The notes beneath the pieces were generated by a model. That model searched no databases. It was not told where the DNA came from and saw nothing but the letters and a program-made list of their open reading frames with translations. DNA of 64,000 nucleotides from an archaeon (GTDB lineage: Archaea > Undinarchaeota > Undinarchaeia > Undinarchaeales > JBDRKL01), in assembly GCA_043814055.1 (NCBI GenBank), contig JBDRKL010000004.1, positions 80,518 to 144,517 of the forward strand, read 5' to 3'. A program made the position numbers and the translations under genes. Of this stretch, positions 1 through 64,000 are shown in pieces; the stretch's first letter is position 1, and the number at the start of each line of letters is the position of its first letter.

Positions 1-447
1 ATAATTAAAACCCTGCGCAAGGATGGCAACGATATTGAAATCCGACCCGAGCTTACAGGGAAAGCAACGCAGTTCGGCAATCTTGACGAGCTCATCCGGC
101 TCAGCCAGGATATTGAAGGCGTTCTGCCGTGCATTGATTTCGCGCACATGTTTGCGCGCACTGGGAAGTTCAACTCGTACGTTGAATTTATGTCAATGCT
201 TGAAAAGATTGAGGTCAGCCTCGGCAAGAAAGCCCTGCAGAACATGCACTGCCACGTGTCAGGCATAGAATTCACTGAGAAAGGTGAGCGCAGGCACTTG
301 GAAATGCCAGATTCTGACTTTCATTACTTAGATTTGGCAAAAGCGTTCAAGGACTCTGGGATGCGCGGCATAGTGATTTCAGAAAGTCCTAATATTGAAT
401 TAGATGCTTTGCTGATGAAAAAATTGTATGGTCAATCAGCTCGGTAG
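1..447 (+). CDS. Endonuclease IV-like TIM-barrel protein (5' truncated by window edge)
   Basis: Frame 1 open from base 1: RPELTGKATQFG...PCIDFAH...HCHVSGI...ISESP, typical of archaeal Nfo/AP-endonuclease-2 family. Confidence 0.8.
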   Translation: MIKTLRKDGNDIEIRPELTGKATQFGNLDELIRLSQDIEGVLPCIDFAHMFARTGKFNSYVEFMSMLEKIEVSLGKKALQNMHCHVSGIEFTEKGERRHLEMPDSDFHYLDLAKAFKDSGMRGIVISESPNIELDALLMKKLYGQSAR

Positions 448-555
448 TCCCGCAATGAATCGCCAGAAAATGTAAAAATAATATTGCTGACGTTTCATTG
501 CGCCCGCAGCATCATCAAAGTAATGCGGACAGCCATCCTCCGCGACCAGGCGGAG
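439..555 (+). repeat. Multi-hairpin repeat element (type A) with internal inserted hairpin
   Basis: GCTCGGTAGTCCCGCA (439-454) identical to 32501-32516; 15-nt loop GCATCATCAAAGTAA; 7-nt linker; terminal hairpin CTCCGCGACCAGGCGGAG 538-555; extra hairpin CGCAATGAA/TTCATTGCG (451-459/494-502). Confidence 0.8.
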
Positions 556-581
556 TGATGAAGAAATTGTATTCTATCTAA
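556..581 (+). pseudogene. Displaced duplicate 3' end of the endonuclease IV-like gene (MKKLYSI*)
   Basis: TGATGAAGAAATTGTAT (556-572) vs TGATGAAAAAATTGTAT (413-429), one synonymous difference, followed by TCT ATC TAA. Confidence 0.75.
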
Positions 582-1224
582 CCACTACGTTTCTAGCTAC
601 GTGGTAGACCTTGAGTAAAATAGTTATTATTATTCCTGCCAGAGCAATCCAGAGCGCTGTTGTGTAGCTTGTGATTGATATTGCAGCCAGAGTCAGGTAA
701 GTTACCATAAGCAAGCCAATTATGGAGCCGATTATCACCGCGGCAAATACTCTGCCCTTGTCAAGTCCGATTGCCCTGCCGAGCAACGATGCCATTACAG
801 CGCCTGTGCCCTGAAATGGTATTATCATCCAAAGCGTACAGCCAGCGAACGACATTCTTTCAACCCATTTATGGATGCCGATTATTCTCTTGGTCTGCGT
901 TGTTATCCATCTCGCGTATTTCCCAACTATTTTTGAGTGCTTAAAAAAGTCCAGGCTTGTGTAAAACCCGAGCCCCACAAAGAAGTCAATCATGAAAAAC
1001 GAACTCACAACCACTATCGGGCTGAGTCCCATGTATATCCCAAGCGGTATGGCGGACTCCTTGCCAATCGGCGGCAGGAAGTAAATCGCCATTAGAAAAC
1101 CAATTTGGCTGAAGCCAATCTCGTCCAGTGAATAATACAGCAGAAAAACCCAGGCAATCATCAGCAGGAAGGGCGTGTACAGCTTGACGAAAGTGTTAAG
1201 GTCTTCTGGACGCGTGAATCTCAT
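574..1224 (-). CDS. Small multi-drug export family membrane protein
   Basis: Hydrophobic 216 aa with KESAIPLG and IPFQGTGA motifs. Confidence 0.75.
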   Translation of the reverse strand: MRFTRPEDLNTFVKLYTPFLLMIAWVFLLYYSLDEIGFSQIGFLMAIYFLPPIGKESAIPLGIYMGLSPIVVVSSFFMIDFFVGLGFYTSLDFFKHSKIVGKYARWITTQTKRIIGIHKWVERMSFAGCTLWMIIPFQGTGAVMASLLGRAIGLDKGRVFAAVIIGSIIGLLMVTYLTLAAISITSYTTALWIALAGIIITILLKVYHVARNVVVR

Positions 1225-1275
1225 ATAATTCCCTAAGTGCAGAACATTTAAAGCTTTTCTTTCCTAATATAAATT

Positions 1276-1686
1276 ATGCCTTTTGAATATATTGAGCACG
1301 AGGCGGACATTGGAATTAAAGGAACGGGCAAGACAGTGGAAGAGGCCTTTGCAGAGGGAGCCAGGGCAATGTTCGGTATTATGGTTGATTTGGAAAAAGT
1401 TGACCCTGTCAAAAGAATTGAGGTTGAATGCGAAGCTGAAAACATCGGGTCTCTTTTTGTTGAATTTCTTAATGCCCTGCTCGCTCAAGTCAACATTGCA
1501 GAAATGTTCTTTTCAAAGTTTGAAGTTAAGATTGACGGTACTCATCTGACTGCAACTGCGTGGGGTGAGCAGATTGACCAGGAGAAGCACCAGACCAAGA
1601 TTGAAGTCAAGGCGGCGACTTTCTCTGGGTTGAAGTATGAAGAGAAAGATGGGGTTCACTCAATTCAGTGTGTGGTTGATGTGTAG
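1276..1686 (+). CDS. Archease (RtcB cofactor)
   Basis: EYIEHEADIGI N-terminus, EVKAATF C-terminal motif; adjacent to rtcB. Confidence 0.95.
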   Translation: MPFEYIEHEADIGIKGTGKTVEEAFAEGARAMFGIMVDLEKVDPVKRIEVECEAENIGSLFVEFLNALLAQVNIAEMFFSKFEVKIDGTHLTATAWGEQIDQEKHQTKIEVKAATFSGLKYEEKDGVHSIQCVVDV

Positions 1687-1690
1687 AGTT

Positions 1691-1773
1691 AACCAAAGGC
1701 AATCAAATGGCTTGGTAAAGTCACAGCTTCATTTATTTCTTGTGGCTTGCTCTTCCTCCGCGAGCAGGCGGAG
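1691..1773 (+). repeat. Multi-hairpin repeat element (type A)
   Basis: Aligns along its length with 32362-32444; GGTA 1714-17, stem AAGTCACA/TGTGGCTT, 15-nt loop, 7-nt linker, CTCCGCGAGCAGGCGGAG 1756-1773. Confidence 0.85.
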
Positions 1774-1856
1774 AAGTCAAGGCGGCGACTTTCTCTGGGC
1801 TGAAATATGAGGAGAAGGACGGGGTGTATTCAGTAATTTGTGTTTTGGATGTATAA
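1773..1856 (+). pseudogene. Diverged duplicate of the last 28 codons of archease
   Basis: EVKAATFSGLKYEEKDGVYSVICVLDV* vs EVKAATFSGLKYEEKDGVHSIQCVVDV* (1603-1686); first 27 bp identical. Confidence 0.92.
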
Positions 1857-1981
1857 TTTTTTTTATAACAATATATAAATACATTCAAATTAACAATCGT
1901 TAAGTTCACAATTGTTAATACAGCGACTTTTTGAAGAGACATCCAGCGACTCTGGAACTGCTGAACTAGGAGGTGATACAA

Positions 1982-2212
1982 TTGCTCAATGCATTTTTGC
2001 TGATAAACACGAAACCGGGAAGGGGGAGAGAGGTTGTTGAGAAATTGTTGGAACACGAGGAGTTTGAAGAGGTAAGGCAGGTCTACGGCGACTATGACAT
2101 ATTTGGCAAGGTGAGCATATCAAGCATGGATGAGCTGAACAAGTTCCTGCTTGAAACAATAAGGAACATGCCGGATGTTGAGCTCTCAAACACACTGGTG
2201 CAAATGGGCTAA
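1982..2212 (+). CDS. Stand-alone Lrp/AsnC ligand-binding domain protein
   Basis: AFLLINTKPG...VYGDYDI pattern; TTG start 1982 after GGAGGTGA ribosome-binding site. Confidence 0.85.
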   Translation: MLNAFLLINTKPGRGREVVEKLLEHEEFEEVRQVYGDYDIFGKVSISSMDELNKFLLETIRNMPDVELSNTLVQMG

Positions 2213-2247
2213 AATACTTAAATAGCCGGGAGCAACAGAGCTGCGAC

Positions 2248-3690
2248 ATGGACCTTACCTTGAAGCAAACCGAAGAGCTAGTATGGGAGCTCCCAAAAAC
2301 TGGCGAAATGCTTGTTCCTGGAAGAATCTACGGCGACGAAGAAATCGTGAAGCACCTTAACAATGACGTGAAAGCCGGAAAGGACTGGAACGCTCTGAAG
2401 CAGGTTTACAACGTGGCGTGCCTGCCAGGAATTCAAAAAGCGTCGCTCGCGATGCCAGACGTGCACCCAGGATATGGCTTTCCAATCGGCGGTGTCGGGG
2501 CATTTGACACTGAAACCGGGGTAATTTCAGTTGCAGGAGTTGGCTTTGATATCAACTGCGGAGTCCGGACTTTAAAGACACCGCTCAAAAAGGATGATGT
2601 TGAAAAGAAAAAGAAAGAGCTCGCTGAAGTTTTATTCAGGGTAATCCCAGCTGGACTCGGCTCAACCGGCGACATCCGCCTGAGCATAGACCAGATTGAC
2701 GAAGTGCTGGTAAATGGTGCTAAGTACTCAGTAGAAAATGGATATGGCTTAAAGGAAGACCTTGAATTCATTGAAGAAAATGGAAAAATCGCAAATGCAA
2801 ATCCTGAGAATGTCTCACGAACCGCGAAGCAGAGGCAGTTCAAGCAGATAGGCACGCTCGGCTCTGGGAATCATTATCTTGAAGTGCAGTATGTTGATGA
2901 AATCTTTGACGAGGTGGCTGCAAAAGCATATGGGCTGGAAAAAGGCCAAATCCTGGTTTCAATTCACTGCGGCTCCCGCGCGCTCGGCCACCAAATCGGA
3001 ACTGACTACCTCAAAACTTTGGAAGCTGCGTCAAAGAAATACAAAATCCCAATCCGCGAGAAAGAGCTTGTATGCGCCCCGTTCACGAGCGAAGAGGGCC
3101 AGCAGTACTTCACCGCAATGAACTGCGGAATAAACTGCGCGTTTGCGAACCGCCAGGCGCTTGCTCACTTGACGCGGAAGGGTTTCACAGAAGTATTTGG
3201 TCTTGGAGAAAAAGAAGTTGAAACCTTTTACGAAATCGGGCATAATACCTGCAAGCTTGAGGAGCACGACGGCAAAAAGCTCATCGTGCACAGGAAAGGC
3301 GCAACAAGAGCGTTCGGCCCTGGGCGAAAAGAAGTGCCGAAAAAATACCGAGAAATCGGCCAGCCAGTCCTGGTCGGCGGGACAATGGGGACGTGCTCTT
3401 ACATACTCCACGGGACTCAGAAAGGGATGGACGAGACCTTCGGAAGCGCGTGCCACGGGGCAGGGAGAAATATGAGCCGCCAGCAGGCCAAGCGCGAGTA
3501 CTTCGGGGAAACAGTTATAAAAGAGCTCGCCGCAAAGGGCATAATAATCAAGGGTCATTCAAAGTCCGGAGTTTCAGAGGAAGCGCCAGGTGCCTACAAG
3601 GACGTTACTGAAGTGGTTGACGTAATGCATACTTCAGGAATTGCGAAGAAAGTTGTGAAAGTTAAACCTTTAATATCAATAAAGGGATAG
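2248..3690 (+). CDS. rtcB: RNA-splicing ligase RtcB
   Basis: PDVHPGYG, DINCG, GNHY, HCGSR, HRKGA, HGAGR motifs. Confidence 0.97.
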   Translation: MDLTLKQTEELVWELPKTGEMLVPGRIYGDEEIVKHLNNDVKAGKDWNALKQVYNVACLPGIQKASLAMPDVHPGYGFPIGGVGAFDTETGVISVAGVGFDINCGVRTLKTPLKKDDVEKKKKELAEVLFRVIPAGLGSTGDIRLSIDQIDEVLVNGAKYSVENGYGLKEDLEFIEENGKIANANPENVSRTAKQRQFKQIGTLGSGNHYLEVQYVDEIFDEVAAKAYGLEKGQILVSIHCGSRALGHQIGTDYLKTLEAASKKYKIPIREKELVCAPFTSEEGQQYFTAMNCGINCAFANRQALAHLTRKGFTEVFGLGEKEVETFYEIGHNTCKLEEHDGKKLIVHRKGATRAFGPGRKEVPKKYREIGQPVLVGGTMGTCSYILHGTQKGMDETFGSACHGAGRNMSRQQAKREYFGETVIKELAAKGIIIKGHSKSGVSEEAPGAYKDVTEVVDVMHTSGIAKKVVKVKPLISIKG

Positions 3691-3706
3691 GGGGTGAAAA
3701 AAAATT

Positions 3707-3805
3707 ATGCAGGACGATGATGAAGATTATCCAAGGGATCTTGAGGATCTAGATGACCTGGAAAACCTGGATGATGTAACCGACCCATGCGACGGTTCTA
3801 TTTAA
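3707..3805 (+). CDS. Putative 32-aa acidic micropeptide
   Basis: MQDDDEDYPRDLEDLDDLENLDDVTDPCDGSI*, 15/32 D/E, preceded by GGGGTGA RBS right after the rtcB stop; not in ORF track. Confidence 0.55.
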   Translation: MQDDDEDYPRDLEDLDDLENLDDVTDPCDGSI

Positions 3806-3925
3806 TAAAATTCTCTGCGCGGGCAGTTGGCGAAGTTTAATATTCAATTACTTCGGAGTAGCCGGCGCTAACAATAGCTCCAAAGCAAGATTTATTAATT
3901 ACTACTGCTCATTCCTACTGAAACC

Positions 3926-4567
3926 ATGATAAAGTCAATAAAAAACTTTATGTTCAGGATGTCCGCGACCCAGATAATCGCAGGCATCATCCTATTGGCA
4001 TCCGTCCTCATATTCGTGCTTTTCTCTGCAATATCATCCGCCTCAGGCATTGGCAGCCATCCGATATTTGGGTTTCTCCTGCTCTGTTTTCTGCTCCTGC
4101 TCACGCGGCTTTCAATCCTTGTCAAGGTCGGAATCGGGTTTGTGAACATAATACTCCTCCCTGTAACAATGTATTATGGCCTACTACCTGCGTTTGCAAT
4201 GATACTCCTTACCAGCTACATTTACATAAAAATCGCGACCAGGCCAACCCCGATTGACTTCTTAATCACAAAGGGCGTGCAGGGCGCAATCGCCCAGTCA
4301 ATTTACTTCTCAATCTGGGTGCTAACTATCCACTTGATGTTCAAGTTTGTGAGCTTTGAGTACTTCTTCATCCACTTGACTTTCATGTATATGCTCTGCA
4401 TTGCAATCTACATAATTTACATGGTGCCAGCTCTTCACATTATCGCGCTTGACCCTCTCCCAATCACGCTGGTCAATGGAATGATGATGATGGCGGTTCA
4501 GTTCATACTCATAACCCTAACCGGGAGCAGCTTTTTTATGTTTGTTAAGTCGCTTGCCGGAGTCTAG
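3926..4567 (+). CDS. Hypothetical multi-pass membrane protein
   Basis: 213 aa, about 6 hydrophobic segments. Confidence 0.7.
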   Translation: MIKSIKNFMFRMSATQIIAGIILLASVLIFVLFSAISSASGIGSHPIFGFLLLCFLLLLTRLSILVKVGIGFVNIILLPVTMYYGLLPAFAMILLTSYIYIKIATRPTPIDFLITKGVQGAIAQSIYFSIWVLTIHLMFKFVSFEYFFIHLTFMYMLCIAIYIIYMVPALHIIALDPLPITLVNGMMMMAVQFILITLTGSSFFMFVKSLAGV

Positions 4568-6042
4568 TTGTAGAACCTGCTCCACTTGTGGCTGCCGATT
4601 GTCGCGCCTATCCAAACCAGAACTGGCAATATTTCAAGGCGGCCTATCCACATCTGGAAAATGAGGACTATTTTTATCAGCATCGGCGCGGTTGCGGAAG
4701 TTATTCCAGTGCTCAACCCGACTGTTGCAGCAGCTGAAGTTGTCTCAAACAATGAGTCAATGAAGCTGAAGCCATACGCTGTTATTATAAGGGTTCCAAC
4801 AATGATAAAGAGCATATAAATGAAGAAGTACCACGAGACCTGATTTGCCTCCTCCTCTGAGAACACTTTCTTCCCAACTTTCAGCGGGAGAACCGAGGTC
4901 TTCGGCAGGAGGAACTTGTTTATTATCCAGGGCACTGAGCTGAGGAGCATTAGCAATCTTATGATTTTCAGTCCGCCAGCTGTTGACCCGGCTGACCCGC
5001 CGATGAGCATCAATACTATCATAACGCTCTTCACGAAATCATCTGCCAATGCTATGTCCATCGTCGCGTAGCCAGTGGTTGTGCTGGCGCTCATAACCTG
5101 GAAAGCGCTGTGCCGCAGAGGCTCTGGGTCTCCCTGACCCTGCAGGTACAGGGCAAGTATTCCAGTGAACACTATAAATATGACAAGCAGAGCCTGCACT
5201 TCTCTGCTCTTCGCAAAGCCCCTAAGTTCCTGCCACTTCCAGCCAAGGAGCTTGTAGTGAAGTATGAACGGTATTGAGCCGACAAGCATCAATGCCATTA
5301 TTGCAATTTCAATCCCAACGCTTGAGTAAGCGCCTATGCTCACGGCCTTGATGGAGAAGCCGCCTGTTGAGACAACTGTGAACACGTGGTTGATAGCGTC
5401 GTAAAGCGGCATTCCAAGCAGGTAAAGAATGAGCGCCCCAACCGCAGTGTACAATAAATATATCTTTGCCATGTTGCGCACAGTGTGGTGCACGCTCGGC
5501 TCAAGTCGCTCTTCCCTCGCCTCGCCCCTGAACAGGTAAGAAGCTGACATTCCAGGCCCGACCATAACTGTGAGGAAAAGCACAACTACGCCTATACCGC
5601 CTATCCATTGCGTCAAACTGCGCCAGAACAACAAGCTTAGCGGCACTGCTTCAATATCTGGCAGAGTGCTTAATCCCGTTGTTGTAAATCCGGACATTGA
5701 CTCAAAGTAGCTGTTCACAAATGCATCCGCCCCAAGCCCGCCATAGAGCTGCGGCGAGAGCATGTAGTAAGGCGCAGCTCCAACCAGCGCCATTATTGCG
5801 AAAGCACTGGCACCAAGAACCATAGCCCGGCCAAGTGTCAAATGCCCTCGCTGGTAACGCTTGAACAGCGTGAATCCAAAACTAAGTGATATCACGGACG
5901 CGATTACATAAGGCAAGAACGGCTCACCGTAGTAGACCGCGAGAATAACCGGGAGCAGAATTAAATTGCCTACAACCAGGAGAATTATGCCTAGGTAATG
6001 CAGTACTGTTGAAGCGAATTCAGGAGTTATCTTGGCTCTCAT
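4564..6042 (-). CDS. trkH: Trk potassium uptake membrane protein
   Basis: FESMSGFTTTG, WIGGIG, VSTGGF, TTTGY, IGGSAGSTAGGLK, TVGLS, GRLEI motifs. Confidence 0.95.
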   Translation of the reverse strand: MRAKITPEFASTVLHYLGIILLVVGNLILLPVILAVYYGEPFLPYVIASVISLSFGFTLFKRYQRGHLTLGRAMVLGASAFAIMALVGAAPYYMLSPQLYGGLGADAFVNSYFESMSGFTTTGLSTLPDIEAVPLSLLFWRSLTQWIGGIGVVVLFLTVMVGPGMSASYLFRGEAREERLEPSVHHTVRNMAKIYLLYTAVGALILYLLGMPLYDAINHVFTVVSTGGFSIKAVSIGAYSSVGIEIAIMALMLVGSIPFILHYKLLGWKWQELRGFAKSREVQALLVIFIVFTGILALYLQGQGDPEPLRHSAFQVMSASTTTGYATMDIALADDFVKSVMIVLMLIGGSAGSTAGGLKIIRLLMLLSSVPWIINKFLLPKTSVLPLKVGKKVFSEEEANQVSWYFFIYMLFIIVGTLIITAYGFSFIDSLFETTSAAATVGLSTGITSATAPMLIKIVLIFQMWIGRLEILPVLVWIGATIGSHKWSRFYN

Positions 6043-6695
6043 TATTTGACCAGTGACTTTATCACATCAGGCGCCGCCTTGCTCTTTGCGGTTATCCAGA
6101 GCAGGTCGCCGGCGTTAAGTGTTTCATCGCCCTGCACTAGTATGATGTCCTCTTTCCTCTCTATCACGACTATTTTTGAATCCTTTGGCAGCCCGCACTT
6201 GTTCGCAGCCTTGCCCACTGCAGGCGAATTGTCAGTCAGGTAAAGCTCAAGAAGCTCCATCTTCCCGCCTGCCAAAGTCACAGCGGTCTTCGCGCCCTTT
6301 AGCCGGAAAGAGTTCATGAAATCACTGACAATTGAGCTTGTTACTGATATTGCACCATCAACCCCTGCCTGTATGAATAGGGTTTCATTCGCAGGATTAT
6401 TTACTCGTGCGGCAATTTTTCCAACCTCGGCTTTCTTCGCGAGGTGGCAAATCATCAAATTCACGTTGTCATCGTTGGTCAGCGCCGCGATCGCGTCCGC
6501 GCGGTCTATGCCCGCGTCCTTCATTATCTTCGCGTTCGTGCCGTCGCCCTTGATTATGAGCGCGTCAAGCTCGTCAGCAAGCTCTTCTGCTCTCTCGTCG
6601 TCCTGCTCAATGATTACAACGTCCTCGTTCTCCGCAACGAGCGTCTTCGCTAGAATCTCTCCTGTTTGCCCGCCGCCTACAATTATAACGTACAT
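6042..6695 (-). CDS. trkA: Trk potassium uptake NAD-binding protein
   Basis: IIVGGGQTG Rossmann motif, GDGT, C-terminal RCK-C domain; upstream of trkH. Confidence 0.93.
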   Translation of the reverse strand: MYVIIVGGGQTGEILAKTLVAENEDVVIIEQDDERAEELADELDALIIKGDGTNAKIMKDAGIDRADAIAALTNDDNVNLMICHLAKKAEVGKIAARVNNPANETLFIQAGVDGAISVTSSIVSDFMNSFRLKGAKTAVTLAGGKMELLELYLTDNSPAVGKAANKCGLPKDSKIVVIERKEDIILVQGDETLNAGDLLWITAKSKAAPDVIKSLVK

Positions 6696-6790
6696 ATTTC
6701 AGCATAAGGAGCTGGATTATAAAAGCTTTTGGCAGATAGAAAGCTATTTATAAACACATTTCTACATATACAACTCACTTAGTGATTCTT

Positions 6791-7066
6791 ATGCAGCACT
6801 CACGAGGATTCCGCGCAAAGTCAAGATACAAGCTCAGTGGAGGGCGATTTTCAATAGCCGAGGCTTTGCAGGAGTTCAAACCGGGGGACAGAGTTCGTGT
6901 AAACATTAATCCAGCTGTGCACAAGGGTATGCCTCACCCGCGCTTTCAGGCGGCGGACGGGTGCGTTGTGGAGAAGCGCGGCCGGTCCTTCAGGGTTGAG
7001 GTCAATATAGGCAATGCGACGAAGCAAATACTGGTAAAACCAGAGCACCTTAAGCCGCTGAAATAG
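6791..7066 (+). CDS. rpl21e: 50S ribosomal protein L21e
   Basis: SRGFRAKSR, KGMPHPRF motifs; conserved rpl21e-rpoF-DUF655-ksgA order. Confidence 0.95.
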   Translation: MQHSRGFRAKSRYKLSGGRFSIAEALQEFKPGDRVRVNINPAVHKGMPHPRFQAADGCVVEKRGRSFRVEVNIGNATKQILVKPEHLKPLK

Positions 7067-7078
7067 GGGGAGTAAAAA

Positions 7079-7417
7079 ATGGTAGGAAAAAAAATATTAT
7101 CTCAGAAAGCAGTGCCTCTTGTTGAGGTCCAGAAAATTGTGGAGACCCGCAAAAAAGAGGGCGAGCTCAGCTATGAACAGAACCTCACGCTGGAGTACTG
7201 CAAGAAATTCGCAAAGCTTAATCAAAAAGATACTGCGGCAGCTATCAAGGAGCTCATTGATCTTGAAAAAGTAACAGAAACACACGCCGTATCGCTCACT
7301 GACCTTATGCCAAATAACGAGGGTGAGGTAAAGCTTATTTTTGCCAAGGAACATTTTATCCTTGCTGAAGATGAAATCAGCAAGATTCTTGAGGTATTAG
7401 GCAAGTACAGGAAGTAA
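7079..7417 (+). CDS. rpoF: RNA polymerase subunit Rpo4 (F)
   Basis: ELSYEQNLTLEY, DLMP motifs and synteny. Confidence 0.92.
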   Translation: MVGKKILSQKAVPLVEVQKIVETRKKEGELSYEQNLTLEYCKKFAKLNQKDTAAAIKELIDLEKVTETHAVSLTDLMPNNEGEVKLIFAKEHFILAEDEISKILEVLGKYRK

Positions 7418-7418
7418 G

Positions 7419-8084
7419 ATGCCAACTGACGAGAATGCGATTGTTTTGGACTATTTGGCCGAAGGGCGGGCAGACTCAAGCGTGCCGGGATACAAGCGCG
7501 AAAGGCGAGTAGCGCAGGTGCTTGGAATTGATTACTTCAGCCTGCTTGAGATTTCAATCCGCGAAGATGACAGTGCTGCGCAGGGCGACCACATTTACAT
7601 CGGCAAGGGAGTGCGCGACAAGGTTCACCACATAATCAGGCGGCTCAACCACAGCGATTTGACCTCAACTGCAAAGGTTGAGCTTGAATATGTTCTTGAA
7701 AAGCTCGTGAAGACGAACGAGGCAAAGTTCGTGAAATTCTTCAACGAGTGCGGGTCATTGACAATGCGCCTGCACAGGCTTGAACTGCTCCCTGGCGTGG
7801 GGAAGAAGCACATGTGGGATATCACGAAAGCGCGCAGCGTGAAGAAGTTTGAGAGCTTCGCGGACATAGCGGAGCGCGTGAAACTGCTCCCAGGCCCAGA
7901 AAAGCTAATAGTCAAGAGAATCATATGGGAGCTAAAGGGCGAGGACGACAAGCTCAAGCCGATAAAGTACAAGATATTTGTGGGCGCGCAGCTTCTGCCT
8001 GGTGAGGCTGAAAAGCCAACTGCCAAAGCTGAGGAAAAGGAAAGTGGAGCTAAACCAGCTGAAAACCCTGCTGAATCAGAATAA
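7419..8084 (+). CDS. DUF655 family putative RNA-binding protein
   Basis: AIVLDYL, LHRLELLPGVGKK motifs and synteny. Confidence 0.92.
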   Translation: MPTDENAIVLDYLAEGRADSSVPGYKRERRVAQVLGIDYFSLLEISIREDDSAAQGDHIYIGKGVRDKVHHIIRRLNHSDLTSTAKVELEYVLEKLVKTNEAKFVKFFNECGSLTMRLHRLELLPGVGKKHMWDITKARSVKKFESFADIAERVKLLPGPEKLIVKRIIWELKGEDDKLKPIKYKIFVGAQLLPGEAEKPTAKAEEKESGAKPAENPAESE

Positions 8085-8832
8085 CCTGAAGCTTTCTTCC
8101 AGGTTGGATCAGAACTTTTTATACGATTCTGAAATTCTTAAGCGCGAGGTTGAATACGCTGAGCTTTCAGCAGACGATGTTGTGCTTGAAATTGGGCCTG
8201 GAGTCGGAACTCTCACTGAGGAAATTCTGAAGAAAACAAAAAATGTCACAGTGATTGAAAAGGACGCAAAGTTCAAGCATATTCTTGAAAAGCTCGGTTG
8301 TAAAGTGATAATCGCGGACGCTATGGAAGTTGAATGGCCCATGTGCAGCAAGATTATCTCAAACCTTCCATACTCAATCTCAAGCCCATTAACTTTTAAA
8401 ATCCTTGCGCAGGACATTGAACTCGCAGTGCTTTGCTACCAGAAGGAATTCGCGCGGAGAATGTCCGCGCGGCAGGGCGCAAAGGGCTACTCGCGGCTCA
8501 GCGTGAACTGCTACCTCCGCGCGGTTGTTGAGCTCAAGGAAGACATTCCAAAAGAGAAATACTTCCCAATTCCAAAGGTTGATTCCACAATTGTTAAATT
8601 AATTCCAAAAAGTGGCACAGTGCCGGAGCATTTTGACAGCATTTGCCGCGCGTTATTCCAGCACAAGAACAAGAAAGTACGCAACGCGCTGATGGATTCT
8701 GCGCACGAGATTGACAGCGACAAGGAAAAAGTCAAGGCCTGGGCTGAAGGGCTTTGGGAAATAAAAGACAGGAAAGTTACACAGCTCACGCCTGAAGAAG
8801 TTGTGGCGCTTGCTGGAAGTTGGACTAGTTAG
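8044..8832 (+). CDS. ksgA: 16S rRNA dimethyladenosine transferase KsgA/Dim1
   Basis: DQNFL, EIGPGVG, SNLPYSIS motifs; GTG start 8044 inferred. Confidence 0.93.
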   Translation: MELNQLKTLLNQNNLKLSSRLDQNFLYDSEILKREVEYAELSADDVVLEIGPGVGTLTEEILKKTKNVTVIEKDAKFKHILEKLGCKVIIADAMEVEWPMCSKIISNLPYSISSPLTFKILAQDIELAVLCYQKEFARRMSARQGAKGYSRLSVNCYLRAVVELKEDIPKEKYFPIPKVDSTIVKLIPKSGTVPEHFDSICRALFQHKNKKVRNALMDSAHEIDSDKEKVKAWAEGLWEIKDRKVTQLTPEEVVALAGSWTS

Positions 8833-8871
8833 TGGAGAAAATATTTAACGAACCCAAACCATACTACAGTT

Positions 8872-9405
8872 ATGGAACTGCCAAAGCTGAAAGAATGCAG
8901 GGGTTGTGATAAGCATTGCTGCAGGGGTGGCGCACTTGTAACTCTGGCGGATGCTGAGCGGGTGCGCTCCGCAGCATGCAAATTATTTGGGGAAGAACTA
9001 CTTCTTAAAGACATAGTCAACTGGGGGTGGTACAGGCCTCAGCTTGAGATAAAGACGCGCAAACAGAGTAAGCTTGTTGAGGAAAAGGACCGCTATTGCC
9101 TCTTCTTCTCCAAAGGCAGGTGCAGAATATACAAGGAAAAGCCGCTTTCGTGCAGCCTTTTTCCTTTCATAGTGAATGAAAGCGTCAGTGTATCCCTGAG
9201 ATGTCCTGCACGGAAATCTGCGAAAAAACTGCTCTCTCGCGGAGAATACCGGGCAAACGTGGAGCGCGTTGGGGGTATAATTAAGGCAGAGTACGCCAAG
9301 AGTGTGGGGCTCTTCAGCAGTATGAAGGGCAGGATAACGCTTGAACGGCTTGACAGGCTCAGAGCGAAGGATGAGCTGGCATACCTGAAGAGAATTATGG
9401 TTTAG
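8872..9405 (+). CDS. YkgJ-like cysteine cluster (CxxCxxCC) protein
   Basis: CRGCDKHCC, CLFF...CRIY..KPLSCSLFPF. Confidence 0.85.
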   Translation: MELPKLKECRGCDKHCCRGGALVTLADAERVRSAACKLFGEELLLKDIVNWGWYRPQLEIKTRKQSKLVEEKDRYCLFFSKGRCRIYKEKPLSCSLFPFIVNESVSVSLRCPARKSAKKLLSRGEYRANVERVGGIIKAEYAKSVGLFSSMKGRITLERLDRLRAKDELAYLKRIMV

Positions 9406-9483
9406 GTTTTTTGGCAGTAGGACAGGAAAGTCATATCACTGAGCCCTGAGGAAATCATAACGCTTTCTGAGTCATTTTAGTTA

Positions 9484-9501
9484 TTTCGAAAATTTCCGAA
9501 A
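9484..9501. promoter_or_regulatory. Palindromic candidate operator at the promoter of the GbsR-like/ABC operon
   Basis: TTTCGAAAATTTCCGAAA, 8 of 9 pairs, immediately upstream of TATATAAA (9504-9511). Confidence 0.45.
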
Positions 9502-9533
9502 AGTATATAAATCACTATTTTCTACCTCTGCGC

Positions 9534-10025
9534 ATGGGAGAAAAGGAAGAGCTTGCTAACCTAAAGAAGGATGTAATCAACATATACTCCACAATCCCTG
9601 AAATGATGGGGATTAACCGCGCGCTTGGCGTTATATGGGCTACACTAGCTTTTGAGGGTTCATTGACGATGGCAGAGCTCTCGGAAAAAACCGGCTACTC
9701 GCTTTCAACTCTTAGCCCATACCTGAAAACGCTTGATTTAATTGGCCGCATAGAGATCCGCAAGGAGGGCAAAGTAACAAAGTACCAGGCTTTGACTTCT
9801 ATGCGCGAGATTATGGACAAAATGATGGCGTCAATTCAGCTGAAATTCTCAACCTGCATAGCTGCACTGAAACAGGCAGAAGCGCATCTCAATACAATGA
9901 AGAAAACCGAAGATGTTAAAAATACGCTTGAAGTAGTACGAAAGCTAAGAGAGGAGCAGGAAGGATGTTTTGATCATATGATGAAAAATCTTTCAAAAAT
10001 GCCAGAGGGATCAATAAATGGCTAA
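9534..10025 (+). CDS. GbsR/MarR family HTH regulator
   Basis: GINRALGVIWATL, LTMAELSEKTGYSLSTLS HTH. Confidence 0.85.
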   Translation: MGEKEELANLKKDVINIYSTIPEMMGINRALGVIWATLAFEGSLTMAELSEKTGYSLSTLSPYLKTLDLIGRIEIRKEGKVTKYQALTSMREIMDKMMASIQLKFSTCIAALKQAEAHLNTMKKTEDVKNTLEVVRKLREEQEGCFDHMMKNLSKMPEGSING

Positions 10026-10713
10026 GGAAAACATGTTTGAAATAAAGGACGTCTGCAAGACCTACATGATGGGTGATGTTGAGACCCGCGCAGTATGCAA
10101 CGTGTCTGTAAATATCACGAAGGGCGATTACACAGCAATAGTCGGCGCCAGCGGCTCAGGCAAGAGCACGCTGATGCACATGATTGGCTGCCTTGACACC
10201 CCAACCAGCGGAACCATACTCGTGGACGGCATTGACATCTCTGAAATGACCGAGGATGAACTAGCGCTGGTCCGCAGGGACAAAATCGGCTTTGTCTTCC
10301 AGTCATATAATCTTATAACAAGCTTCTCTGCGATAGAAAATGTCGCGCTCCCGCTCAGGTTCGCAGGAACCTCACGAGAAGCGGCTAACGCAAGGGCAGA
10401 AGATCTCCTTGAGAGTGTCGGTCTCGGCCACAGGATGAAGCACAGGCCGAACGAGATGTCCGGCGGGGAGCAGCAACGCGTTGCAATCGCCCGCGCAATA
10501 GTGAACGACCCTGATGTAATTCTCGCGGACGAGCCAACGGGAAACCTTGACTCAACAGTCGGGGCTCAAATTTTTGACCTTCTAGAGAACCTGAACAAGA
10601 AAGAAAAGAAGACATTAATCATAGTCACGCACGACGTGCACTTGGCCGAACGAATAGACAAGCAAATACGCCTAAAGGACGGTCAAATCATAAACAAGGG
10701 GGTTTCTATATGA
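10018..10713 (+). CDS. ABC transporter ATP-binding protein (LolD/MacB type)
   Basis: [33 protein letters not shown]. Confidence 0.95.
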
Positions 10714-11861
10714 AGAAATTTTTGGTTTTAGCAATTGCATTAATGATGCTGGTGTCGGTAAGCGCTGTTTCAGCAGCCGAGGCTGACCTTAGGTTGTCCG
10801 GAGAAATTCCGGACGGCGCAGTCCAGCCAGGGGACAGTTTTACCCTGCGTTTGGTCTTTGATAACATTGGCACAACCGGAGCCACGAGCATTGACTATGA
10901 GATAATTGCCGGCTCTGCCATATCTGGGTATTCAACTGGGCACAGTGAAATCGGCGGCGTCCCTGCGGGAGAATCTCGAATAGTTAAAGTGCCGCTTACA
11001 GTTGCAAGCGATGCGAGCACTGGCGCCCACCCGCTAACCGTCAAGGTTAGGTACGGCGGCGGTTCAAACTCGCCGTTACAGGAAGAGTTCACTGTGCAGG
11101 TTGGCAACCGTGCTGACTTATATCTGCAGAACATCTGGCTTGAGCCCGAAGTTTTTGAGCCAGGTTCAGATGTAACACTTTACGCAAGCTTCAAGAACGT
11201 TGGCGAGGACGCTGCAAGAAAAGTCTCTGCAGTGATTGTGGCGAACTCAACTGACATAAAGCCAGTCCTATCCGGCGGCGAGGCGTATGTGGACATAATA
11301 GGCAAGGGTAGCACAAAGGCGCTTCCTTTCACAATAGCTGCAGAGAGTGGAACCAGCACCGGAATGTACGATGCCACCATAACCGTGAACTACGAGGACT
11401 CAACAGGAGTATCAGCTAGCGAAGAGTTTGACATAGGAATTCCTGTTTCCGGAACTCCAAGCCTGGAAATCCTAAACACCAAGATAGAAACAGGCGAGTA
11501 CAAGATTGAGGTGCAGAACCTCGGAACTTCAAAGGCAAAAGCAATCAAGGTAACCCTGCGCCAGGACGGCCAGATTGTCGGCGTTGACATTGAGAACGAG
11601 ATAAAAGCTGACAAGAAGAGCACTTTCCGCTTTACAGCCTACACTGCGGGTGTTGGTGAAGTGACAATGGAGTACCTTGACGAAGAGAATCGCGAATACA
11701 GCGAGACGATTCCTGTTTCAATCAGCGGCTCTGCAAGCGGAGGCTCAGGTGCCAGTGGTATAATTTTCTTCCTAATTGCTGTTGTTGAAGGAATATACAT
11801 CTACAAGCTGAGAAAGAAGCTCAAGAAACAGAATAAGCAGGAAAAACAGCAGAAGAAGTAA
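10710..11861 (+). CDS. COG1361-like S-layer/CARDB domain protein
   Basis: Signal peptide, Ig-like repeats, C-terminal TM and basic tail; typical partner of archaeal MacB-type ABC operons. Confidence 0.8.
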   Translation: MKKFLVLAIALMMLVSVSAVSAAEADLRLSGEIPDGAVQPGDSFTLRLVFDNIGTTGATSIDYEIIAGSAISGYSTGHSEIGGVPAGESRIVKVPLTVASDASTGAHPLTVKVRYGGGSNSPLQEEFTVQVGNRADLYLQNIWLEPEVFEPGSDVTLYASFKNVGEDAARKVSAVIVANSTDIKPVLSGGEAYVDIIGKGSTKALPFTIAAESGTSTGMYDATITVNYEDSTGVSASEEFDIGIPVSGTPSLEILNTKIETGEYKIEVQNLGTSKAKAIKVTLRQDGQIVGVDIENEIKADKKSTFRFTAYTAGVGEVTMEYLDEENREYSETIPVSISGSASGGSGASGIIFFLIAVVEGIYIYKLRKKLKKQNKQEKQQKK

Positions 11862-11867
11862 AACAAG

Positions 11868-12971
11868 ATGCTTGACCTTGCCCTTAGGGACCTAACCAGC
11901 CACAAGCTTAGAAGCTTTCTGACCGTCCTAGGTGTAATCATAGCAATTGCCGCCATAGTGTCCCTGGGCTCTTTCACTGCCGGAATAAACGAGCTTGTTC
12001 AGGGTCAGGCTGAGATGGTATCTGGAAAGATATTGCTCACCCAAGAGGGGGCTAGTACTATGCAAGGTCCTCCTTCTGGCGAGATAACAACAGACGATTT
12101 GGACGAAATCCGGCAGATGGACGGTGTTGACGCTGTTGCAGGTCTATTTCTCAAGCAGTCCGGCCAGCGAATGCTGGTCGGCGTTGACTTTGACAATATG
12201 GAACTCCTTGAGATGGACGAGATAAAAATGGAGGAGGGGGATTGGCCAGAGGCTGGAGATTACAAAATTGCTGTTGGCCACACGGTTTCTGAAACCTCCA
12301 ATCTTGGAATAGGAGACACGGTCAAGTTTGAGGATACCGAGCTTGAGGTCTCTGGAATTGTGGAAGAGCTCGGCACATTCATAGACCTGGGCATGATAAC
12401 TTCTTTAGAAATCGCGCAGGAAGCTTTTGATGCCAAAGATGTGGTGACAATGGCTTACGTGAAGCCGAATGACATTTCAGACGTTGAGAGCATAGTTGAG
12501 GATATTGAAGAGGAGTTTTCAACAATTAACGCAGGAACAGTTGAGGAAGAGATAGAGAAGGCGCAGGAGGGGATAAGGCAGATACAGCTCATAACACTCA
12601 GCATCGGCTTTATCACTTCGCTCGTAGCGGCAATCGGAATCATAAACACGATGTTCATGTCAATCACTGAGAAGACCAAGCAAATAGGCATAATGAAAGC
12701 AGTTGGCGCCAGCCACAGGGACATAATCATGGATGTTCTCCAGCAGGCGCTTCTGATGTCATTTTTCGGCGGGTTCGTTGGAGTTATGATTGGTTTAATA
12801 GGCACAGCTGGCGTGAACGCGGCAATGGGAATGCCGCTCGCGCGCGTGACTTGGTCTTTAGCGCTCTACAGTTTCTCTTACGGCGTGGTCCTTACGCTCG
12901 GCTCTGCGCTCTACCCAGCAATTAAAGCATCCAAAATTGACCCAATCAAGGCAATACAGGGTGGTGCCTGA
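11868..12971 (+). CDS. ABC transporter permease (MacB/FtsX family)
   Basis: RSFLTVLGVIIAI, EKTKQIGIMKAVGA, IDPIKAI. Confidence 0.93.
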   Translation: MLDLALRDLTSHKLRSFLTVLGVIIAIAAIVSLGSFTAGINELVQGQAEMVSGKILLTQEGASTMQGPPSGEITTDDLDEIRQMDGVDAVAGLFLKQSGQRMLVGVDFDNMELLEMDEIKMEEGDWPEAGDYKIAVGHTVSETSNLGIGDTVKFEDTELEVSGIVEELGTFIDLGMITSLEIAQEAFDAKDVVTMAYVKPNDISDVESIVEDIEEEFSTINAGTVEEEIEKAQEGIRQIQLITLSIGFITSLVAAIGIINTMFMSITEKTKQIGIMKAVGASHRDIIMDVLQQALLMSFFGGFVGVMIGLIGTAGVNAAMGMPLARVTWSLALYSFSYGVVLTLGSALYPAIKASKIDPIKAIQGGA

Positions 12972-14083
12972 TGATTCTGGACTCTACCCGCTCCGAGCTC
13001 ACGCGGAACAAAACCAGGACAATGCTCACAATAACTGGCATAGTAATTGGCATTTTGCTCATCACCACAATGGCCTCGCTCACTGAGGGAATCAAAGTCT
13101 CGCTTGACGAAAATATGGGCTTCCTTGAGGGTACAATAACAATAGTTGAGGACGCGGAAGGTATGAGCTTTATGAATTTTGTTATGATGAGCGAGCTGGA
13201 TGAAGACATTGTTGAGGAGCTTGAGGCATATGGCGAGATTGAGCAGGTGGCGCCAGTGCTTGTTGTAACCACTAGCGAAGGTACTGTCCAGGGTATGAAC
13301 TGGGGTGATATGAATATGTTTGATGGCTTTGACATCGGTTTCCAATCCGGTGGGCCATATGAAGATGATTCCAATGAAATAATAATTGGAAGCATGATTT
13401 ACGAGAACTATGACTATGACGTTGGTGATATCATCCGATTCTCTGGCGAGAATTTTGAAATAGTTGGAGTCCTGGAATCTGTTGGGAATCCACAGGACGA
13501 CAGTTCAGTGATGACCTCTGTTAAAACCGCTCAGAGAATAGGGGGCAAGGAAGGTATTCTAACTGCGGTAATGGCGAAAGTTTCCGACCCTGAGGAGGCC
13601 GAAAGCATAGCAGAGAAGATAGAAGAGGACTTTGACGATGTAATCGCGCTGGTTGACAAGGACATTCAGCGCGAAGCTGGGAAGATGCTCGCGCAGATAA
13701 ACGCAATGATTTACTCAATCGGCGGCATCGCATCCATGATTTCAATAATAGTCATAATGAACGTGATGTTCATGAGCGTCCGCGAGCGCACACGCGAAAT
13801 CGGAACTATGAAAGCCATCGGAGCCACAAACCGGCAGATTCTTCTTGAAATAATGGGCGAAGCAATAATCATGGGTTTCATAGGCGGCTTGATTGGGCTT
13901 GGCCTAAGTTTCCTGGCTGTAATGGCAGTGAACGCAGCGATTGGCAGCCAGATGGCGCTCATATCACCTCGGCTTGCAGCAATGTCAATCAGCTTCGCCT
14001 GCGTCATAGGTCTTATTGGAGGCGCGCTTCCTGCGAGGCAGGCGGCCAGGCTTGACCCGATTGTGGCGCTAAGATACGAATAA
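12971..14083 (+). CDS. ABC transporter permease (MacB/FtsX family)
   Basis: RTMLTITGIVIG, ERTREIGTMKAIGA, LDPIVALRYE. Confidence 0.93.
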   Translation: MILDSTRSELTRNKTRTMLTITGIVIGILLITTMASLTEGIKVSLDENMGFLEGTITIVEDAEGMSFMNFVMMSELDEDIVEELEAYGEIEQVAPVLVVTTSEGTVQGMNWGDMNMFDGFDIGFQSGGPYEDDSNEIIIGSMIYENYDYDVGDIIRFSGENFEIVGVLESVGNPQDDSSVMTSVKTAQRIGGKEGILTAVMAKVSDPEEAESIAEKIEEDFDDVIALVDKDIQREAGKMLAQINAMIYSIGGIASMISIIVIMNVMFMSVRERTREIGTMKAIGATNRQILLEIMGEAIIMGFIGGLIGLGLSFLAVMAVNAAIGSQMALISPRLAAMSISFACVIGLIGGALPARQAARLDPIVALRYE

Positions 14084-14132
14084 AAACTTATTTAAAGCGC
14101 GGTTCTCTAGCTTTCTCAAGGAGGTAATTAAA

Positions 14133-14468
14133 ATGACAGATTTACCAAATGCACCAATTAAGAGGATTATGAACAAGGCAGGCGCAGAGAGAATGTCAGC
14201 AAGCGCAGTTGTGAAAGCAGCAGAGGCAGCCGAATCATACCTTGCAGACCTTGCAAAGCAGGCACTGGACAACGCAGCAAACGACAGGCCGGCACGCAAG
14301 ACCATCATGGACAAGGACATTGACGCCGCGCGCGAAGCACTCAGGAGCGGGGCAAGCTTCTCAGCACCAGTTCCATCAGAGCCAGTTGCAGAAGAGAGCT
14401 CAGAGCCAGCAGCTGAAGCATCAGCAGAATCTTCAGAATCCGCAACAGAAGAGAGCACGAGCTTCTAA
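14133..14468 (+). CDS. Archaeal histone-fold protein with acidic C-terminal tail
   Basis: LPNAPIKRIM...AERMS...RKTIMDKDI histone fold plus 38-aa E/S/A-rich extension; GGAGG RBS. Confidence 0.88.
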   Translation: MTDLPNAPIKRIMNKAGAERMSASAVVKAAEAAESYLADLAKQALDNAANDRPARKTIMDKDIDAAREALRSGASFSAPVPSEPVAEESSEPAAEASAESSESATEESTSF

Positions 14469-14521
14469 GAAATTTTTTAATTCGGGAATTTATGCCTAGC
14501 GTGAGCTGAGGGCTTATTTTG

Positions 14522-15277
14522 CTAGTCTATTTTCCCAAGCATCCTGAGAACCCCGCCTAGCTCGCCTGCAGTCGGGGTATATGAGCGTACGCAGTCAATC
14601 GCGCAGAGCGCGCCTGTGAAGAAGGATTTCCGCAGTTCATCCATAAGTTCCTCAATTTCAAGTTTGTCCTTATCAGACCGCGTTATTGAGTGAACATATT
14701 TACGTGTGCAGTTTTTTATTTCATCAAGCATTTCAGTAGAATTGTCTGGTTTTGGGGTTTTGCCAAGTTTAGCGCCTGCCTCTTCTACCAACCCTTTAAG
14801 TTTCGTGGTTTCTGCGTTGTCCACATTTGAATCCTTCAGTATCTTTATAGCTGCAAACACTCCCCCTATAAAAAACCTGTTGTTCCTCGCGCGCCTTTTG
14901 TCTAAAAGCACGCTGATTATCGCCTCTTCTACTAGCATGAGCTTTTTGACGCCTTTCTCTGCCTTCATCTCTTCCAGCTGCTTTACCATTTCCTGATGCT
15001 TTTTTACCTCCTTCTCCCCGTCCGCAACATCAAGATAGAATGCAAGGCTGTAATGCTCACTCCTCAGTATTTTTCTCGCCTCTTCGCACGCTTTCTGGAG
15101 GCTCTCCGCTCTGCCTCTAGTTTCGCCTATCCTTTTGTCCATCTTACGGAGCTCTTCCCGTATTACTAATACCCAAGCCAGATTCTCCTTTAGGCTCTGC
15201 TTGCTGTCAATAAATATCCTGTTCGCAATAGCATATTGGCCTTCAAGCTGCCTGAATAAGTCGCCTGCGTTGGTCAT
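14522..15277 (-). CDS. Hypothetical helical/coiled-coil protein
   Basis: 251-aa ORF filling the gap; no recognised motif. Confidence 0.65.
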   Translation of the reverse strand: MTNAGDLFRQLEGQYAIANRIFIDSKQSLKENLAWVLVIREELRKMDKRIGETRGRAESLQKACEEARKILRSEHYSLAFYLDVADGEKEVKKHQEMVKQLEEMKAEKGVKKLMLVEEAIISVLLDKRRARNNRFFIGGVFAAIKILKDSNVDNAETTKLKGLVEEAGAKLGKTPKPDNSTEMLDEIKNCTRKYVHSITRSDKDKLEIEELMDELRKSFFTGALCAIDCVRSYTPTAGELGGVLRMLGKID

Positions 15278-15357
15278 AAATTATACGTGTATTCCCCTGC
15301 CTATAAACTTTCCCCAAAGTTTAATTATTTGAAGAACTTATTCTTCTTTAATGAAAG

Positions 15358-15475
15358 CTCCGCCTGGCCGCGGAGGTGGGCCACGTCGGGGGATGCTCGC
15401 TTCAGCACGCAGCTCGTGCTGAGGCATGCGCTGCGTGTCTCTGCATGCTGGCGCATGCAGATCACTCGATCCCCC
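15358..15475 (-). repeat. Multi-hairpin repeat element
   Basis: Terminal hairpin CTCCGCCTGGCCGCGGAG 15358-75 (reverse complement of 32213-30); nested stems GGGGGAT/ATCCCCC, TCAGCACG/CGTGCTGA, CTGCATGC/GCATGCAG. Confidence 0.75.
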
Positions 15476-15505
15476 ATATTGAGAAAAACATGAAAGCACC
15501 AAACA

Positions 15506-15565
15506 CTCCGCCTGGCCGCGGAGGATGGCGTCAGGGGCATTCGCTCCTTTCAGTCGCGAAGCCCC
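15506..15565 (-). repeat. Multi-hairpin repeat element (type B) flanked by duplicated nre start
   Basis: CTCCGCCTGGCCGCGGAG 15506-23; GGGGC-TTCGC...GCGAA-T-GCCCC hairpin on minus strand; ATGAAAGCACCAAA at 15490-15503 and 15579-15592. Confidence 0.8.
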
Positions 15566-15578
15566 AATAGAGGTTTAG

Positions 15579-16781
15579 ATGAAAGCACCAAATATGTGTA
15601 TAGCCTGCAAAGGCGCAAGAGCCCTATGCGGCAACGAACGCTGTCCCCTACTCGCAAGAGTAAATGTCACGCCAAAGCTCACAGGCAGAATTGGAACCGA
15701 CTTCTTCGGCCCGTCCCCCAGCGTTTTCGTGGGCAGAATAGGCTACCCAAATCTCTATATGGGTCCGCTCGCGACTTTTCAGGAAGAAGAAAACCCTGAG
15801 CTTATGGACACGCCGAGCTCCTGGATGAATATGAGCTATGACAAGATTGTTGAAATGCGCTCAATGCTCATCCGCTCCAAGTCAGTGCAGAACATTTTCT
15901 CAAAATCAAGATTCATTGAAGAGAACCAGGAGCTTGCGCTCGCTGAGCGGCCGACTGATGTTGAGCTGAACTTCTCCCGCGAGCCAACCTACAAGGTCTC
16001 TTTCTCTGACGTGCATCAGCCAATGGGCCCGTCAGCTCCGCTAGAAAAAATGAAAATCACCGAGAACGTGAAGATAAACCGCAAAGTAGACCGCATAGTT
16101 TCAGACGACTTGAAAGCGAACGAGTCAGTGCTCAACCTCTACGACATTGATGTTGACGTTTACAAAATCACCACAATCCTCAGCTCAGGCGCGCTCGGCC
16201 TGGAGCAAAACCAGAAGCTCGTTCCTACAAGATGGAGCATAACCGCTACGGACGATATGGTCGCAAAGAATCTCATTGAGCAGGTCAAGGACTTCAAGAG
16301 CGTGAGTGAGTTCAACGTGTTTGAGTTTGAATACCTCAGCAACCACTTCTGCATACTCGCAATGCCTGGCAACTGGGAGTTTGAGAACTTTGAGGCCTGG
16401 GCGCCGGGCTCGTTCTGGAGCCAGGGTTTGAAGAATACTGCGATTACTGAAGAATACGAATCCTTTGAAGGCCGCAAGAAATACGCAACAGAGCAGGGTG
16501 GCGGCTACTACGCTGCGCGCCTAGGGGTTGTGGAAGGGCTCAGCGAGCTCAAGCGGCAGGCAAGAATTGTTTCGTTCAGGGAAATTTATGAAGGCTACAC
16601 AGTTCCTCTTGGCGTTTGGGTAGTTAGAGAAGCTGCTCGGAACGCTATGCGCCAGCTGCCTGTGAAATTCACAACCCTAAAAGAAGCGCTTGCGCACATC
16701 AACTCAAGAATGCGAATTGACACGAGTGATTATTTCTCAAAGAGCAGGATTCTGAGGCAGAAGCGGCTTACTGAGTATTAA
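15579..16781 (+). CDS. nreA: Nre family DNA repair protein
   Basis: N-terminal CxxCKG..LCG..RCP, LVPTRWSITATD, C-terminal PIP box QKRLTEY. Confidence 0.92.
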   Translation: MKAPNMCIACKGARALCGNERCPLLARVNVTPKLTGRIGTDFFGPSPSVFVGRIGYPNLYMGPLATFQEEENPELMDTPSSWMNMSYDKIVEMRSMLIRSKSVQNIFSKSRFIEENQELALAERPTDVELNFSREPTYKVSFSDVHQPMGPSAPLEKMKITENVKINRKVDRIVSDDLKANESVLNLYDIDVDVYKITTILSSGALGLEQNQKLVPTRWSITATDDMVAKNLIEQVKDFKSVSEFNVFEFEYLSNHFCILAMPGNWEFENFEAWAPGSFWSQGLKNTAITEEYESFEGRKKYATEQGGGYYAARLGVVEGLSELKRQARIVSFREIYEGYTVPLGVWVVREAARNAMRQLPVKFTTLKEALAHINSRMRIDTSDYFSKSRILRQKRLTEY

Positions 16782-17137
16782 ACAAAAGGCCAAACACTGT
16801 ATGAGTACATCCCAGCAATAACTATAATCGCAGCCGCGACTATGTAATTTCCTAAAAAGTATATCACGTACGCAAGCCAGTCTGGCTTCATATTCTTCTT
16901 CAGTCTGTGCAGCTCGTACTCCTCCATCGCTGAGACCATTATGAACGCGCCGTAGGCGAGCAGGAAGAATCCAATCACGTTCGTGTAATAAAGCAGCGTA
17001 CCCCCTGCAAATAGGACCATAATGCCGTTCGCTATCGCGCCCTTGTAAGTGAACTTTTCCCGCGTAGCCCAGCCGATTAGCAGAATCATTATTGCCTGGG
17101 CCATTGTTGCAACAATTGACGGCTCTACATACACCAT
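16778..17137 (-). CDS. Hypothetical membrane protein
   Basis: 119 aa with about 4 hydrophobic segments. Confidence 0.65.
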   Translation of the reverse strand: MVYVEPSIVATMAQAIMILLIGWATREKFTYKGAIANGIMVLFAGGTLLYYTNVIGFFLLAYGAFIMVSAMEEYELHRLKKNMKPDWLAYVIYFLGNYIVAAAIIVIAGMYSYSVWPFV

Positions 17138-17168
17138 AAAAAAGCATATGGGAACGTCCTTTATATAA

Positions 17169-18353
17169 TTATTTTGAGCAGTGAATGCTGATTACGTCCC
17201 CGCTCTTCAGTTCATAGTCAGCCCCGACCTTCTTCTTTGTCCGCGCGTCAATTCCGCAAACGAAATTCTTGCCAATATCCGTGTGAATCTTGTAAGCGAA
17301 CTCGCGAGCAGTTGTGCCTTTCGGAATCAAATGCGCATCCGGAAGCACGCAGCCTTTCTTGTCCTCATACTTGTTCTCGTCCTCAACAGGGTAAACCACA
17401 ATCAGGTTGAGCATTTCAAAAACCGCCTTGTCAATTGCTTTCTGAACTCCTGTGCCATTAAACTTCTTCAAGACCTTTTCCTTGATAAACTCAAGCGCTT
17501 TCTTCTGCGCTTCCTCAACATCCCCTATTATTTCAAAATCATCACTGCCTGGGTCATATTTTAAAATTCCTTTCTCAGCAGCGCGTCTTAGCGCGAGCTC
17601 GGAATCAGCTGAGGTTGGAATCGCGCCCTCCAGGTTCGGCAGGAATTTCTCAGCCTCTGGAATGTCGCACTTGTTCGCGCAAATGAGAATCTGCTTTGAA
17701 AACTCTCTCAGTTTTGTTGCAAACCTTTTCAAATCATCATCATTCCAGTCAGATGGCTTTTCAATATCCAAACCAAGCTCTCTCACAGCAGAACCAATAT
17801 AATGCTCCTTAACTTTCAATCCACTAAATCTTTCAACAAGAGCTTTCATCACCTCGCCTTTCTCCATCTGCAGTTTCCGCGCGAAAGCTTCCCAGTCCTT
17901 CTTGATTAGCGCAAGGAACCACAAATCTAATTCGTTTTCAAGGAACGTGATGTCCTCCTCGGGGTTATGCTCTCCTGGACTGCACGGCTTGCCCTCAGAA
18001 TCTGTTGAGCCAGATGCGTCAATCACGTGAATCAGCGCATCTGCTTGCCTCAAATCATCCAAGAATTTATTCCCAAGCCCTTTGCCCTCGTGCGCCCCTG
18101 GGACTAATCCGGCAACGTCAAGCATCTCAATCGGGATGTAACGTGTTCCATCCCTGCATTCAGAGTTGTTCGGGTTGCACTCAACGCCGAATTCCTTGCA
18201 CGGGCATGGCGCCCTGACGTAAGCTATGCCGCGGTTAGGCTCAATGGTTGTAAAAGGGTAATTCGCAATCTCTGCAGTGGCAAGTGTCGCGGCGTTCAGG
18301 AAAGTGCTTTTGCCGCAGTTCGGTTTTCCGACTATGCCTAATAGTTTTGCCAT
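17169..18353 (-). CDS. ychF: Obg-family translation-associated GTPase/ATPase (YchF-like) with TGS domain
   Basis: GKPNCGKST, NYPFTTI, DVAGLV, ANKCD, C-terminal TGS. Confidence 0.93.
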   Translation of the reverse strand: MAKLLGIVGKPNCGKSTFLNAATLATAEIANYPFTTIEPNRGIAYVRAPCPCKEFGVECNPNNSECRDGTRYIPIEMLDVAGLVPGAHEGKGLGNKFLDDLRQADALIHVIDASGSTDSEGKPCSPGEHNPEEDITFLENELDLWFLALIKKDWEAFARKLQMEKGEVMKALVERFSGLKVKEHYIGSAVRELGLDIEKPSDWNDDDLKRFATKLREFSKQILICANKCDIPEAEKFLPNLEGAIPTSADSELALRRAAEKGILKYDPGSDDFEIIGDVEEAQKKALEFIKEKVLKKFNGTGVQKAIDKAVFEMLNLIVVYPVEDENKYEDKKGCVLPDAHLIPKGTTAREFAYKIHTDIGKNFVCGIDARTKKKVGADYELKSGDVISIHCSK

Positions 18354-18399
18354 CTCACCACAACCTATTTATGCAAATTCCCTATATTATACCTTTGCA

Positions 18400-18903
18400 A
18401 TGAAATCACCTATATGCGGGCTCTGCGCGAGTATGGAATCGCTGTGCAGCTCCTGCCAGGGGAAGGTGGACTCCGGTGAGGCAACGCTGGCTGATGTTGA
18501 GCTAGCGCGCGCTTTGACCCAGCTCGCCCACAACATTCCGCCTCTGGACAAGGCCGAGTTCAAGCGCGCTGTTTCTGTTGACAATGTTATGCTCGTTACT
18601 GTGCCGAAGGGCACTGCAGGCCAGATGATTGGCCGTGGCGGAACTTTCGTGAAGGAAATTTCAAGCAGGCTCGGCAAGCAGGTCAAGGTGCTTGAGGAGA
18701 CCAATGACCACCGCGAAATAATGCAGAAAGTCCTGTTCCCGGCGCGCTGCCTTGGCGTGAACGTGGTATATGGAGCGCGCGGCAAGGACGGGTTCAAGAT
18801 CCGGGTTGCAAAGACTGACCGCGTAAAAGTGGACAACCCAGAGTCGTATGAGAAGCTCTTCAGCCAAGTGCTGGGAAAAGAGACTAAGATTAGTTTTGAA
18901 TAG
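18400..18903 (+). CDS. NusA-like KH-domain protein with N-terminal Zn motif
   Basis: MKSPICGLC..LCSSC, MIGRGG KH motif; ATG 18400 inferred. Confidence 0.8.
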   Translation: MKSPICGLCASMESLCSSCQGKVDSGEATLADVELARALTQLAHNIPPLDKAEFKRAVSVDNVMLVTVPKGTAGQMIGRGGTFVKEISSRLGKQVKVLEETNDHREIMQKVLFPARCLGVNVVYGARGKDGFKIRVAKTDRVKVDNPESYEKLFSQVLGKETKISFE

Positions 18904-18934
18904 GTTTATTTATGTTGAAGGTTAAGTAATTCTT

Positions 18935-20671
18935 ATGAGACTCGCAATAGTAGATAATGATCAGTGCAACCCTGAAACCTGCGGAGGCTTTCTCTGCGCC
19001 AGGGTATGCCCTGTGAACCGCGCCAAGAAGGCGTGCATTACTCAAAATTCTGAAATAAACCGGCCGCAGATAAATGAGGACTTGTGCATCGGCTGCGGAA
19101 TCTGCGTGAACAAGTGCCCGGTTGATGCAATCACAATCATAAACCTCGCAGAGGAGCTCAAGGACGATTTGCTCCACAGATACGGCGAGAACGGATTCGC
19201 GCTCTACCGCGGGCCAATCCCAATCAAGAACCAGGTTGTCGGTTTACTTGGTCAGAACGGAACTGGAAAAACCACTGCGCTCCAGATTCTCTCAGGCGAC
19301 CTGAAGCCGAACCTCGGCGCAGAAACTGAAGCGACCAAGGAGCAGCTCAAGGAATTCTTCAAGGGCTCGGAGATGCAGGACTACTTTGAGAACATTGAGC
19401 AGAAAAAGATGTCCTACAAGCCGCAGTACGTTGACCGGATTCCAAAAATGTTCAAGGGCAAAGTCAAGGACTTGCTAAAAAAATCCGACGAGCGCAAAAT
19501 CTATGACAAAATGGTCAAGGAGCTCGGCATGGAAGCGTTCTTGGAAAATGATATCACTGAAATCTCCGGCGGAGAGCTGCAAAAAACTGCGATTGCCGCA
19601 GCGATTATGAAAAACGCTGACATTTACTTCTTTGACGAGCCTTCCTCATACTTGGACGTCAAGGAGAGGCTTAAAATCGCGCGCGCGATTCAGGAATTGG
19701 CAAAGGAAAAACTCGTGATGGTTGTGGAGCACGACCTTGTTGTGCTTGACTACCTCACGGACCTGGTGCACGTATTCTACGGCAAGCCAGCAGCGTACGG
19801 AATAGTGAGCTTCCCCAAGGCAGCGCGGAACGGAATCAACGCATATTTAGAAGGGTTCCTCAAGGAAGAGAACGTTCGCTTCAGGGAAACTCCAATCAAG
19901 TTCATTGTGAAGGGCGCGGAGAAAGGAAAGAAACTTAATCCAATTGTAAATTTTGAAGGGCTCAGCAAGAAGTTTGACAATTTTGAACTCACTGTTGAGA
20001 AAGGAGAAATCCACGAAAAGGAAATTGTCGGAGTTCTTGGCCCGAATGCAACAGGCAAAACAACTTTCATGAAGATGCTCGCAGGGGAATTGAAGTCAGA
20101 CTCTGGCAATTTGAGCAAGGAAATCAAAATCTCATACAAACCGCAATACATCAAGCCAGAAGATGACTTGTTTGTGCGAGTTGCACTTGCAAAAACACCC
20201 CAGAAGCTCATCGCAGACCTCAGCCTTGAAAAGCTACTTGAGAAAAAGCTCGGCCAGCTCTCAGGCGGGGAACTGCAGAGAGTAGCAATCGCGCGGTGCC
20301 TGAGCCAGGAAGCAGACCTTTACCTGCTTGACGAGCCCTCGGCGCACTTGGACGTTGAGCAGCGCGTGAACGTTGCAGACATCTTGAAGCGGGATATTTC
20401 AACCCGCGAGAAGAGCGCAATAGTAATTGACCACGACATAATGTTCCTTGATTACTTGAGCGACAGGCTCATGACATTCCTTGGCGAACCAGGTAAAAAG
20501 GGCGAAGGCAAAGGACCTTACGCAATGGAAGAAGGAATGAACCTGTTCTTGAAGGACTTGGACATCACGTTCCGCAGGGACCCGGACACAGGCAGACCGA
20601 GGTCAAATAAACCTGACTCAGTAAAAGACAGGGAGCAGAAGAAGAGTGGGAATTGGTATTATGTTAAATAA
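18935..20671 (+). CDS. rli: Ribosome recycling ATPase ABCE1/RLI
   Basis: N-terminal Fe-S motifs, two Walker A boxes (GQNGTGKT, GPNATGKT), FRRDPDTGRPRSNK. Confidence 0.97.
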   Translation: MRLAIVDNDQCNPETCGGFLCARVCPVNRAKKACITQNSEINRPQINEDLCIGCGICVNKCPVDAITIINLAEELKDDLLHRYGENGFALYRGPIPIKNQVVGLLGQNGTGKTTALQILSGDLKPNLGAETEATKEQLKEFFKGSEMQDYFENIEQKKMSYKPQYVDRIPKMFKGKVKDLLKKSDERKIYDKMVKELGMEAFLENDITEISGGELQKTAIAAAIMKNADIYFFDEPSSYLDVKERLKIARAIQELAKEKLVMVVEHDLVVLDYLTDLVHVFYGKPAAYGIVSFPKAARNGINAYLEGFLKEENVRFRETPIKFIVKGAEKGKKLNPIVNFEGLSKKFDNFELTVEKGEIHEKEIVGVLGPNATGKTTFMKMLAGELKSDSGNLSKEIKISYKPQYIKPEDDLFVRVALAKTPQKLIADLSLEKLLEKKLGQLSGGELQRVAIARCLSQEADLYLLDEPSAHLDVEQRVNVADILKRDISTREKSAIVIDHDIMFLDYLSDRLMTFLGEPGKKGEGKGPYAMEEGMNLFLKDLDITFRRDPDTGRPRSNKPDSVKDREQKKSGNWYYVK

Positions 20672-21818
20672 TCACATGCTTATACACAAACAACCCGCTC
20701 AAAATCTTCGGCGCAAAAAAAGTTGACTTCTCTGGCATTACAATGTTTGAATCTTCCAAGCCTGCGTTTGCAACTTCCATTAATTCTTCAATTGAAACTG
20801 GGTGCAGCGCAATCGCAGCATCATACTTGCCCCCGTCAACAACTTTCTTCATTGTGTCAAGCTCGGACTCTGCGTAGTAGTCAAAGTGCGCGTGGTCCAT
20901 AATCATGTCGTGCGTCAGCTCAAACACTGGGTAAACTTCCCTTTCAAGAATGCTTGAGTCAAATTTGCCAACAACATCGTCAGGGACTTCCTTTGCATTC
21001 AGCAAATAGGACTTGCCACCTGAGTAGATGCAGAACTGGTGCTTCTCCGGGGTCTTGAACTCGTTAGTCTCTTCGAGCTCAAACCTGTCGCTTACTTCGT
21101 CAAACTTTTTCACTCCAGTTACCACGCGGTTGTACGCCTGAATCTTGGCCTCTTCAACAATGTACGCCAAAAAGTGCGTCTGGTTATTCTTCAGCGAAGT
21201 GTGATATCTGTGGTGCCCGTCCGCGATATAGAGGTTGTTCTTGCCGATGAGCTCCTTGAGCTTTTTGCCTTCTGCGCTGTTCTCCTTGACGCGGAAAACT
21301 CTGTTCTTTATCCCGTTCAGCTCGCTCTGCCCGCCAAAGTCAGATGTGAACTCATACTCTGGCTCGTATTTTGACTTAATCTCCTCAAGCACTGAGCTGA
21401 TTGGGGACTTGGTCAGCAAAAACACAGGGCCGAATGAGTAGCCAGTGGTTCGCCTAAGCTTCAGCCTGCCTTGGACTTTCTCGTCAAAAGTTTTCTCGTG
21501 CCGGATAATCTCGCCTTTTGAGTAATCGCTAACAGCCGCGGCAACGAACACGCCGGTTCGCGTCTCGTTCCCATAGCGCTGCTCGTAAACATAAAAACAC
21601 GGCTCGTTATCCTCAATGAGCGCCCCGCGCTCAATAAGCTCCTCAAGCGCGCCAACAGGGTGGGAGCCGAGCGTGATGTGAAATAATGAATTCTCTCTCT
21701 GCTGCAAAAATTTCTCCAGCTCTGTGCCTGGCTTTATTACGTCATATGGCGGGGCAGTGACCTCGCCGACTTTTTCCTTTGAAGGCCTAAGGCCTGTAAG
21801 TCCAATTATCTCTACCAT
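20664..21818 (-). CDS. DUF1015 family protein
   Basis: APPYDVI, IIRHEKT, YIADGHHRY, MPEKSTFFAPK. Confidence 0.92.
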   Translation of the reverse strand: MVEIIGLTGLRPSKEKVGEVTAPPYDVIKPGTELEKFLQQRENSLFHITLGSHPVGALEELIERGALIEDNEPCFYVYEQRYGNETRTGVFVAAAVSDYSKGEIIRHEKTFDEKVQGRLKLRRTTGYSFGPVFLLTKSPISSVLEEIKSKYEPEYEFTSDFGGQSELNGIKNRVFRVKENSAEGKKLKELIGKNNLYIADGHHRYHTSLKNNQTHFLAYIVEEAKIQAYNRVVTGVKKFDEVSDRFELEETNEFKTPEKHQFCIYSGGKSYLLNAKEVPDDVVGKFDSSILEREVYPVFELTHDMIMDHAHFDYYAESELDTMKKVVDGGKYDAAIALHPVSIEELMEVANAGLEDSNIVMPEKSTFFAPKILSGLFVYKHVII

Positions 21819-21869
21819 TTCTCAATGCACCTCGTGGCGCTCTATCCGTTCAAGTGGTTTAAATATATT

Positions 21870-22229
21870 TCACTTCCCAACAGTCATAACCAGTTCTTCT
21901 TGCTCAGCAATTATCTTGTTCATGTTGTCGTTTGACAGCTTTTGGTCGAGCTTGATAAGCAGTTGAGCGTATGGATTCCTCTCGTTTAGCTTGTACATTT
22001 TCGCTCTTCCCACGCAACGGGTGTGCTTTATGAGCCCGACTTCTATGAGCCGCGGGATGACCTCGTGTAGCGTGGTCCAGCCAACTTCTGCGCCTTCCTC
22101 TATGTCCGAGAGCGAGTAGTCCAATCCCCTGCCGAGTATTAAAAGGTCAATAACCCGTATGGTTGGCGAATTCCCAAGCGCCTTTGTTAAAAAAGTTTCT
22201 TCATATGTCATATTTGTTTCCATACACAA
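21870..22229 (-). CDS. Winged-helix (ArsR-like) DNA-binding protein
   Basis: GNSPTIRVIDLL..DYSLSDI..TRCVGRAKMYKLN. Confidence 0.8.
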   Translation of the reverse strand: MCMETNMTYEETFLTKALGNSPTIRVIDLLILGRGLDYSLSDIEEGAEVGWTTLHEVIPRLIEVGLIKHTRCVGRAKMYKLNERNPYAQLLIKLDQKLSNDNMNKIIAEQEELVMTVGK

Positions 22230-22272
22230 CCTCCTATTTAAATGTTTGTTTTTAGAGCTTTATTATTCTTTT

Positions 22273-22548
22273 TTAGAGTATTAGTTTACTGTCAATTTCC
22301 TCTTTAATTTCCTTAATGAAACGCGGATTCAATGAAACGTGGTCGTCTTCAACTGTTTTCTTTAGCATAATTTTTCTCTCCTTAACTAGGTCTGCTATGG
22401 CTCTTTTAGTCTCTTTTGATCCTCGGTTCTCCCGCGGAATCTTCTTTAGCATGTTCACGACACTTGTATGAGCCCCGCCCCACTTGCCTCTACGGTCCAA
22501 AGTTTCCAGCACGATTCGTCTCATCAAGCAATACTTTTCATAGTCCAT
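22273..22548 (-). CDS. Small basic hypothetical protein
   Basis: 91 aa, KWGGAHT and HVSLNP motifs; directly upstream of the HTH gene. Confidence 0.7.
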   Translation of the reverse strand: MDYEKYCLMRRIVLETLDRRGKWGGAHTSVVNMLKKIPRENRGSKETKRAIADLVKERKIMLKKTVEDDHVSLNPRFIKEIKEEIDSKLIL

Positions 22549-22608
22549 ATCGCCCAGAGCTTCAGATGAATATATAACCTTTTTTTAACTCTACTAGGTT
22601 TGTTGAGC

Positions 22609-23580
22609 ATGAACATCCTCGGAATTGAGTCCACAGCGCACACCTTGGGAATCGGTGTCTGCACAGATGAAGGTGAAATAATCTCAAGCGAGAAGATTAC
22701 ATACATTCCGGAGTCTGGCGGCATAGTGCCGCGCGAAGCAGCTGAATACCAGGCAGACCATTTTAAAGAAGTTCTTGACAAGGCAACTGAGAAAGGTGGA
22801 TTGGATGAAATCGACGCGTTTGCATTCGCGCAGGGACCTGGTCTCGGACCGTGCCTCAGAATCGGAGCCACAGCCGCCCGCTACTTATCTGAAGTTTACA
22901 AAAAACCGCTCATCGGTGTTAACCACTGCGTTGCACATATCGAAATCGGCAAGCTCGCAACAGGAACAAAAGACCCGGTTGTGCTTTATGTCTCAGGCGG
23001 GAACACGCAGGTCATCGCATACTCCGGCGGCAGGTACAGAGTCTTTGGGGAAACCTTGGACGTTGCAGTAGGAAACTGCCTTGACCAATTCAGCAGAGAA
23101 TTAGGTTTACAGCACCCAGGCGGGCCAAAGATAGAAGCGCTCGCGCTTGAGGGAAAAAATTACATTGAGCTCCCCTACGTTGTGAAAGGAATGGACTTGT
23201 CATTCTCAGGAATACTAACTTCGGTCAAGAACAAAGTGAAAGACCACAGCAAGGAAGATTTGTGCTACTCGTTCCAGGAAACCGCGTTCGCAATGCTCAC
23301 CGAAGTCACTGAGCGCGCAATGGCGCACACAGAGAAGCAAGAATTGCTCGTAACAGGCGGGGTCGCGGCTAACCAAAGACTCGCGGGAATGCTCGGCACA
23401 ATGTGCAAAGAGCGCGGCGCAGAGTTCCACGTGGTTCCAATGGAGCACGCCGGCGACAACGGTCTGATGATTGCGTGGACAGGAGCAGTTATGCTCAAAG
23501 CCGGGCTAACAACTGAGCTTAAGGATTCAAAAATAAATCAAAGGTTCCGCACAGATCAGGTTGATGTTACTTGGATGTGA
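22609..23580 (+). CDS. kae1: t6A synthesis protein Kae1 (KEOPS)
   Basis: LGIESTAHT, GPGLGPCL, VNHCVAH, YVSGGNTQ, DNGLMIA. Confidence 0.97.
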   Translation: MNILGIESTAHTLGIGVCTDEGEIISSEKITYIPESGGIVPREAAEYQADHFKEVLDKATEKGGLDEIDAFAFAQGPGLGPCLRIGATAARYLSEVYKKPLIGVNHCVAHIEIGKLATGTKDPVVLYVSGGNTQVIAYSGGRYRVFGETLDVAVGNCLDQFSRELGLQHPGGPKIEALALEGKNYIELPYVVKGMDLSFSGILTSVKNKVKDHSKEDLCYSFQETAFAMLTEVTERAMAHTEKQELLVTGGVAANQRLAGMLGTMCKERGAEFHVVPMEHAGDNGLMIAWTGAVMLKAGLTTELKDSKINQRFRTDQVDVTWM

Positions 23581-23583
23581 TTC

Positions 23584-24039
23584 TTATTTTATCTTGCCAC
23601 TCTTAAGCAATTTCTCTATTTCCTTTTTCACTTTGTCAGGCTGTTTCTTATATACCGCACTGCAGACAGTCAGCTCAGACAATCTGCACTCTACTGCAGT
23701 TGCTTGTATTGCCGCTAAGACATCTCCTTTGTTGTGCTCCTCAAACGCAGTAAGTATCTTGGAGTTAAATCTTTTTTTTGGCTGCGGGTTCCGTGTTGAG
23801 GGGCGCGTATTATTCTTTTTTATAGGGCTATCTGGAATTTCGCCTGACTTTATCCTTGAACTAATGCATGCAAGTTCTCTGCGCTCGTCCTTAGTAAGCA
23901 TTGAGCGCACAGCTTTGCAAACATTAAGGGCGCTGACTCCACACTCTTTTGAAGTATTGATAATCGCAGTTTCCAGAGTATTAGTTGCCATCTGCTGCTT
24001 GTACTCTTCACGTACTAATACTGGCCACGTTATTCTCAT
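23584..24039 (-). CDS. Hypothetical protein
   Basis: 151-aa ORF overlapping the dCMP deaminase operon; no recognised motif. Confidence 0.6.
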   Translation of the reverse strand: MRITWPVLVREEYKQQMATNTLETAIINTSKECGVSALNVCKAVRSMLTKDERRELACISSRIKSGEIPDSPIKKNNTRPSTRNPQPKKRFNSKILTAFEEHNKGDVLAAIQATAVECRLSELTVCSAVYKKQPDKVKKEIEKLLKSGKIK

Positions 24040-24045
24040 ATTATG

Positions 24046-24573
24046 TCACTTCTCAACCTTCTGCAACTCAACACCGCAGTCCTTCATAATCTTCTCAGCC
24101 ATCAAATCCGGATAGCCGTTCTCATAAATTAGCTTTTTAATTCCGGCATTAACTATCATCTTCGCGCAAACTGAGCACGGAGTGTTCGTGCAATACATTG
24201 TCGCGCCTTTGATTGAAACTCCAAACACCGCTGACTGAATAATTGCGTTCTGCTCAGCGTGCAAGCCAGTGCAGAGCTCGTGCCGCTCTCCGCTCGGAAC
24301 TTTCAAATCGTCGCGCAGGCATCCGATTTCGTCGCAGTGCTTCATCCCTTTTGGATTACCATTGTAGCCAGTTGTGAGGATGTGTTTGTCTTTCACAATC
24401 ACTGCGCCGACCATCCTGCGCGGGCAGGTTGAGCGCTCTTTCACAAGGTGAGCCATCTTCATAAAATATTCATTGCTTGACGGTCTCCCCTTAGTTTTAC
24501 CACCCTCGGTCTCAGCCCAGCTGCCTTTGGACATGAATTCTTCTAGTTTTTCCTTGTAGTTTACTTCAGCCAT
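24046..24573 (-). CDS. dCMP deaminase / ComEB family cytidine deaminase
   Basis: [28 protein letters not shown]. Confidence 0.93.
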
Positions 24574-24690
24574 TTCAAACTCCCCAATCGCACAGTGTTT
24601 GAAATAGACACAAAGCTTATTTTACGTATAAACTTTGTGTCGTATGTCTCCCGAAGCAAATAAAAGGTTAGGAGTTTATTAAAGTTTGCT

Positions 24691-24735
24691 ATGAACAAAT
24701 TCCTCAAGCTCGGCGCAGAGGCAAAGAATGATTAG
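24691..24735 (+). pseudogene. Displaced 5' end of bud32 (MNKFLKLGAEAKND*)
   Basis: KFLKLGAEAK identical in amino acids to bud32 residues at 25290-25319, differences only at third codon positions. Confidence 0.85.
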
Positions 24736-25291
24736 GTCATCTATTATAGCGGAAAAGATTTGGGAATATCTTAGGGATAACTTGGGTAAACTCAAAGACA
24801 AGTACACAAAGCCCAATGACAGAGTAGAACTGGTAAGAGGGATAGTGAAAGAAATCGGCACAAATGCTCGCACAGTAAACCCCTTCTTCAGTTACCTCCT
24901 TCAGGCTCCGCAAAAAGGTTGGAAAGTAAAATGGGGTTCCTTCTTCAAGAGAATGCATGAAGAGGATGTATTTTTCTTCTTGCAGTTGTCCCTTTTCATT
25001 TACAAGATTACTAGAGGGGGGGCGAGAAAATCAGGTGTGGTTTCTGCAATAGGCCTTGGGTATACGTTCAAAGCAACAGGCAGGGAACTTGACGACGTGT
25101 ACAAAACCGGTGCCACAGGGTTTATCTACAGTTACATACGAAAAAATGGCAGCATAACTGTTCCGGATGACTGCACAAAAGTGCAGGCCTACCTGAAGGA
25201 TCAGTACCAAAAGCACGATATAACAACAGTGCTTTCAACAATTACAACACTACTGCTCTGTGGGAGTATAGAGGTGCAGGGTGCAAAGTAA
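24728..25291 (+). CDS. Hypothetical cargo protein inserted in the bud32 5' end
   Basis: 187-aa AT-rich ORF between two copies of the bud32 N-terminus. Confidence 0.7.
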   Translation: MIRSSIIAEKIWEYLRDNLGKLKDKYTKPNDRVELVRGIVKEIGTNARTVNPFFSYLLQAPQKGWKVKWGSFFKRMHEEDVFFFLQLSLFIYKITRGGARKSGVVSAIGLGYTFKATGRELDDVYKTGATGFIYSYIRKNGSITVPDDCTKVQAYLKDQYQKHDITTVLSTITTLLLCGSIEVQGAK

Positions 25292-25877
25292 ATTCCTAAA
25301 GCTCGGCGCAGAAGCGAAACTCACCCGAAAAGGCGACAAGCTCACAAAGGAGCGCATCAAGAAAGGGTACCGCCTGAAAGAAATAGACGAGCCGCTCAGA
25401 AAACAAAGAACCGCGCGGGAAGCGAGCCTGATGGACAGGGCAAGGCGAGCCGGAGTTCTAGTCCCAAAGATTTACAAAGTTGACAAGGAAAAAATGAGCA
25501 TTGAAATGGATTTCCTTGAAGCGAAGCGAATTGACCAGGTTCTGACTGAAGAGCTCTGCGCGCAAACAGGAGCTGAAATCGCAAAGCTGCACGATGCTGA
25601 CATAATCCACGGCGACTTGACAACTTCAAACATCCTTGTGAAAGAAGACGGCATTTACTTCATAGACTTCGGGCTCGGCGAAGTTTCAAAAAGCATTGAG
25701 AAGAAAGGCGTTGACCTGCGCGTGTTTAAGGAAGCAATCCGCGCGACAAAAGGCGAGGAAGCTGACAAGTACATAGACGCGGCGATGAAAGCGTATGTGG
25801 AAAATTCAGAATCCGGCGCAGAAGTTTTAAAGCGCTTGGAAAAAATCGAGACAAGAGGCAGGTATAAAGAGCGTTAA
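25281..25877 (+). CDS. bud32: KEOPS kinase Bud32
   Basis: GAEA, KERIKKGYR, HGDLTTSN, IDFGL, RGRY. Confidence 0.95.
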   Translation: MQSKFLKLGAEAKLTRKGDKLTKERIKKGYRLKEIDEPLRKQRTAREASLMDRARRAGVLVPKIYKVDKEKMSIEMDFLEAKRIDQVLTEELCAQTGAEIAKLHDADIIHGDLTTSNILVKEDGIYFIDFGLGEVSKSIEKKGVDLRVFKEAIRATKGEEADKYIDAAMKAYVENSESGAEVLKRLEKIETRGRYKER

Positions 25878-26689
25878 TCTGAATTGTCTTTGTCTATTCC
25901 GCACTTCAAAATCATCTTCCTATACTTCTCCGGTTCAGCAAATTTTTCAGTCAGTTCCAGATACTCTCCCACCAGTTCTTCACGCGCCGGCGCCTGACCT
26001 TTTTTAAGCCTGTCAAATATCGCAGGGTCTCGCACAGCTTCCCGTCCTATCATAACTCCTTTCACTCCCATGTTTTTTAGAAACTCCACCTGCTTTTTTG
26101 TGTGTATGTCGCCGTTCGCGATTATGTTTTTTCCTGTTTCCACGCACTCTTCATAAACTGAAAAATCAGCAGGCTCCGCGCTGGTCTGCGTGCCGTGCCT
26201 TGCGTGGACCACGAAGAACTCTGCGTCAACTCCACTAATCAGATTCAGGTAAACCTTGTTCTCCTTGTCCCTCTGATTTAGGCCGAGTCGCATCTTCACA
26301 GATGCCTTGAACCCGTGGTCCCTAAACATATCCAACAGTTTCTTGGTCTTTGCCACGCGCCTAACCAGCGCGCACCCCTGCCCTTCTCTTATTACTTCAG
26401 GGCTCGGGCAGCCAAGGTTGAGGTTGAACCCCTCAAAACCTTTTGGCGGCTCAAACATAGCGAGAAACTGCGTGAACTGCGACTCGCTGACTCCAAGGAG
26501 CTGGGCGACCACAGGCGTCTCGTCCTTGAAATCAAGGCGGGACCAGGTGAGCTTGTTCTTCCGCGCGAGCCCGCCTACTTTTACCAGCTCTGTGAATGTG
26601 AGGTCAGCGCCGTGCCTGTGGCAAAGCGTTCTGAACGCGTTGCTGGTGATACCCTCCATCGGAGCCAGCATATACTGGAATTCATTCAT
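25874..26689 (-). CDS. dus: tRNA-dihydrouridine synthase family protein
   Basis: LAPMEG, NLGCP, KMRLG, VHAR, ANGDI, MIGR. Confidence 0.92.
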   Translation of the reverse strand: MNEFQYMLAPMEGITSNAFRTLCHRHGADLTFTELVKVGGLARKNKLTWSRLDFKDETPVVAQLLGVSESQFTQFLAMFEPPKGFEGFNLNLGCPSPEVIREGQGCALVRRVAKTKKLLDMFRDHGFKASVKMRLGLNQRDKENKVYLNLISGVDAEFFVVHARHGTQTSAEPADFSVYEECVETGKNIIANGDIHTKKQVEFLKNMGVKGVMIGREAVRDPAIFDRLKKGQAPAREELVGEYLELTEKFAEPEKYRKMILKCGIDKDNSD

Positions 26690-26827
26690 GCCAATAACTT
26701 GAAACGCGGATTATATAAGGTTTATACCGGCGCAGAAACAGCAGAGCGCTGTATAAATCAATGTATAATCTCAAAGAACCGCCGCGTCCCAGATAAGTAT
26801 TTAAGCAAAAGTTTTCATAGATATTTT

Positions 26828-27541
26828 ATGAAGGAATTCGATGTGTTGCCCTGCCCAAAGTGCAAAGGTTATTCTCTTGAAGGGGCTAAAATCCAGGTTA
26901 AGGATGGCAGGATACGCATAGTCCACACGGACTGCGGTGGCCGGCCCGCGGTTGCTGTAACCAAGATTTCCAAAAACGTTTTGTTTGAGCTCAAAACCTG
27001 TTTGAAAGATTTCAAGCTTTCAAGCAAGAAGGGATTTGAGCAACCAGGACTGGAGCTCTGGTGGGATATCTTCTCCGCTGTCCTAAACTCACTAAGTTCT
27101 GAAGTTTTCAAAGAAAAAGGGGAGTACGCGGAAGAGAAGGCTGTAATACTCATTAAAACCATACAAATGGCTGAGAAGTATCTGTGGAGTTATGTAGACC
27201 TAGACCCATCGCGTATTCGAGAAATCAATCAGGACAATTATAAAAAATTCCGGGAAGGTATGCTGAAGCAAATGTCAGAGTTGCTTGGTGAGTCGGTTGA
27301 AATTGATACCGATGTAATCCGCGCCAGGGTCAAAGAGTTTGCAGACAATAAATTCAACCCTGAGAGCATTACCGATTGGTGGAGATCTGACTTTCGCATC
27401 GTAAGGCAGTTCATCTTAGATGTAAAAGAACTCGATATGAATTCTGCTGGAAAATCAGAGCTCATATCTTATCTCCTTATTATGGAGATGTACTACGGGC
27501 CTATCCTTGCCTATGATGAAATAACAGTGCAAAGTAAATAA
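26828..27541 (+). CDS. Hypothetical protein with N-terminal CxxC...HxxC Zn finger
   Basis: In-frame ATG at 26828 downstream of the divergent dus start; CPKC...VHTDC. Confidence 0.7.
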   Translation: MKEFDVLPCPKCKGYSLEGAKIQVKDGRIRIVHTDCGGRPAVAVTKISKNVLFELKTCLKDFKLSSKKGFEQPGLELWWDIFSAVLNSLSSEVFKEKGEYAEEKAVILIKTIQMAEKYLWSYVDLDPSRIREINQDNYKKFREGMLKQMSELLGESVEIDTDVIRARVKEFADNKFNPESITDWWRSDFRIVRQFILDVKELDMNSAGKSELISYLLIMEMYYGPILAYDEITVQSK

Positions 27542-27702
27542 TGGTGCACTATGAGTTGCTTTAGCAGCCATGTGCTAATATAGGTTCTATAGCGCAAAGA
27601 AAGGTAATTATAAATAAGCACCAAGCTCGGCGCAGAGACGTGGAAGTGCGGCAGGTACAAAGAAAGATAGTTTATAAATAGTTCACTCTACATTATTTTA
27701 TT

Positions 27703-29802
27703 ATGGTAAGCACGAAGAAAGCAATTATTGTTATTGTTATTCTAGTTATCATACTTGTTGCACTTTTCCTAGTAGCTCTAGAGGCTGGCTGGTTGGACTC
27801 AATCAGTTTTGGCAGTGGCGGTGGAGGCGGTAGCGGTGGGAGCAGTACCCCGCGGCAAGGTGGTCAAACCACTTCAGCTAACTGGGGGAACATTATTATC
27901 CTTATCATAGTTATGGGCAGTCTTGGCGGGCTTGGCAAGGGTATAACAGGTACACAGCGCTACCAGAATTGGAAAGCTGGCAAGGATGAAGAGGGTGCAA
28001 AAACTCCTGACAAAAAGAAATCTAAAGCGGAAAAGGAGGCGGAAAAAAAGAAAAAGAAGGCGGAAAAGGAAGCTCAACAAAGGCTGAAGAAGGCAGACGA
28101 GGCGCGCAAGAAACAAGTAAAAGCCGAGGCGAAAGAGCGAAAAAAAGCCGAACAAAAACGTCTTCCACTTGAAGACATAAACCAAAAGACGAAAGCACGC
28201 TTCGGTGACCCTGGCAAAGTTCCTCTTTCTAAACGGGACATATGCCCGCACTGCGGAAATCTAATTTACAAAGGCACTAAAAAGTGTCCGCTCTGCAAAA
28301 AAGATCCTAGAAAGAAAGCTCAGAAGAAAACGAGAGACACTGCTTCTGCGTCTCAAGGTGCCTCCTCTTTTTGGACAACCTGCGAAAATTGCGGAAAGCC
28401 TCTTGGCAAGGATATGACAATCTGCGAGGTGTGCCACCACGCAGTTGGTCAGAAAGATTCTCCAAAGCAGCCAAAAGGCAAGGGGGCATCTCCTCCAGTG
28501 CACAGCGTTTCTAAATATTCAGAATCTAATAAAATAAAATGCCATAACTGCTACAAGGAAATCTCAAAATATTCTGAGGTTTGCCCTCATTGTAACGCAC
28601 GCCAAATTCCAGCAGAGCTTTCTGATCTTCATATCCCGCTGGAAAAAAAGAAGTTCTGGCCTTTTGGAAAAACAGTTGAGTTCGGCCACGCGCTGTTTGA
28701 CGAGGACGGCAAGCCGATTCCAAACACGCCGCACGGCTCAACAATCATCTGTCCAAAATGTCATAAATCACTTATGATGTTCAAGGTCAAGCCGAATCAC
28801 AGTGTGAAGGCCGCAGTCTGCCCAAACTGCAAGTTCAACGCGCTCAAGGACGACAAGCAACTGAAGGGGCTTTTTGAAAAGATAAAGCCGTGCCCATACT
28901 GCAAGAGCCACTCGCTCAAGCACACAGTTCTTATTTTAATCAAGCATCAAATCCCTGCCTCAGCTGGGACAAAGGAAGTGGACATTGGCATGTATGGAAT
29001 TCACAGGGGCAGGTGCTTCACCGCTTACTCCAAGCAAATTGGTAGCAGACCAGCACTTGAGATAACTAAAAAGCATCTTAAAGACCACTCAGAGACGGAC
29101 TGGTATATACCTGGCAAATCTGCCGAGGCTATTTTGTCCGACGACGACTACGCTGGCTTACCTGACCACGGCGGACTGGCTGATGATGGTTATTCCAGGG
29201 AAACGGAAAATCAGGAAGCTTCACCTGAAAGTCTGACTGAGCAGCTCAGGCAAAAATACAAGGGCAGGATAAAGACTATTGGCTCAAACGAATCCGTGCG
29301 CTGCCCGAAGTGCAAGACGTTGGGCAAAATCCTTTTCATCACATACGGCTACAACTCGCTCGCAGGAACTTACAGCGCAGTAGGCATCTGCGACAATTGT
29401 AAAGAGGAGCAAATCACAGTTGGCACCAAAATCCGCAAGTGCATAATCTGCGGCAACAAGTCGTTGCATTACGCAAAGGTTGCCGCTTCCTTCAAGGGGC
29501 TCACCTTGGTGCACAACGCGTGCTATGCCAAGCTGAAAAACAAAGACGACGCGCAATTTGAGAAACCCAGGAAGAAGCGGGAACAGAAGGAGGCCAAGAA
29601 AGTGCCCAAGACAGAATCAACCGAGAAGTCAGGCTTTTTCGCGCGGCTTTTTGGCCGTGGTGACAAAGAGGCGGATGAAGATGTGGGTGGAGCGGATGAT
29701 ATGGCAGGCATGGTCAAGTGTTCTAAATGTGAAGCAATCATGCCCAAGGACGCTGATATCTGCTTTGAGTGCGGCGCTGATTTTACTGAGGATGATGAAT
29801 AG
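27703..29802 (+). CDS. Membrane-anchored multi-zinc-ribbon protein
   Basis: Two N-terminal TM segments, K/E-rich coiled coil, 14 CxxC motifs including double-zinc-ribbon pairs. Confidence 0.8.
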   Translation: MVSTKKAIIVIVILVIILVALFLVALEAGWLDSISFGSGGGGGSGGSSTPRQGGQTTSANWGNIIILIIVMGSLGGLGKGITGTQRYQNWKAGKDEEGAKTPDKKKSKAEKEAEKKKKKAEKEAQQRLKKADEARKKQVKAEAKERKKAEQKRLPLEDINQKTKARFGDPGKVPLSKRDICPHCGNLIYKGTKKCPLCKKDPRKKAQKKTRDTASASQGASSFWTTCENCGKPLGKDMTICEVCHHAVGQKDSPKQPKGKGASPPVHSVSKYSESNKIKCHNCYKEISKYSEVCPHCNARQIPAELSDLHIPLEKKKFWPFGKTVEFGHALFDEDGKPIPNTPHGSTIICPKCHKSLMMFKVKPNHSVKAAVCPNCKFNALKDDKQLKGLFEKIKPCPYCKSHSLKHTVLILIKHQIPASAGTKEVDIGMYGIHRGRCFTAYSKQIGSRPALEITKKHLKDHSETDWYIPGKSAEAILSDDDYAGLPDHGGLADDGYSRETENQEASPESLTEQLRQKYKGRIKTIGSNESVRCPKCKTLGKILFITYGYNSLAGTYSAVGICDNCKEEQITVGTKIRKCIICGNKSLHYAKVAASFKGLTLVHNACYAKLKNKDDAQFEKPRKKREQKEAKKVPKTESTEKSGFFARLFGRGDKEADEDVGGADDMAGMVKCSKCEAIMPKDADICFECGADFTEDDE

Positions 29803-29833
29803 CCTCGCCCAAATTACATAACCTCTTATTCCA

Positions 29834-30253
29834 ATGAAATTCACAAAACAATCCGACAATGAATACTTCGGCAGGTTTGAGGAGAACGAAGACCTCAAGC
29901 AAGCGCTCCTTGAGCTCTGCAAAACTGAAAACATTCAAAGCGGCTGGTTCACAATCATCGGCGCGGTGAAGAACTCTGAAATCGCATTCTATGACCAGGA
30001 CCAGGGCAAATACCTGAATATGGCTCTTGACGAGCACGCTGAAATCATCAACTGCACAGGCAACGTCTCTTTGAACGAGGGCGAGCCGTTCGTGCACATG
30101 CACGCAACGCTCGCGGACAGGGAAGGCAGGGCATACGGCGGGCACGTGACGCGCGCAAAGGTCTTCGCCGCTGAGTTTTACATTAAAAAATTTGACAAGC
30201 CGGTTGAGCGCAGAAAGGACGAGTCAATTGGACTGGGGCTGCTGGAGCCATGA
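29834..30253 (+). CDS. PPC/DUF296 domain protein
   Basis: IGAVK, EIINCTGNV, HMHATL, YGGH. Confidence 0.9.
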   Translation: MKFTKQSDNEYFGRFEENEDLKQALLELCKTENIQSGWFTIIGAVKNSEIAFYDQDQGKYLNMALDEHAEIINCTGNVSLNEGEPFVHMHATLADREGRAYGGHVTRAKVFAAEFYIKKFDKPVERRKDESIGLGLLEP

Positions 30254-30795
30254 TTCACTTCGCAACAACAAACCCTGGGAAATTCAGGGAAGCAAAGGCT
30301 TTGTTTGAGAAAAACAATTTAGAACTCAGCCAGTTCAACGAAGAGCTCACTGAAATCCAGACCGATGATGTTGAGCAACTTGCCCTACACTCAGTCCGCG
30401 AGGCATACGAGAAGCTCAAGCAGCCTGTCTTCGTTGAGGACGCGGGCATTTTCATCAAATCGCTCAAGGGCTTCCCTGGTGTTTACAGCAAGCAGGCATA
30501 CCTCACAATCGGCTTGAAAGGAATATTGAAACTTCTTGAAGGCGTTGAAGACCGGAGCGCAGAGTTCTGCGCGGTCATCGCATACAAGGACGGCTCCGGC
30601 GAAAAAGTATTTAAAGGAGTCTGCATAGGTAATATCTCCCGCGAAGTGCGCGGGCGAGGTGGTTTTGGTTTTGACCCTATATTCCTCCCGAAAGGGCGCG
30701 AAAAAACTTTCGCCGAGGATGTTGAAACTAAATCCAACCTGTCTCATCGCGCGAACGCTTTGAGCAAATTAATTGGACATTTAAAAAATGGCTAG
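30250..30795 (+). CDS. rdgB: Non-canonical purine NTP pyrophosphatase RdgB/HAM1
   Basis: ATTNPGKF, VEDAG, GFPGVYS, GFGFDPIF, SHR. Confidence 0.95.
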   Translation: MIHFATTNPGKFREAKALFEKNNLELSQFNEELTEIQTDDVEQLALHSVREAYEKLKQPVFVEDAGIFIKSLKGFPGVYSKQAYLTIGLKGILKLLEGVEDRSAEFCAVIAYKDGSGEKVFKGVCIGNISREVRGRGGFGFDPIFLPKGREKTFAEDVETKSNLSHRANALSKLIGHLKNG

Positions 30796-31243
30796 AATGT
30801 ATTCACGAAGGAAGGGGAAATCCGGCAGCAAGAAGCCGATTAGTTCAGAGACTCCAAAATGGGTCAAGATTCCTCCAAAGGATGTTGAAACCATCATAGT
30901 TGAGCTCGCGAACAACGGCAGGCACGAAGCCGAGATAGGCATAATCCTGAGGGACCAGCACGGAGTTCCAAGCGTCAAGAATGTGACTGAGAAGAGCATC
31001 TCCCAGATACTCAGGGAGAACAAGCTGGAGCAGCGCCTCCCAAGCGACTTGACCCATCTCATAATCAGGGCTGCAAAAATAAAGAACCATATGAAAGCGC
31101 ACAAGCAGGATATGGACGGGAAGCGCGGCCTTCAGTTGACCGAATCAAAAATAAGGAGGCTAGCTAAGTACTACAAGGCTAATGGCGTTATTGAAAAAGA
31201 CTGGCGCTACGAGAACGAGCGGCTTGAATTCCTAGGCGGATAA
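30788..31243 (+). CDS. rps15: 30S ribosomal protein S15 (uS15)
   Basis: MARMYSRRKGKSGS, ILRDQHGVP, ESKIRRLAKYYK. Confidence 0.97.
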   Translation: MARMYSRRKGKSGSKKPISSETPKWVKIPPKDVETIIVELANNGRHEAEIGIILRDQHGVPSVKNVTEKSISQILRENKLEQRLPSDLTHLIIRAAKIKNHMKAHKQDMDGKRGLQLTESKIRRLAKYYKANGVIEKDWRYENERLEFLGG

Positions 31244-31245
31244 AA

Positions 31246-31875
31246 ATGGCAAGGGAAACAGTTGACAAGTGGAAGAGCAAGAAATTCTTTGATGTTGTAG
31301 CCCCGCCGCTATTCAGGAACGCTGTCATAGGGCAGACAATCGCATCAGACATTCGCAAAGTCCCGGGCCGAATAGTAATGGCCAACTACAGCACAATCAT
31401 AGGCGATCCGAACTCAAGGAACAACAAGGTCAAGCTCAAGTTCAAAATCACAGGTGTCAAGGGCGAGAAGGCAGAGACAGAGTTCCTTGGTCACGCGCTT
31501 GTCCAGGACTATCAGCGCAGTTTGGCGAGGCGCAGGACGAGCAAGGTATACAAGAATCAGGTAGTCACCACAAAGGACGGAAAAAGACTTCGCGTGAAAT
31601 CAATTATTGTTACAACTAGGCAGGTTAAGAAGTCAATGAAGAGCGAGCTTGGCAAGAAACTTCTTGAGTTCATGGCTGAGGATGCAAAGCAGTACAATTA
31701 CAATGAATTCATCAATGACGCAGTTTCTGGCAGGATTTCAATGCGAATGAAGAAAGGGCTTTCCAAGTTCTACCCGCTCAGGCACGCAGTGGTTGAAAAG
31801 ACCGAAGTTATTAAGGAAGCTGTGAAGGCTGAGCCGAAGGTTGAAGAGAAGCCTGCAGAAGAGAAGAAGGAATAG
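31246..31875 (+). CDS. rps3ae: 30S ribosomal protein S3Ae (eS1)
   Basis: DKWKSKKFF..APP, RRRTSK, TKDG motifs; follows rps15. Confidence 0.95.
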   Translation: MARETVDKWKSKKFFDVVAPPLFRNAVIGQTIASDIRKVPGRIVMANYSTIIGDPNSRNNKVKLKFKITGVKGEKAETEFLGHALVQDYQRSLARRRTSKVYKNQVVTTKDGKRLRVKSIIVTTRQVKKSMKSELGKKLLEFMAEDAKQYNYNEFINDAVSGRISMRMKKGLSKFYPLRHAVVEKTEVIKEAVKAEPKVEEKPAEEKKE

Positions 31876-31888
31876 GAAGCTTTATTAA
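31876..31888 (+). promoter_or_regulatory. BRE/TATA promoter of the C/D sRNA
   Basis: GAAGC-TTTATTAA ending about 22 nt upstream of the predicted sRNA 5' end. Confidence 0.55.
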
Positions 31889-31910
31889 TTCTATAAGACA
31901 CCATATTACT

Positions 31911-31975
31911 TGCAGTGAAGAAGTGAACACCCTCTGATACCGCCCAAAGATGATGAGTATGGTAGCTTCTGAGCA
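31911..31975 (+). ncRNA. Archaeal box C/D methylation guide sRNA
   Basis: TGC-A-[C GTGAAGA 31915-21]-12 nt-[D' CTGA 31934-37]-12 nt-[C' ATGATGA 31950-56]-12 nt-[D CTGA 31969-72]-GCA; terminal TGC/GCA stem. Confidence 0.8.
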
Positions 31976-32036
31976 CTCAATGATTTTTTGGTCCAGCTTT
32001 TGCGCGAGTTTTGCGAGCGGAAAAGGTGGGTGCCAG

Positions 32037-32084
32037 CACCCTCTGATACCGCCCAAAGATGATGAGTATGGTAGCTTCTGAGCA
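32037..32084 (+). repeat. Exact 48-bp duplicate of the sRNA 3' part
   Basis: Identical to 31928-31975. Confidence 0.97.
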
Positions 32085-32169
32085 ATCTTTTTCCTTCCAA
32101 TTTATCAAAAACGTCGGACGCACAGCGTCCGAGGCCAACGCGCTTCGCGCGTCTGGAGCTTGACCAAAA

Positions 32170-32564
32170 ACAGTGCTGCTGCTTGATGTTTTTGAAGCAG
32201 CACGTGGCCGCTCTCCGCGGCCAGGCGGAGATAGCAGTAGCTTCTGAGCAATCGTTTTCACAAACTTCTATTGAGGCTTCGCCGATGGCGAATGCCTCTG
32301 CTCTGCCTCCGCGAGCAGGCGGAGCTTCTGAGCAATCTAAACTTTTATTTTTCACAAATTTGACCGAAGGCACCCGAATGGCTTGGTAATGCCACAGCAT
32401 CACCAATTTTATGTGGCATGCTCTGCCTCCGCGAGCAGGCGGAGCTTCTGAGCAATCTAAACTTTTATTTTTCACAAATTTGACCGAAGGCATCCTACTT
32501 GCTCGGTAGTCCCGCAGCATCAAAAATTTCTTGCGGGACAAAGTGCCGCCTGATTTTTCAGGCG
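32170..32564 (+). repeat. Tandem cluster of four hairpin elements separated by copies of the sRNA 3' end AGCTTCTGAGCAATC
   Basis: Terminal hairpins at 32213-30, 32307-24, 32427-44, 32547-64; 74-bp exact repeat 32299-32372 = 32419-32492 (period 120). Confidence 0.9.
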
Positions 32565-32567
32565 AAC

Positions 32568-32581
32568 GAAAGCTTTATATA
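32568..32581 (+). promoter_or_regulatory. BRE/TATA promoter upstream of hairpin array
   Basis: GAAAGC-TTTATATA; no ORF follows within 370 nt. Confidence 0.6.
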
Positions 32582-32604
32582 CCCTCACGGATTACTAGAT
32601 TTCC

Positions 32605-32915
32605 CCTCCGGGGGTCTGACTGTATTGGGGAGGCATTTCCAATCTCTCAGAACAAGCTTGGGTTGAGGTGGGATCTGTGAAAGCCTTCGGGCTTACATGG
32701 AATTTATCTTGACCCACTCTAAGATTGGACTGGGTGGGGGAACGCGAAACCTTCGGGCGACGCGCAATTCAACCCGGTCCACTCTAAACTTGGATTGGGG
32801 TTGGACATGTAAAATTTTCGGATTTTATGCGAAAGATCTCAATCCACTCTAACCTGGACCAGGTGGGAGAGCGCGAAAGTTTCGGCAGACGCGTAATTTA
32901 ACTTGGTCCACTCTT
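32605..32915 (+). ncRNA. Putative novel structured RNA with four tandem covarying UUCG hairpins
   Basis: Units 32659-716, 32726-781, 32791-846, 32855-910; each TGG...TTCG...CCA followed by CTCT(AA); G-U pairs favour plus strand; ends approximate. Confidence 0.75.
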
Positions 32916-32955
32916 CTTCTCAAAGTTTTTAAAGAGGCAGTCACTACACTATCTG

Positions 32956-34317
32956 ATGGACTCCATCCTTAAAGAGGTTCTCAAGCGGGCTACGCCGACC
33001 GAGGCAGAGCACAAGAAATTGGAAAGCTTTGCCCAGCAGGTTGTCAGGAAACTCAAGGCAGCCGGCTACAGGGCAGACGTAGAGGGCTCTATCGCAAAGG
33101 ACACCTGGGTTTCAGGCACGCACGATGTTGATATTTTCATGTTTTTTGAGCCAGGAGTTCCAAGAAGCAAACTGGAAAAGGATGGCATAGCAGCTGGCAA
33201 GAAAATCATAAAAGGGCTCGGCGGCAGCCCAGTGATTGCGTATGCCGAGCACCCTTATGTGAAAGGTGCTATTGGGAATTTCAACCTTGATATAGTCCCC
33301 TGCTATTCAATCAAAAAGACCGAGGAGCTTCAGTCCGCGGTTGACAGGACACCGTTCCACACCGCTTACATAAAGAAAAACCTCACCAAAAAGCAGATGG
33401 GTGAGACGCGCCTGCTCAAGCAATTTATGAAAGGCGTCGGCGTGTACAGCGCCAAGGAAAAAGTGCGCGGCTTTTCAGGTTATCTCTGCGAGCTTTTAAT
33501 CCTTGAGTACAAGGACTTCATGGGCGTTGTGAGAGCTGCCAAGAACTGGAAGTACGGCACGGTCATAGACCTAGAAAAGTTCTACAAGGGCAGGGAGGCA
33601 TTTAACCTGTTCAAGCACTCCCTCGTCGTGATAGACCCAATAGACAAGGACAGGAATGTTGCAGCCGCGGTTGAGAATGACAACTTTGAGCGTTTTTCAT
33701 TTGCGTGCAGCGAGTTCCTCGCGAAGCCGTCTAAAAAATTCTTTTACCCTGAAAATGTTCAAGTTCTTAGCAAAGGCGAGTTGAAAAAGAAACTTGAAAA
33801 GCACGGCGAACTATTCGTGGTCAAGTTTAAGACGCCAAAACTCATAGAGGACATTCTTTATTCTCAATTGAGGCGCAGTTTGGCTTCCTTAGTTAGGGCT
33901 GTGAAGGAAGAAGATTTTGAGGTTATTGACTCGGCGTTCCACTCCGATGAGTATTCATATTTCTTACTTGAGCTAAAAACTGCAAAGCTACCGGGGATTA
34001 AAAAGCTTGACGGCCCTCCAATCCAGATAAGTCAGGAACACCAAAAAAAATTCACGGACAAGTACAAGAAGCAAAAGCCATGGGTGGAGAAAGGCCGCTG
34101 GTATGTTGAAGTTCCTAGGGAATATGTCCAAGCTGTAAAGTTGCTCAAGCAGTTGCTCTCAAATCCGCGGCAGATTGGGATTGGAAAATATATATCAGAC
34201 AGTCTTAAGAAAGATTATAAAATCCTTTCAGGCTCAGAATTGTCTAAGGAATACAAGGAAGAATTTGCAACGTTTTTAACGCAGTACTTGGTCAAGAAGA
34301 ACTCCTGGAATTGGTAA
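32956..34317 (+). CDS. cca: Archaeal class I CCA-adding enzyme
   Basis: VEGSIAKDTW..HDVDIF, YAEHPY, DIVPCY, AVDRTPFH, GFSGYLCELL, DPIDKDRNVAAAV. Confidence 0.97.
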   Translation: MDSILKEVLKRATPTEAEHKKLESFAQQVVRKLKAAGYRADVEGSIAKDTWVSGTHDVDIFMFFEPGVPRSKLEKDGIAAGKKIIKGLGGSPVIAYAEHPYVKGAIGNFNLDIVPCYSIKKTEELQSAVDRTPFHTAYIKKNLTKKQMGETRLLKQFMKGVGVYSAKEKVRGFSGYLCELLILEYKDFMGVVRAAKNWKYGTVIDLEKFYKGREAFNLFKHSLVVIDPIDKDRNVAAAVENDNFERFSFACSEFLAKPSKKFFYPENVQVLSKGELKKKLEKHGELFVVKFKTPKLIEDILYSQLRRSLASLVRAVKEEDFEVIDSAFHSDEYSYFLLELKTAKLPGIKKLDGPPIQISQEHQKKFTDKYKKQKPWVEKGRWYVEVPREYVQAVKLLKQLLSNPRQIGIGKYISDSLKKDYKILSGSELSKEYKEEFATFLTQYLVKKNSWNW

Positions 34318-34318
34318 C

Positions 34319-34465
34319 TTAAATTTCTTCCTCTTCCACTGGAGTATCGTCTTGATCGTCGTTATATTCTTCGCTAGACTCACTGTCATCTTCCCAAAGA
34401 TCTTCGTCGCCCTCTAGCTCATCTTCTTTTTCTTCGTCTTCAAGATAATCATCGTCCACCACCAT
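34319..34465 (-). CDS. 48-aa hyper-acidic micropeptide
   Basis: MVVDDDYLEDEEKEDELEGDEDLWEDDSESSEEYNDDQDDTPVEEEEI*, 28/48 D/E, GAGGTGGTG RBS; not in ORF track. Confidence 0.7.
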   Translation of the reverse strand: MVVDDDYLEDEEKEDELEGDEDLWEDDSESSEEYNDDQDDTPVEEEEI

Positions 34466-34549
34466 TAACACCACCTCAAAGTTTTTTGAACTGGGCTTCG
34501 TAATTACATAAATAGTTTATAAACCTTTCTAATTCCCAAAAAATAGAAA

Positions 34550-34567
34550 GGCGGCCCGGAGGCCGCC
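34550..34567 (-). terminator. GC hairpin plus U-tract downstream of basic peptide gene
   Basis: Minus strand GGCGGCC-TCCG-GGCCGCC followed by TTTCTATTTTT. Confidence 0.55.
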
Positions 34568-34587
34568 AACATTATCACAAACTTCGT

Positions 34588-34689
34588 TTATCTCTTCTTT
34601 TTTGTTGTCTTTTTCTTGGCGGCCTTTCTCTTCACGGTTCTCTTCTTTACCGCCTTTTTCTTTACAGCTTTTTTCTTTTTTGCAGGCAT
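34588..34689 (-). CDS. 33-aa lysine-rich (histone H1/HC2-like) micropeptide
   Basis: MPAKKKKAVKKKAVKKRTVKRKAAKKKTTKKKR*, 20/33 K/R, GGAGGTG RBS; not in ORF track. Confidence 0.75.
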   Translation of the reverse strand: MPAKKKKAVKKKAVKKRTVKRKAAKKKTTKKKR

Positions 34690-34765
34690 GTTACACCTCC
34701 AGGTGTTCAACTTGAGTATCAAGTTGTTAATAGAAAATAACTACGCTTTACTTATAAACTTTTTC

Positions 34766-35194
34766 TTATTCCAATTTTTTCTCTTCTTGCAATTCAATCA
34801 GCTCTTCAAACCTTTTTCCGTCGGTGTAAGCGAATTTTTTTGACACTTTGAAATTTTTTCCTTTTGTGTATTGTATCTTTCCAATGTCCAAAAATACCCA
34901 ATCGCGCCCTTCAAACCTTACCGCGACGTATGGAATTGCGCCGAATGTCTGCGCGAACGTGACGAGCTTTACAATTTCATCATAAGTTAAATGAACATAA
35001 TCTTGAGTGCTTGACTTGGACTCAATTGCGAAATACTTCTCGCCGTTCCCTGCGACAACGTCGGGGCAGGGGCGCCTTGAGACCCCTGAGCCTGGGCCGC
35101 GTAGCGCAGCATAGCCATTGTTCCAGAACATTTCAATCAGCTCTCGCTCGGCGTTAGTTCCTTTTTGGTAGCGGTACTTGAGTTTTGTTGCCAT
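34766..35194 (-). CDS. hjc: Holliday junction resolvase Hjc
   Basis: YQKGTNAEREL, PDVVAG, AIESKS; start 35194 inferred. Confidence 0.93.
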   Translation of the reverse strand: MATKLKYRYQKGTNAERELIEMFWNNGYAALRGPGSGVSRRPCPDVVAGNGEKYFAIESKSSTQDYVHLTYDEIVKLVTFAQTFGAIPYVAVRFEGRDWVFLDIGKIQYTKGKNFKVSKKFAYTDGKRFEELIELQEEKKLE

Positions 35195-35248
35195 CACTTC
35201 AGGTAGGTTTCCGCAATTCTTATATCTCACTATGTACTAAAATAATAC

Positions 35249-35842
35249 ATGGCAGAAGAAAAGAAAGAAAAGAATTGGTGGAGAAAATACACCAAGAAGC
35301 ACTTGGAAAACTCTGAATCAGATGAGCCAGTGCAGGAAGCTCCAACAACGGAGAGTGCTGCACCCGAGGAAGAAAGCACTGCGCCTGAGATTGACATCTC
35401 TGACCCTTTCTCCGAGCTTAATACAATAATGCAGAGAAACCTTGACGGCATTATCAAGAATATGTTCAGCAGGGACGTTTTCCGTTTCCCTGAGATGCCC
35501 GCCACGCTGAAGATGGACGGGGGGATTTTCAGAAAGCCAAGGGCAACAGTTCACGAGACTGACAAGGAAGTTTTTGTCGCAATTGAAATGCCGGGCGCGA
35601 ACAAGGGCAATATCAAGATAACCGTGGACGGCTTGAACTTAATCATAGACGCTCAGACAAAGAGCGAAAAGAAGCGCGAGGGATTCTCAAGCTCGTCCTA
35701 TCAGGGTTTTAGGAACATCATAAGATTGCCGTGCGAAGTCTTGAAGAAAAAAGCCAAGGCAGAATACAAGCAGGGAATCCTGAAAGTTACTCTGCCAAAG
35801 AAGGAAGTTTCTGACGAGCCTGGTGACATTCCTATTGAATGA
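35249..35842 (+). CDS. Small heat shock protein Hsp20
   Basis: EMPGANK, IIRLPCEV, AEYKQGILKVTLPK. Confidence 0.9.
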   Translation: MAEEKKEKNWWRKYTKKHLENSESDEPVQEAPTTESAAPEEESTAPEIDISDPFSELNTIMQRNLDGIIKNMFSRDVFRFPEMPATLKMDGGIFRKPRATVHETDKEVFVAIEMPGANKGNIKITVDGLNLIIDAQTKSEKKREGFSSSSYQGFRNIIRLPCEVLKKKAKAEYKQGILKVTLPKKEVSDEPGDIPIE

Positions 35843-35844
35843 AG

Positions 35845-36330
35845 TTATTTTATAACTTTGACAATTTCAATGCTACCATCAATTAAGGCCTCAGTTGCAT
35901 ATTTTTTGTCAGTACCTTTCCAATAATACTTTATATGCTCTTGAGCCTCCTCAAGCTCCTCTTTGCAGTGTTTTTTAATTATTTTCAAAACTTCTTCTTC
36001 ACTTTCAAATCGCTCACGAGCGTCTACAGCTATCATAGCTTTGTTCAACCAAAGCCCTGCTTGCAGAACCCGATCCATTCTTGTAAAAAATGGTTCTCCC
36101 TCTATAATTCTTACTTTATAGCAGTGATCATATAGTTTTGATATATTTTTCCGCATTTCTACAAACAGGGCTTTTTTTCTTGAGGGTCGGTTCCTCGGCC
36201 GTTTGAGCTCAAATAGCGTTTCGTATGTTCTTCTATGCAAGTTATATTCTCTGAAGTCTCTTTCACATGATTTTAATATATCCCCAACTTTGTAGGTCTT
36301 GTTTGATGAGTGATAATATGTATCTTCCAT
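35845..36330 (-). CDS. Putative ADP-ribosyltransferase-fold protein
   Basis: YYHSS...KVGDIL N-terminus resembles Arr-type FYHGT...GDLL; RPSR..ALF; C-terminal TEAL; AT-rich; start 36330 inferred. Confidence 0.5.
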   Translation of the reverse strand: MEDTYYHSSNKTYKVGDILKSCERDFREYNLHRRTYETLFELKRPRNRPSRKKALFVEMRKNISKLYDHCYKVRIIEGEPFFTRMDRVLQAGLWLNKAMIAVDARERFESEEEVLKIIKKHCKEELEEAQEHIKYYWKGTDKKYATEALIDGSIEIVKVIK

Positions 36331-36343
36331 ACGGTCCTCTCTA

Positions 36344-36883
36344 CTATACCACAAAGTACTCTCTTATCGCGTTCCCAAAATTGTGCGCCACTGCAGGGCC
36401 GCAGGCGGTTAGAATATTGTTGTCTGCCACGACTTTTGTCTCGGTGAACATTCCGCCTGCGGCTTCAATTGCCTCGCGCTGTTTTCCGTCGCCGTTCCAG
36501 GCTGTGAGCTGCTTGTCCTTTACAATGTTTGCCTTAGCAAGCGCGAGCGGGGTGATGCAGATTGCCGCCACGAGCTTTTTTGCGGAGTTGAACGCCTGAA
36601 CTTTTTCAATTATCTTCTGGGTCGTGCCTGTGTCATTGTTTAAGACCTCTGCCATCCCAGGCCCGCCGATTAAAACTATGCCATCATAATTATCAACCGC
36701 GATGTCTTCTATCAAAAGTTTCGGGGTTGCCTTGCCCCCGTCAGCGCCGTAGAGTTGTTCCATAGTGTTGCTCGCAATATCAACTTCAAACTTCGGCTTC
36801 TGCGAGAAACTCAGCGCGCTCTTGGTTTCTATGAGTTCTGCGTCCCTGAAGTTGTCAGTCACTATGAATGCAAGTTTTATCAT
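36344..36883 (-). CDS. DJ-1/PfpI family protein
   Basis: NFRDAE, LIGGPG, AAICITP nucleophile elbow, ILTACGP. Confidence 0.9.
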   Translation of the reverse strand: MIKLAFIVTDNFRDAELIETKSALSFSQKPKFEVDIASNTMEQLYGADGGKATPKLLIEDIAVDNYDGIVLIGGPGMAEVLNNDTGTTQKIIEKVQAFNSAKKLVAAICITPLALAKANIVKDKQLTAWNGDGKQREAIEAAGGMFTETKVVADNNILTACGPAVAHNFGNAIREYFVV

Positions 36884-36950
36884 ATTATCACTTATAGCAA
36901 CCTTTATATTTAATTCTTATTATAGAGTAGGTTACTTGGTGCACAAATTG

Positions 36951-37030
36951 CACCAGTGCTCAATTGGCTGGGTAGTCCTGCAGCATGACAAATATCCTGC
37001 AGGACAGCTTGTCAACTGAGCTTGCAGTTG
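36951..37030 (+). repeat. Multi-hairpin repeat element (type A) in tRNA-Thr leader
   Basis: GGTA 36971-74, stem GTCCTGCA/TGCAGGAC, 15-nt loop GCATGACAAATATCC, 7-nt linker, 18-nt hairpin CAACTGAGCTTGCAGTTG 37013-30. Confidence 0.75.
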
Positions 37031-37147
37031 CCTCGATAGCTCAGTTGGTAGAGCGTTACCTTGGTACACGGCACGAGAATCGTGCGCGATTCCGACTGCC
37101 GTCGAAACAGGTAAAGGCCGGGAGTTCAACTCTCCCTCGGGGCTCCA
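37030..37147 (+). tRNA. tRNA-Thr(GGT) with 42-nt intron at 37/38 (37067-37108), CCA encoded
   Basis: Acceptor GCCTCGA/TCGGGGC, D stem GCTC/GAGC, anticodon stem TTACC/GGTAA, anticodon 37063-65, TTCAACT loop. Confidence 0.93.
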
Positions 37148-37199
37148 ACATTAAAGAATAAACATATAAACGAACTAGCTTGATTTGAGGTGAGGAATA

Positions 37200-37622
37200 A
37201 TGAAAAAATTATTGATAGTTTTAATATGTTTGATGTTAAGTGTTATTATTGCTGGCTGTATTGGTCAAGGAGATGGTACAGGCAATTCGACTATAAACAA
37301 ATGTGAAAATCTTTCAAATTATCCTGTAGATAAAGCACATTGTTATTCTGATGTAGCACTAAAGCAAAACAATCCACTATTATGTGAAGACTTAGGCGAA
37401 ATGGGCTATAAGGGCGTTTGTTACTTTGATATTGGAAGCAAAACAGGAGATGTATCTGTTTGTGATAATTTAGAAGGGGCACTAGGTGTATATGTTTGCT
37501 ATAAGGATGTTGCAATTGCTTTAAAAAATCCAGCAATCTGTGAAAAAATTGTGCCTGCTCCAGGAGTCACAGAATTTAATTTAGAATATTTGCAAACATC
37601 TTGTATTGAGGGGGCATCATAA
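37200..37622 (+). CDS. Cys-rich putative lipoprotein
   Basis: Signal peptide ending IAGC; repeated Cx(9-12)CY..VA motifs; very AT-rich. Confidence 0.75.
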   Translation: MKKLLIVLICLMLSVIIAGCIGQGDGTGNSTINKCENLSNYPVDKAHCYSDVALKQNNPLLCEDLGEMGYKGVCYFDIGSKTGDVSVCDNLEGALGVYVCYKDVAIALKNPAICEKIVPAPGVTEFNLEYLQTSCIEGAS

Positions 37623-37698
37623 AGTTCGTAACGGTGCTTTTTAATATTTCATTGGAGGTTCTAGGAACCGGCAAAAATATGGTAGCAGGTTTCTAGTG

Positions 37699-37724
37699 GT
37701 GGGTTCAATTCTCTCTCAAGGCTC
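37699..37724 (+). repeat. Degenerate copy of tRNA-Thr 3' end (att-like scar)
   Basis: 20/26 ungapped identity to 37120-37145. Confidence 0.55.
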
Positions 37725-37732
37725 TCAATTTT

Positions 37733-38356
37733 CTAAAACATCCCTGCAGAACTCTCTATCGCTTCCCTTGCCCCGCCGATAATCGGTTCCATATGCCCAG
37801 CAAGCAAATTTTCCACGTCAAGCTCTCTGAGTTTTTTCAATGACTCGTGCAGTTTCTCAATATTACCGCCAATAAAATCAGTCCTGCCAACGCCCTGCGG
37901 GAAAATAGTGTCCCCTGAAATCAAAGTTTTAGTTTCAGAATCATAGAGGCAAATACTTCCTTCTGAATGACCGGGGGTGTGAATCACTTCAAACCCTGCG
38001 AACTTCTCGCCCTCTTCAAACTTTATATCAACTTCAACACCCTCGGCTGGCTGCATTATCGTGTACTCGTCTGCTACTTCAACGTGCGGCGCGTCCAATT
38101 TGTGCACTGCAAGCTTCGCCCCAGCCTCTTTCAGCAGTTTATTCCCGCCAATGTGGTCGCCGTGGCAATGCGTATTAATTATAAGGTCAAGCTCGCTGAG
38201 TTTTAAAACCTGTTCAATCTGCGCAATTCTTTCTTTTTCAAATCCAATTCCGCCCGAATCAATCAAAATATTCTTTTCACCCATGAGCAAATAAGAATTT
38301 GAATCGCCGATTGTTTTTTCTCTAAAGCAATATATGTTGTCGAGTATTGGTTTCAT
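37733..38356 (-). CDS. Metallo-beta-lactamase fold hydrolase (glyoxalase II-like)
   Basis: THCHGDH, HTPGHS, SGDT, AGH. Confidence 0.92.
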   Translation of the reverse strand: MKPILDNIYCFREKTIGDSNSYLLMGEKNILIDSGGIGFEKERIAQIEQVLKLSELDLIINTHCHGDHIGGNKLLKEAGAKLAVHKLDAPHVEVADEYTIMQPAEGVEVDIKFEEGEKFAGFEVIHTPGHSEGSICLYDSETKTLISGDTIFPQGVGRTDFIGGNIEKLHESLKKLRELDVENLLAGHMEPIIGGAREAIESSAGMF

Positions 38357-39624
38357 TGTCTTGGTTGCAACTTGTTGACCCTCAGGAACTTTCTTATCAT
38401 CTTCAAATCTTCGTTAATCTGGCTCCCAACCATCTCAAATCTCTTCAAATCCTTTGCAGGGTCTTCCCCCACCTTTATTTTATACAGGAAGTCTGTGTAG
38501 TTGACTCTGCTGTCAAACATCCTATGCCGCGCTTCTGCTGTTCTGTTTTTGACATCTTTGTATACCTTGCTGCTCCTCGTCATTTCCTTTAAGCTGTTAT
38601 ACAGGTGCTCTCCTAAAATTGGCTCTGAGGTGTCAAGCATATGGACAACTAGCGGAAGTTCCATAATAATTTCATTTTGAAGGCTGGTGGTGCTTTTTGA
38701 GTGCAGCGAAACGTGCAGTTTTTCTTCCCGTTCCATTCTCACCACTTCTTCATACACAATTTTCTTGAGCCTCAGCTCATTAATTTGCTCAGGGGTTGGC
38801 ACAAAGCCATCTTTAAGAAGGTCCTCAGTCAGTACCCTTTGGAATCCTTTTGTGTCGTCCCAAATAAAGAGGAGGTCAAGGTCAGCATATTTTGTCGCGT
38901 CACCCCTAAGCGTTGAACCAAAGAGTGAGAAAAGGTATGTTCTCCCAATCTCCTGATTCCCCACGCCAAAGGTATCTTTTATCTTCTTGGCCATGCGGCT
39001 GACAATAACTTTTGCATTTTCATGACGTTTTCTGCTGGCTGCTTCCATTTCCATATGCAGTTTTTTCACCTTGGCATCCACCACGGACTTTTTGTAGGAA
39101 AATGCTGTAAAAAACCTCCACTTGTAACTGTCATCAATTATGATATTCCACCGGGTGGGGTTCTTGCTGCTTATTTCAAACATCACCCTGTCAGCTATTT
39201 TGTATTTATCATATACGCAATCATGCTCCGGCTCTATGTATGGAAGCTTGTTATAGTCAGATGGAAGTATTTGTGCAACTTCATCCATACTGATTCCCAT
39301 AGTATCACTAATCTCTTGGGGCGTAAGCGCATGATTCATTATGCTCTTCTGTATTCTGTAGGCATAATCATCAAGTGTTGACAGCATAAAAATGCCTATC
39401 TGGATTATGGTGTCTGAAAACTGGCGGAGCTCCTCTGTCCTGCTTTCGATCTCATCCTCACGGCACATAAACTCAACAATGGTGCCTTTGTCTGGGATGT
39501 GCCCCCCCTTCTCTGCACAATACACCTCAAATGAACGATGGCCCTTCTTTTGCAGTGCCTCTATTATCCTCCTTTCATCTAAAGTCTTTACATAGAAAAC
39601 TGCTTTAACTAAACGCTTTGTCAT
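38353..39624 (-). CDS. Multidomain protein with C-terminal Pol-beta-like nucleotidyltransferase domain
   Basis: LFGSTLRGDATKYADLDLL motif; N-terminal 280 aa unrecognised. Confidence 0.7.
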   Translation of the reverse strand: MTKRLVKAVFYVKTLDERRIIEALQKKGHRSFEVYCAEKGGHIPDKGTIVEFMCREDEIESRTEELRQFSDTIIQIGIFMLSTLDDYAYRIQKSIMNHALTPQEISDTMGISMDEVAQILPSDYNKLPYIEPEHDCVYDKYKIADRVMFEISSKNPTRWNIIIDDSYKWRFFTAFSYKKSVVDAKVKKLHMEMEAASRKRHENAKVIVSRMAKKIKDTFGVGNQEIGRTYLFSLFGSTLRGDATKYADLDLLFIWDDTKGFQRVLTEDLLKDGFVPTPEQINELRLKKIVYEEVVRMEREEKLHVSLHSKSTTSLQNEIIMELPLVVHMLDTSEPILGEHLYNSLKEMTRSSKVYKDVKNRTAEARHRMFDSRVNYTDFLYKIKVGEDPAKDLKRFEMVGSQINEDLKMIRKFLRVNKLQPRQ

Positions 39625-39848
39625 ATTCTACTCCCAAGGAAAACTGCTTTCAATTTTGCAAGTGTCCCCTTAATCTCCCTCTCTAGCTCTGCGCCATCGC
39701 AATAAATATCAATCATAAAACAGTCTGGGTCCCCTTCATCCATACTTATTTCTTTCATTATCCTAAAATGGTATCGCCTCAAGTTGAGCCGTTCTTCCAA
39801 TTTTTTCTTGCTTACTCCTTCAATGCTGAACATTAGGATTTTTTCCAT
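39621..39848 (-). CDS. Small hypothetical protein coupled to the NTase gene
   Basis: 75 aa, 4-nt stop/start overlap with 38353-39624. Confidence 0.6.
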   Translation of the reverse strand: MEKILMFSIEGVSKKKLEERLNLRRYHFRIMKEISMDEGDPDCFMIDIYCDGAELEREIKGTLAKLKAVFLGSRI

Positions 39849-39896
39849 GTATTAAAGATGGAAAACTATCTATATAAGAATTTTCTAAACTCGCTT

Positions 39897-40955
39897 ATGA
39901 AAGTAAAACTCAAGAATCAGTCAAAAAACTTTCGAACAGTTTGGTTTGAGTCTCCTCAAGTTGTTATGATTGACCAGCCAAAGCTCCCTTTCAAGTTCGC
40001 GATAAAGCGGTTCAAGACCTACAAGGAAACAGCAAAAGCAATTTCTGACATGATTGTGCGCGGAGCTCCTGCAATCGGCGCAACAGCCGCATACGCAACT
40101 GCGCAGGCAGTGCTTGAGTTCAAGGGCGAGGATGTGAAAAAGTTTGACGATTATATGCGCACAGCGTGCAAGCTCATCAAGTCTGCGCGGCCGACTGCGA
40201 TTGACCTCGCGCACGCGACAGACCGAGTTTACAACGCGGTAATCCGCTGGGATAATCTCAAGCAGGCCAAGATGATTGCAGTAGATGAAGCTGAGAAAAT
40301 TGCTGATGAGTATATTTCAATGAGCCGAAGAATTGGAGAGCACGGAGCAGAATTAATTCAGCACCGCGCGAGAATTCTCACTCACTGCAACGCTGGCTGG
40401 CTTGCTACAGTTGATTGGGGTACTGCGCTCGCTCCAATATTTACCGCACATAGGTCCGGGACAAAGCTCTTCGTGTTCGTTGACGAGACCCGGCCAAGGC
40501 TTCAGGGTGCAAGATTAACTGCTTGGGAGCTCGCGCAGGAAGGAATTGACCACGCGATAATCGCTGACAACGCAGCAGGATATTATATGCGCAAGGGTGA
40601 AGTGGATATGTGCATAGTCGGCGCGGACAGAATCGCAGCGAATGGCGACGTGGCAAACAAAATTGGCACCTATGAAAAAGCAGTTGTTGCGAAAGAGCAC
40701 GGAATTCCATTTTATGTTGCTGCGCCAAAGCCGACTTTTGACTTTGAGTGCAAGACAGGCGATGAAATTCCAATTGAAGAGCGGAATGAGAATGAAGTTA
40801 AGAAGATGTGGGGCAAAGAAGGCATAATAAGTGTTGCAAATCCAGGCTCGCCTGCGAAAAATCCAGCTTTTGACATCACTCCATCCAAGTTTGTGACAGG
40901 TTATATTACTGAAATTGGGATTTTGAAGGCCAATCAGCTCTCAAAACTTGGTTGA
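39897..40955 (+). CDS. mtnA: Methylthioribose-1-phosphate isomerase (eIF2B/MtnA family)
   Basis: VRGAPAIG, ARPTA, THCNAGWLAT, DETRP, GADRI, NKIGT, NPAFD; start 39897 inferred. Confidence 0.9.
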   Translation: MKVKLKNQSKNFRTVWFESPQVVMIDQPKLPFKFAIKRFKTYKETAKAISDMIVRGAPAIGATAAYATAQAVLEFKGEDVKKFDDYMRTACKLIKSARPTAIDLAHATDRVYNAVIRWDNLKQAKMIAVDEAEKIADEYISMSRRIGEHGAELIQHRARILTHCNAGWLATVDWGTALAPIFTAHRSGTKLFVFVDETRPRLQGARLTAWELAQEGIDHAIIADNAAGYYMRKGEVDMCIVGADRIAANGDVANKIGTYEKAVVAKEHGIPFYVAAPKPTFDFECKTGDEIPIEERNENEVKKMWGKEGIISVANPGSPAKNPAFDITPSKFVTGYITEIGILKANQLSKLG

Positions 40956-41107
40956 TTCTCTTCAAATTTTCACTCTTTTTATTGCTATTTATTCCCCATA
41001 TTCATAATAAATATCTTCATAGCGGTTTCACCAAGTTCCAAAACCTGCTTTTCCCAAGGCAAACTTATTTATATACTATATACGTACTGATTCCAAGGTG
41101 AATTTGA

Positions 41108-44100
41108 ATGGCCCCTAAATTAATGAAAATTGGAATATTAGTTGTACTTATAACACTCTTTGTCGCGCAGGCCGCATACGCGAATTGCACATACTCCGGC
41201 ACAGGGGATTGGATAATTGATTCCACTGAAAGCTGTGCCAATACCAGCGAAGTAATAACCCTTAATGGAAACCTTACTATTAATGGAGAACTTAATTTCA
41301 CCAACGTGACGCTCAAGGTCAATGCAACAACGCAGGGTGGTTTTAAGATATTCCTTAACGGCTCTACAACAAAATTCAATGTTTTCGGCGGCTCAAACAT
41401 AACCAACGAGAGTGCAGCCAACAGCTACAACATTACTGTTGACAATGGAACCCTCATAATAAACAATTCAGTTATTGAGATGCTGAACAACTTAACTCTA
41501 AGCAATAGCGCCTTAGCAAACTTCACAAACGTAACTTTCAACAGAAGCAACATAAGCATAGCTGACTCAACCTCAAACCTCACTGTAAAATGGTATGTTG
41601 ACGTCTATGTAAATGACACAAACGGAGTCAACACAAGCGCAACAGTTGTAATAAACGATACTGCCAATAACAATCACTTCTCTGGTGCGAGCAGTGCCTC
41701 AACCGGCATGATTACCCAGCAGGTCCTGCCTGAATTCTGGCGCAATAACGCAACTTGGTATTATTATTCATTGTATAATATATCTGCATCCAATGCCTGG
41801 GGCAGCAATAATACTACTTTAAACCTGACCTCGGACAAAACAGGCTCAAATAATATTACACTCACAGTTACTGCAGTGCCAAACTGCACAATAACTGCTC
41901 TAAACACTTCAATAACTCTGCCACCACTCGGCTTGCAGATAGTTGAAGTAAACATTACAAACACAGGCGGGCTTACAGACAATTTCACCCTGAATACGTC
42001 ACTCCCAACTGGGTGGTCCTATGACATTGTGAACAGCACAGTCTATAACATGGTGGCAGGTTCATACACTTCAGCAAACTTGCGCATAATTGTTGGTTCA
42101 AATGGCCAGCCCGACTCAATGCAGACGCTTACCCTCTACTGTTATTCGCACAGAAACGCTGGTGCGTTCAATACCTCTACAATGAATGTAACAGTTGACG
42201 ACGCTCTGGAATATGCAACTATAACTCAAAACGCAACGGACTGGATTGAAGGTAACGAGAGCAGTCAGGGAATATGGGGGCCGTCAAATTACACAACTGC
42301 ATGGGTCCTCTGGACTCTGAACACAACCGCAAATTCAAGCATCACAAACATCACGAACACAACCTCAATCTTCAACGCAACCCAGCACGCAAGCGGTTAC
42401 TGGCTTGATGATGTTTATGAAAATAATACTACAACTGCCATGGTCATAATCGCATATAAGGAAGCAGGATATGCAAACAATAGCACCAATGGGAATCTTA
42501 CTCTAGCTGCAAACTATTTGATGACCCAGGCAAAAGTTGATGCCAACCATGCCTGGCCATCAACAACAAACAATGCTTACACCACTGCCGTAATCCTAAC
42601 AGCACTTTACAAAGAAGGGACCTACAATTCTAATACCAGTGCAATAAATGCAACAAAATGGCTTGTTGGAAATCTGACAAACGCCTCAACAGGCAATTAC
42701 ACCTATTGGAGCTGGGGTAATAATACCACAAACACCTCTTGGGGAATTTGGGCTACAAAATCCGGTTATGGTTACGGGAACTTGAATAGTACTGAGCAAA
42801 CCAAGCGGAATGCAGCAGTACTCTGGCTCAAGCACAACCAATCCAGAGACGGCTACTTCGGCTCCAGCGCAAACATCTATGACACTGCAATGGCTGTAAT
42901 CGCACTTAAAGCAGAAGGTGTTGCTCTTACTGACACATGGGAAATTGACATTGACAAGAATTTCAGCACAACCTATGACCGCTACAATGCCTCGCTTGAG
43001 CAGGCAATTTACTGGATATACACGCAGAGAAACACCTCATCCGGCGGCTGGGGACTTTCTCCAACAAGCGCGCTGGGCTCTTCACTTGGAACACTTGCTT
43101 TAGGCGGCTCTTATGCAACTGTGAGCGGACAAGTTCAGGGCTCTGGGAATGCATCTGGCTTCAACATCACTGGGGTAAATGTCACATTCGGCTCATACAC
43201 TGCACAGACAAACAGCTCAGGTCATTACAAGCTGAACGTGCCTGCAGGCACCTACAGCTGGGATGTAGCTCATATAAACTTCACTGCTAACTCAAGCACT
43301 GGTTTTGTTCTGGGCAACGGCGAGTCCAGAACTCAAAACATTCTGATGCTGCCAGGGATAAACATTACTGGCTTCTACGGTACGGAGGAAACGTCAAACA
43401 AATATCTCTCAACAGCTTCTCCTGCAGCCAGCGCTACATACAACATCTCTGCAACCGCTGTCTACAAATACAATACCAGTAGGGGTGTAAATGGAACCTA
43501 CTACTACAGCTTAAACGTAAGCACAGTCTCCGGTCCATATGCGTCAAATGCCACAACTGGATATTTCATGCAGGGCGGATTGACCGCACCGGCCGTAACC
43601 GTACAAACGGCATACACAACCAATCTCTCAATCAATGACTCATACGGAAGCTACGCTGAAACAGCAAAAACTCTTACTGTAACAGTTGTAGCAACCGGCG
43701 ACCCAGCAACTGACTCAAGTGGCGGTCCACCTGGATCCACCTCAGACTACGGCCTTTCATTCCTTGAATACAGCCACGCAATCAAGCTTGCACAAGGTGA
43801 GACCCAAACAATTAAAGTCAAGATAAAGAACTCAGGGACGAAATCTCTTGAAAACGTTGCCCTCTCTATAGTAAGCATAAACAGCGACTGGTACTCCTCA
43901 AAAGTTTCAGGCACCAGCTCTGGAATTGAAGGGATGCTGGACAGCGGGGAAGTAGTGACCTATGATGTCACGTTCAACATACCTGCAACCGCGGATCCAA
44001 AAACCTACTCAGGCACCTGGCGCGTAAAGGACTCTGGGGGCAACGCGCTCGCAGAGAAGGCAATGAACCTGACAATCACTGGAACTGCAGTTACAACTGG

Positions 44101-44521
44101 TAATGGCACCCAAAACGAAACCAAAATAGGTGGGCTCGGGCTGACCCTGCCGGACATCTCTGGTTCAGGCGTTGTGATTATGCTTATAATCGTGCTCGGT
44201 GGTGCTGCAGCCGGCTTTGTAATCTGGTACAAGTTCTTCCGGATGGTGCCAATCTCAGACATAAAAAAGAACATAACAATGTACTCATCGGGCGGCGCCC
44301 GCCTTGAGGGTGTTGTGAAGTCCGTGACTGAAACCAAGAAGGGTAAGGTCTTTATGATAGCTGACCACACTGGCAAACTGCACGTGCGCTATCCATACTA
44401 CACAACAATTGAGAAAGGCGACCTGATTCGCTCAAAGGGCGTTATGAAAACCTACAAAGAAGTGCCGTACATGGATGCAGTTGACCTGCTCAGAGTTACG
44501 GTGAAGCACAAAGGGATGTAG
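41108..44521 (+). CDS. Large cell-surface glycoprotein with C-terminal TM and cytoplasmic OB-fold
   Basis: Signal peptide; N/T/S-rich; prenyltransferase/squalene-oxidase-like repeats (Q..DGYFG, GGWG); Ig-like domains; TM; EGVVKSV...FMIADHTGKLHV OB fold. Confidence 0.8.
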   Translation: MAPKLMKIGILVVLITLFVAQAAYANCTYSGTGDWIIDSTESCANTSEVITLNGNLTINGELNFTNVTLKVNATTQGGFKIFLNGSTTKFNVFGGSNITNESAANSYNITVDNGTLIINNSVIEMLNNLTLSNSALANFTNVTFNRSNISIADSTSNLTVKWYVDVYVNDTNGVNTSATVVINDTANNNHFSGASSASTGMITQQVLPEFWRNNATWYYYSLYNISASNAWGSNNTTLNLTSDKTGSNNITLTVTAVPNCTITALNTSITLPPLGLQIVEVNITNTGGLTDNFTLNTSLPTGWSYDIVNSTVYNMVAGSYTSANLRIIVGSNGQPDSMQTLTLYCYSHRNAGAFNTSTMNVTVDDALEYATITQNATDWIEGNESSQGIWGPSNYTTAWVLWTLNTTANSSITNITNTTSIFNATQHASGYWLDDVYENNTTTAMVIIAYKEAGYANNSTNGNLTLAANYLMTQAKVDANHAWPSTTNNAYTTAVILTALYKEGTYNSNTSAINATKWLVGNLTNASTGNYTYWSWGNNTTNTSWGIWATKSGYGYGNLNSTEQTKRNAAVLWLKHNQSRDGYFGSSANIYDTAMAVIALKAEGVALTDTWEIDIDKNFSTTYDRYNASLEQAIYWIYTQRNTSSGGWGLSPTSALGSSLGTLALGGSYATVSGQVQGSGNASGFNITGVNVTFGSYTAQTNSSGHYKLNVPAGTYSWDVAHINFTANSSTGFVLGNGESRTQNILMLPGINITGFYGTEETSNKYLSTASPAASATYNISATAVYKYNTSRGVNGTYYYSLNVSTVSGPYASNATTGYFMQGGLTAPAVTVQTAYTTNLSINDSYGSYAETAKTLTVTVVATGDPATDSSGGPPGSTSDYGLSFLEYSHAIKLAQGETQTIKVKIKNSGTKSLENVALSIVSINSDWYSSKVSGTSSGIEGMLDSGEVVTYDVTFNIPATADPKTYSGTWRVKDSGGNALAEKAMNLTITGTAVTTGNGTQNETKIGGLGLTLPDISGSGVVIMLIIVLGGAAAGFVIWYKFFRMVPISDIKKNITMYSSGGARLEGVVKSVTETKKGKVFMIADHTGKLHVRYPYYTTIEKGDLIRSKGVMKTYKEVPYMDAVDLLRVTVKHKGM

Positions 44522-45044
44522 CTCTTCTGCTTGGAGATATTGCAAGCTTTTCAAGTTCGCCCAGTTTAGGGTTTGTGTGCCCGCATTTCTGGCAGACAAA
44601 AACTATCTTGGAATGCTCTGGCCGCCCGTCTATGAAATCCTTGTACCTGTCCTTGATATAATTAAAATATTTCTGAGCCGCAGCCTCGGTCTTTGCTGAA
44701 AATATCATGCTCCACTCAAAATCTCCAAACAACATATAAACATCAATTACTTCAACACCCATCTCAGCAGCAACTTCTCCTCCTTTGAGTCCGCTTATTA
44801 TCTTGTTCAGGCCTGCCTTGGTCGGCGGACTGGCCTTGAAAAGAACCATATAAGTGGTCCAGCCCATCTTGGTGCAGTCGGTAAGCGCTGAATATCCTAT
44901 TATGACCTGCTCGTCTTCAAGAGCTTTTCTAGTTCGGAAGACTGTACTCTGGGCGCAATTTAATTTTTTAGCTATTGCAGAGTCGCTCTGCCGCGCGTCT
45001 TTCTTTAATTCCTTTAGAACTTTTTCGCGTATTTCATCTTTCAT
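44496..45044 (-). CDS. Lrp/AsnC family transcriptional regulator
   Basis: LKKDARQSDSAIAKKL HTH, GYSAL, GDFEW. Confidence 0.88.
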   Translation of the reverse strand: MKDEIREKVLKELKKDARQSDSAIAKKLNCAQSTVFRTRKALEDEQVIIGYSALTDCTKMGWTTYMVLFKASPPTKAGLNKIISGLKGGEVAAEMGVEVIDVYMLFGDFEWSMIFSAKTEAAAQKYFNYIKDRYKDFIDGRPEHSKIVFVCQKCGHTNPKLGELEKLAISPSRRATSLCASP

Positions 45045-45107
45045 AACTCCACAATTCTCTCAAAACTATTATTTAAAACTTTCTTTCTATGCGATCCAGT
45101 GCATAAT

Positions 45108-45635
45108 CTAATTTCGCGTCTTGCAAACTGCCTTAATCCTTTCAAGGACAAGCGGGTTTTTCAAAACATCCTCGCCCTTCTTTTTCAAAACTCCAACCCC
45201 GCCGATAAAAATCATCTGGTGCGCTCTGGCGAATTTTTCCATTGCTGTTATTGTGCCCTGTATTGAATCCTTGCTCGCTTCTCCGGATGCTCCTGCAATT
45301 ACGTTCTTCCCCCTCAGCGAAAGTTTTTGGTACAAATAATTAGTCCTGTCCATAAAGTTTTTCATAAGACCTGAGACATTGTCAAAATAGCAAGGGCTCC
45401 CAAGCACAATCGTGTCTGCCTTTAGCAGTTCAACCTCAAGCGTTTTCATACCATCCCGGATTACACACTTCTTGGTTTCCTGGCATTTGTCACAGCCATT
45501 GCACTGCTTCAGTTTAAGGTCTCTCAGCGCGATGAATTTCCTCTTCGTGCCAAGCTCTTTCATAATCGCCTTGACAAGCTTGTCAGTGTTGCCGTTCTCC
45601 ACGGGGCTTCCTGATATGCCGAGTATGTAGGTCAT
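45108..45635 (-). CDS. Flavodoxin-like iron-sulfur flavoprotein
   Basis: GISGSP..GNT, CNGCDKCQETKKC, LGSPCYF; real start 45635. Confidence 0.9.
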   Translation of the reverse strand: MTYILGISGSPVENGNTDKLVKAIMKELGTKRKFIALRDLKLKQCNGCDKCQETKKCVIRDGMKTLEVELLKADTIVLGSPCYFDNVSGLMKNFMDRTNYLYQKLSLRGKNVIAGASGEASKDSIQGTITAMEKFARAHQMIFIGGVGVLKKKGEDVLKNPLVLERIKAVCKTRN

Positions 45636-45669
45636 GAGTAAAATGGTTTGGGTATAAACCAATTTGCAC

Positions 45670-45729
45670 GGTAGCGGTGCAGCATCACCAATTTGATGCA
45701 CCGCACTTTCCCTCCGCAAGTAGGCGGAG
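45670..45729 (+). repeat. Multi-hairpin repeat element (type A) abutting tRNA-Gly CCA
   Basis: GGTA, stem GCGGTGCA/TGCACCGC, loop GCATCACCAATTTGA, 7-nt linker, CTCCGCAAGTAGGCGGAG 45712-29. Confidence 0.85.
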
Positions 45730-45910
45730 TGGTGCGCCGGCCGGGACTTGAACCCGGGTCGCAGCCTGTTTGCAACCCACTTCGCAGATTTACTGCCGCG
45801 AAGCGGCTCCGAATCGCGTAGCGATTCGTTTTTTGGTCGAGCTTTTTGCGCGCGTAAGCGCGGAAAAAGGTCGTGGCAAGGCTGAATCATAGCCGCTAGA
45901 CCACCAGCGC
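45730..45910 (-). tRNA. tRNA-Gly(GCC) with 106-nt intron at 37/38 (45768-45873), CCA encoded
   Basis: Acceptor GCGCTGG/CCGGCGC, anticodon stem CAGCC/GGCTG, BHB helix TTGC/GCAA, T arm CCGGG-TTCAAGT-CCCGG. Confidence 0.92.
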
Positions 45911-45949
45911 ATTGACTCTTACAGAGTCTTTTTCAATACTTAAGAGTTC

Positions 45950-46024
45950 TGGTGGGCCCGACCGGAATTGAACCGGTGACCTTTTCCACGTCAAGGAAAT
46001 GTCATACCACTAGACCCCGGGCCC
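45950..46024 (-). tRNA. tRNA-Val(GAC), CCA encoded, G at position 8
   Basis: GGGCCCG/CGGGCCC, TTTCC-TTGACGT-GGAAA, ACCGG-TTCAATT-CCGGT. Confidence 0.92.
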
Positions 46025-46102
46025 GTATCCAGGGTTTAGCACCCTACCCTGGAAGTATTATAGAGGGGTTGGAGTGTATAAATATATTTGGTAGGCATCA
46101 GT

Positions 46103-46285
46103 TTACCATGGCAGCATTCCAACGAGCGCGAGAACCAGAATAACAATAAGTGCTAAACTGCTGAAAGCTGCAATCTCTACTCCAAATTCTGGTCCTTTTA
46201 ACAGGGTCAACGCAAGTATTACAATGAGTCCATTGCAGACCACTACGAGTAGAGGGTTATGATGCCCTTTCCGGTTTAGAATCAT
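46103..46285 (-). CDS. Small two-TM hypothetical protein
   Basis: 60 aa with two hydrophobic segments; could be a fragment. Confidence 0.4.
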   Translation of the reverse strand: MILNRKGHHNPLLVVVCNGLIVILALTLLKGPEFGVEIAAFSSLALIVILVLALVGMLPW

Positions 46286-46525
46286 GATTGTTCAAATAAT
46301 TGTCTTTGCTTTTATATATTATTTTCTAGACTGGAGTATACAGAACGCGTATGTCCCCAAGCCCGCTCAACATCAGGATTTAAACAACTTTTTCTTACAG
46401 CGCAAATACGCCTTTTTTAAACGCTTTGCATACGCTGGATGAAATGTTAAGAAGACAAGAATCGCCATGCCTATAATGCTTATTCCAAGTATTATTGCAA
46501 TTTTTTCTGTTGCCATCTTATTTTT

Positions 46526-47038
46526 TCACACTCCAATATTTTGCAGCAAGTCAATCAAACTGCTTGGCGTTACAACGCCTCTGACTTTCTTATTCTTGTC
46601 TAAGACAGGGATGTAGTGAAAACCCTCTTTATATACCAACTCTATTACTTTGTTGATAGGAGTGTCCAGGCTTACTACAGAGCTGTGTTTATTTATCAAC
46701 TCTTTGGCATTTTTGTACTGGAATTCCCTTATGTAGCCAACATTCAGCAATTGTACAAGCGGTTCATATTTTACCTGATGCAAAAACAGTTTAATCATGT
46801 CTTCGTCGCTAATTTCCCCTACAAACTCATCCTCTTTTGTAACTACTATGCAAACATTCGTGTCCTCCCTTTTTAGTTTGTTTAGTATTTTTTCTGCGTC
46901 ATCGTCAGGATGAAGGAGAACAGGTCTGATCATTGCATCTTTCGCAGTCAATCCGCCTACACCTGCAATTTCAGAAATAGCTACAGCGTCTTTCTTTCTT
47001 AACTTTCTATTAAAATCTGCAGACTTTATTTTTTTCAT
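46526..47038 (-). CDS. CBS domain pair protein
   Basis: LTAKDAMI, FVGEISDED, IPVLDKNKKVRGVVT. Confidence 0.9.
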   Translation of the reverse strand: MKKIKSADFNRKLRKKDAVAISEIAGVGGLTAKDAMIRPVLLHPDDDAEKILNKLKREDTNVCIVVTKEDEFVGEISDEDMIKLFLHQVKYEPLVQLLNVGYIREFQYKNAKELINKHSSVVSLDTPINKVIELVYKEGFHYIPVLDKNKKVRGVVTPSSLIDLLQNIGV

Positions 47039-47373
47039 TCCGCCCCCCTCTTTTTAACAATTTTATCATATACCTTAAACAACTCCTTAATCTCTTTTAT
47101 TTTAAGGGAATAGAATTTCTCAGGCGGCTTTTCCTCGGAATTTACAAAACCAAAATCATACAGCAGTTTCAGGTGCTTGGACGCAGAAGACTCGGTTAGG
47201 TTTAGTTTCTCAGCTATTTCATGGACAGATACCTTTTCTTTCTGGCAAAGTATATGCAACATGTCCCTTCTTGCCCTGGACCTTATCGCTCTGGCAAGTT
47301 GTTCATCCGGCATAATTTTGTGTAAGCTTGGCGACTTTTTAAGTGTTTCTATGTTGCACAACTGAGCAACCAA
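47035..47373 (-). CDS. ArsR family transcriptional regulator
   Basis: RARRDML..SVHEIAEKLNLTESSASKHLKLL. Confidence 0.88.
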   Translation of the reverse strand: MVAQLCNIETLKKSPSLHKIMPDEQLARAIRSRARRDMLHILCQKEKVSVHEIAEKLNLTESSASKHLKLLYDFGFVNSEEKPPEKFYSLKIKEIKELFKVYDKIVKKRGAE

Positions 47374-47426
47374 AAAACTGAAAAAGTTTGGATTTTTGCC
47401 GTGCCTTTATATGCAAATGAGGCGAT

Positions 47427-47960
47427 TTACACAGGAACTAGGTCATATAATTTATTCAAATCAGGGTTTACTTTCCCTTCCCTTATGAGCGGGAAGTCCA
47501 CGTTTACCATTACGGGTTTTTCAATGAGATACGTTTGGTATGCCATTCGAACAGCGTTGTAGTATCTTCTTGCTCTCGCGTGGTCGGGAGCTGAGAAACA
47601 CACTATAAAATCATACTCACCGTTGACATACAACATGTCTTTTACTATGACGTTTTGCTTCTTTGGTTCGTCTTCAACAATTCTTTTTATAAGTATTTCC
47701 ACGAATTTGTTGGTCATGGGTTTACACTTCATCATGAGCTGGTATAACCCGTGTTTCATCTTGGTGTCGTCAATCACTGCTGTGTAACCCCATATAATTT
47801 TTTCTTCTTCGAGCTCTTTTTTCTTTCGCCAAACCCTCTGCCTGTGGCTCTTTAACTCTTTTGCAATCTCGCGTATGCTCTGCGTTGGGTCATCAAGCAG
47901 ACATTTTAGCAGTCTAGATGTGTATATTTCTTTGTTATTTTTTGACTCTTTTTCGGTCAT
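47427..47960 (-). CDS. Lrp/AsnC family transcriptional regulator
   Basis: QSIREIAKEL HTH, WGYTAVID, NGEYDF; paralogue of 44496-45044. Confidence 0.88.
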   Translation of the reverse strand: MTEKESKNNKEIYTSRLLKCLLDDPTQSIREIAKELKSHRQRVWRKKKELEEEKIIWGYTAVIDDTKMKHGLYQLMMKCKPMTNKFVEILIKRIVEDEPKKQNVIVKDMLYVNGEYDFIVCFSAPDHARARRYYNAVRMAYQTYLIEKPVMVNVDFPLIREGKVNPDLNKLYDLVPV

Positions 47961-48208
47961 TTTAATACCATTTGTAACATATTAAGTACAAAACCTTTAT
48001 ATATGTATATTGTATTTAATAATTGTTGCGAGTTAGAGGCGTTGCACACCGCAAGGCGTGTGATGGAATCTGCTTTGAAAATAAGTAGGGGAACCGTGTA
48101 AAAAGCGGGTTTCTGGCTCGTAGCACTCTTATTTATATGTGAGTTCAACATTGTGATTCGACAGTTTTATAAAGCCCAACGCTTGATTATTCAATTAGTG
48201 TAATAAAA

Positions 48209-50935
48209 GTGACCCTATCTAAAAACATTAATTGGCACCACAAGAACGTGGAACACGTTCTAAGCGAGCTTAGTACAACAAGAAAAGGGTTGTCAAGCAA
48301 TGAGGCGGACAAGCGGCTTAAGGAGCACGGCTACAATGACCTCGGGAAGTTTGAAAAGGTTTCGGCTTGGAGGGTTTTTCTAAGGCAGTTCAAGAGCTTT
48401 ATCATATATGTTTTATTGTTTGCAGCAGCTGTTTCATTCTTTATCGGGGACCACACTGAGTTCTCAGTTATCTCCGGCATAATACTATTTGTTGTTATTT
48501 TGAGTTTTATAGAAGAGTACACAGCATCCAAGGATATGGATGCCCTGAAGAAGCTCACACCCATTATGGCAAGGGTGCTGCGCGATGGACAGGCCAAAAC
48601 CATTCACTCTAGAGAACTTGCCCCAGGAGATGTTATTCTCCTTAAGAGCGGTGATCGCGTTCCTGCCGACGCGCGCTTGATAAGCGCTAATAGTCTCAAA
48701 ATAGACGAGTCCATGCTCACCGGCGAGTCAAAATCTGTTTTGAAAAACACAGACTCGCTGAGCGGTAAGGTGTCTCTTGCGGATATGAAGAACATGGTGT
48801 TCTCAAGCACATTAGTCGTTGGCGGAGGCTGTGAAGCAATAGTTGTTGGAACTGGCCGCTCAACAGAAGTTGGAAAAATCTCTGGCATGCTGAACAGCAT
48901 TGTGGATATTGAGACTCCACTCCAGAAGCGGATGGACAAATTTGGAAAGCAAATCGCTGTTGGCGTGTTTGCCCTTTGTGCCCTCATCTTCGTTTTGGGC
49001 ATTTGGCGTGGAGAGCCAATCGCCGGCTTGCTCTTGATATGCGTTGCGATGTGCGTGGCTGGAATACCTGAGAGCCTCCCAACGATAATCGCAGTCACAC
49101 TGGCTGTTGGCGTCAAGAACATGGCAAAACAGAATGCCATAATTAGGAGGCTTCCTGCTGTTGAAACTCTTGGCGCAACCACGGTCATCTGTACTGATAA
49201 AACTGGAACGCTCACGCAGAACAAGATGGTCATTGAGAACATTTGGACAATGGATACAGAAGTGAATGTCACTGGCGTTGGCTTCAATCCAAAGGGGCTG
49301 TTCTTGCGAGAGGGCGTAAAGATAAACCCCAATAGGCACAACACCATCTCAAAGCTTTTGGAGATAGGCGTTATGTGCAACAACGCCAATCTTCTGAAAA
49401 AGAAAAAAGATTGGCTTATTGACGGTGAAGCGCGCGAAGGTGCTTTTATAGTCCTAGCAAAGAAAGCCGGCATAGAGAAGATAGAATTTCATAAAAAACA
49501 CCCGAGAATTCACGAGCATCCCTTTGACCCTGTTAGGCGGTGCATGACGACCATTCACCACGTAAAAGATATTCCTATTGTGTATACAAAAGGCGCTCCA
49601 TCAAGCGTGCTCGAAAAGAGCGATTTCTATCTCGATGGCGGGAAGATAAAGAAAATGACGCGGAATGAAAAAGAGCTCATTCTCAAAAAGAGCGATTTCT
49701 ACGCCTCTAAGGGTCTTCACGTCATGGCGCTGGCTTACAAGGAACACAAAGGCGAAACTATGGAGCTTTTCAGAGTTGAGAAAGGGCTGATATTCGCGGG
49801 TCTTGCGTCAATGCGCGACCCTCCTGAGCCGTCGGCGAAGGAATCTATTATTAACTGCAAGGAGGCAGGAATCCGGGTGGTAATGCTTACAGGAGATAAT
49901 CGTGAGACAGCGAAGGCTATCGCAGAGGATTTAGACATATACAAGGTTGGCGACAGGGTGGTAGAGGGCGTTGAGCTTGATGAGATGGACGACACGGCTC
50001 TTAAAAAGATTATTAATGAGATTAGTGTTTTTGCGCGGGTAACCCCCAAGCACAAGCTTAGGATTGTTGAGTGCCTTCAGGATCTTGGGCATGTTGTGGC
50101 GATGACAGGCGACGGCGTGAATGATGCCCCTGCTTTGAAGAAGGCTGACATTGGGGTGGCGATGGGTCGCTGCGGCACAGAGGTTGCGAAAGAGGCATCA
50201 GAGATGGTTCTGAAGGATGATAACTTCACGACGATAGTGAATGCTATAAAAGAGGGGAGAAACGTATATTTGAACATACAGAAGACAGTGTATTACCTTT
50301 TGGCAACGAACTTCTCAGAAGTTATATTAATCCTGGTCGCGGTGCTGCTCGGAGCGCACGCTCCGCTTACAGCGCTCATGATTCTTTTCATAAACCTGGT
50401 GGGGGACGAGTTGCCGGCGCTCAGCCTTGCGTTCCAGAGGCCGTCAAAGAGTATAATGAAACAGAAACCTCGCGACATAAAAGAGGGTATCCTGAGTGAC
50501 TATCTGCTGCTGAAGCTGGTAGAGCCAGTACCTCTGATGGTTTTGGGAACGCTTCTTTTGTACATTTGGACAATAGCAACAACAGGTTCCTTCGTGAAGG
50601 CACAGACAGTTGCCTTTGCAACTATCATAATGTTTGAGATTTTCCACACGCTAAACGCAAGGAGCTGGCAGGAGACTGCGCTATCCAAGAAAGTGCTGCT
50701 GGATCCGTTACCTCTCCTCGGCATGGCGAGCTCGTTTATCGCCACTTTGATTGTTATATATGCACCGTTCTTCCAGGGAGTATTCGGCACGGTTTCGCTT
50801 GCTCTAACGGAGTGGATCATAATAATAGTAGCCGCATCTTCAATCCTATTCTATAGGGAGATTGAAAAATCCGTGCTTAACGCGGAGATACAAGAACGAA
50901 CCAAGTCGTCTATTTACCCTACACGGGAAGTATAA
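48209..50935 (+). CDS. P-type (P2A-like) cation-transporting ATPase
   Basis: TGES, PESLP, DKTGTLT, KGAP, TGDN, GDGVNDAPALK. Confidence 0.95.
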   Translation: MTLSKNINWHHKNVEHVLSELSTTRKGLSSNEADKRLKEHGYNDLGKFEKVSAWRVFLRQFKSFIIYVLLFAAAVSFFIGDHTEFSVISGIILFVVILSFIEEYTASKDMDALKKLTPIMARVLRDGQAKTIHSRELAPGDVILLKSGDRVPADARLISANSLKIDESMLTGESKSVLKNTDSLSGKVSLADMKNMVFSSTLVVGGGCEAIVVGTGRSTEVGKISGMLNSIVDIETPLQKRMDKFGKQIAVGVFALCALIFVLGIWRGEPIAGLLLICVAMCVAGIPESLPTIIAVTLAVGVKNMAKQNAIIRRLPAVETLGATTVICTDKTGTLTQNKMVIENIWTMDTEVNVTGVGFNPKGLFLREGVKINPNRHNTISKLLEIGVMCNNANLLKKKKDWLIDGEAREGAFIVLAKKAGIEKIEFHKKHPRIHEHPFDPVRRCMTTIHHVKDIPIVYTKGAPSSVLEKSDFYLDGGKIKKMTRNEKELILKKSDFYASKGLHVMALAYKEHKGETMELFRVEKGLIFAGLASMRDPPEPSAKESIINCKEAGIRVVMLTGDNRETAKAIAEDLDIYKVGDRVVEGVELDEMDDTALKKIINEISVFARVTPKHKLRIVECLQDLGHVVAMTGDGVNDAPALKKADIGVAMGRCGTEVAKEASEMVLKDDNFTTIVNAIKEGRNVYLNIQKTVYYLLATNFSEVILILVAVLLGAHAPLTALMILFINLVGDELPALSLAFQRPSKSIMKQKPRDIKEGILSDYLLLKLVEPVPLMVLGTLLLYIWTIATTGSFVKAQTVAFATIIMFEIFHTLNARSWQETALSKKVLLDPLPLLGMASSFIATLIVIYAPFFQGVFGTVSLALTEWIIIIVAASSILFYREIEKSVLNAEIQERTKSSIYPTREV

Positions 50936-50975
50936 AATTAGTACTTACATAAGCCCCTAGGCCAGTATCGTGACC

Positions 50976-50988
50976 GAGCTACAGTCCC
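50976..50988 (-). repeat. 13-bp copy of tRNA-Phe 5' end
   Basis: GGGACTGTAGCTC on minus strand identical to 59605-59617; no cloverleaf follows. Confidence 0.35.
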
Positions 50989-51157
50989 ACAAACTTTTAA
51001 CCGGTTAGCTATCCTTCTGGATAACTATGCTGAAAAGTTTGATCAAAAATAGGCCATATCAAGTTTGTGATGCTATAGCCTTATTGGTCTGGTCAATCTG
51101 TTGCGCTGTTTTCCATAGGCACTAAAGTATATAAGATTTCCCACATTACACATCTTC

Positions 51158-52369
51158 ATGCCAGCAGAAATGCTCCCAACAGTGACCTATTTCGCCACGC
51201 TCCTCGGCTTCGGCGTACTGGTCACAGGATTGTCGCGCCGTGTGAACATCCCCGAGGCAGTCTTCATGCTCCTTGTCGGCCTTGCGTTCAGCCCGACATT
51301 CTTTAACCTCGTGGACATAAACCTAATGGGTGACATTCCGGAATTTCTCAGAACCCTTGCCTTAATCATAATCGTTTTCGCATCCTCATTCCATCTCAAG
51401 CTTGACACATTCAAGAAGGTCTCAAACATTTCCCTAAAGATGTCCTTCGGCGGCTTCTTCTTCACAATGTTCTTTATGGCACTCTGCGCCCATTTCATAT
51501 TCGGGCTTTCTACACTAGGTTCGCTCCTGCTCGGTTCAATAGTAGGCGGAACATCCTCTGCCGCGATATACACTTTTCGTGGCGCTCTGGAGAAGGAAAA
51601 GCACGCCTTTGACATCCTCACTGTGGAATCAATCTTCACCGACCCGCTCACAGTCCTGGTTCCAGTGCTTCTGCTCAGCGCAATCACAGGCGGGGTAACT
51701 TCAGGAACATTTTACATCTCTCAGTTCTGGCAGATGATTGCAGCCGGCGTCGGAACCGGTGTAGTGATTGGATTTGCAGCGGTTGAGGTGTTCAAGCACA
51801 CTCAGCGCGAACTTTCTCCAATACTTAGCTTCGCAATAGCAATGATAACCTATGCAATGGCCAGCAACGTAGGCGGTTCTGGGATCCTTGCAGTTGCATT
51901 GTGCGCGATGATACTCGGCAATCTCAAAATTCCGCACAAGGAAATAATCGGCGAGTTTGAGGATTCACTCTCCATAATGCTCACCATCTCAGTCTTCACC
52001 CTCCTCGGCGCGCAAATCTCACTCTCATTTGGAGATGGCCTACTTTTCAAGGAAATTATCTTCCTCGCAATTCTCATATTCTTCGCCCGCCCGGTGCTTG
52101 CAATACTCTCACTCGCAAAGACAAACACAAACCTCCCTGACACATTGCTCATTGCGTTCACCGGCCCGCGCGGCGTGGCTTCTGCGGCAATGGCTGCAAT
52201 TCCGGTTACTTTCGCCCTGCGCGAGAATATTGAATGGCTCATTCCAGAAGCAGAGCTCATCCTCCTAACAACATTCATGGTAATCCTCTTCACAATGCTC
52301 TCAAGCACAATAGTTGGTTTTATTTTCTCAAGAATAGGCAGTAGTGCTGAAGAGCAAAATTCTAATTAG
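51158..52369 (+). CDS. CPA1 (NhaP-like) cation/proton antiporter
   Basis: About 12 TM; TSSAA, VESIFTDP, FARP, GPRGVASA. Confidence 0.92.
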   Translation: MPAEMLPTVTYFATLLGFGVLVTGLSRRVNIPEAVFMLLVGLAFSPTFFNLVDINLMGDIPEFLRTLALIIIVFASSFHLKLDTFKKVSNISLKMSFGGFFFTMFFMALCAHFIFGLSTLGSLLLGSIVGGTSSAAIYTFRGALEKEKHAFDILTVESIFTDPLTVLVPVLLLSAITGGVTSGTFYISQFWQMIAAGVGTGVVIGFAAVEVFKHTQRELSPILSFAIAMITYAMASNVGGSGILAVALCAMILGNLKIPHKEIIGEFEDSLSIMLTISVFTLLGAQISLSFGDGLLFKEIIFLAILIFFARPVLAILSLAKTNTNLPDTLLIAFTGPRGVASAAMAAIPVTFALRENIEWLIPEAELILLTTFMVILFTMLSSTIVGFIFSRIGSSAEEQNSN

Positions 52370-53181
52370 GCTAGCATTGCTCTTGCCTTGCCCTGAAGCT
52401 TTTCAAGCACTTTCCTGCTGACCTCGGTCTTTCCATACAACTCGCCAATATCGCTTTCCGCCAGCTCTTCTATCAAAAGAATGCCGGCCTTGGAGAGCTT
52501 TTCGTGCACTTTTTTTTCAATGTTCAGAATCGTGAGCGGATATATGCTCTTGTCATCTATCATGCTCCTCAGATCCCCGTCAGGCGGGTAGTTCCAGCCC
52601 ACTAGCAGCGTGCCTTTCGCCTTCGCATATCTTGTACCGTGCTCGGAGAATTTCGTGTTAGTGACCAGCATTATGTTGTCGTAAACCCCTTTGTTCGGAC
52701 CCTTGTTAATGTCATCAAACCGAGCCCAGGTTTGTATCACGGTCCCTAGGTCGCAGAACCTGTGCGGGTTCACGTGGTGTTTGCACTCCACAAGGTACTT
52801 CTTCCCGTCCTTTTCCACAATTACGTCCATCTGGTGCTCTATGCATTCCCCTTGAACTATCTTGTTCCACTCTGTCTCGTAGCCGTGGGCTCTGAACAAG
52901 TGCGATATGTACTTCTCAAACTCGTGCTCGCCCGGCTCAAGCGCCGCGAGTGCCTGCTTGAGCTCGTACTTCTTTGAATGAGCTTGCTCATATTTGTTGA
53001 GCTTTGCCAAAACCCAGGTGAGGATATCTTTTGTAGTTGTTCCTTCCCTGACGTTCTGCTCAACTTCACTTACAATTCGCTCCGCAACATCTTTTGGAAC
53101 TCCAGACCGCTCGCATGTCCTGAGTATTTTTTCCCTGTCAAACTTTGCCCTCTCACCGTTTGCCTTGATTACGTAGACCAT
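52366..53181 (-). CDS. ATP-cone plus Mrr-like PD-(D/E)xK endonuclease fusion
   Basis: VIKANGERAKFDREKI ATP cone; FEKYI..MDV..LVECK nuclease; C-terminal helical domain; start 53181 inferred. Confidence 0.82.
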   Translation of the reverse strand: MVYVIKANGERAKFDREKILRTCERSGVPKDVAERIVSEVEQNVREGTTTKDILTWVLAKLNKYEQAHSKKYELKQALAALEPGEHEFEKYISHLFRAHGYETEWNKIVQGECIEHQMDVIVEKDGKKYLVECKHHVNPHRFCDLGTVIQTWARFDDINKGPNKGVYDNIMLVTNTKFSEHGTRYAKAKGTLLVGWNYPPDGDLRSMIDDKSIYPLTILNIEKKVHEKLSKAGILLIEELAESDIGELYGKTEVSRKVLEKLQGKARAMLA

Positions 53182-53215
53182 AATCCTAATTAACCACACA
53201 GCCCTTATAACCCTT

Positions 53216-53722
53216 ATGCAAATCAGCGTAATTGGCTCCTCAGAAGCATCAAAGGAAGTGCTTGACCTGGCCGAGCAAGTCGGGAAGGAAATTGCCAAGG
53301 CAGGCGCAACTCTAATCTGCGGCGGGACAGGCGGAGTAATGGAGGCCGCGTGCAGGGGCGCGCACAGCGAAGAGGGTATCACAGTCGGGATACTTCCGAA
53401 CGGCAAGGATGGCGCGAACAAGTATGTTGACATAAAAATTCAAACGCATCTCGGTCACATGCGGAACTCGCTGGTAGCAAGTTCAGGAGACGCAGTAATC
53501 GCGATTGCTGGTTCGCTGGGCACGCTTTCTGAGGTGATGTTTGCAATGACTTTCAACAAGCCAATAATACTTCTCAGCGGTTCGGGCGGCATTTCTGACT
53601 ACTGGGAAACCTTTTCCAAGCTTCCTGAAATAAAAGACAAGGCAGAGTACTTTAATGCAAATATTTCATTTGCGAAAACTCCAAAAGAAGCAGTTGAGCT
53701 CGCGCTGAAAGAAATTACTTAG
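53216..53722 (+). CDS. TIGR00725 family (LOG-like) Rossmann protein
   Basis: [28 protein letters not shown]. Confidence 0.9.
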
Positions 53723-54458
53723 CTTTCCCCTGCGTCTTAACTTTATCCATCGCAGCCTTGATTTTTTCCTCATCTCCCAAATAATAATGCTTAATCGGCT
53801 TCAGCTCGGCATCCAGTTCATAAACCAGCGGAAACCCTGTTGGAATATTCAACTGCGTTATCTCTTCTTCTGGAACATTATCCAAGTGCTTGACCAGCGC
53901 CCTCAAACTATTCCCATGCGCAGAAATCAAAACCTTTTTCCCAGCCGTGAGCTCTGGCACAATCTCATCATTCCAATACGGCATAAATCTCTCAACTGTG
54001 TCCTTCAAGCACTCAGTCCTTGGCAATTCCTCATCGCTGAGCCCTGCATAAGCCGAGTCTGCTCTCTGCTTCTCCCACTCCTTGTCGCTCATCGCAGGTG
54101 GTCTGATATCATAACTCCTCCGCCAAATCTGAACCTGCTCTTCCCCGTGCTCCGTAGCCATCTCTGCCTTGTTCAATCCCTGCAGAGCGCCGTAGTGCCT
54201 CTCGTTCAATCTCCAACTCTTTTTGATTGGAATTCCAACAAGCCCCATTTTCTCAAGAACAATATCCAAAGTCCTAATCGCCCTTTTCTGAACTGAGGTA
54301 AATGCGATATCAAAAGTGTAATCATCTTTCAAAACTTCCGCAGCATACTCTGCCTCTTCAACACCTTTCTCGCTCAGGTCAACGTCAACCCAGCCGGTAA
54401 AGCGGTTCTCCTTGTTCCACGTGCTCTCTCCGTGGCGGAGCAGGACTAGTTTAATCAT
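53715..54458 (-). CDS. gpmA: 2,3-bisphosphoglycerate-dependent phosphoglycerate mutase
   Basis: [32 protein letters not shown]. Confidence 0.96.
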
Positions 54459-54594
54459 AAGGGGTAAGATGGAAGTTTTGCTTAATTAAAGTTTCTGTAG
54501 CCAAGCAACAACGCTGGCTTTCAAGATTTAATGTTTGAGAAAATTAGGGATGCGGCCCCGCAACGCAGAACCGCTTAGTGTTAATCTATGATAA

Positions 54595-54636
54595 TTACTT
54601 CTTCTTTTTCTTTGCTGCCTTTTTCTTTGCTGCCAT
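54595..54636 (-). CDS. Putative 13-aa lysine-rich micropeptide MAAKKKAAKKKKK
   Basis: AGGAGTGA RBS upstream; same composition as 34588-34689; not in ORF track. Confidence 0.5.
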   Translation of the reverse strand: MAAKKKAAKKKKK

Positions 54637-54729
54637 TTTGGTATTTTTCACTCCTAGGGTTTTTTTTGAATGTTCTTTTTACCCTAATCAAACTAATCAT
54701 ATTAAGCTTATAAACTTTTCTAAAAATTT

Positions 54730-55329
54730 TTATTTTCCCTTTCGGAGAATCCTGAACTTTGAGATGTAGTGCCCAGATTCCCTTGGGACTTTTTTTGATG
54801 AGAATATCTGCTGGCTCGCGAATCTTATGTCCTCAAGGGTGTAGAATGCATTTGGGTTTTGCTTGCGTATGAGCGAGGTCAAGTGGCGTATGTCCTTGCG
54901 AATTACCACTATGTAAATTACGTGCACTAGTCCGGAAGTTCCCTGCGCCTCAGAAACGGTTACCCCGTAGCCGGCCTCTTTCAGTATTTCTATAAGCTCA
55001 GTTGCGTCGCTTTTCGTGATTACCCTGACCAGCAGGGTTCCAAAAGCTATCCTCTCCTCCATATAGATTCCAATAAAGGTCCCGAATGCGAATCCGCCTG
55101 CGTATGCAAGGTAGCAAAAAATATTGGTCAGATTCTGCATTATCTGGGTTAGGGCTACAAGCCAAATAAGAACCTCAAAGAAGCCAATGACTGGCGCAAG
55201 ATTCTTGAAGCCCTTGGCCACGAAAATTATCCTCATTGTGCCCATTGAAACATCAACTACGCGGGCGAGAAATATCAGCAACGGGACAATGACGAATGCG
55301 AAGATTTCAGGTGATGCCATGATAGCCAA
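54730..55329 (-). CDS. DUF2179/DUF5698 family membrane protein
   Basis: ARVVDVSMGTMR, GFFEVLIW, YAGGFAFG, GYGVT. Confidence 0.88.
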   Translation of the reverse strand: MAIMASPEIFAFVIVPLLIFLARVVDVSMGTMRIIFVAKGFKNLAPVIGFFEVLIWLVALTQIMQNLTNIFCYLAYAGGFAFGTFIGIYMEERIAFGTLLVRVITKSDATELIEILKEAGYGVTVSEAQGTSGLVHVIYIVVIRKDIRHLTSLIRKQNPNAFYTLEDIRFASQQIFSSKKVPRESGHYISKFRILRKGK

Positions 55330-55365
55330 ATATGTCTGGGTGGTTTAAAGAGATTTTGGTCAAAC

Positions 55366-58300
55366 CTATGTGCTGTTATACGTCCAATTATAATTTTGTT
55401 CAGCTGTGAAAAAGTATCCCCAGCCTGGCTCAAGGCAGACGAAGTCGCCGCTCCACAATCCACTGCTGCGCGTTATGCTCTGGTAGCCAGTGCCAAGCAC
55501 GACGTAGCGCGCGATGGTATCGCCGTTTGACATTCCTGTTGCATTTAGTGTTGAGTTCAGGTTGCAGTCCTGTATTGCCGAAACCCATCCAACTGTGTTC
55601 ACTTCTATCTGCCCCAGTGTTGAGTTCGTCGCGCTTATCGTAACATTATTTGACCCGTTCAGCACTTCTCCGACGAGCCTGCCGTTGAGCGGGAGGTTAT
55701 TTGCCATCACATATGCACGCCCTGCAACCAAAGTTGTGAAATTTCCTTGCCAGGAGCCGTTCTTGTAGAACGCAGCCTGATACCCCGGCGGGCTTGTGCT
55801 CGTGTTATAATAAGCGATTACTGCAGAGTTTCCAGGGTCTTCAAAGAACGTGGAAGAAATGCTGGAGTTGACTGGGTTAAGCGGCAGAGAGAACAGCATC
55901 ATCTCAGTTGAGGTGCCAAGGCTCGTGGGCGTCATTGGGAGGTTGAACTTTCCCATCACGTTGGTGGTGAAGTTCAGGCTGGACCCGTTGTATGCAGCTA
56001 CTCTATAATACCTAGCACTGTACATGATTGCGTCTCCGTCGGTCCAGTTGGCATCGGAAGTGCTGTTGTATGACGCGTTGGTGGGGTTATTGAGTAGCAG
56101 AGTGGCGTTCTCGCTGTTGTAAATCCTGTACCCCTGAGCGTCTGGAACACTGCTCCAGTTCAGGACTATTGACTCGTTGTCAGAATGAAGCGCTGCAGTG
56201 AAGTTCTGCGGCATCTGCACAGATGGCGCAGGCAGGACTGTCAGATTGTAAATCGTTGCGCTGTGTGCTATGCCTGCTGAACAGCTCGTGGACACAGTGG
56301 CATTCACAGCCCCTGCGGACAGGGCGGTTATGTTCCAGTAAGTCGCTGTAATATTATCCTCTACAATGTTCCCCAGCACGTGCGTCAGATTCTCACCCGC
56401 GCTTATGTTCATTGCAGAACCGCTTATTGAAAGTGTCGCGTTGCAGCCCGTGACATTGCCGCCAGTTGCGTTTATCGTGGCATTCACGGTGAAATTGTCT
56501 GAAATGTTATACTGCGCATTCTCCGCAGGATGAGTTATGTTGACTGACGCGGTTCCGTAGTAAGCGCTCACGTTTATCATCACAGCGGCTTCAGTATAAT
56601 CTGAGTAAAAGTTCTCCCCTGGCTCGCAGTATCCCTGATATCCATTTCCTGTGACGCGCAGTTCCTGCAGACCTGGCGTTGCGTTCTGTGGTATAGTGAG
56701 GTTCGCTGTCATTACATAGAAGTGAGGCTTCAGTGTTTCAGATGCACTGGTGTTGCCAGCCATTACCAGGGTCGTGTTGTTCAAAAAGAACGCCCAGTGG
56801 CAGGGTATTACGCTCTGGTCGTGATAGCCGTACCAATATATTGTCGCTTCTATGGTTCCGTTTTGTTTCGGGCTGGAATTGCTCACAGAGAAATTCACAA
56901 CATCATATATTGAGTTGAAGGACGTGCACGAATGCGTGGATGAATTGGTCAGTGCTATCGGCTCTGCTGACGCAGTAAGGAAGAGCCAGGCCTGCTTCTC
57001 GTCAGGCGCGGTGACGCGGACTGAGTATATGCCAAAGCTCTCGGTTGTGAAATTGTAGTAAGCCACGCCCCCTGCAGTGGCTGACGAATTGTTGTAAAGC
57101 GATAGTGACTGGGTTGCGTTTATTCTCTTGAACCCCAGCTGGGAAGCATTGGACGTTGCCAGGACTGAAACGTTTGCGCTCTCATTCCAGTATACTGGGA
57201 TATTGCTTGAGTCAGACATGCTTATGTTCGAGTCGCTGCCGAGCGCCGCAACATTCAGCGAGTAGCTCGTGTTCTGCTGCTGAGCCGGCAGCCGAAGCGC
57301 AGGGTCGCCGAGTAGCGCGAACAGGAAGATTGTGCGCTCGTCCAGATTCATCTCAGGATTGTGGTTCGCTATAAAATAATCAAGCCCGCCCTTTGCCATT
57401 GCGCCGAGCGTGTTGTTCCCAGCGTGGTAGGCGTCAAAAATATATGTTATGATGGCTTCCATGTATGAGTGCGCGGTTATGTTAAGCACGCCGTTGTCAA
57501 AATGGTATGTGGGCGTTCCGCTGGTGGTCCTGCTCCCGCCAATGTACGCTATACCGCCAGCCTCAGAGAGCAAAAACGCTTCGCCGATTGATATGTTGTT
57601 GTAAGACGGGACATAGAGGTTCGTGTCAAAAGCGCCTGCGTCGCAGGACAGCGAGACTATAACTGGCACTCGTGAATTGTTGGAAAACGCCATAACATCA
57701 GCCAGTGTCAGGTATGGTGAAGAGGTCTGGAAGTACTGGCCGTTGCTGTGGCTGAACAGGTAGAACATTCCATAGCTTTCGTTCACCAGCGCGTTGCCTA
57801 TGTGTGTGCCTGTGAAATTGCCGTCAGTCTTGAAGAAGCGGGTTATGTTCATTCCGCTGAGCGCATTCCTGTTCACCACCTCCTGGACTATCATCTCGCC
57901 CTCGTGATATGTCCTGTAGTTAGGCGTGCCAGCGGCAAGGCCCACATTCTTGAACCAGTCCCAGGAAACCGTGGAGTTCCACGCAATTATCTTCTGCACA
58001 GTGTGGTTGGCCTGCGTGGTATTATTGACCGGCAATCTGCCGACCATGTAGGACGTGTCAAAGTTGTAGTCAGGCGAGGAGTAAAAAAAGTCAGTAGGAA
58101 CCCACTTGTCATAAGTCGCAGAGGCGGACGAGTACGCGTAATAGCTCGGCGGCACCTGAAGCCCGTTCCCGAAGAGCGTCACGTACTCAAGGTTGGGGTG
58201 CGCAGTGGTGTTGTTCAGGAAAGATACAATGCGGAGGGCGAGCGTGTAATTATAATTGGTTATGTTGCCTATCCCGCCAAGCGATGAGTTGCTGTAGCCA

Positions 58301-58518
58301 GTGAAAGGCGGGTCTGATGCGTTCGCGTAATTTTCATATACCCACGTGGTGTTCACAACTGTCGTGTTAATACCGTCTGAGGTGTGAAAATCCGCGAGGT
58401 CCTGCGCGTAGTCATAAAATTCAGGCGGGGTTATTATAACGTTTTCCTCTGTGAATGCAAACGCGGGGCTCAGAAATAGGAGTAGTGGGATTAATAGCAG
58501 TATCCAGGTCTTTTGCAT
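55366..58518 (-). CDS. Secreted peptidase C25 (gingipain-like) with C-terminal Ig/FN3-like domains
   Basis: VTLFG, VPTDFFY, VGRLP, FSHS, SLSCDAGAFD, IAYIG, LLGDPAL. Confidence 0.82.
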   Translation of the reverse strand: MQKTWILLLIPLLLFLSPAFAFTEENVIITPPEFYDYAQDLADFHTSDGINTTVVNTTWVYENYANASDPPFTGYSNSSLGGIGNITNYNYTLALRIVSFLNNTTAHPNLEYVTLFGNGLQVPPSYYAYSSASATYDKWVPTDFFYSSPDYNFDTSYMVGRLPVNNTTQANHTVQKIIAWNSTVSWDWFKNVGLAAGTPNYRTYHEGEMIVQEVVNRNALSGMNITRFFKTDGNFTGTHIGNALVNESYGMFYLFSHSNGQYFQTSSPYLTLADVMAFSNNSRVPVIVSLSCDAGAFDTNLYVPSYNNISIGEAFLLSEAGGIAYIGGSRTTSGTPTYHFDNGVLNITAHSYMEAIITYIFDAYHAGNNTLGAMAKGGLDYFIANHNPEMNLDERTIFLFALLGDPALRLPAQQQNTSYSLNVAALGSDSNISMSDSSNIPVYWNESANVSVLATSNASQLGFKRINATQSLSLYNNSSATAGGVAYYNFTTESFGIYSVRVTAPDEKQAWLFLTASAEPIALTNSSTHSCTSFNSIYDVVNFSVSNSSPKQNGTIEATIYWYGYHDQSVIPCHWAFFLNNTTLVMAGNTSASETLKPHFYVMTANLTIPQNATPGLQELRVTGNGYQGYCEPGENFYSDYTEAAVMINVSAYYGTASVNITHPAENAQYNISDNFTVNATINATGGNVTGCNATLSISGSAMNISAGENLTHVLGNIVEDNITATYWNITALSAGAVNATVSTSCSAGIAHSATIYNLTVLPAPSVQMPQNFTAALHSDNESIVLNWSSVPDAQGYRIYNSENATLLLNNPTNASYNSTSDANWTDGDAIMYSARYYRVAAYNGSSLNFTTNVMGKFNLPMTPTSLGTSTEMMLFSLPLNPVNSSISSTFFEDPGNSAVIAYYNTSTSPPGYQAAFYKNGSWQGNFTTLVAGRAYVMANNLPLNGRLVGEVLNGSNNVTISATNSTLGQIEVNTVGWVSAIQDCNLNSTLNATGMSNGDTIARYVVLGTGYQSITRSSGLWSGDFVCLEPGWGYFFTAEQNYNWTYNST

Positions 58519-58554
58519 GAAATTTCATATGCCAGCGGACTATAAAAATTTGTC

Positions 58555-59034
58555 CTAATTCAGCGCCCAAATACTATAATTTAGTAACGCGGCAAAACTC
58601 ACCCAGGCGATATATGGGATTAAAAGATATGCTACCCTTTTGTCCACCTTGTAGAAAATCCAAATCGTTGCGAATATCGCAATCCAGAGCAGGAATATTT
58701 CAGCCAAGGCAAGCAACGGATTCTGGAGTCCGAAGAAGAATATTGACCAGAGCACGTTTAGCACAAGCTGAGCTGCGAATATTGAAACGCCCTGCTTAAC
58801 CTCGTGCTTTTCAAACCCTTTCACCCAAATCAAATAAAGCGAAACCCCCATCAGCACGAACAGCGTTGTCCATACCGGCGCGAAAATCCAGTTCGGCGGG
58901 TTAAAGCTCGGCTTTGCGAGCGCTGCGTACCAAGTTCCAATGTTTGGAGTTGTGAAGAAAGAGCCGATTATTCCAGCGAGCTGGCACACAGCGAGTGATA
59001 AGACAAGTTTCTTGTAGTCAACATTCATGTTCAA
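58555..59034 (-). CDS. tspO: TspO/MBR family protein
   Basis: WYAALAKPSFNPPNWIFAPVWT, LNVLWS..FF, PYIAWVSFA. Confidence 0.95.
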   Translation of the reverse strand: MNMNVDYKKLVLSLAVCQLAGIIGSFFTTPNIGTWYAALAKPSFNPPNWIFAPVWTTLFVLMGVSLYLIWVKGFEKHEVKQGVSIFAAQLVLNVLWSIFFFGLQNPLLALAEIFLLWIAIFATIWIFYKVDKRVAYLLIPYIAWVSFAALLNYSIWALN

Positions 59035-59082
59035 TGGTAAGGAAGCAAATTATTTATACTCTATTGTGTTGTATCTGAATCA

Positions 59083-59559
59083 ATGAAACACTCCCTGAAA
59101 ATTGGATTCTGCTTCGGACTCACGTCCGGCATAATAACAACTTTGGGTTTAATGGTCGGCTTGCACGCTGGCACGCACTCAACACTCGTCGTGATAGGTG
59201 GCATTCTCACAATCGCAATCGCGGACGCATTCTCAGACGCGCTCGGCATCCACATCTCAGAGGAGTCCGAGAACAAGCACACCCCCCGCGAAATCTGGGA
59301 GGCAACTCTCTCAACTTTCTTCTCAAAGCTTTGCTTCGCCCTAACTTTTCTAATACCCGTGCTACTCCTTGATTTGTCAACAGCGATATGGGTGAGCATT
59401 GCCTGGGGTCTATTAGTTCTTGCGCTCGCGAGCTACGCGATAGGTCGGGCTGAGACAACAAAAACCTGGCACGTTGTTGCAGAGCACCTGCTCATCGCAG
59501 TTGTGGTCATAATCATCGCGCACTTCGTCGGCGACTGGATTGGCACGGTGTTTGTTTAA
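59083..59559 (+). CDS. VIT1/CCC1-like membrane protein
   Basis: FGLTSGIITTLG, IADAFSDALG. Confidence 0.82.
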   Translation: MKHSLKIGFCFGLTSGIITTLGLMVGLHAGTHSTLVVIGGILTIAIADAFSDALGIHISEESENKHTPREIWEATLSTFFSKLCFALTFLIPVLLLDLSTAIWVSIAWGLLVLALASYAIGRAETTKTWHVVAEHLLIAVVVIIIAHFVGDWIGTVFV

Positions 59560-59604
59560 AGCAAATTATTTATATGCAGCTCGCGATTTAATCCGCACAA
59601 CATT

Positions 59605-59678
59605 GGGACTGTAGCTCAGCCCGGGAGAGCACCAGACTGAAGATCTGGGTGTCGGGTGTTCAAATCACCCCTGTCCCA
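59605..59678 (+). tRNA. tRNA-Phe(GAA), CCA not encoded
   Basis: GGGACTG/CTGTCCC (U6-U67 mismatch), CCAGA-CTGAAGA-TCTGG, GGGTG-TTCAAAT-CACCC. Confidence 0.93.
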
Positions 59679-59693
59679 CTCAAACCCTTTCTG

Positions 59694-59820
59694 GACCAAA
59701 GGCATTCAAATAGCTCAGTAGCGCTGCAGCATCATTGATTTTATGCACCGCAAAGTGCAAACACGCAAAGCGTGTTGCGCCACACACTTTGTGTGTGCGC
59801 GCCAGCCGATTTTGCGGCTG
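59694..59820 (+). repeat. Composite multi-hairpin repeat element
   Basis: GACCAAAGGCA start, AGTA, stem GCGCTGCA/TGCACCGC with 15-nt loop, linker AAAGTGC, two extra hairpins, GCGCCAGCCGATTTTGCGGCTG (59799-820) identical to reverse complement of 63064-85. Confidence 0.85.
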
Positions 59821-59860
59821 CACCACTACCTTTTTATATCCAATCAGCTTACCCCCCTCT

Positions 59861-60634
59861 ATGACCCGGCTCATAGCTGTCGCCTCTGGGAAAGGCGGCG
59901 TTGGGAAGACAACTTCTACTGTAAACATCGGAGCAGCCCTGGCCAAATTTGGCAGAAATGTGATAGTTCTTGACGCGAACCTCACCACTCCTAACGTTGG
60001 CCTGCACCTTGGAATGCACGGTCCTCTCACAACCCTGAACGATGTAATTGAAGGCAAGGCAACAATCACGGACGCAATCTACCTGCACCACAGCGGCCTC
60101 CGCGTTATCCCTGCCGGCATCAGCCTGAGGCATTTGAAATCCGCTGATCCTGCGCGCCTCTGGGACATTATGCTGGACCTCTTCGGCTCTGCAGAAGTAG
60201 TGCTTTTAGACACTCCCGCTGGATTAGAATCAGGAGCAAAAGCAGTGCTGGACGCGGCAGAGGAAGTCCTAATCATAACAAACCCTGAAGTGCCTGCAGT
60301 CACGGACGCGTTAAAAACAATCAGAGTCGCGAAGCACTCCGGCGCCCAGCCAATCGGGGTTGTAATCAACAAAGTAACCAACGACCACGGTGAGATGAGC
60401 AAGGAAGAGGTTGAGGCAATGCTAGACCTTCCTGTAATTGCGCAAATCCCTTTTGACAAGGAAATTACCCGCTCAATAAAAATGAAGAGCCCCATAGTTC
60501 TCCGCTATCCAACGAGCCCTGCGGCCAAGGCGTACACAAAGCTCTCCGCAGACCTGGTGGGCATTGAGCACGAGATAAAAGCAGAAGGCTGGGGCGCGGT
60601 GCACTTCCTCAAAAAACTCTTTGGAGTAAACTAA
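59861..60634 (+). CDS. minD: MinD/ParA family ATPase
   Basis: SGKGGVGKTT, LDANL, LDTPAG, NPE..AVTDA; start 59861. Confidence 0.92.
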   Translation: MTRLIAVASGKGGVGKTTSTVNIGAALAKFGRNVIVLDANLTTPNVGLHLGMHGPLTTLNDVIEGKATITDAIYLHHSGLRVIPAGISLRHLKSADPARLWDIMLDLFGSAEVVLLDTPAGLESGAKAVLDAAEEVLIITNPEVPAVTDALKTIRVAKHSGAQPIGVVINKVTNDHGEMSKEEVEAMLDLPVIAQIPFDKEITRSIKMKSPIVLRYPTSPAAKAYTKLSADLVGIEHEIKAEGWGAVHFLKKLFGVN

Positions 60635-60635
60635 G

Positions 60636-61397
60636 ATGATACTCGGCTTCAAGGAAATCTACGGCTTCACAGCCATGGATTCAAATGGGAAGAAGCTTGG
60701 GAAGCTTTTCAACGTGATAGTGGACGCGGAATCCGAGGACGCTTATTTCTACCTGAGCAGCAGGGCGGGCACAATGCCGCTCAGCGGGCTTGCGAAAAAG
60801 AACTACTTCGCCTCAATCAATAAACTTGGATCCATAAATCACAGCGACAAAACGCTCAAGTTCAGCGCCTCTGCTGAAAAACTTAATCATAATCCTCCTG
60901 CAGCGTCGCTCTACGATCACCTGACTTTTGTTCCTCCTGCTCCGCTGGAGTTGATGGGCATCCACGAAGGCACGCGCGTCTACGATGCGCGGAAGAAGCT
61001 CTCCGGGGTTGTGTATGACTACCTGCTTGACAATGAGCTCGGCAAGCGCATTGGAATAGTGATAGTCCCGCTCAAGGAGCTCCACACCTCAGTGAACGTG
61101 AAGCCGCGCATCAAGCCGGGCACTACATACGCAGCTGACCTGGCGCACCTAAGATTGTTCCGCAACCGCGCTCACAACTACATAGTCATAGACCAGTCCT
61201 TCAGCCAGATAAAGTGGATTTCCGGAGTGCCGGACTATTCTAGTGTAGAGTCATCAGCGCCGGACAACTCGCTTGCAACCTACATAGATGGGCACCTAAA
61301 GCAGGGGTACTCCCCCGAGGACATTGAGGCGAGCTTAATTGAGGCTGGCTGGGACGAGAAAACTGTTTCTGAAGCGATAAAAAGGATGGGATTTTAA
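60636..61397 (+). CDS. Protein with two PRC-barrel-like repeats and a C-terminal helical domain
   Basis: IYGFTAMDSNGKKLGKL..IVD and GTRVYDARKKLSGVV.DYLLD; YI..L.QGYS.EDI..L.AGW tail. Confidence 0.6.
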   Translation: MILGFKEIYGFTAMDSNGKKLGKLFNVIVDAESEDAYFYLSSRAGTMPLSGLAKKNYFASINKLGSINHSDKTLKFSASAEKLNHNPPAASLYDHLTFVPPAPLELMGIHEGTRVYDARKKLSGVVYDYLLDNELGKRIGIVIVPLKELHTSVNVKPRIKPGTTYAADLAHLRLFRNRAHNYIVIDQSFSQIKWISGVPDYSSVESSAPDNSLATYIDGHLKQGYSPEDIEASLIEAGWDEKTVSEAIKRMGF

Positions 61398-63035
61398 TTA
61401 TCTCAACCCTTCAACATCAAACTCAAACAACGTAACAGGATATTCTATACCAAAGTGCGACAAAACATCAGGGCTAACTTCTCCAAAAACTCCAATCACC
61501 TTGTTCCCAACGAGAACTTCCACTACCCTGCCTGGGATGAAAGTTCCATACTCGCACTCCCTGATTGAGTACTTCTTCCCAATATTGTTCAGGAACGCCT
61601 CAACATTCGCCTTTGCCTCTGAGTAGTTCGCTTCCGAATGCAAAATTCCTCCTCCAATTCTCCACACGTTCTTTGCGCCGGTCTCAAACTTGCTGTCCAG
61701 CTGAACCGTGATTCCAATTTCAAAGAGCTTCTGCGGCATTTCCGAGCTCGCGTTCTCCGAGAAGTTCTGCAAGAGCCCAGGGAGCAGTGAAGACCTGCAT
61801 ATCGTGTACTCAACAGTTCTTGGATTCTTAATCTCCGCGACAGGGGTTTCTGGCAAATGCGCTTTTGTGAATTCTTTCTCCTTGTTTGAAAGCACGAAAT
61901 TCACTCCCTCCTGGAACCCAAGCCCAACCATCAAAGTTCTCAGCGTGTTCGCTAACTCGTTCCTCGCGTTCGGCTTTCCAATAGTCCCAATCTCAGGAAG
62001 CCGCGGCTCAAACTTGTCATACCCGTGCCCAACTGCAATGTCCTCAACAATATCAATCGGATGCATCACGTCCATCCTGTACGCTGGCACAATCGCATCC
62101 TTGCCGTCAAACCCAACGCGCATCTTCTCAAGTGCTGCCTTTACTTCGCCCGGCTTCATGTTCAGGTCAAGCAATTTGTTAACATAATTCAAATCCAGTT
62201 TCATCCTCTGCGGGGTCAAGTCAGGGGTTGTAACAACTTTCTTATCAGGATAAATCGCCTTCACTTCATAAATCTCAGCGCCCCTGTCTGCAAGCGCAGT
62301 TGTAACCACGTTCATCATTTCCATAACTGGTTTCCACGCGGTTCCGGTAACCTCTATGAACATGTTCTCAGTGTCTTCTCGTATCCTGCCGAACTGCGCG
62401 TTCGTGTAAGGAAGAACAGCCATTGTGTTTCCTTTCGCGTCAATGTAAGCAGGGTATTCCTTCCAGTTCTCTGCGAGGTGCTTGTATTCCTGCCCCTTCG
62501 GATGTTGCTCCTCAACCTCTTTCACAGTCATTTCATCATTAAACAAAAGCGGAGTGAACTTGTAATCCGGCTTCACAGTTGTGTATTTCACAGGGAAATT
62601 AATATCCCCTAGGTGATATGTTCCCATAGCGGCTTTCTTTCGGTTTCTTCCAATTGTGAAAGTCAATTTATCCTGGAGTTGCATGAACCCTGCAACAGTT
62701 TCCTCAGTGAACTTGTAGCCCTTAACAACTGCAAATGCGGCGCAGCCTCTTGTTCCCAGCACGCTCTTGTCAACGTGAACGTCATATTTTGACTTCTTTA
62801 CTTCATACTCTGGCAGACCTTTCTTAACGCCCAAAAAGCCCTGCACGCCCCGCGCGAACCCTTCAATTGAGTACATGTCCGGCCTGTCAGGCGTAATGTC
62901 AAACGATACAGTTTCCTCGTCAAGCCCTTCAAGTGTAAAGCCCATCATCGGCAGAACGTCAGAGTACTCACGCTTAGTGAGCGTCTTTCCTATAAGCCCT
63001 TCCAAATCTACGCGGTTGAAATTTAATACTGCCAT
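61398..63035 (-). CDS. pheT: Phenylalanyl-tRNA synthetase beta subunit
   Basis: DITPDRPDMYS, YRMDVMHPIDIVED, GEVSP. Confidence 0.96.
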   Translation of the reverse strand: MAVLNFNRVDLEGLIGKTLTKREYSDVLPMMGFTLEGLDEETVSFDITPDRPDMYSIEGFARGVQGFLGVKKGLPEYEVKKSKYDVHVDKSVLGTRGCAAFAVVKGYKFTEETVAGFMQLQDKLTFTIGRNRKKAAMGTYHLGDINFPVKYTTVKPDYKFTPLLFNDEMTVKEVEEQHPKGQEYKHLAENWKEYPAYIDAKGNTMAVLPYTNAQFGRIREDTENMFIEVTGTAWKPVMEMMNVVTTALADRGAEIYEVKAIYPDKKVVTTPDLTPQRMKLDLNYVNKLLDLNMKPGEVKAALEKMRVGFDGKDAIVPAYRMDVMHPIDIVEDIAVGHGYDKFEPRLPEIGTIGKPNARNELANTLRTLMVGLGFQEGVNFVLSNKEKEFTKAHLPETPVAEIKNPRTVEYTICRSSLLPGLLQNFSENASSEMPQKLFEIGITVQLDSKFETGAKNVWRIGGGILHSEANYSEAKANVEAFLNNIGKKYSIRECEYGTFIPGRVVEVLVGNKVIGVFGEVSPDVLSHFGIEYPVTLFEFDVEGLR

Positions 63036-63040
63036 TTTAG

Positions 63041-63063
63041 ATGTACGCTGTCTCCCTCAGCCA
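63041..63063 (-). pseudogene. Displaced duplicate of pheS 3' end
   Basis: ATGTACGCTGTCTCCCTCAGCCA identical to 63154-63176; ends ATC TAA one base before pheT ATG. Confidence 0.9.
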
Positions 63064-63124
63064 CAGCCGCAAAATCGGCTGGCGCTTTGTGCTACGTTCG
63101 CTCACTTCGTTCGCGAAGCAGCAC
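63064..63124 (-). repeat. Multi-hairpin repeat element (type B) between duplicated pheS ends
   Basis: Minus strand GTGCTGC...GTAGCAC stem, linker AAAGCGC, CAGCCGATTTTGCGGCTG abutting the duplicate. Confidence 0.8.
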
Positions 63125-63149
63125 TCTTTAGTTATGTTATTTTGTGATA

Positions 63150-64000
63150 TCATATGTACGCTGTCTCCCTCAGCCATTTCAAATCATTCTTGTAATAAAA
63201 GTATCTGATGTCTTTCAATCCCAAGGCAAGCATTATCGGCCTCTCCAGGCTCAAGCCCCATGCAAGCACAGGCACGTTAATTCCCAAGGGTTCCGTAACC
63301 TCTGGCCGGAATATTCCAGAACCTCCTAACTCAATCCATTCCCCAATTGATTCCATCCAAACCTCGGGTTCAACGCTCATCTCTGTGTACGGGAAATACG
63401 AAGGCCTGAACCTGATTTTTTCAAAGCCCAGCCTCCAGAAGAACTCTTTCAAGTAACCAAGATGGTCCTTGAAAGTTGCGTTCTCATCCACAACAATTCC
63501 GTCAATCTGGGTGAACTCTGGCAAGTGCTTGTAATCAACTGTCTCGTTCCTGAAAGTCCTTCCAATGGAAAAGACCTTCGCGGGCGGCTTGACCTTTGAA
63601 AGCCACCTTGCGGAAACCGCAGTGCAGTGAGTCCTCAAAACAGGGTTCTTTGCAATATCTGGGGTCCACTTATACCCCCAGCCGCTTGAGTTTTTCACGC
63701 CTTTTTCATGCGCGTTTTTGACATTCTCAACTATCTTCGCGTCCGGCAGCTTGGACTCTTTTGGATTCTCTAGGTAAAAAGTGTCTGCCAGGTCGCGGCA
63801 CGGGTGGTCCTGGGGCTGAAACAGCGCGTCAAAGTTCCAGAAGCTTGATTCAACAACCGGCCCGTCTGCCTCTTCAAATCCCATTTGCAAATAAATCTTC
63901 CGTATTTTGTTTGTCGCAATCGTGAGCGGATGCAGCTTGCCGCCAAAAACCTTGGGCACTTCCGCGTTCAAGTCGTATTTCCTGAATTTTTTGCCTTTCC
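63150..64000 (-). CDS. pheS: Phenylalanyl-tRNA synthetase alpha subunit (5' truncated by window edge)
   Basis: FWNFDALFQPQDHP, RNETVD..HLPEF, PSYFPYTE, GGSGIFRPE. Confidence 0.97.
   Translation of the reverse strand, partial: KGKKFRKYDLNAEVPKVFGGKLHPLTIATNKIRKIYLQMGFEEADGPVVESSFWNFDALFQPQDHPCRDLADTFYLENPKESKLPDAKIVENVKNAHEKGVKNSSGWGYKWTPDIAKNPVLRTHCTAVSARWLSKVKPPAKVFSIGRTFRNETVDYKHLPEFTQIDGIVVDENATFKDHLGYLKEFFWRLGFEKIRFRPSYFPYTEMSVEPEVWMESIGEWIELGGSGIFRPEVTEPLGINVPVLAWGLSLERPIMLALGLKDIRYFYYKNDLKWLRETAYI

Follow-up and report, generated by a model that had tools for sequence, protein, structure and literature searches.

Bacterial REP elements with their RAYT enzymes, and integrase systems with their att sites, offer comparisons for the small hairpin elements analyzed here, which come from the tiny genome of an uncultured archaeon (a 980-kb metagenome bin in 14 contigs, 82% complete, with an estimated contamination of 0.21%). 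An earlier note on a 64,000-nt stretch of this genome, hereafter the window, had likened the elements to REP/RAYT. The likeness fails: the archaeal copies do not occur as inverted doublets, long duplications of the target are seen, and no Y1 HUH gene was found in the bin (82% complete). With integrase systems the elements have in common a siting at many tRNA genes and tRNA decoys that start in the T-loop, as att sites do; the >20 unrelated targets, in contrast, are unlike site-specific integration.

The copies form a lineage-specific family of small (∼55–130 nt), gene-less, hairpin-structured insertion cassettes. In its full form, the element consists, from 5′ to 3′, of a module L (..ACCAAAGGCA..GCTYGGYAG), a hairpin H1, a 7-nt linker, and an 18-nt terminal palindrome, H2. 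H1 is preceded by TAG and comes in two types, type A with an 8-bp stem and a 15-nt loop beginning GCATCA, and type B with the arms GGGCTTCG..CGAATGCCC. On its 3′ side the element always ends with the last paired base of H2; its 5′ end is heterogeneous, and there are no terminal inverted repeats. The fixed geometry claimed for type A is borne out by 14 genome-wide matches to a strict pattern (GTA + 8-bp stem + 15-nt loop GCNTNA + 7-nt linker + 18-nt hairpin) and by a nearly gap-free alignment of 19 copies over 86 columns, in which the sole gap is 1 nt long and found in 2 rows. The claimed covariation is likewise evident in both stems, with 92.9% of cells paired compared with 67.6% in shuffles and 72 cells changed on both stem sides compared with 25 expected; when the 3′ partner is slid by 1–3 columns as a control, paired cells drop to 31–47%. 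The motif CTCCGC-N5-7-GCGGAG occurs eight times in the window as against 0 in 100 dinucleotide shuffles, and CTCCGC-N6-GCGGAG is found 26 times across the 980-kb genome. Unpaired bases are kept alongside the stems, namely GCATCA in the loop and TAG before H1, and their conservation suggests that they may be recognized by a specific protein or RNA.

Only in this genome has the family expanded. With a covariance model, 37 type A copies are found here and no more than two weak matches per genome in 16 others from the phylum, and in this search the family is close to missing from the other genomes of the same order. Degenerate exact-pattern scans with one type B + H2 motif and one type A motif returned no true copies in species-representative genomes or in IMG/VR, and the element has no match in Rfam.

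All 12 of the dispersed copies counted earlier in the window were recovered at, or within a few nucleotides of, the places given for them, although that list lacked an additional, degenerate type A copy found with the covariance model (about 51028..51111, minus strand) and a nested insert in the copy at 439-555. The claim that H2 abuts a duplicated host segment holds at five loci. At the endonuclease IV-like gene (AP_endonuc_2, plus strand), the in-use copy of a 17-nt segment of the 3′ end (413..429) is followed by a type A element with a truncated 5′ module (430..555, plus strand; terminal H2 CTCCGCGACCAGGCGGAG at 538-555), which supplies the TAG (445-447) at which the gene now stops and holds the nested 48-nt hairpin insert (455-502), flanked by a 6-nt duplication, CCCGCA (449-454 and 503-508). 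The displaced copy of the 17-nt segment (556..572, plus strand) begins at the base after H2, carries one synonymous difference, and continues to the ancestral end SI* (TAA at 579-581). At archease, the in-use last 28 codons with the stop TAG (1603..1686, plus strand) precede a full-length type A element (1688..1773, plus strand; 5′ module L, H1, 7-nt linker, and H2 at 1756-1773), and the displaced gene end (1773..1856, plus strand) has 1 nt in common with the end of H2; its leading 27 nt are identical to the in-use copy, and beyond them there are eight synonymous codon changes, four conservative changes, and a change of TAG to TAA. On the minus strand, the in-use end of pheS (63154..63176) has its final Ile codon and stop (ATA TGA) completed by the 5′ bases of a type-B-like element at the pheS-pheT junction (63064..63153, minus strand; H2 CAGCCGATTTTGCGGCTG at 63064-81, plus strand), whose H2 joins without a gap a displaced copy of the last 23 coding nucleotides of pheS (63041..63063, minus strand); this copy continues as YI-TAA and retains the sequence upstream of pheT.

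The duplicates are not confined to gene ends, as the earlier description had it; at nre, it is the gene start that is duplicated, as is also the case for several tRNA 5′ ends. Upstream of nre, an older composite element (15358..15489, minus strand) has its H2, as the reverse complement, at 15358-15375, abutting an 8-nt remnant of the nre start (15350-15357). It is followed by a decoy copy of the start (ATGAAAGCACCAAACA, 15490..15505, plus strand) and by a type B element (15506..15578, minus strand; H2 as the reverse complement at 15506-15523, H1B GGGGCTTCGCG..GCGAATGCCCC), the 5′ end of which abuts the real nre ATG at 15579, so that the duplicate pair is 15490-15503 / 15579-15592. The fifth locus, next to a C/D-box-like sRNA and at its 3′ end, is an accretion array (31928..32564, plus strand) with five copies of AGCTTCTGAGCA and, between them, a family-ii hairpin element (31979-32036), a composite element (H2 at 32213-32230), a type B element (H2 at 32307-32324), and two type A elements (32359-32444 and 32479-32564); duplicates of the sRNA end follow 32230, 32324, and 32444.

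Three further copies in the window lie at tRNA genes, and no flank duplicates were detected at any of them. A type A element of the CAACTG-hairpin subfamily (36945..37030, plus strand) has as its last base the base +1 of tRNA-Thr (37030-37147), a second type A element (45644..45729, plus strand) runs with its H2 (45712-45729) directly up to the 3′ end of a tRNA-Gly gene that contains an intron and points toward it (45730-45910, minus strand), and a composite element (59691..59820, plus strand), made up of L, H1A, two extra hairpin modules, and H2 (CAGCCGATTTTGCGGCTG at 59803-59820), stands 14 nt behind tRNA-Phe.

Genome-wide, there is a clear excess of the duplications that the earlier note had looked to as a check, with 184 short-range direct repeat pairs compared with 2 in the shuffled genome; about 30 of the 184 bracket hairpin inserts. 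At >20 loci (the five in the window and ∼15 more elsewhere), a direct duplicate of 9–87 nt begins at most 2 nt from the last base of H2. The junctions are of three kinds: 1–2 nt of common bases, a blunt join, or 1–6 nt of filler. At least 1 nt is common at 12 of 21 gap-free junctions, as against 25% expected (p = 0.0017), and filler is seen at 6 further junctions.

The reading that we favor, and to which we give about an even chance, is that the elements are selfish hairpin cassettes that spread by host joining at the H2 end together with homologous recombination between lineages. The foot of H2 would be the physical DNA end of a mobile intermediate, arising from a break at the extruded palindrome, from a run-off point of copying, or from fold-back of a new strand, and host repair or replication would illegitimately join this end to the target a few tens of bases behind the attachment point of the element's 5′ end, so that the intervening stretch would be copied twice. 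In a genome that is ∼93% coding by a crude ORF count, insertions would survive only where the duplication rebuilds the interrupted gene or tRNA terminus, and copies would therefore pile up at gene termini. Homologous recombination with a single crossover in the duplicate would then carry filled sites from one diverged lineage to another or, equivalently, a unit of gene end plus element would integrate in one piece; the resident gene end would remain downstream of H2 as the displaced copy, and further rounds would stack such copies. A dedicated enzyme would not be needed.

The recombination step was brought in by the duplicates themselves. In ten protein-gene ends compared copy with copy, there are 35 synonymous and 13 non-synonymous differences, 7 changes from one stop to another, and 1 stop shift, compared with 9.4, 42, 0.46, and 6.4, respectively, under a free-decay null, and none of 20,000 simulations matched the observed counts (P < 5e-5). 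The two copies of a duplicated protein-gene end thus differ as functional alleles would, and the view of the diverged duplicates as decayed target-site duplications was rejected. Some duplicates are mosaics in which an identical leading block (27 nt at archease, 34 nt at C4:51180, 18 nt at C7:36389) gives way to a tail diverged by ∼30%. Since the copies are different functional alleles, the account has to include recombination with DNA from diverged relatives. Allele-like differences in a 14-contig metagenome bin could also arise if variants of co-existing strains had been stitched in tandem at shared words during assembly; we regard this as very improbable, as one precise geometry recurs on 10 contigs, at >30 loci in all, many identical duplicates (9–20 nt) fall below the word sizes used in assembly, the tail divergence is far beyond strain-level variation, both flanks continue normally, and the estimated contamination is low. 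In addition, the independent assembly of a relative has the same architecture, a related element with a tRNA decoy right behind its H2.

The arrangement is polar. At 16 loci the only gene terminus contained in the duplicate is that of the element's 5′ neighbor, at 2 it is that of the 3′ neighbor, and at 4 the termini of both neighbors are contained (16 versus 2, binomial p ∼ 1e-3 by our own arithmetic); the intact gene is thus the one on the 5′ side. Among 20 informative loci, what lies on the 5′ side is a gene 3′ end in 14 and a gene 5′ end in 6. How the elements are oriented is not linked to GC skew (24:28), which may be uninformative here, and a strand-specific replication mechanism is therefore unsupported. 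An RNA step or a selected function could instead lie behind the strong tendency of the elements to run in the same direction as the genes upstream of them. For the former, a SINE-like retroelement whose RNA ends in the H2 hairpin and is reverse-transcribed from a target nick would also account for the constant 3′ and variable 5′ ends, the variable duplication length, and the hairpin modules that sit inside tRNA introns, which are excised as RNAs. However, reverse transcriptase was not detected in the 82%-complete bin, an A-rich or partner-derived 3′ tail is absent, the element is antisense to the abutted gene at six loci, and an RNA stage is unlikely for gene cargo flanked by such duplications; we consider this route improbable.

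Selected function would mean that the hairpin modules are cis-elements (for example signals for transcript 3′ ends or stability, leaders or promoters of tRNA genes, or sites of processing) spread by ordinary recombination, with the duplications as by-products of recombination between alleles. The covarying stems and conserved loop bases fit this idea, as do the co-orientation just described, the five type A copies that begin 1–9 nt downstream of a stop codon, the CAACTG/CAACTT subfamily that ends exactly at tRNA +1 at several tRNAs (three tRNA-Thr genes among them), and the occurrence of allelic stacking without hairpins. We nevertheless find it unlikely: the family is nearly absent from the same order and absent from all other species genomes scanned, coding ends are interrupted and new stops supplied (endonuclease IV-like gene, pheS), elements are nested in one another and inside tRNA introns, Rfam offers no counterpart, and passive recombination leaves unexplained why the duplicate starts at the foot of H2. 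It should be noted that about seven copies in the genome stop exactly at a tRNA boundary without a duplicate, an outcome that our favored reading does not predict.

The earlier note had placed the enzyme outside the window, and indeed none is found there; nor did 12 Pfam models of recombinase, transposase, reverse-transcriptase, and Cas1 domains (among them RVT_1, Phage_integrase, Y1_Tnp, Cas1, Cas12f1-like_TNB, OrfB_IS605, IS110 DEDD, Resolvase, DDE_Tnp_1, and rve) give a significant match in the 82%-complete bin, one sub-threshold zinc-ribbon match aside. A non-autonomous transposon or mini-integrative element could still be moved in trans by a dedicated, unrecognized structure-specific enzyme that binds H1 and H2 and cuts at the foot of H2, with widely staggered target cuts or with recombination at a core inside the duplicate; its gene could lie in the missing 18% of the bin, on an unbinned virus or plasmid, or in a family without a Pfam model. 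The precise 3′ terminus, the unpaired motifs adjoining covarying stems (the loop's GCATCA and the TAG at the 5′ foot of H1), the expansion in one lineage, and the tRNA siting would suit such an enzyme, and an identical leading block with a diverged tail resembles an att core plus an element-borne gene end. We hold this to be possible but rather unlikely, because the target range speaks against site-specific integration, duplicates of 9–87 nt with common-base or filler junctions are unlike transposase or integrase chemistry, and the variable 5′ end and the lack of terminal inverted repeats do not fit. Moreover, long duplications of the same kind flank hairpin-less protein-coding cargo in this genome, including a bud32-start duplicate around an ORFan, an MNT-HEPN pair, GNAT genes, and a stack behind a gene that is SecD-like by sequence only; long target duplications are not special to the hairpin element.

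The earlier interpretation, a non-autonomous mobile element or a recombination-promoting signal, is partly supported overall, and the evidence suggests that both halves are partly true. In this archaeon, the spare copies of gene ends are in many cases variants belonging to related lineages; this points to a route of DNA gain that has not been described before and that uses no known transposase.

Every copy listed in the earlier note is present in the window (plain coordinates refer to it; C4, C7 and so on are contigs of the same genome bin). The element is a non-coding hairpin cassette of 55–130 nt, built of a 5′ module (L), a hairpin (H1), a 7-nt linker and a terminal 18-nt palindrome (H2), and its copies are single or stacked head to tail, not inverted pairs. 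The CTCCGC-N6-GCGGAG terminal hairpin occurs 8 times in the window, compared with none in 100 shuffles, and 26 times in the genome; the strict geometry of type A, whose H1 is an 8-bp stem with a 15-nt loop, occurs 14 times genome-wide. Nineteen copies could be aligned over 86 columns, the only gap being 1 nt long (in two rows), and the covarying stems previously claimed appear in this alignment as two well-supported helices: paired cells amount to 92.9%, against 67.6% in shuffles and 31–47% when the 3′ partner is slid, both sides are changed in 72 cells where 25 are expected, and 12 of 14 pairs covary. What is kept in sequence is the loop start GCATCA and the stretch GCTYGGYAG ahead of H1. Type B copies have a different H1 (GGGCTTCG..CGAATGCCC) and have the linker, H2 and sometimes L in common with type A; H1 is preceded by GGTAG in type A and by (A/T)TAG in type B. 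A known RNA family was rejected because Rfam gave no match at gathering score or E ≤ 1, and a promoter (TATA) reading of the AT-rich H1 loop was set aside: the distance from the element end is −34 to −48, and in several copies the loop is not TATA-like.

The genome bin (979,685 bp in 14 contigs; GC 45–48%; completeness 82%, contamination 0.21%; ~93% coding by a crude ORF call) is the sole representative of its family among species-representative genomes, and archease identity to its nearest relatives, in the same order, is only 53–65%. The covariance-model scan proposed in the earlier note yielded 37 type-A matches here and, across 16 other genomes of the phylum, no more than two weak ones apiece. 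Two genomes of another family contain the weak matches, which are real relatives of the element, with an extra hairpin, H1, a linker AAUUAUC and an H2 of CTCCGCAATTTGGCGGAG; they adjoin tRNA genes, and in a relative a neighboring type-B-like copy has a decoy tRNA 3′ end, from GTTC, directly after H2. The architecture is thus old at the order level, and its expansion is lineage-specific. Pattern scans of 185,579 species genomes gave no match apart from one chance match in an Acidobacteria MAG, and a literature search found no description of such an archaeal element. A viral origin was rejected, since IMG/VR gave one chance 18-mer match that the covariance model did not confirm. Neither a close relative nor empty sites or close strains were found in species-representative genomes, in JGI metagenome contigs or by exact-protein look-up.

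A second hairpin family, family ii (AACCTTTTT..AAAAAGCTTGACCAAAAA), has the same kind of duplication at its flanks and is also found within long tRNA introns. These introns (106–193 nt) are assembled from hairpin modules of the intergenic elements, namely family ii and CAAACACGC..GCGTGTTTG hairpins, as in tRNA-Gly (window 45730–45910), tRNA-Trp (C6:51029–51297) and tRNA-Met (C12:152935–153119). Two type A elements flank tRNA-Asn (C12:34836–35149), with H1 modules identical at 44 of 45 positions and different 5′ modules and terminal hairpins, a pattern that points to single modules having been exchanged or converted between copies. A separate long hairpin of ~50 nt (CACAATGAATC..GATTCATTGTG type; 455–502) is nested, with a 6-nt CCCGCA duplication, in the type A copy at 439–555, and hairpins of this type are also nested within copies of a 5′-leader motif (C11:6812–6945; C10:26385–26515). 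The leader motif itself, AGCTTCGYGTT-ATTTCAAAGCTG-N-GGAGG-AAACTTTGAAATG, has ~25 copies genome-wide and ends on a start codon (for example, C11:9169–9250, C10:34942–35066 and C12:140906–140958); its inverted TTTCAAAG arms around the ribosome-binding site suggest that it is either an element of translational control common to these genes or a further mobile module.

An unbiased scan of the whole genome for ungapped direct repeats 30–600 nt apart returned 184 pairs, compared with 2 in a shuffled genome, bearing out an excess of flanking duplications genome-wide. Of these pairs, 41 enclose inserts that are no longer than 260 nt and are predicted to fold strongly; ~30 of these inserts are hairpin elements, and the remainder are protein repeats or a tandem array. 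Each duplicate is a direct repeat of the target, with an in-use copy that serves the gene and a displaced copy, or decoy, beyond H2. The abutment of terminal hairpin and duplicate that had been noticed from the sequence holds for more than 20 of the 228 perfect 6-6-6 hairpins, at which the duplicate starts within −2 to +2 nt of the last base. Duplicates range from 9 nt (C10:576) to 83–87 nt (archease; C7:36389), and the element's 3′ end is always H2, its 5′ end being heterogeneous. Twelve of 27 H2/duplicate junctions share 1–2 nt, 9 are blunt and 6 carry 1–6 nt of filler, so that shared bases are in excess (12 of 21 vs. 25% expected, p = 0.0017). Such junction heterogeneity is typical of end-joining or template switching, not of transposase or integrase chemistry.

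Polarity was counted on a crude gene map, with tRNAs from aragorn and ORFs of 120 aa or more assigned to each event. The duplicate holds the terminus of the 5′-side gene only at 16 loci, of the 3′-side gene only at 2 and of both at 4, meaning that the displaced copy is nearly always on the H2 side. The 5′-side gene supplies its 3′ end, co-oriented with the element, in 14 cases, and its 5′ end, anti-oriented, in 6, including nre, tRNA-Ala and the tRNA-Tyr 5′ end. There are more than 20 unrelated targets, comprising ends and starts of protein genes, at least 10 different tRNAs and one sRNA; no conserved target motif was seen by inspection of the listed duplicates, and GC skew revealed no strand bias relative to replication. 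Duplicates of tRNA 3′ ends start in the T-loop, and four tRNA decoys (C12:133157, C9:11369, C10:78544 and C12:18912) have a recurrent 2-nt insertion (CC or CT) 4–5 nt past the H2 join. No duplicate was detected for some seven copies, mostly of the CAACTG/CAACTT H2 subfamily, whose end falls precisely on a tRNA boundary, either at base +1 or, where the tRNA is convergent, at its 3′ end. Members of this subfamily that stop exactly at base +1, with no flank duplicate and with three tRNA-Thr isoacceptors among their neighbors, are located at window 36945–37030, C10:138321–138406, C8:32429–32558, C12:34836–34921 and C8:36237–36322; at tRNA-Thr(GGT), the hairpin has 10 nt that could pair with the tRNA D-arm by complementarity (AGCTCAGTTG).

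In-use and displaced versions of ten protein-gene ends were compared codon by codon, leaving out of the statistics a 125-nt duplicate of ambiguous reading frame (C4:43183–43305). The changes comprise 35 synonymous and 13 non-synonymous (mostly conservative) substitutions, 7 replacements of the stop by a different stop and 1 shift of the stop by one codon; an equal number of differences placed at random gives 9.4, 42, 0.46 and 6.4, respectively, and none of 20,000 simulations reached the observed values. Differences so allele-like indicate that the two copies first diverged as functional gene ends and were joined afterwards. In-situ decay of a simple target-site duplication is therefore rejected for the protein-gene ends, where changes are mostly synonymous and stops turn into other stops. 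Decoys of tRNAs decay freely, as at C9:50911, where the decoy lacks C56 and CCA.

The differences are unevenly distributed, with an identical leading block beside H2 (27 nt in archease, 34 nt at C4:51180, 18 nt at C7:36389 and 23 nt in pheS) followed by a tail that is ~30% different. At stacked loci, whole units of gene end, spacer and element are homologous to one another at ~75% identity; three ends, REEEALELWE*, EEALALWK* and REAEALELFKA*, are present for a diphthine-synthase-like gene (so named from the C-terminus only), and similar stacks are found at tRNA-Pro and at the sRNA locus 31928–32564. A diversity-generating retroelement (template and variable repeat) was rejected, because the differences are not adenine-specific and no reverse transcriptase was found; bulge-helix-bulge splicing and ribosome bypass were set aside, because direct repeats cannot form the helix needed and the in-use copy ends with a stop codon.

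Long duplications are also present at the junctions of three gene-cargo loci, where the terminal hairpin is absent. At bud32, the first 29 nt after the start are duplicated (24697–25318) with 3 synonymous differences, enclosing a 187-aa ORFan (24728–25291), and the upstream decoy retains a promoter-like TTTATTAAA box; the ORFan is unmatched in Pfam, and two protein libraries (5.8 and 1.8 billion sequences) yielded no homologue. The start of a DUF357 gene is duplicated over 52 nt (98% identical) around a 1.06-kb toxin-antitoxin-like pair of MNT (NTP_transf_2) and HEPN genes (C7:35159–36214; C7:35107–36266 including the duplicates), and its 3′ end is duplicated too, as an 87-nt allelic copy around a family ii hairpin element (C7:36389–36632). 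At the third locus (C13:29600–31900), the end of a SecD-like gene (named by sequence only) is present three times (..AKMAEMLFGEE* once, ..AKMAEVFLGEE* twice) and the start region of the next gene twice, stacked around a GNAT gene (159 aa), a 271-aa ORFan and a second GNAT gene (163 aa); this looks like a tandem pile of allelic segments. Elsewhere, four paralogous genes lie in tandem at C6:72487–75260, repeating every ~870 nt, and their 5′ regions are nearly identical (82%–95% over 110–164 nt).

We propose, putting the chances at about even, that the hairpin cassettes are installed via a DNA end at the foot of H2, with selection at gene termini, and that they spread by homologous recombination. 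The end at the H2 foot would arise from a cut at the extruded palindrome, or where fold-back of the new strand halts copying; its illegitimate joining to the target, behind the site at which the element's 5′ side is attached, would cause a stretch of target to be copied twice. In a compact genome, selection would retain only those events whose duplicate restores the interrupted terminus. Homologous recombination would then carry filled sites into diverged lineages; a crossover that falls within the displaced copy would leave an identical leading block followed by the tail of the resident allele, and further rounds would stack units. We infer how the cassette first inserts, through what intermediate, and in which direction alleles pass.

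Six-frame searches of the 82%-complete bin with Pfam models, in which the named control genomes matched every time, gave no significant match to RVT_1, Phage_integrase, Y1_Tnp (PF01797; Y1 HUH, RAYT-type), Cas1, DEDD_Tnp_IS110, Resolvase, DDE_Tnp_1, rve or OrfB_IS605, so none of the enzyme classes singled out in the earlier note (HUH/RAYT, IS200/IS605, IS110, Cas1, reverse transcriptase) was detected in the bin. The Phage_integrase search did not recover even a XerA homologue, and Cas12f1-like_TNB gave a sub-threshold zinc ribbon alone. Self-comparison of the genome found no multi-copy repeat of IS size. The 187-aa ORFan was rejected as a candidate enzyme, having neither Pfam match nor homologue and a single-sequence structure model with a pLDDT of 42 (unusable). 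A 47-nt repeat (GTAGCGGGGGATGGACTCGGGAACGCAGAACCTAACGGTTCCGCACC) with a 90-nt period is found at two contig ends (C13:47429–47655; C12:153103–153209); given that its 43-nt intervals are identical between units and that the bin lacks Cas1, it is probably a tandem repeat rather than a functional CRISPR array.

The main rival to installation via an H2-foot end is a dedicated, unrecognised enzyme that moves the element, for which the conserved unpaired motifs and the copies ending at a tRNA boundary speak; set beside the searches and the junctions, we consider it unlikely. A tentative but real possibility is that the cassettes move without any enzyme of their own, host machinery processing the H2 palindrome and end-joining and homologous recombination installing the cassette beside a re-copied target. 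Here, the end would be made exactly at the hairpin foot, whether a cruciform or hairpin is cut or the new strand folds back during copying.

Several known systems resemble the element in part. The earlier note had compared the element to REP/REPIN sequences. What stands of this comparison is the (G)TAG at the 5′ foot of a hairpin and a short, GC-rich, imperfectly palindromic, non-coding and numerous sequence scattered between genes; the Y1 HUH gene, the inverted doublets and the absence of target duplication do not carry over, since here no Y1 HUH gene was found in the bin, a second, terminal hairpin sets the junction and duplications are 9–87 nt long. As in MITEs, the copies are small, non-coding, numerous and restricted to a lineage, but they have no terminal inverted repeats, their 5′ ends are heterogeneous, the duplication is of variable rather than short, fixed length and DDE, rve, IS110, IS605 and IS200 genes were not found. 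PATE-like elements derived from IS200/IS605 have subterminal hairpins at both ends, insert without duplication 3′ of a fixed tetranucleotide and have a TnpA/TnpB partner; here duplications are present, Y1_Tnp and OrfB_IS605 were unmatched and Cas12f1-like_TNB stayed below threshold. A fixed 3′ end, a variable 5′ end and a variable target duplication are in common with non-LTR or SINE-type elements, but no reverse transcriptase partner was found, RVT_1 being unmatched in the bin.

Williams reportedly set out, in 2002, sublocation classes of tRNA-targeting integrative elements. The att duplications of such elements resemble those described here in that a tRNA 3′ end is duplicated from the T-loop, the insert-proximal copy rebuilds the functional end of the gene, a displaced end is left and an identical block is followed by a diverged tail. 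In contrast to integrative elements, the insert is ~60–130 nt, the duplicate is variable, junctions have filler or shared bases, dozens of unrelated targets are used, protein-gene ends and starts among them (vs. one specific site per element family), and no tyrosine or serine recombinase was found in the bin. Paquin et al. are said to have described mitochondrial double-hairpin elements in 2000, and repetitive hairpin-forming elements are named from sponge mitochondria. Such elements and GC clusters are likewise tiny and GC-rich, with two hairpins, invade intergenic regions and introns of a compact genome, have no associated enzyme and are modular and mosaic in build, but they occupy organelle genomes of eukaryotes, and we know of no report of long target duplications or allelic displaced gene ends for them. 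C-terminal displacement in rhs and CDI toxin loci was reportedly described by Jackson et al. in 2009. There, too, incoming DNA successively replaces a gene 3′ end and older ends form a downstream orphan stack, but the newly arrived tips code for toxins with new functions and are favored by selection. The ends displaced here belong to housekeeping genes and are functionally equivalent (archease, pheS, thermosome and diphthine-synthase-like, the last two by C-terminal sequence only), and the hairpin element thus appears to be the driver.

Another close description is that of insertions with long, variable target duplication, reportedly described in bacteria by Nobusato et al. in 2000, whose mechanism, to our knowledge, is still unexplained. 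The variable direct target duplication of tens of base pairs with no recognisable mobility gene is found here as well; repeats over a gene start or stop keep the target intact, and they could allow units to be stacked or amplified. The Nobusato/Furuta description applies directly to the MNT-HEPN, GNAT and ORFan inserts. The Nobusato/Furuta cases differ in being bacterial, in consisting of whole genes, mostly restriction-modification systems, and in resting on empty sites, whereas the commonest passenger here is an archaeal, 55–130-nt non-coding cassette with a fixed terminal palindrome, and its duplicates are demonstrably different alleles. As defined by Furuta et al., such insertions have a direct duplication of tens of base pairs and variable length and lack a mobility gene within or next to the insert; the target gene survives because the repeats frequently cover its start or stop, and the mechanism was unexplained as of 2010 (PMC2853133).

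If the enzyme-free reading is true, a transposase-free "break-and-copy" mobility would explain long-target-duplication insertions in general and would drive the repeated replacement of housekeeping gene ends by alleles of other lineages. The genome supplies dozens of small, well-delimited examples of such insertions, with H2 as a fixed structural landmark at one junction, clear polarity and informative junctions, so that archaeal repair enzymes and short synthetic substrates would permit a direct test of the open mechanism. For such genomes, annotation pipelines need to allow for decoys of tRNA ends and gene starts and for stop codons that the element supplies. In this genome-reduced DPANN archaeon, housekeeping genes appear repeatedly to gain 3′ or 5′ ends from diverged relatives, and the displaced ends are a readable record that could be used to measure gene flow in unculturable lineages.

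What the first reader, a model, noticed from the sequence alone, without database searches (positions are those of the whole stretch)
1603..1856. Archease has two alternative C-termini that diverged under protein selection, separated by the element
Seen: 28 codons at 1603-1686 are repeated at 1773-1856 right after the element. The first 27 bp are identical; then 13 codons differ, 9 synonymously (including TAG/TAA) and 4 by amino-acid changes (H/Y, I/V, Q/I, V/L), with no indels. Inference: a dead duplicate would not decay mainly at silent sites, so both copies evolved as functional alleles in different lineages. A ~170-bp unit (core + foreign 3' end + element) appears to have recombined in at the 27-bp core and displaced the resident terminus, implying element-linked import of gene ends.
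Basis: partly seen in the sequence, partly recalled or inferred. Interest (0 to 1): 0.8.

Follow-up and report, generated by a model that had tools for sequence, protein, structure and literature searches.

The report
Swapped archease gene end beside hairpin element
A tiny, protein-less hairpin DNA element sits just after the archease gene of a small DPANN archaeon. On either side of it lie two differently spelled copies of the gene's last 28 codons, which looks like a replacement gene end brought in with the element while the old end was left behind.

Summary
Bases 1603-1686 and 1773-1856 are an ungapped 84-bp repeat. The first 27 bp are identical, and 18 differences lie in the last 57 bp: 9 synonymous or stop codons and 4 amino-acid changes. 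An 86-87-bp hairpin element separates the copies.

The divergence is not decay of a dead duplicate. In the divergent part pS is 0.96 and pN is 0.15. Simulations of "one live copy, one dead copy" give a joint probability of at most 5e-4. The break after base 27 is as sharp as a recombination junction (P about 3e-4). In the last 57 bp the two tails differ as much as true orthologues from other families do.

The layout is general in this genome. At least nine other housekeeping gene ends are duplicated around small hairpin cassettes, including FttA, GAPDH, DUF357, DUF63, Trm61, PheRS-alpha and thermosome. Pooled over nine scored loci including archease, Sd is about 44 and Nd about 17.

No tyrosine integrase, IS200-type transposase, TnpB or reverse transcriptase was found.

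Best reading, at about 0.55: a unit of element plus gene end entered by homologous recombination at the core and displaced the resident terminus.

Three things limit this.

The parts
1276..1686 (+). Archease gene (136 aa), complete. Its last 28 codons are repeat copy 1.
   Evidence: ORF list. Pfam PF01951 Archease, E 3.9e-40, profile 1-136/136. 451 homologues, best non-self 69% identity.
1603..1629 (+). Core, copy 1: 27 bp encoding EVKAATFSG, identical to 1773-1799.
   Evidence: True orthologues differ from it at 5 (L020) and 10 (L024) of these 27 bases, so the identity is not plain conservation.
1630..1686 (+). Tail 1: the working C-terminus LKYEEKDGVHSIQCVVDV plus TAG. Inferred to have come in with the element.
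   Evidence: In frame with the ORF. Matches the family consensus, including Q131 (115/119) and the invariant D135.
1687..1773 (+). Hairpin element, about 86 bp, no ORF. It has a 5' module TTAACCAAAGGCAATCAAATGGCTTGGTAA, a stem-loop GTCACAG...TGTGGC, and a terminal hairpin CTCCGC-GAGCAG-GCGGAG (1756-1773).
   Evidence: 11 matches in the genome; contexts. The fold shows local hairpins only, z -1.5. The exact terminal hairpin occurs 15 times in this genome and 3 times in two genomes of another family of the order.
1773..1799 (+). Core, copy 2. It abuts the element's terminal hairpin directly.
1800..1856 (+). Tail 2: a displaced archease terminus LKYEEKDGVYSVICVLDV plus TAA. It is out of frame with the gene (spacing 170 = 2 mod 3) and is inferred to be the resident former end.
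   Evidence: 18 differences from tail 1, Sd 10.7 / Nd 6.3. H128Y, I130V and V134L are common family variants; Q131I is unprecedented in 119 homologues. It shares the rare F116, V127 and S129 with tail 1.
1857..1864 (+). Run of eight T directly after tail 2. This is likely the original archease transcription stop (archaeal oligo-T terminator; from established knowledge).
   Evidence: Sequence. No comparable T run follows tail 1.
413..581 (+). Second case, 1.1 kb upstream, at the 3' end of the AP_endonuc_2 gene. The 17-bp repeat TGATGAARAAATTGTAT (413-429 / 556-572, one synonymous difference) flanks an element ending GCGGAG at 555. The new C-terminus GQSAR* (430-447) is read from the element's own 5' module. 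The displaced end SI* (573-581) still overlaps the stop of the convergent gene.
   Evidence: The closest relative's contig L020 has the same convergent overlap and no element.
63037..63176 (-). Third case in the window, at the 3' end of PheRS alpha. The working end WLRETAYI-TGA (63150-63176) and a displaced copy WLRETAYI-TAA (63037-63063) flank a hairpin cassette. The only differences are ATA/ATC and the stop codon.
   Evidence: Pfam tRNA-synt_2d, E 3.3e-87.

Best explanation
A very small, protein-less mobile unit entered the archease gene. It consists of the 86-bp hairpin element joined to a copy of the archease 3' end that had evolved as a working terminus elsewhere, in another lineage or on the element itself. 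It entered by homology-dependent recombination in the conserved EVKAATFSG-coding stretch. The recombination was a Campbell-type single crossover or an ends-in event, or an equivalent exchange with a donor that already had this layout. The result is body - core - imported tail 1 - element - core - resident tail 2 - original oligo-T terminator. The gene stays intact because the imported fragment includes the terminus. The resident terminus is left behind as an untranslated relic. The identical 27-bp cores mark the crossover or heteroduplex-repair tract. Shown here: the anatomy, selection on both tails, the sharp junction, recurrence at about ten gene ends, and the absence of four classes of mobility enzyme. 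Inferred: the foreign origin of tail 1, the polarity, and the use of host recombination.
For: (1) Exact anatomy. (2) Both tails evolved under protein constraint. In the last 57 bp pS is 0.96 and pN is 0.15. Simulation of a live copy plus a dead copy gives a joint probability of at most 5e-4 at any divergence time. (3) There is a recombination-like break: 0/27 then 18/57 differences, P = 3e-4. Tail 1 versus tail 2 in the last 57 bp (18 differences) equals tail 1 versus true orthologues (19, 12), and those orthologues differ at 5-10 of the first 27 bases. (4) The layout is general. Gene-end duplicates around small hairpin cassettes occur at FttA/aCPSF1, DUF357, GAPDH (5' end), DUF63, Trm61, PheRS-alpha, primase, a diphthine-synthase-like gene and thermosome. 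Pooled over nine scored loci including archease, pS is 0.52 and pN is 0.057. A binomial test against the dead-copy model gives about 1e-9 to 1e-10. (5) Every duplicated fragment contains the gene's start or stop. That is what insertion-duplication by homology allows if the gene is to survive. (6) At GAPDH an identical 17-bp core has divergence on both sides, as a single crossover of a fragment-bearing unit predicts. (7) Polarity: at the neighbouring AP-endonuclease locus the copy abutting GCGGAG keeps the ancestral overlap with the convergent gene, as seen in relative L020. Tail 2 keeps the T8 terminator. (8) The element moves between lineages: near-identical copies occur in genomes of another family whose genes are only about 70% identical. 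(9) No Phage_integrase, Y1_Tnp, TnpB or RVT_1 was found in the genome, and the control genomes were positive.
Against: No donor allele, empty site or close relative was found anywhere: the best homologue is 69% identical, and 15 other archease loci have no tail duplicate. Homologous exchange between sequences this diverged is inefficient. A 27-bp identity had to exist beforehand or be created by mismatch repair. Both tails share rare residues (F116, V127, S129), so the 'foreign' tail comes from a near relative at the protein level even though synonymous sites are saturated. Tail 2 has Ile at the near-invariant Q131, which is odd for a recently working end. How the element-core junction first arose is unexplained. 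Short, perfect repeats of 9-25 bp at other copies look like ordinary target duplications. The genome is a metagenome bin that is 82% complete, so an enzyme may lie in the missing part. Reads could not be checked.
Confidence: 0.55

Rival explanations
1. Divergence in place, with both ends under selection in the same lineage. The element inserted once with a long (84-bp) target duplication. The locus then cycled for a long time between occupied and empty states by recombination between the repeats, or exchanged with element-free genomes of the same population. Each tail was therefore periodically the working one. The core stays identical because it is the exchange site.
For: It fits the selection on both tails, the shared rare residues F116/V127/S129, the identical core, and the perfect short repeats at other copies, which look like target duplications. 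It is formally like e14/icd-icdC, where excision recreates a working chimeric gene (PMC13626634).
Against: Frequent exchange between the two copies should homogenise them, yet synonymous sites are saturated (pS 0.96). It needs a target duplication of 58-87 bp at several loci, which no known transposase gives. No recombinase was found. Q131I in tail 2 argues that it has not been in use recently.
Confidence: 0.17
2. Assembly artefact. Two co-occurring related populations were joined through the shared element, so the two tails belong to different genomes and never lie on one molecule.
For: The genome is a metagenome bin of 14 contigs, 82% complete. The element is a repeat longer than common k-mer sizes. 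Reads could not be inspected. The archease protein occurs on a single contig in the whole protein collection.
Against: The element-core junction must exist in real reads, so some genome has the element followed by a partial archease end whatever the join. The same layout occurs at about ten loci on contigs C4, C7, C10, C12 and C13, and twice within 1.2 kb here (413-581 and 1603-1856). That would need repeated strain switches over distances shorter than a read pair. The repeat boundaries coincide exactly with start and stop codons and with element ends, not with arbitrary points. Bin contamination is 0.21%. At the AP-endonuclease locus the new end is element-encoded, not an allele.
Confidence: 0.08
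3. Plain target-site duplication followed by neutral decay of the downstream copy, with no transfer and no selection on tail 2.
For: Other copies of the family are flanked by short direct repeats of the target. Q131I in tail 2 looks like decay.
Against: With a dead copy, about 65% of differences should be non-synonymous. Observed non-synonymous counts are 6.3 of 17 at archease and about 17 of 62 pooled, binomial about 1e-9 to 1e-10. Simulation for archease alone gives at most 5e-4. There are no stops or indels in tail 2, and no difference at all in the first 27 bp.
Confidence: 0.03
4. A regulated alternative C-terminus. The element plus one repeat (170 nt) is removed from the mRNA, for example as an intron cut by the tRNA splicing endonuclease and sealed by RtcB/archease. 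The cell would then make archease with either tail.
For: Removing 170 nt between equivalent repeat positions would keep the frame. Both tails look selected. The neighbouring gene is RtcB. Hairpin modules of this family resemble intron hairpins in this genome's tRNA genes (sequence seen).
Against: Folding of 1590-1875 and 1680-1780 shows only local hairpins, no bulge-helix-bulge joining the two junctions, and z-scores of -1.3 to -1.5. Direct repeats cannot pair with each other. Spacings at other loci are 157, 168 and 128 nt, with different cassettes. Tail 2 lacks the near-invariant Gln.
Confidence: 0.03

Closest known systems
Mobile-ORF (mORF) gene hybrids of fungal mitochondria: Allomyces macrogynus atp6; Glomus sp. 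atp6, atp9, cox2, nad3 (PMC3630166, read)
   Same: [quoted passage not shown] The two termini have low nucleotide but high protein identity (atp6: 63.5% nt, 91% aa). This is interpreted as horizontal import of a gene end with the element. It recurs at several genes of one genome.
   Different: There the insert is a roughly 1-kb LAGLIDADG or GIY-YIG homing-endonuclease gene that cuts the target. Here the insert is 86 bp with no ORF, no nuclease was identified, the host is an archaeal chromosome, and 5' gene ends and RNA gene ends are hit too.
Integrase-type elements that insert into the 3' end of a protein gene and carry a replacement end: e14 and phage 21 in E. coli icd, leaving the icdC pseudogene (PMC13626634; Hill et al. 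1989 cited there)
   Same: The layout is gene body - element-borne replacement end - element - displaced native end. The two ends differ mainly by synonymous changes plus a few conservative replacements. Recombination between them regenerates a working chimeric gene.
   Different: e14 is a 15-kb prophage with its own site-specific recombinase and one fixed attachment site. Here the 'element' is 86 bp, the targets are many unrelated gene ends, and no Phage_integrase domain was found in the genome.
Repetitive hairpin-forming elements: double-hairpin elements of fungal mitochondria, sponge RHEs (PMC2800124); Rickettsia palindromic elements and M. jannaschii MJRE repeats (own knowledge, not checked here)
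   Same: They are short, ORF-less, G+C-rich hairpin modules, dispersed, modular, tolerated at gene borders and sometimes in frame, with no known enzyme.
   Different: Allomyces hairpin elements are reported to lack flanking duplications (PMC2800124). None of these families is described as being flanked by a recoded spare copy of the host gene's end.
MITEs and other transposase-mobilised miniature elements
   Same: They are small, non-autonomous and multi-copy, and are flanked by direct repeats of the target.
   Different: MITEs have terminal inverted repeats and a target duplication of fixed length. Here no terminal inverted repeat was seen, the flanking repeats range from 9 to 87 bp, and the long ones are diverged at synonymous sites.

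Membership tests
Integrase-mediated integrative element with replacement gene end (e14/phage 21-icd type) | Target gene end duplicated on both sides of the insert, with an identical crossover core and diverged arms | tested here: met
   a 27-bp identical core, then 18/57 differences.
Integrase-mediated integrative element with replacement gene end (e14/phage 21-icd type) | A tyrosine (or serine) site-specific recombinase encoded by the element or the genome | tested here: not met
   The 86-bp insert has no ORF. PF00589 is absent from the 82%-complete genome while all 14 control genomes are positive. Serine recombinases were not searched.
Integrase-mediated integrative element with replacement gene end (e14/phage 21-icd type) | One specific attachment site per element family | tested here: not met
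   Copies with the same terminal hairpin sit at archease, thermosome, tRNA, sRNA-like and other unrelated sites.
Mitochondrial mORF / homing-endonuclease gene hybrids | An inserted C-terminus in phase with the gene, the native C-terminus displaced downstream, low nucleotide and high protein identity between them | tested here: met
   68% nucleotide and 78% amino-acid identity over the divergent 18 codons.
Mitochondrial mORF / homing-endonuclease gene hybrids | The insert encodes a LAGLIDADG or GIY-YIG endonuclease | tested here: not met
   86 bp between the copies. The only frame is a 38-codon TTG-started read-through into tail 2.
Mitochondrial mORF / homing-endonuclease gene hybrids | The displaced native terminus matches close relatives better than the inserted one does | not testable with these tools
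   The nearest relative is 69% identical. At that distance tail 1 is in fact closer to the orthologues than tail 2 (12 and 19 versus 17 and 23 differences), which is not informative about recent history.
MITE (transposase-mobilised miniature element) | Terminal inverted repeats | tested here: not met
   The repeat finder on 1200-2300 reports no inverted repeat at the element ends. The ends are TTAACCAAAGG... and ...GCAGGCGGAG.
MITE (transposase-mobilised miniature element) | Target-site duplication of fixed length | tested here: not met
   Flanking repeats of 9, 11, 14, 15, 17, 20, 25, 58, 84 and 87 bp.
IS200/IS605-derived palindrome-associated elements (with TnpA/TnpB) | A Y1 transposase or TnpB present; insertion without target duplication | tested here: not met
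   PF01797 and PF07282 are absent and the controls are positive. Flanking duplications are present.
Diversity-generating retroelement (variable repeat at a gene's 3' end plus template repeat) | Differences confined to adenines of one copy; a reverse transcriptase nearby | tested here: not met
   Only 5 (tail 2) or 4 (tail 1) of the 18 differences involve an A in one copy (sequence). PF00078 is absent.
Repetitive hairpin-forming elements (DHE / RHE / RPE-like) | Short, dispersed, ORF-less units made of hairpins | tested here: met
   Compensatory stem variants are seen among copies: GTCACA/TGTGGC, GCCACA/TGTGGC, CCCGCA/TGCGGG (sequence).

The most novel reading that the evidence does not exclude
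These hairpin cassettes are a so far undescribed class of protein-less selfish element. Each carries a recoded copy of a host gene's terminus as its own homology arm. It spreads between archaeal lineages by inserting at that gene through host recombination, possibly helped by hairpin-induced breaks or by an RNA or DNA guide formed by the terminal hairpin plus the adjoining core. The host cannot lose the element imprecisely without damaging an essential gene. Gene ends of housekeeping genes would then be routinely exchanged between species in small-genome archaea.
Probability: 0.3. Interest if true: 0.85.

Novelty: new variant of a known kind. Interest (0 to 1): 0.65.

Why it matters
Replacement of a gene's end by mobile DNA is known for prophages with integrases and for mitochondrial homing-endonuclease genes. 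Here the same outcome is linked to an 86-bp element with no gene of its own, in an archaeon where no integrase, IS200-type transposase, TnpB or reverse transcriptase could be found. It has happened at about ten essential genes of a 1-Mb genome. If real, three things follow. Very small non-coding elements can carry pieces of housekeeping genes between lineages. Gene termini in reduced genomes may be mosaics. And there is a concrete case for asking how enzyme-less elements move, which remains unsolved for hairpin repeats in organelles, Rickettsia and archaea. It also matters for annotation: the relic ends look like small ORFs or pseudogenes.

Tried and rejected
- **Diversity-generating retroelement.** Rejected. 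The differences are not adenine-specific and no reverse transcriptase was found.
- **RNA splicing or bulge-helix-bulge intron.** Folding gives only local hairpins. Kept as a 3% rival.
- **Rfam.** Nothing but three tRNAs in the window at gathering scores.
- **Donor or empty site.**
  - 41 related genomes searched by DNA.
  - The 5.8-billion-protein search.
  - Contigs of the two nearest homologues.
  - A metagenome scan.
  - The nearest archease is 69% identical, and none of 15 archease loci has a tail duplicate.
- **Independent assembly.** 294 kb of relative G006, which carries the same terminal hairpin, was scanned with the same pipeline. It has no gene-end duplicate of 30 bp or more.
- **Insertion motif.** I looked by eye for a consensus at the left edge of the duplicated segments in ten loci and found none (sequences).

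Full report
**What is there**

The window is contig C4:80518-144517 of a 0.98-Mb, 14-contig, 82%-complete archaeal genome bin. One homologue named by NCBI is from 'Candidatus Undinarchaeales'.

ORF 1276-1686 is a full-length archease: Pfam PF01951, E 3.9e-40, profile 1-136 of 136. It is followed by a 79-codon Lrp/AsnC ligand-domain ORF at 1973-2212 and by RtcB at 2248-3690.

The repeat finder reports a single direct repeat, 1603-1685 / 1773-1855, 80% identical, ungapped, spacing 170.

- Codon 1603 is in frame with the archease ORF.
- The first nine codons (27 bp, EVKAATFSG) are identical.
- Of the next 19 codons, eight differ synonymously and the stop differs (TAG/TAA).
- Four codons encode different residues: H128Y, I130V, Q131I and V134L.

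Between the copies lies 1687-1773. It has a 5' module TTAACCAAAGGCAATCAAATGGCTTGGTAA, a stem-loop, and a terminal hairpin CTCCGC-GAGCAG-GCGGAG whose last G abuts, or is shared with, the second copy. An eight-T run, the usual archaeal stop signal, follows tail 2 and not tail 1.

**Is the divergence what a dead duplicate would show?**

No. By Nei-Gojobori counting, the divergent 57 bp have 10.7 synonymous differences on 11.2 synonymous sites (pS 0.96, saturated). They have 6.3 non-synonymous differences on 42.8 sites (pN 0.15).

I simulated the in-situ model, with one copy under purifying selection and one evolving freely, over divergence times from 0.05 to 1.0 substitutions per site. The joint probability of at least the observed synonymous count, at most the observed non-synonymous count, and no stop codon in the free copy never exceeded 5e-4.

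The differences are also not spread evenly.

- None falls in the first 27 bp although 18 fall in the remaining 57 (hypergeometric P = 3.3e-4).
- Third positions differ at 0 of 9 versus 12 of 19 (Fisher P = 0.003).

For scale, I compared both tails with the archease ends of the two nearest homologues, L020 (69% protein identity) and L024 (66%).

| Comparison | Differences in last 57 bp | Differences in first 27 bp |
|---|---|---|
| Tail 1 vs tail 2 | 18 | 0 |
| Tail 1 vs L020 | 19 | 5 |
| Tail 1 vs L024 | 12 | 10 |

So the two tails are as far apart as orthologues from different families, yet their cores are identical. That is the signature of a recombination junction, not of conservation.

**Are both tails plausible archease ends?**

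I aligned 119 homologues.

- Tyr at 128, Val at 130 and Leu at 134, the tail 2 states, are common in the family: 47, 46 and 22 sequences.
- The invariant D135 is kept in both tails.
- Both tails share F116, V127 and S129, which are rare in the family. At the protein level they are each other's nearest relatives.
- Ile at 131 is unprecedented: Gln occurs in 115 of 119 homologues and Ile never.

Tail 2 is also out of frame with the gene. I conclude that tail 2 evolved for most of its history as a working archease end and is now a relic, possibly already damaged. An alternative alignment with two single-codon indels (S-IQC versus SVI-C) would remove the Q/I clash and lower pN further. I cannot choose between the two alignments.

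**The locus is one of many**

The 86-bp element belongs to a dispersed, modular family. A motif scan plus local alignment showed that the sequence just after the terminal hairpin repeats the sequence that lies before the element at most copies. The repeated segments include tRNA 3' ends, an sRNA-like 3' end, start-codon regions and gene ends.

A codon-blind search for direct repeats of at least 30 bp, 30-400 bp apart, that contain an ORF terminus found further gene-end duplicates.

| Gene end | Location | Sd | Nd | Note |
|---|---|---|---|---|
| FttA/aCPSF1, 3' end | C4:51169-51394 | 7 | 0 | Stops TAA/TAG |
| DUF357, 3' end | C7:36389-36632 | 11 | 5 | 87 bp |
| GAPDH, 5' end | C7:110503-110688 | 5 | 1 | |
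| DUF63, 3' end | C10:96132-96252 | 5 | 1 | Peptides identical |
| Trm61/GCD14, 3' end | C13:25884-26064 | 2 | 1 | Peptides identical |
| PheRS alpha, 3' end | window 63037-63176 | 1 | 0 | Stops TGA/TAA |
| Fused primase | C7:14605-14740 | 0 | 1 | |
| Diphthine-synthase-like gene | C7:33860-33993 | 2 | 2 | |

Pooled over the nine scored loci (archease and the table rows except thermosome), Sd is about 44 on 83.5 sites and Nd about 17 on 303.5 sites, giving pS 0.52 and pN 0.057. Against the roughly 65% non-synonymous share expected if one copy were dead, the binomial probability is about 1e-9 to 1e-10.

Short flanking repeats of 9-25 bp are perfect. The long ones are all diverged.

**Polarity**

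1.1 kb upstream of the archease locus, the AP_endonuc_2 gene shows a simpler event. The 17-bp repeat TGATGAARAAATTGTAT flanks an element that ends in GCGGAG.

- The gene now reads into the element's own 5' module and stops at its GGTAG, giving the new end GQSAR*.
- The copy after the hairpin continues as SI* and still overlaps the stop codon of the convergent membrane-protein gene.
- The closest relative's contig L020 has the same overlap. It has no element, and archease there is followed directly by RtcB.

So the copy that abuts the terminal hairpin is the resident one. By analogy, and because tail 2 keeps the T8 run, I take tail 2 as resident and tail 1 plus element as the incomer. This is an inference.

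**Mechanism**

In all four long cases an identical segment of 17-34 bp lies on the gene-body side of the repeat, and the terminus-proximal part is diverged. At GAPDH the identical 17 bp has divergence on both sides.

This is what a single reciprocal exchange produces. The exchange would be a Campbell-type or 'ends-in' event between the chromosome and a unit made of a gene-end fragment plus the element. It gives body - core - incoming end - element - core - resident end. Only fragments that contain the terminus leave an intact gene, which explains why every duplicate includes a start or a stop codon. The identical cores may be the heteroduplex tract after mismatch repair rather than a pre-existing identity.

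The genome lacks any detectable Phage_integrase, Y1 transposase, TnpB or RVT_1 domain, while the control genomes were positive. Host recombination is therefore the most economical agent. The missing 18% of the genome and untested enzyme families leave this open.

The element itself does move between lineages. The exact 18-nt terminal hairpin and near-identical bodies occur in two genomes of another family of the order, whose genes are about 70% identical to these. It is absent from the ten other relatives in the order.

What I cannot explain is how the element-core junction was first made. Nor can I say whether the short perfect repeats arise by the same route or by a separate insertion step.

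**Rivals**

- **Cycling in one lineage between occupied and empty states.** This would also keep both tails under selection. It predicts homogenisation, which is not seen, but I cannot exclude it (0.17).
- **A chimeric assembly.** It needs the element-partial-gene junction to be real anyway. It would require repeated strain switches, twice within 1.2 kb here, with boundaries that happen to fall on codon and element ends. Without reads I leave it at 0.08.
- **Neutral decay of a target duplication.** This is statistically rejected (0.03).
- **RNA-level removal of 170 nt.** This finds no support in folding (0.03).

**Comparison with what is known**

The closest described systems are two.

- **The mitochondrial mORF gene hybrids of Allomyces and Glomus.** There a homing-endonuclease gene arrives with a foreign, in-phase C-terminus and the native C-terminus is left downstream. 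The two termini share 63.5% nucleotide but 91% protein identity at atp6 (PMC3630166).
- **The integration of e14 or phage 21 into E. coli icd.** This leaves the icdC relic, which differs mainly by synonymous changes (PMC13626634).

The present case shares the outcome and the sequence signature with both. It fails the defining feature of each: there is no endonuclease gene, no integrase, and no single attachment site.

It shares the physical nature of hairpin repeats such as DHE, RHE and RPE. Those are not described with recoded spare gene ends, and the Allomyces elements are said to lack flanking duplications (PMC2800124).

Two full-text searches for an archaeal description found none. That library is incomplete, so this is weak evidence of novelty.

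Earlier notes of this scan report the same layout in other DPANN, CPR and methanogen genomes. I treat them as leads only.

**Verdict**

- **Observation:** confirmed.
- **Interpretation:** supported in its core (two termini shaped by protein selection, joined at a recombination junction, linked to the element). It is unproven in its history: donor, polarity and physical contiguity.
- **Novelty:** a new variant of a known kind.
- **Interest:** 0.65.

Noticed in passing
window 31900-32560: A tandem pile-up of four or five hairpin cassettes. Each is followed by a fresh copy of the same short 3' end (G)CTTCTGAGCAATC. The first copies end a C/D-box-like unit (ATGATGA ... CTGA) that is itself present twice (31928-31978 / 32037-32087). 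The last cassette runs into an AAAGCTTTATATA promoter-like box in front of the hairpin array at 32605-32915.
   Followed up: partly
window 15358-15523 (C4:95875-96040, minus strand): Two cassettes ending CTCCGCGGCCAGGCGGAG lie next to each other. Each is followed by a copy of GGTGCTTTCAT, the reverse complement of a start-codon region, so one gene start appears three times.
   Followed up: no
window 413-581: The AP_endonuc_2 gene now ends in five residues (GQSAR) read from the element's conserved 5' module, whose GGTAG/GGTAA supplies the stop. The element family can therefore donate a C-terminus and a stop codon of its own.
   Followed up: yes
whole genome G000: No Phage_integrase (PF00589) match at all, so no XerA-type recombinase either, although all 14 control genomes, including four archaea, are positive. 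This may reflect the missing 18% of the genome or a real loss.
   Followed up: no
window 1865-2247 versus locus L020:3423-3428: In the nearest relative, archease and RtcB are 4 bp apart. Here about 560 bp lie between them (the element, tail 2 and an AT-rich stretch), including a stand-alone Lrp/AsnC ligand-domain ORF (1973-2212). The operon link has been broken in this lineage.
   Followed up: partly
proteins P0004, P0008, P0014, P0019, P0020 (archease homologues): Several related archeases carry in-frame, low-complexity Pro/Gly/Ala-rich inserts of 10-20 residues at one loop (for example KGAPGLGGAGAQIEKY). These look like translated G+C-rich hairpin repeats inserted in frame.
   Followed up: no
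G000 C4:75958-76151 and C10:32372-32646: Perfect direct repeats of 83 bp and 71 bp separated by 28 bp and 133 bp. The second lies inside a TPR-like repeat protein. The first covers the 5' end of a possible 123-codon ORF. Neither was examined further.
   Followed up: no
locus L015 (G037:C1, a one-contig genome of another archaeal lineage): A multi-hairpin cassette ends in CGCCGCGAGCAGGCGGCG, a compensatory variant of the terminal hairpin. It directly abuts the 3' end of a tRNA gene on the other strand.
   Followed up: no

Follow-up and report, generated by a model that had tools for sequence, protein, structure and literature searches.

How did a 187-amino-acid protein-coding gene without any detectable homologue come to lie between bud32 and what looks like the old beginning of that same gene? 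The window analyzed here, to which positions refer unless otherwise noted, is a stretch of 64,000 nucleotides from an archaeon of the phylum Undinarchaeota, and it carries bud32, the gene for the KEOPS kinase/ATPase, at positions 25281 to 25877 (+ strand; 198 aa; GTG start). The bud32 product has Pfam matches to RIO1 (3.6e-11), Kdo, and Pkinase, is 76% identical to the relative's protein P0003, and has lower-ranked matches that are annotated as Bud32. An N-terminal GAEA loop, a length of about 200 aa, and linkage to kae1 (22600 to 23580, 1.7 kb upstream) likewise agree with a RIO-type kinase of the Bud32 family. GTG is the only in-frame bud32 start ahead of the GAEA loop.

The initial annotation had claimed that the bud32 N-terminus is duplicated with differences solely at third codon positions, and direct reading of both copies bears this out. 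The upstream reading, a stub ORF at 24691 to 24735 (+ strand), is ATG AAC AAA TTC CTC AAG CTC GGC GCA GAG GCA AAG AAT GAT TAG, which translates as MNKFLKLGAEAKND before the stop codon. It consists of what appear to be the old bud32 ATG and 11 more codons (12 in all), followed by two foreign codons and a stop that overlaps the start region of the orphan ORF, and its N-terminus agrees with the MNKLLKVGAEAK or MKKLLKLGAEAK found in relatives. The functional gene instead opens, at 25281 to 25319, with GTG CAA AGT AAA TTC CTA AAG CTC GGC GCA GAA GCG AAA. The direct repeat formed by these two segments (24697 to 24726 and 25290 to 25319, both + strand) has sharp edges on both sides, is identical at 26 of 30 positions, includes a 14-nt identical core, and encodes KFLKLGAEAK in both copies. 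Its four differences (CTC/CTA, GAG/GAA, GCA/GCG, and AAG/AAA) are all synonymous. The orphan ORF does begin 1 nt past the first copy and overlaps the bud32 GTG start (25281) by 11 nt, as had been reported. An ungapped scan of the genome for direct pairs with at least 26/30 identity, spaced 80 to 4000 nt apart, recovered 100 pairs, compared with 0 and 1 in two far-offset controls of equal numbers of comparisons. Given these counts, the bud32 repeat is far beyond chance.

The sequence between the repeat copies is an insertion relative to the nearest available relative (locus L022), whose Bud32 protein is 76% identical. There, dcd adjoins bud32 and the orphan is absent, which constitutes the empty site whose existence the initial annotation had proposed to establish by comparing bud32 loci. 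The gene order of this relative (kae1, a small ORF, dcd on the minus strand, a 42-nt spacer, bud32, and further along PCC, Ham1, S15, and S3Ae) is the same as in the window, with both flanks syntenic. Besides the orphan, the relative lacks dus and the next ORF after bud32 at this position. More broadly, six loci (L007 to L012) from five GTDB genomes have dcd as the immediate, divergently oriented upstream neighbor of bud32, and the two genes are adjacent in all surveyed relatives with dcd as the upstream neighbor except one (G011). In that genome bud32 is preceded by a 148-aa ORF, to which the orphan has no similarity. No relative surveyed carries the orphan. The insertion-only sequence spans 563 nt (24727 to 25289, + strand), or 593 nt when one repeat copy is counted, and neither it nor its ends recur elsewhere in the genome.

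Because the genome was assembled from a metagenome, into 14 contigs and to 82% completeness, strain variants might have been joined erroneously to produce this arrangement. We regard such an artefact as extremely unlikely, as the gap is exactly occupied by 563 nt of unique sequence that bears a coding signature, both flanks match the relative's gene order, and the same architecture appears at many loci on other contigs. Moreover, the two repeat copies differ from each other, and therefore nothing has been collapsed in the assembly.

The orphan ORF (24728 to 25291, + strand) is a true ORFan with a coding signature and host-like codon usage. Among its six frames this one has the best codon score (0.084), which is near the genome median of 0.112, but its GC3 is lower, at 0.47 versus 0.55 to 0.61 in core neighbors. 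No homologue was found in Pfam, PHROGs, NCBIfam, PADLOC, or PDB, and the orphan matched only itself in a phmmer search of 1.84 billion protein representatives and in a word-indexed search of 5.8 billion proteins. The structural comparison that had been recommended yielded little: a single-sequence AF2 model (pLDDT 42), whose quality is not sufficient for use, is, at this low confidence, mainly helical with one central beta hairpin, and its best Foldseek match against PDB has E = 3. Positions 23500 to 26500 and 20000 to 30000 contain no known RNA families or tRNAs, with no Rfam match.

Three other identities for the insert were examined and set aside. The two repeat copies are 593 nt apart, nearly the 597-nt length of bud32, and for this reason a decayed tandem bud32 copy was considered, but tblastn and Smith-Waterman comparisons of the orphan were no better than those with shuffled sequence. 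An archaeal mRNA intron of the bulge-helix-bulge type is also rejected, with a boundary duplex energy of -26.2 that is weaker than the mean of -30.1 for random window pairs. Finally, the idea that the orphan is Cgi121 or another KEOPS partner is unsupported: it has no Pfam match, no orthologue in relatives, and no other genome carrying it. The CGI-121 family (PF08617) is itself absent from all 17 genomes of the phylum searched.

Which of the two bud32 N-termini is the original one? The stub looks native owing to both its codon match to the relative and the aligned spacer directly upstream of it. Copy 1 matches the relative at 26/30 nt and in 7/7 codons for identical residues, whereas copy 2, the functional copy with its probably imported spelling (CTA, GAA, GCG, and AAA), matches at 22/30 nt and in 4/7 codons, which equals the gene-wide background codon identity of 0.44 to 0.59. 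At each of the four sites where the copies differ, which lie on either side of the 14-nt core, the relative has the base of the stub. The 45-nt spacer between dcd and bud32 (24646 to 24690) aligns with the 42-nt spacer of the relative (L022 5959 to 6000), albeit only loosely, and shares a 10-nt exact match with it (P = 0.008 by shuffling). The sequence upstream of the functional copy has no homology to the ancestral spacer (P = 0.89). The reference for this polarity is a single relative with 76% protein identity and near-saturated synonymous sites. Also, the stub uses the genome's commonest codons, and three of the matches are therefore explicable by shared codon bias (P about 0.04). Taken together, these comparisons provide modest evidence that the upstream copy is native and that the downstream copy is imported.

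The explanation that we favor, with moderate confidence, is joint import of the orphan and a replacement 5′ end of bud32 by one-sided homologous recombination, which displaced the native terminus. The donor would have been a diverged but related lineage in which the orphan sits directly ahead of bud32, as an operon with a stop/start overlap, a GTG start codon, and a GAGGTG ribosome-binding motif. The right joint would have formed by homology within bud32, and the left joint would have been illegitimate, just past native codon 12 (codon 12/13). A possible route is a double-strand break followed by one-ended copying from the donor and then end joining. Such an event would leave the native promoter region, the ATG, and 12 codons in all as part of a dead 14-codon stub, with the orphan and then the differently spelled bud32 5′ end lying 3′ of it. 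The bud32 gene would remain intact but become a downstream cistron, with its GTG start behind the orphan. We infer both how the pieces were joined and in which direction the event ran, the stub being native and the downstream copy imported. The four synonymous differences within the 30 nt beside the cargo are donor-type polymorphisms of the sort associated with homology-facilitated illegitimate recombination. In classical cases of that process, the illegitimate joint usually falls outside the homologous stretch. Many joints in this genome lie just inside gene ends, which thus hints at something more specific.

Searches for the source of the imported sequence returned little. A degenerate pattern for KFLKLGAEAK gave one match in metagenomes, to a distant bud32 resembling that of genome G006, and neither a donor nor a second orphan copy appeared in any collection searched, so the import is deduced rather than observed. 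Codon identity to the relative gave no signal of a mosaic boundary inside bud32, and the imported tract may therefore span all of bud32, dus, and the next ORF.

The event might instead have run in the opposite direction, with the orphan-bud32 arrangement as the ancestral state of this lineage and with import of the dcd side and the 12-codon stub from a lineage that lacks the orphan. The GAA, GCG, and AAA codons of the functional copy do fit the codon preference of the rest of bud32, those of the stub do not, and the stub is unusually close to the relative. However, dcd does not stand out from other genes in its similarity to the relative (amino-acid identity 72%; codon identity 0.51), and the spacer can be aligned to that of the relative only loosely. 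The adjacency of dcd and bud32 in the surveyed relatives, with the single exception given above, and the absence of an orphan homologue from every relative also make this direction improbable.

The repeat invites a further proposal, namely that a recombinase-free circle carrying the orphan and about 30 nt of the bud32 5′ end integrated by a Campbell-type single crossover, from which precise excision would be possible. The cargo is indeed flanked by direct repeats of a conserved gene end, the repeat includes the 14-nt identical core, and recombination between the repeats would give back an intact bud32 with its native ATG. But a crossover within the repeat would make both copies chimeric, whereas all four variable bases of the stub agree with the relative. 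With only 30 bases at 87% identity to serve as homology, which is very short, and with no circle junction or second site found in searches, integration of a circle seems to us very unlikely.

If the orphan and the replacement end arrived together by terminus displacement, how might the newcomer be expressed? The spacer (24646 to 24690), which appears to be a retained ancestral segment, holds two A/T boxes, AAATAAAA at 24658 to 24665 and TTTATTAAA at 24675 to 24683. The second of these had been singled out in the initial annotation and is present, but at only 8 to 16 nt before the stub ATG it is too near to act as the TATA box for a transcript containing that codon. Judged by position (-33 to -26), AAATAAAA is better placed for this role. 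The stub, the orphan, and bud32 would presumably be co-transcribed from this ancestral spacer, the presumed promoter region. Shine-Dalgarno-like motifs occur upstream of 31.5% of this genome's genes versus 13.4% in the control. One such candidate, GAGGTG (25271 to 25276, + strand), lies 4 nt before the bud32 GTG and presumably serves it, and a GAGG within repeat copy 1 (24718 to 24721), which lies 6 nt before the orphan ATG, could direct translation of the orphan. Thus, given the retained spacer and these motifs, it is plausible that the orphan uses the bud32 promoter, as had been suggested.

The same signature, a duplicated and swapped terminus, is present at at least eight other gene ends in this genome. 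The likeness to archease and pheS that had been asserted was confirmed in part, at the archease gene (contig 4, 81793 to 82203; window 1276 to 1686), where the footprint and the synonymous-biased divergence are the same. The bud32 insert differs from the archease end in being a unique protein-coding gene without hairpins. Whole-gene cargo is found in two further cases in the genome. An MNT-HEPN pair is the cargo at a DUF357 locus, where the relative has an empty site and where the polarity of the DUF357 C-terminus is ambiguous (8 versus 5 sites), and GNAT acetyltransferases are the cargo between secD and AMMECR1. Across nine terminus duplications, differences fall at first, second, and third codon positions in the numbers 16, 8, and 56, which amount to 47 synonymous and 17 nonsynonymous codon differences. 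Among them are two-base synonymous switches in Arg and Leu codons, and in untranslated remnants farther downstream some stop codons differ as TAA/TAG. This synonymous excess over nine loci rejects a model in which the ends were duplicated in place and then decayed neutrally (P about 1e-9 to 7e-7). For the bud32 locus alone, in-place duplication with a neutrally decaying stub has P = 0.017 to 0.034.

Another version of in-place origin is that a transposition-like event, or fill-in at a staggered break, inserted the orphan and duplicated a 30-bp target site, and that the two copies later diverged. Under this proposal, the stub was held constant by the start of transcription and the GAGG motif while the functional copy drifted synonymously. 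The direct repeats abut the insert exactly, the motif lies 6 nt ahead of the orphan ATG, and the 26/30 identity between the stub and the relative exceeds the gene average of about 69%. The stub may well be constrained at the nucleotide level by its promoter-proximal position or its Shine-Dalgarno-like motif, in which case divergence in place could mimic the pattern seen here. However, 4/10 synonymous sites in the functional copy have changed versus 0/30 sites in the stub, which would require strong constraint on every stub base. This model also leaves unexplained the synonymous bias of untranslated C-terminal remnants across the class, and the duplication lengths at measured loci (30 to 102 nt) do not fit a fixed stagger. 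The insert has neither a transposase nor terminal inverted repeats, and, with a repeat that is 26/30 identical and whose length varies by locus, it does not resemble a transposon or an insertion sequence. We therefore view target-site duplication as unlikely.

The contents of the insert give little indication that it moves by its own means. The idea of a mobile cassette is not supported: the insert is single-copy, is absent from public data, and has no detectable recombinase, nuclease, or terminal inverted repeats. No inverted repeats at the insert ends are among the 18 pairs found, and the insert's one ORF has no transposase or recombinase domain. The best explanation is that the orphan is an ordinary accessory gene and not the agent of its own insertion. 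Integrating elements that target tRNA genes and islands specific for the 5′ end of dusA provide a useful comparison, as they insert at a gene end and bring a replacement for it with them. Such elements are flanked by gene-end direct repeats, are kilobases long, and encode an integrase. The bud32 block is similar in its gene-end repeats and in supplying part of the gene, but it is only 0.6 kb long, carries a single gene, and has no recombinase, and no recombinase domain is present in the cargo of the sister loci either.

An anatomical parallel is found in fungal mitochondria, where mobile ORFs (mORFs) have created gene hybrids in Allomyces macrogynus (atp6) and in a Glomus species (atp6, atp9, cox2, and nad3) (PMC3630166). 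As at bud32, an ORF is inserted at a gene end along with a replacement end, and the old end is left as a duplicate (PMC3630166). The inserted end differs mostly synonymously, the native end is nearer to the sister taxon, and the hybrid gene is functional (PMC3630166). However, those hybrids involve the C-terminus, whereas at bud32 the N-terminus is affected and the start codon and expression signals are swapped as well, and they owe their mobility to the cargo, a homing endonuclease of the LAGLIDADG or GIY-YIG type (PMC3630166). The bud32 cargo has no nuclease signature or relatives, and its host is an archaeal chromosome. The locus thus has the duplicated end with a more diverged inserted end, at modest polarity, and lacks a homing endonuclease.

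The orphan could nevertheless be an unrecognized site-specific endonuclease, with a cleavage site in bud32 near codon 12/13, that spreads along with a replacement end. The shared anatomy (PMC3630166) and the joint exactly at the expected break position would fit such homing. But the orphan has no LAGLIDADG, GIY-YIG, HNH, or other domain, and no PDB match below E = 0.09. Homing genes are normally present in many copies or genomes, yet no orphan homologue was found anywhere searched. Neither recombinases nor nucleases are among the genes carried at the sister loci, which are MNT-HEPN, GNAT, and secreted orphans. On balance, we consider a homing origin to have little probability.

Terminus displacement, our preferred reading, has a bacterial counterpart at the Rhs, CDI, and type VI effector-immunity loci, where C-terminal displacement has been attributed to a proposed mechanism of homology-facilitated illegitimate recombination (PMC5361080, citing de Vries & Wackernagel 2002, Prudhomme et al. 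2002, and Jackson et al. 2009). In these systems, as proposed here, the conserved part of the gene is a one-sided homology anchor and the new end is linked to cargo, and the old end is shifted aside as an orphan remnant, with repeats of the process building arrays (PMC5361080). Furthermore, no dedicated recombinase is known (PMC5361080). The differences are that these loci are bacterial, that the exchanged tips are functionally different toxins, and that diversifying selection is involved (PMC5361080), whereas at bud32 the same peptide of a housekeeping gene is swapped, at the 5′ end, in a DPANN archaeon.

A broader proposal, which we advance only tentatively and consider doubtful as yet, is that an exchange process anchored on gene ends operates across the Undinarchaeota, using the conserved first or last 10 to 35 codons of housekeeping genes as homology arms without an element-encoded recombinase. 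If true, this exchange would move non-coding hairpin modules, start-codon leader modules, and accessory genes (ORFans, MNT-HEPN, and GNATs) between lineages. A displaced native gene end would mark each exchange, and the repeats would still permit precise loss. The bud32 locus would then be a whole-gene, 5′-end version of gene-end exchange. Under the preferred reading of terminus displacement, the locus is a record of gene gain in a very small, host-dependent, uncultured archaeon. Foreign DNA with its anchor in the conserved end of an essential gene would obtain a promoter and a ribosome-binding site at once, and the essential gene would survive because the replacement end comes in the same piece. 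In addition, bud32, which is essential and serves KEOPS tRNA modification, would now depend translationally on a GTG start behind an orphan gene. If our interpretation is correct, the displaced stub is a datable scar that gives the direction of the event, and the genome-wide synonymous bias between duplicated ends would be direct evidence of recombination between diverged DPANN lineages. To our knowledge, gene flow among DPANN archaea is poorly documented. Alone, the locus would be a modest curiosity, and its value lies in the tie that it offers between whole-gene gain and the hairpin-module phenomenon in this genome.

The statement that no hairpin element is visible holds for the insert itself, but a 69-nt hairpin-bearing leader element from a family with five copies in the genome is inserted at the dcd start codon, some 50 nt upstream (24574 to 24642, minus strand; inverted repeat at 24607 to 24641). 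The dcd gene occupies 24046 to 24573 on the minus strand, and the stretch containing the leader element is absent from the relative (L022). At the edge of this stretch, the relative reads CAT followed by GTCTCC on the plus strand, whereas the window reads TAT followed by the shared GTCTCC, which suggests that the TAT at 24643 to 24645 (minus strand) is probably a relic of the ancestral dcd start codon. The distal ATGRCA of the leader element matches the gene start in the four other copies.

At the bud32 locus, the N-terminus of the gene is duplicated around an orphan gene, just as the initial annotation described. A 14-codon open reading frame (MNKFLKLGAEAKND*, 24691-24735, +), here called the stub, is followed by the 187-codon orphan (+) beginning at 24728, and the GTG start of bud32 (+) at 25281 overlaps the last 11 nt of the orphan. 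The repeat copies, located in the stub (24697-24726) and in bud32 itself (the functional copy, 25290-25319), are identical at 26 of 30 positions, and the similarity ends sharply at both edges. All four differences are synonymous and fall at third codon positions, as had been noted. Because the genome contains 100 direct pairs this similar within 4 kb, versus 0 and 1 in two far-offset controls, a chance origin of the repeat is excluded. Ahead of the catalytic GAEA loop, the GTG is the sole in-frame bud32 start, codon 51 being the next ATG, and GAGGTG resides 4 nt upstream of the GTG. Shine-Dalgarno-like motifs occur ahead of 31.5% of genes in this genome (13.4% in the control).

The source genome (980 kb, 14 contigs, 82% complete; window C4:80518-144517) belongs to the Undinarchaeota (DPANN), going by the annotation of its Bud32 relatives. 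Upstream of the stub are kae1 (22600-23580, +), a 151-aa orphan (23584-24039, -) and the dCMP deaminase gene dcd (24046-24573, -), and downstream of bud32 are a Dus-family gene (25874-26689, -) and further orphans.

Judged from its sequence, the 187-aa orphan is a real gene and a genuine ORFan. Its codon-usage log-odds score of 0.084 is clearly the highest of its six frames (close to the 0.112 median of 120-260-aa genes), and its GC3 of 0.47 is below that of core neighbors (0.55-0.61) and similar to that of other local orphans. The orphan has no matches in Pfam, PHROGs, PADLOC or NCBIfam, nothing below E = 0.09 among PDB sequences, and no paralogue in its own genome. Likewise, homologues were found neither in 5.8 billion word-indexed proteins nor in 1.84 billion representatives searched in full with phmmer. 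A single-sequence AlphaFold model was too poor to use (pLDDT 42), and the Foldseek search proposed earlier returned nothing below E = 3 with this model. The idea that the orphan is a decayed tandem bud32 copy was rejected.

Comparison of bud32 loci in relatives revealed an empty site. The closest public Bud32 (P0003) is 76% identical, and the contigs of that relative (L022-L025) carry kae1, a 57-aa ORF (-), dcd (-), bud32, a 603-aa ORF, PCC, Ham1, S15, S3Ae and cca. The window has the same order; in the relative, dcd and bud32 directly adjoin and the orphan is absent. When the dcd start is set at the conserved MAD/MAE, the dcd/bud32 spacer of the relative is 42 nt and aligns to 24646-24690 of the window. 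Both spacers open with GTCTCC right after the start-codon position (CAT in the relative, TAT in the window), and they share a 10-nt exact match (P = 0.008). Therefore, the ancestral spacer persists directly ahead of the stub. Six surveyed loci (L007-L012, five GTDB genomes) likewise have dcd as the immediate, divergently oriented upstream neighbor of bud32, and the orphan is present in no other surveyed genome. In G011, another genome of the phylum, a different conserved 148-aa gene occupies the dcd/bud32 slot (L006 1025-1471) without a stub.

All spacers between core genes near bud32 differ from those of the relative (23584-24039 and 25874-27541 versus L022 5217-5390 and 6598-6631). The kae1/dcd interval holds the 151-aa orphan in the window versus the 57-aa ORF, which is hydrophobic, in the relative. 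The interval after bud32 holds the Dus-family gene and an orphan of ~278-408 aa; the Dus-family gene and its following ORF are likewise missing from this position in the relative. The large protein downstream is 699 aa versus 603 aa, with only 31% identity across 115 residues.

The same terminus-swap signature had been suggested for other gene ends, and a scan by self-BLAST and by tblastn of the first and last 40 residues of each gene against its own flanks indeed uncovered terminus duplications at nine loci of the genome. Besides bud32, two of these carry genes. On contig C7, a DUF357 gene has another copy of its first 17 codons 1.1 kb upstream (50/51 nt across the 17 codons; 51/52 by blastn), and an MNT nucleotidyltransferase and HEPN pair is enclosed between the copies. 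The overlapping TP_methylase and DUF357 genes of the relative (L027) represent the empty site. On contig C13, a GNAT acetyltransferase is enclosed by duplicates of the last 34 codons of a gene named, from sequence and neighbor context, as a putative secD. Beyond it are more secD-end copies, another GNAT, an orphan of 271 aa and a chimeric stub (AMMECR1 start, secD end), which implies nested events. No recombinase or nuclease is among the cargo genes.

Both regions hold additional elements. The C7 TP_methylase/DUF357 interval (33131-36700) is an insertion hotspot. A re-copied TP_methylase C-terminus follows each of its two hairpin modules, and the interval also holds a secreted, Cys-rich orphan of 299 aa, the DUF357 N-terminal stub and the MNT+HEPN toxin-antitoxin pair; the DUF357 C-terminus is duplicated 56 nt downstream of the gene. 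From the putative secD to AMMECR1 (C13 29600-31820), the two GNATs and the internally repeated 271-aa orphan are interspersed among three secD C-terminus copies, and the chimeric stub (30244-30393) fuses 12 AMMECR1 start codons to 34 secD end codons.

Across the nine loci, gene-attached and displaced copies carry 16, 8 and 56 differences at codon positions 1, 2 and 3, respectively, and 47 codon differences are synonymous versus 17 nonsynonymous. Among these are synonymous two-base switches in Arg (CGN/AGR) and Leu (TTR/CTN) codons, and stop codons change between TAA and TAG in downstream remnants that cannot be translated. If the duplications had arisen in place, with the displaced copy decaying neutrally, 36-43% synonymous differences would be expected. 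The nine-locus class rejects this model at P = 1e-9 to 7e-7 (bud32 alone, 0.017-0.034), which indicates that, at each locus, the copies diverged in separate lineages while belonging to working genes, and that recombination then united them.

Modest evidence favors a native stub and a newly arrived functional spelling, because the relative has the base of the stub at all four variable sites. Against KLLKIGAEAR of the relative, KFLKLGAEAK of the stub matches at 26/30 nt and at 7/7 identical-residue codons, versus 22/30 nt and 4/7 for the functional copy; the corresponding codon identity is 0.44 bud32-wide and 0.45-0.59 in neighboring genes. However, at this distance synonymous sites are close to saturated, which weakens the polarity, and the stub uses the commonest codons of the genome, such that codon bias alone gives P of about 0.04 for three synonymous matches. 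The stub might also be constrained as a promoter-proximal and ribosome-binding region, which would further lessen this evidence. The overall divergence of bud32 from the relative does not exceed that of kae1, dcd or Ham1, and no mosaic boundary is visible within the gene in this comparison. Therefore, the far end of the imported tract could be at codon 13, beyond bud32 or anywhere in between.

We propose that a donor fragment came from a related lineage with the orphan placed directly ahead of bud32. The right side of the fragment would pair with the resident bud32, and its left side would be attached by an illegitimate joint after codon 12 of the resident gene. The observed structure is exactly what a double-strand break at codon 12/13 would produce: after invading the donor, the right-hand end would be extended leftwards by copying the bud32 start and orphan of the donor, and end joining of the new strand to the left-hand end would leave a stub that terminates at the break and a donor-templated, cargo-adjacent copy. 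The same logic of homology-facilitated illegitimate recombination was put forward for toxin-immunity loci (PMC5361080; PMC3240628). Fungal mitochondrial mORF gene hybrids share this anatomy, and there too the native end is closer to the sister species (PMC3630166). A small circle entering by Campbell-type crossover within the repeat is less likely, as this would leave both copies chimeric, whereas to either side of the 14-nt identical core the relative agrees with the stub. The event could reflect a dedicated process or recombination that is passive and then filtered by selection; a more specific process may operate, because many joints are just inside gene ends and hairpin/leader modules leave the same footprint. 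The observation itself is real, and the initial annotation holds in its core, a terminus swap delivering a whole gene. The locus fits best as a 5′-end, ORFan-carrying variant of known terminus-displacement events, which have not previously been described in this lineage.

As first proposed, the cargo probably uses the promoter region of bud32; its ribosome-binding site is probably a fortuitous one. The sequence AAATAAAA occupies positions -33 to -26 relative to the stub ATG, and the relative has ATATTAAAT at equal distance; as a promoter box, it would yield a near-leaderless transcript. Alternatively, TTTATTAAA at -16 to -8 could place the transcription start inside the stub. GAGG (24718-24721), 6 nt ahead of the orphan ATG, belongs to the native bud32 spelling common to the relative.

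A five-copy family of ~70-nt leader elements is positioned exactly at gene start codons (window 24574-24645 at dcd; C13 ~5765-5840; C7 ~66278-66350; C10 ~123897-123970; C9 ~58110-58185). In sense orientation, the leader reads ATGRCACAACAAAG ... hairpin CCAGCTTTGTGTGNATTTCAAAGCTGG ... GGAGG ... CTTTGAA, then the ATG of the gene, and its distal ATGRCA equals the gene's own ATGACA or ATGGCA in 4/4 intact copies. The family might be either mobile, with a module duplicating the start codon, or regulatory, in which case the genes would share a leader capable of alternative CAAAG/CUUUG pairings. The dcd copy is missing from L022.

The Cgi121 family (PF08617) was not found in any of 17 Undinarchaeota-level genomes searched, and kae1 and bud32 are present. 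An ORF related to the 148-aa ORF of G011 is upstream of bud32 in G003 and G007. The 148-aa product is a candidate KEOPS-associated protein. A related-family bud32 (L026 10556-11212, Ga0187827_10005397; G006 C4 65687-66331) carries a ~20-residue in-frame insertion, GSGNRDQGSGPDTRSPKPDTR, just ahead of the IYFIDFG motif of the kinase core, possibly an in-frame element insertion.
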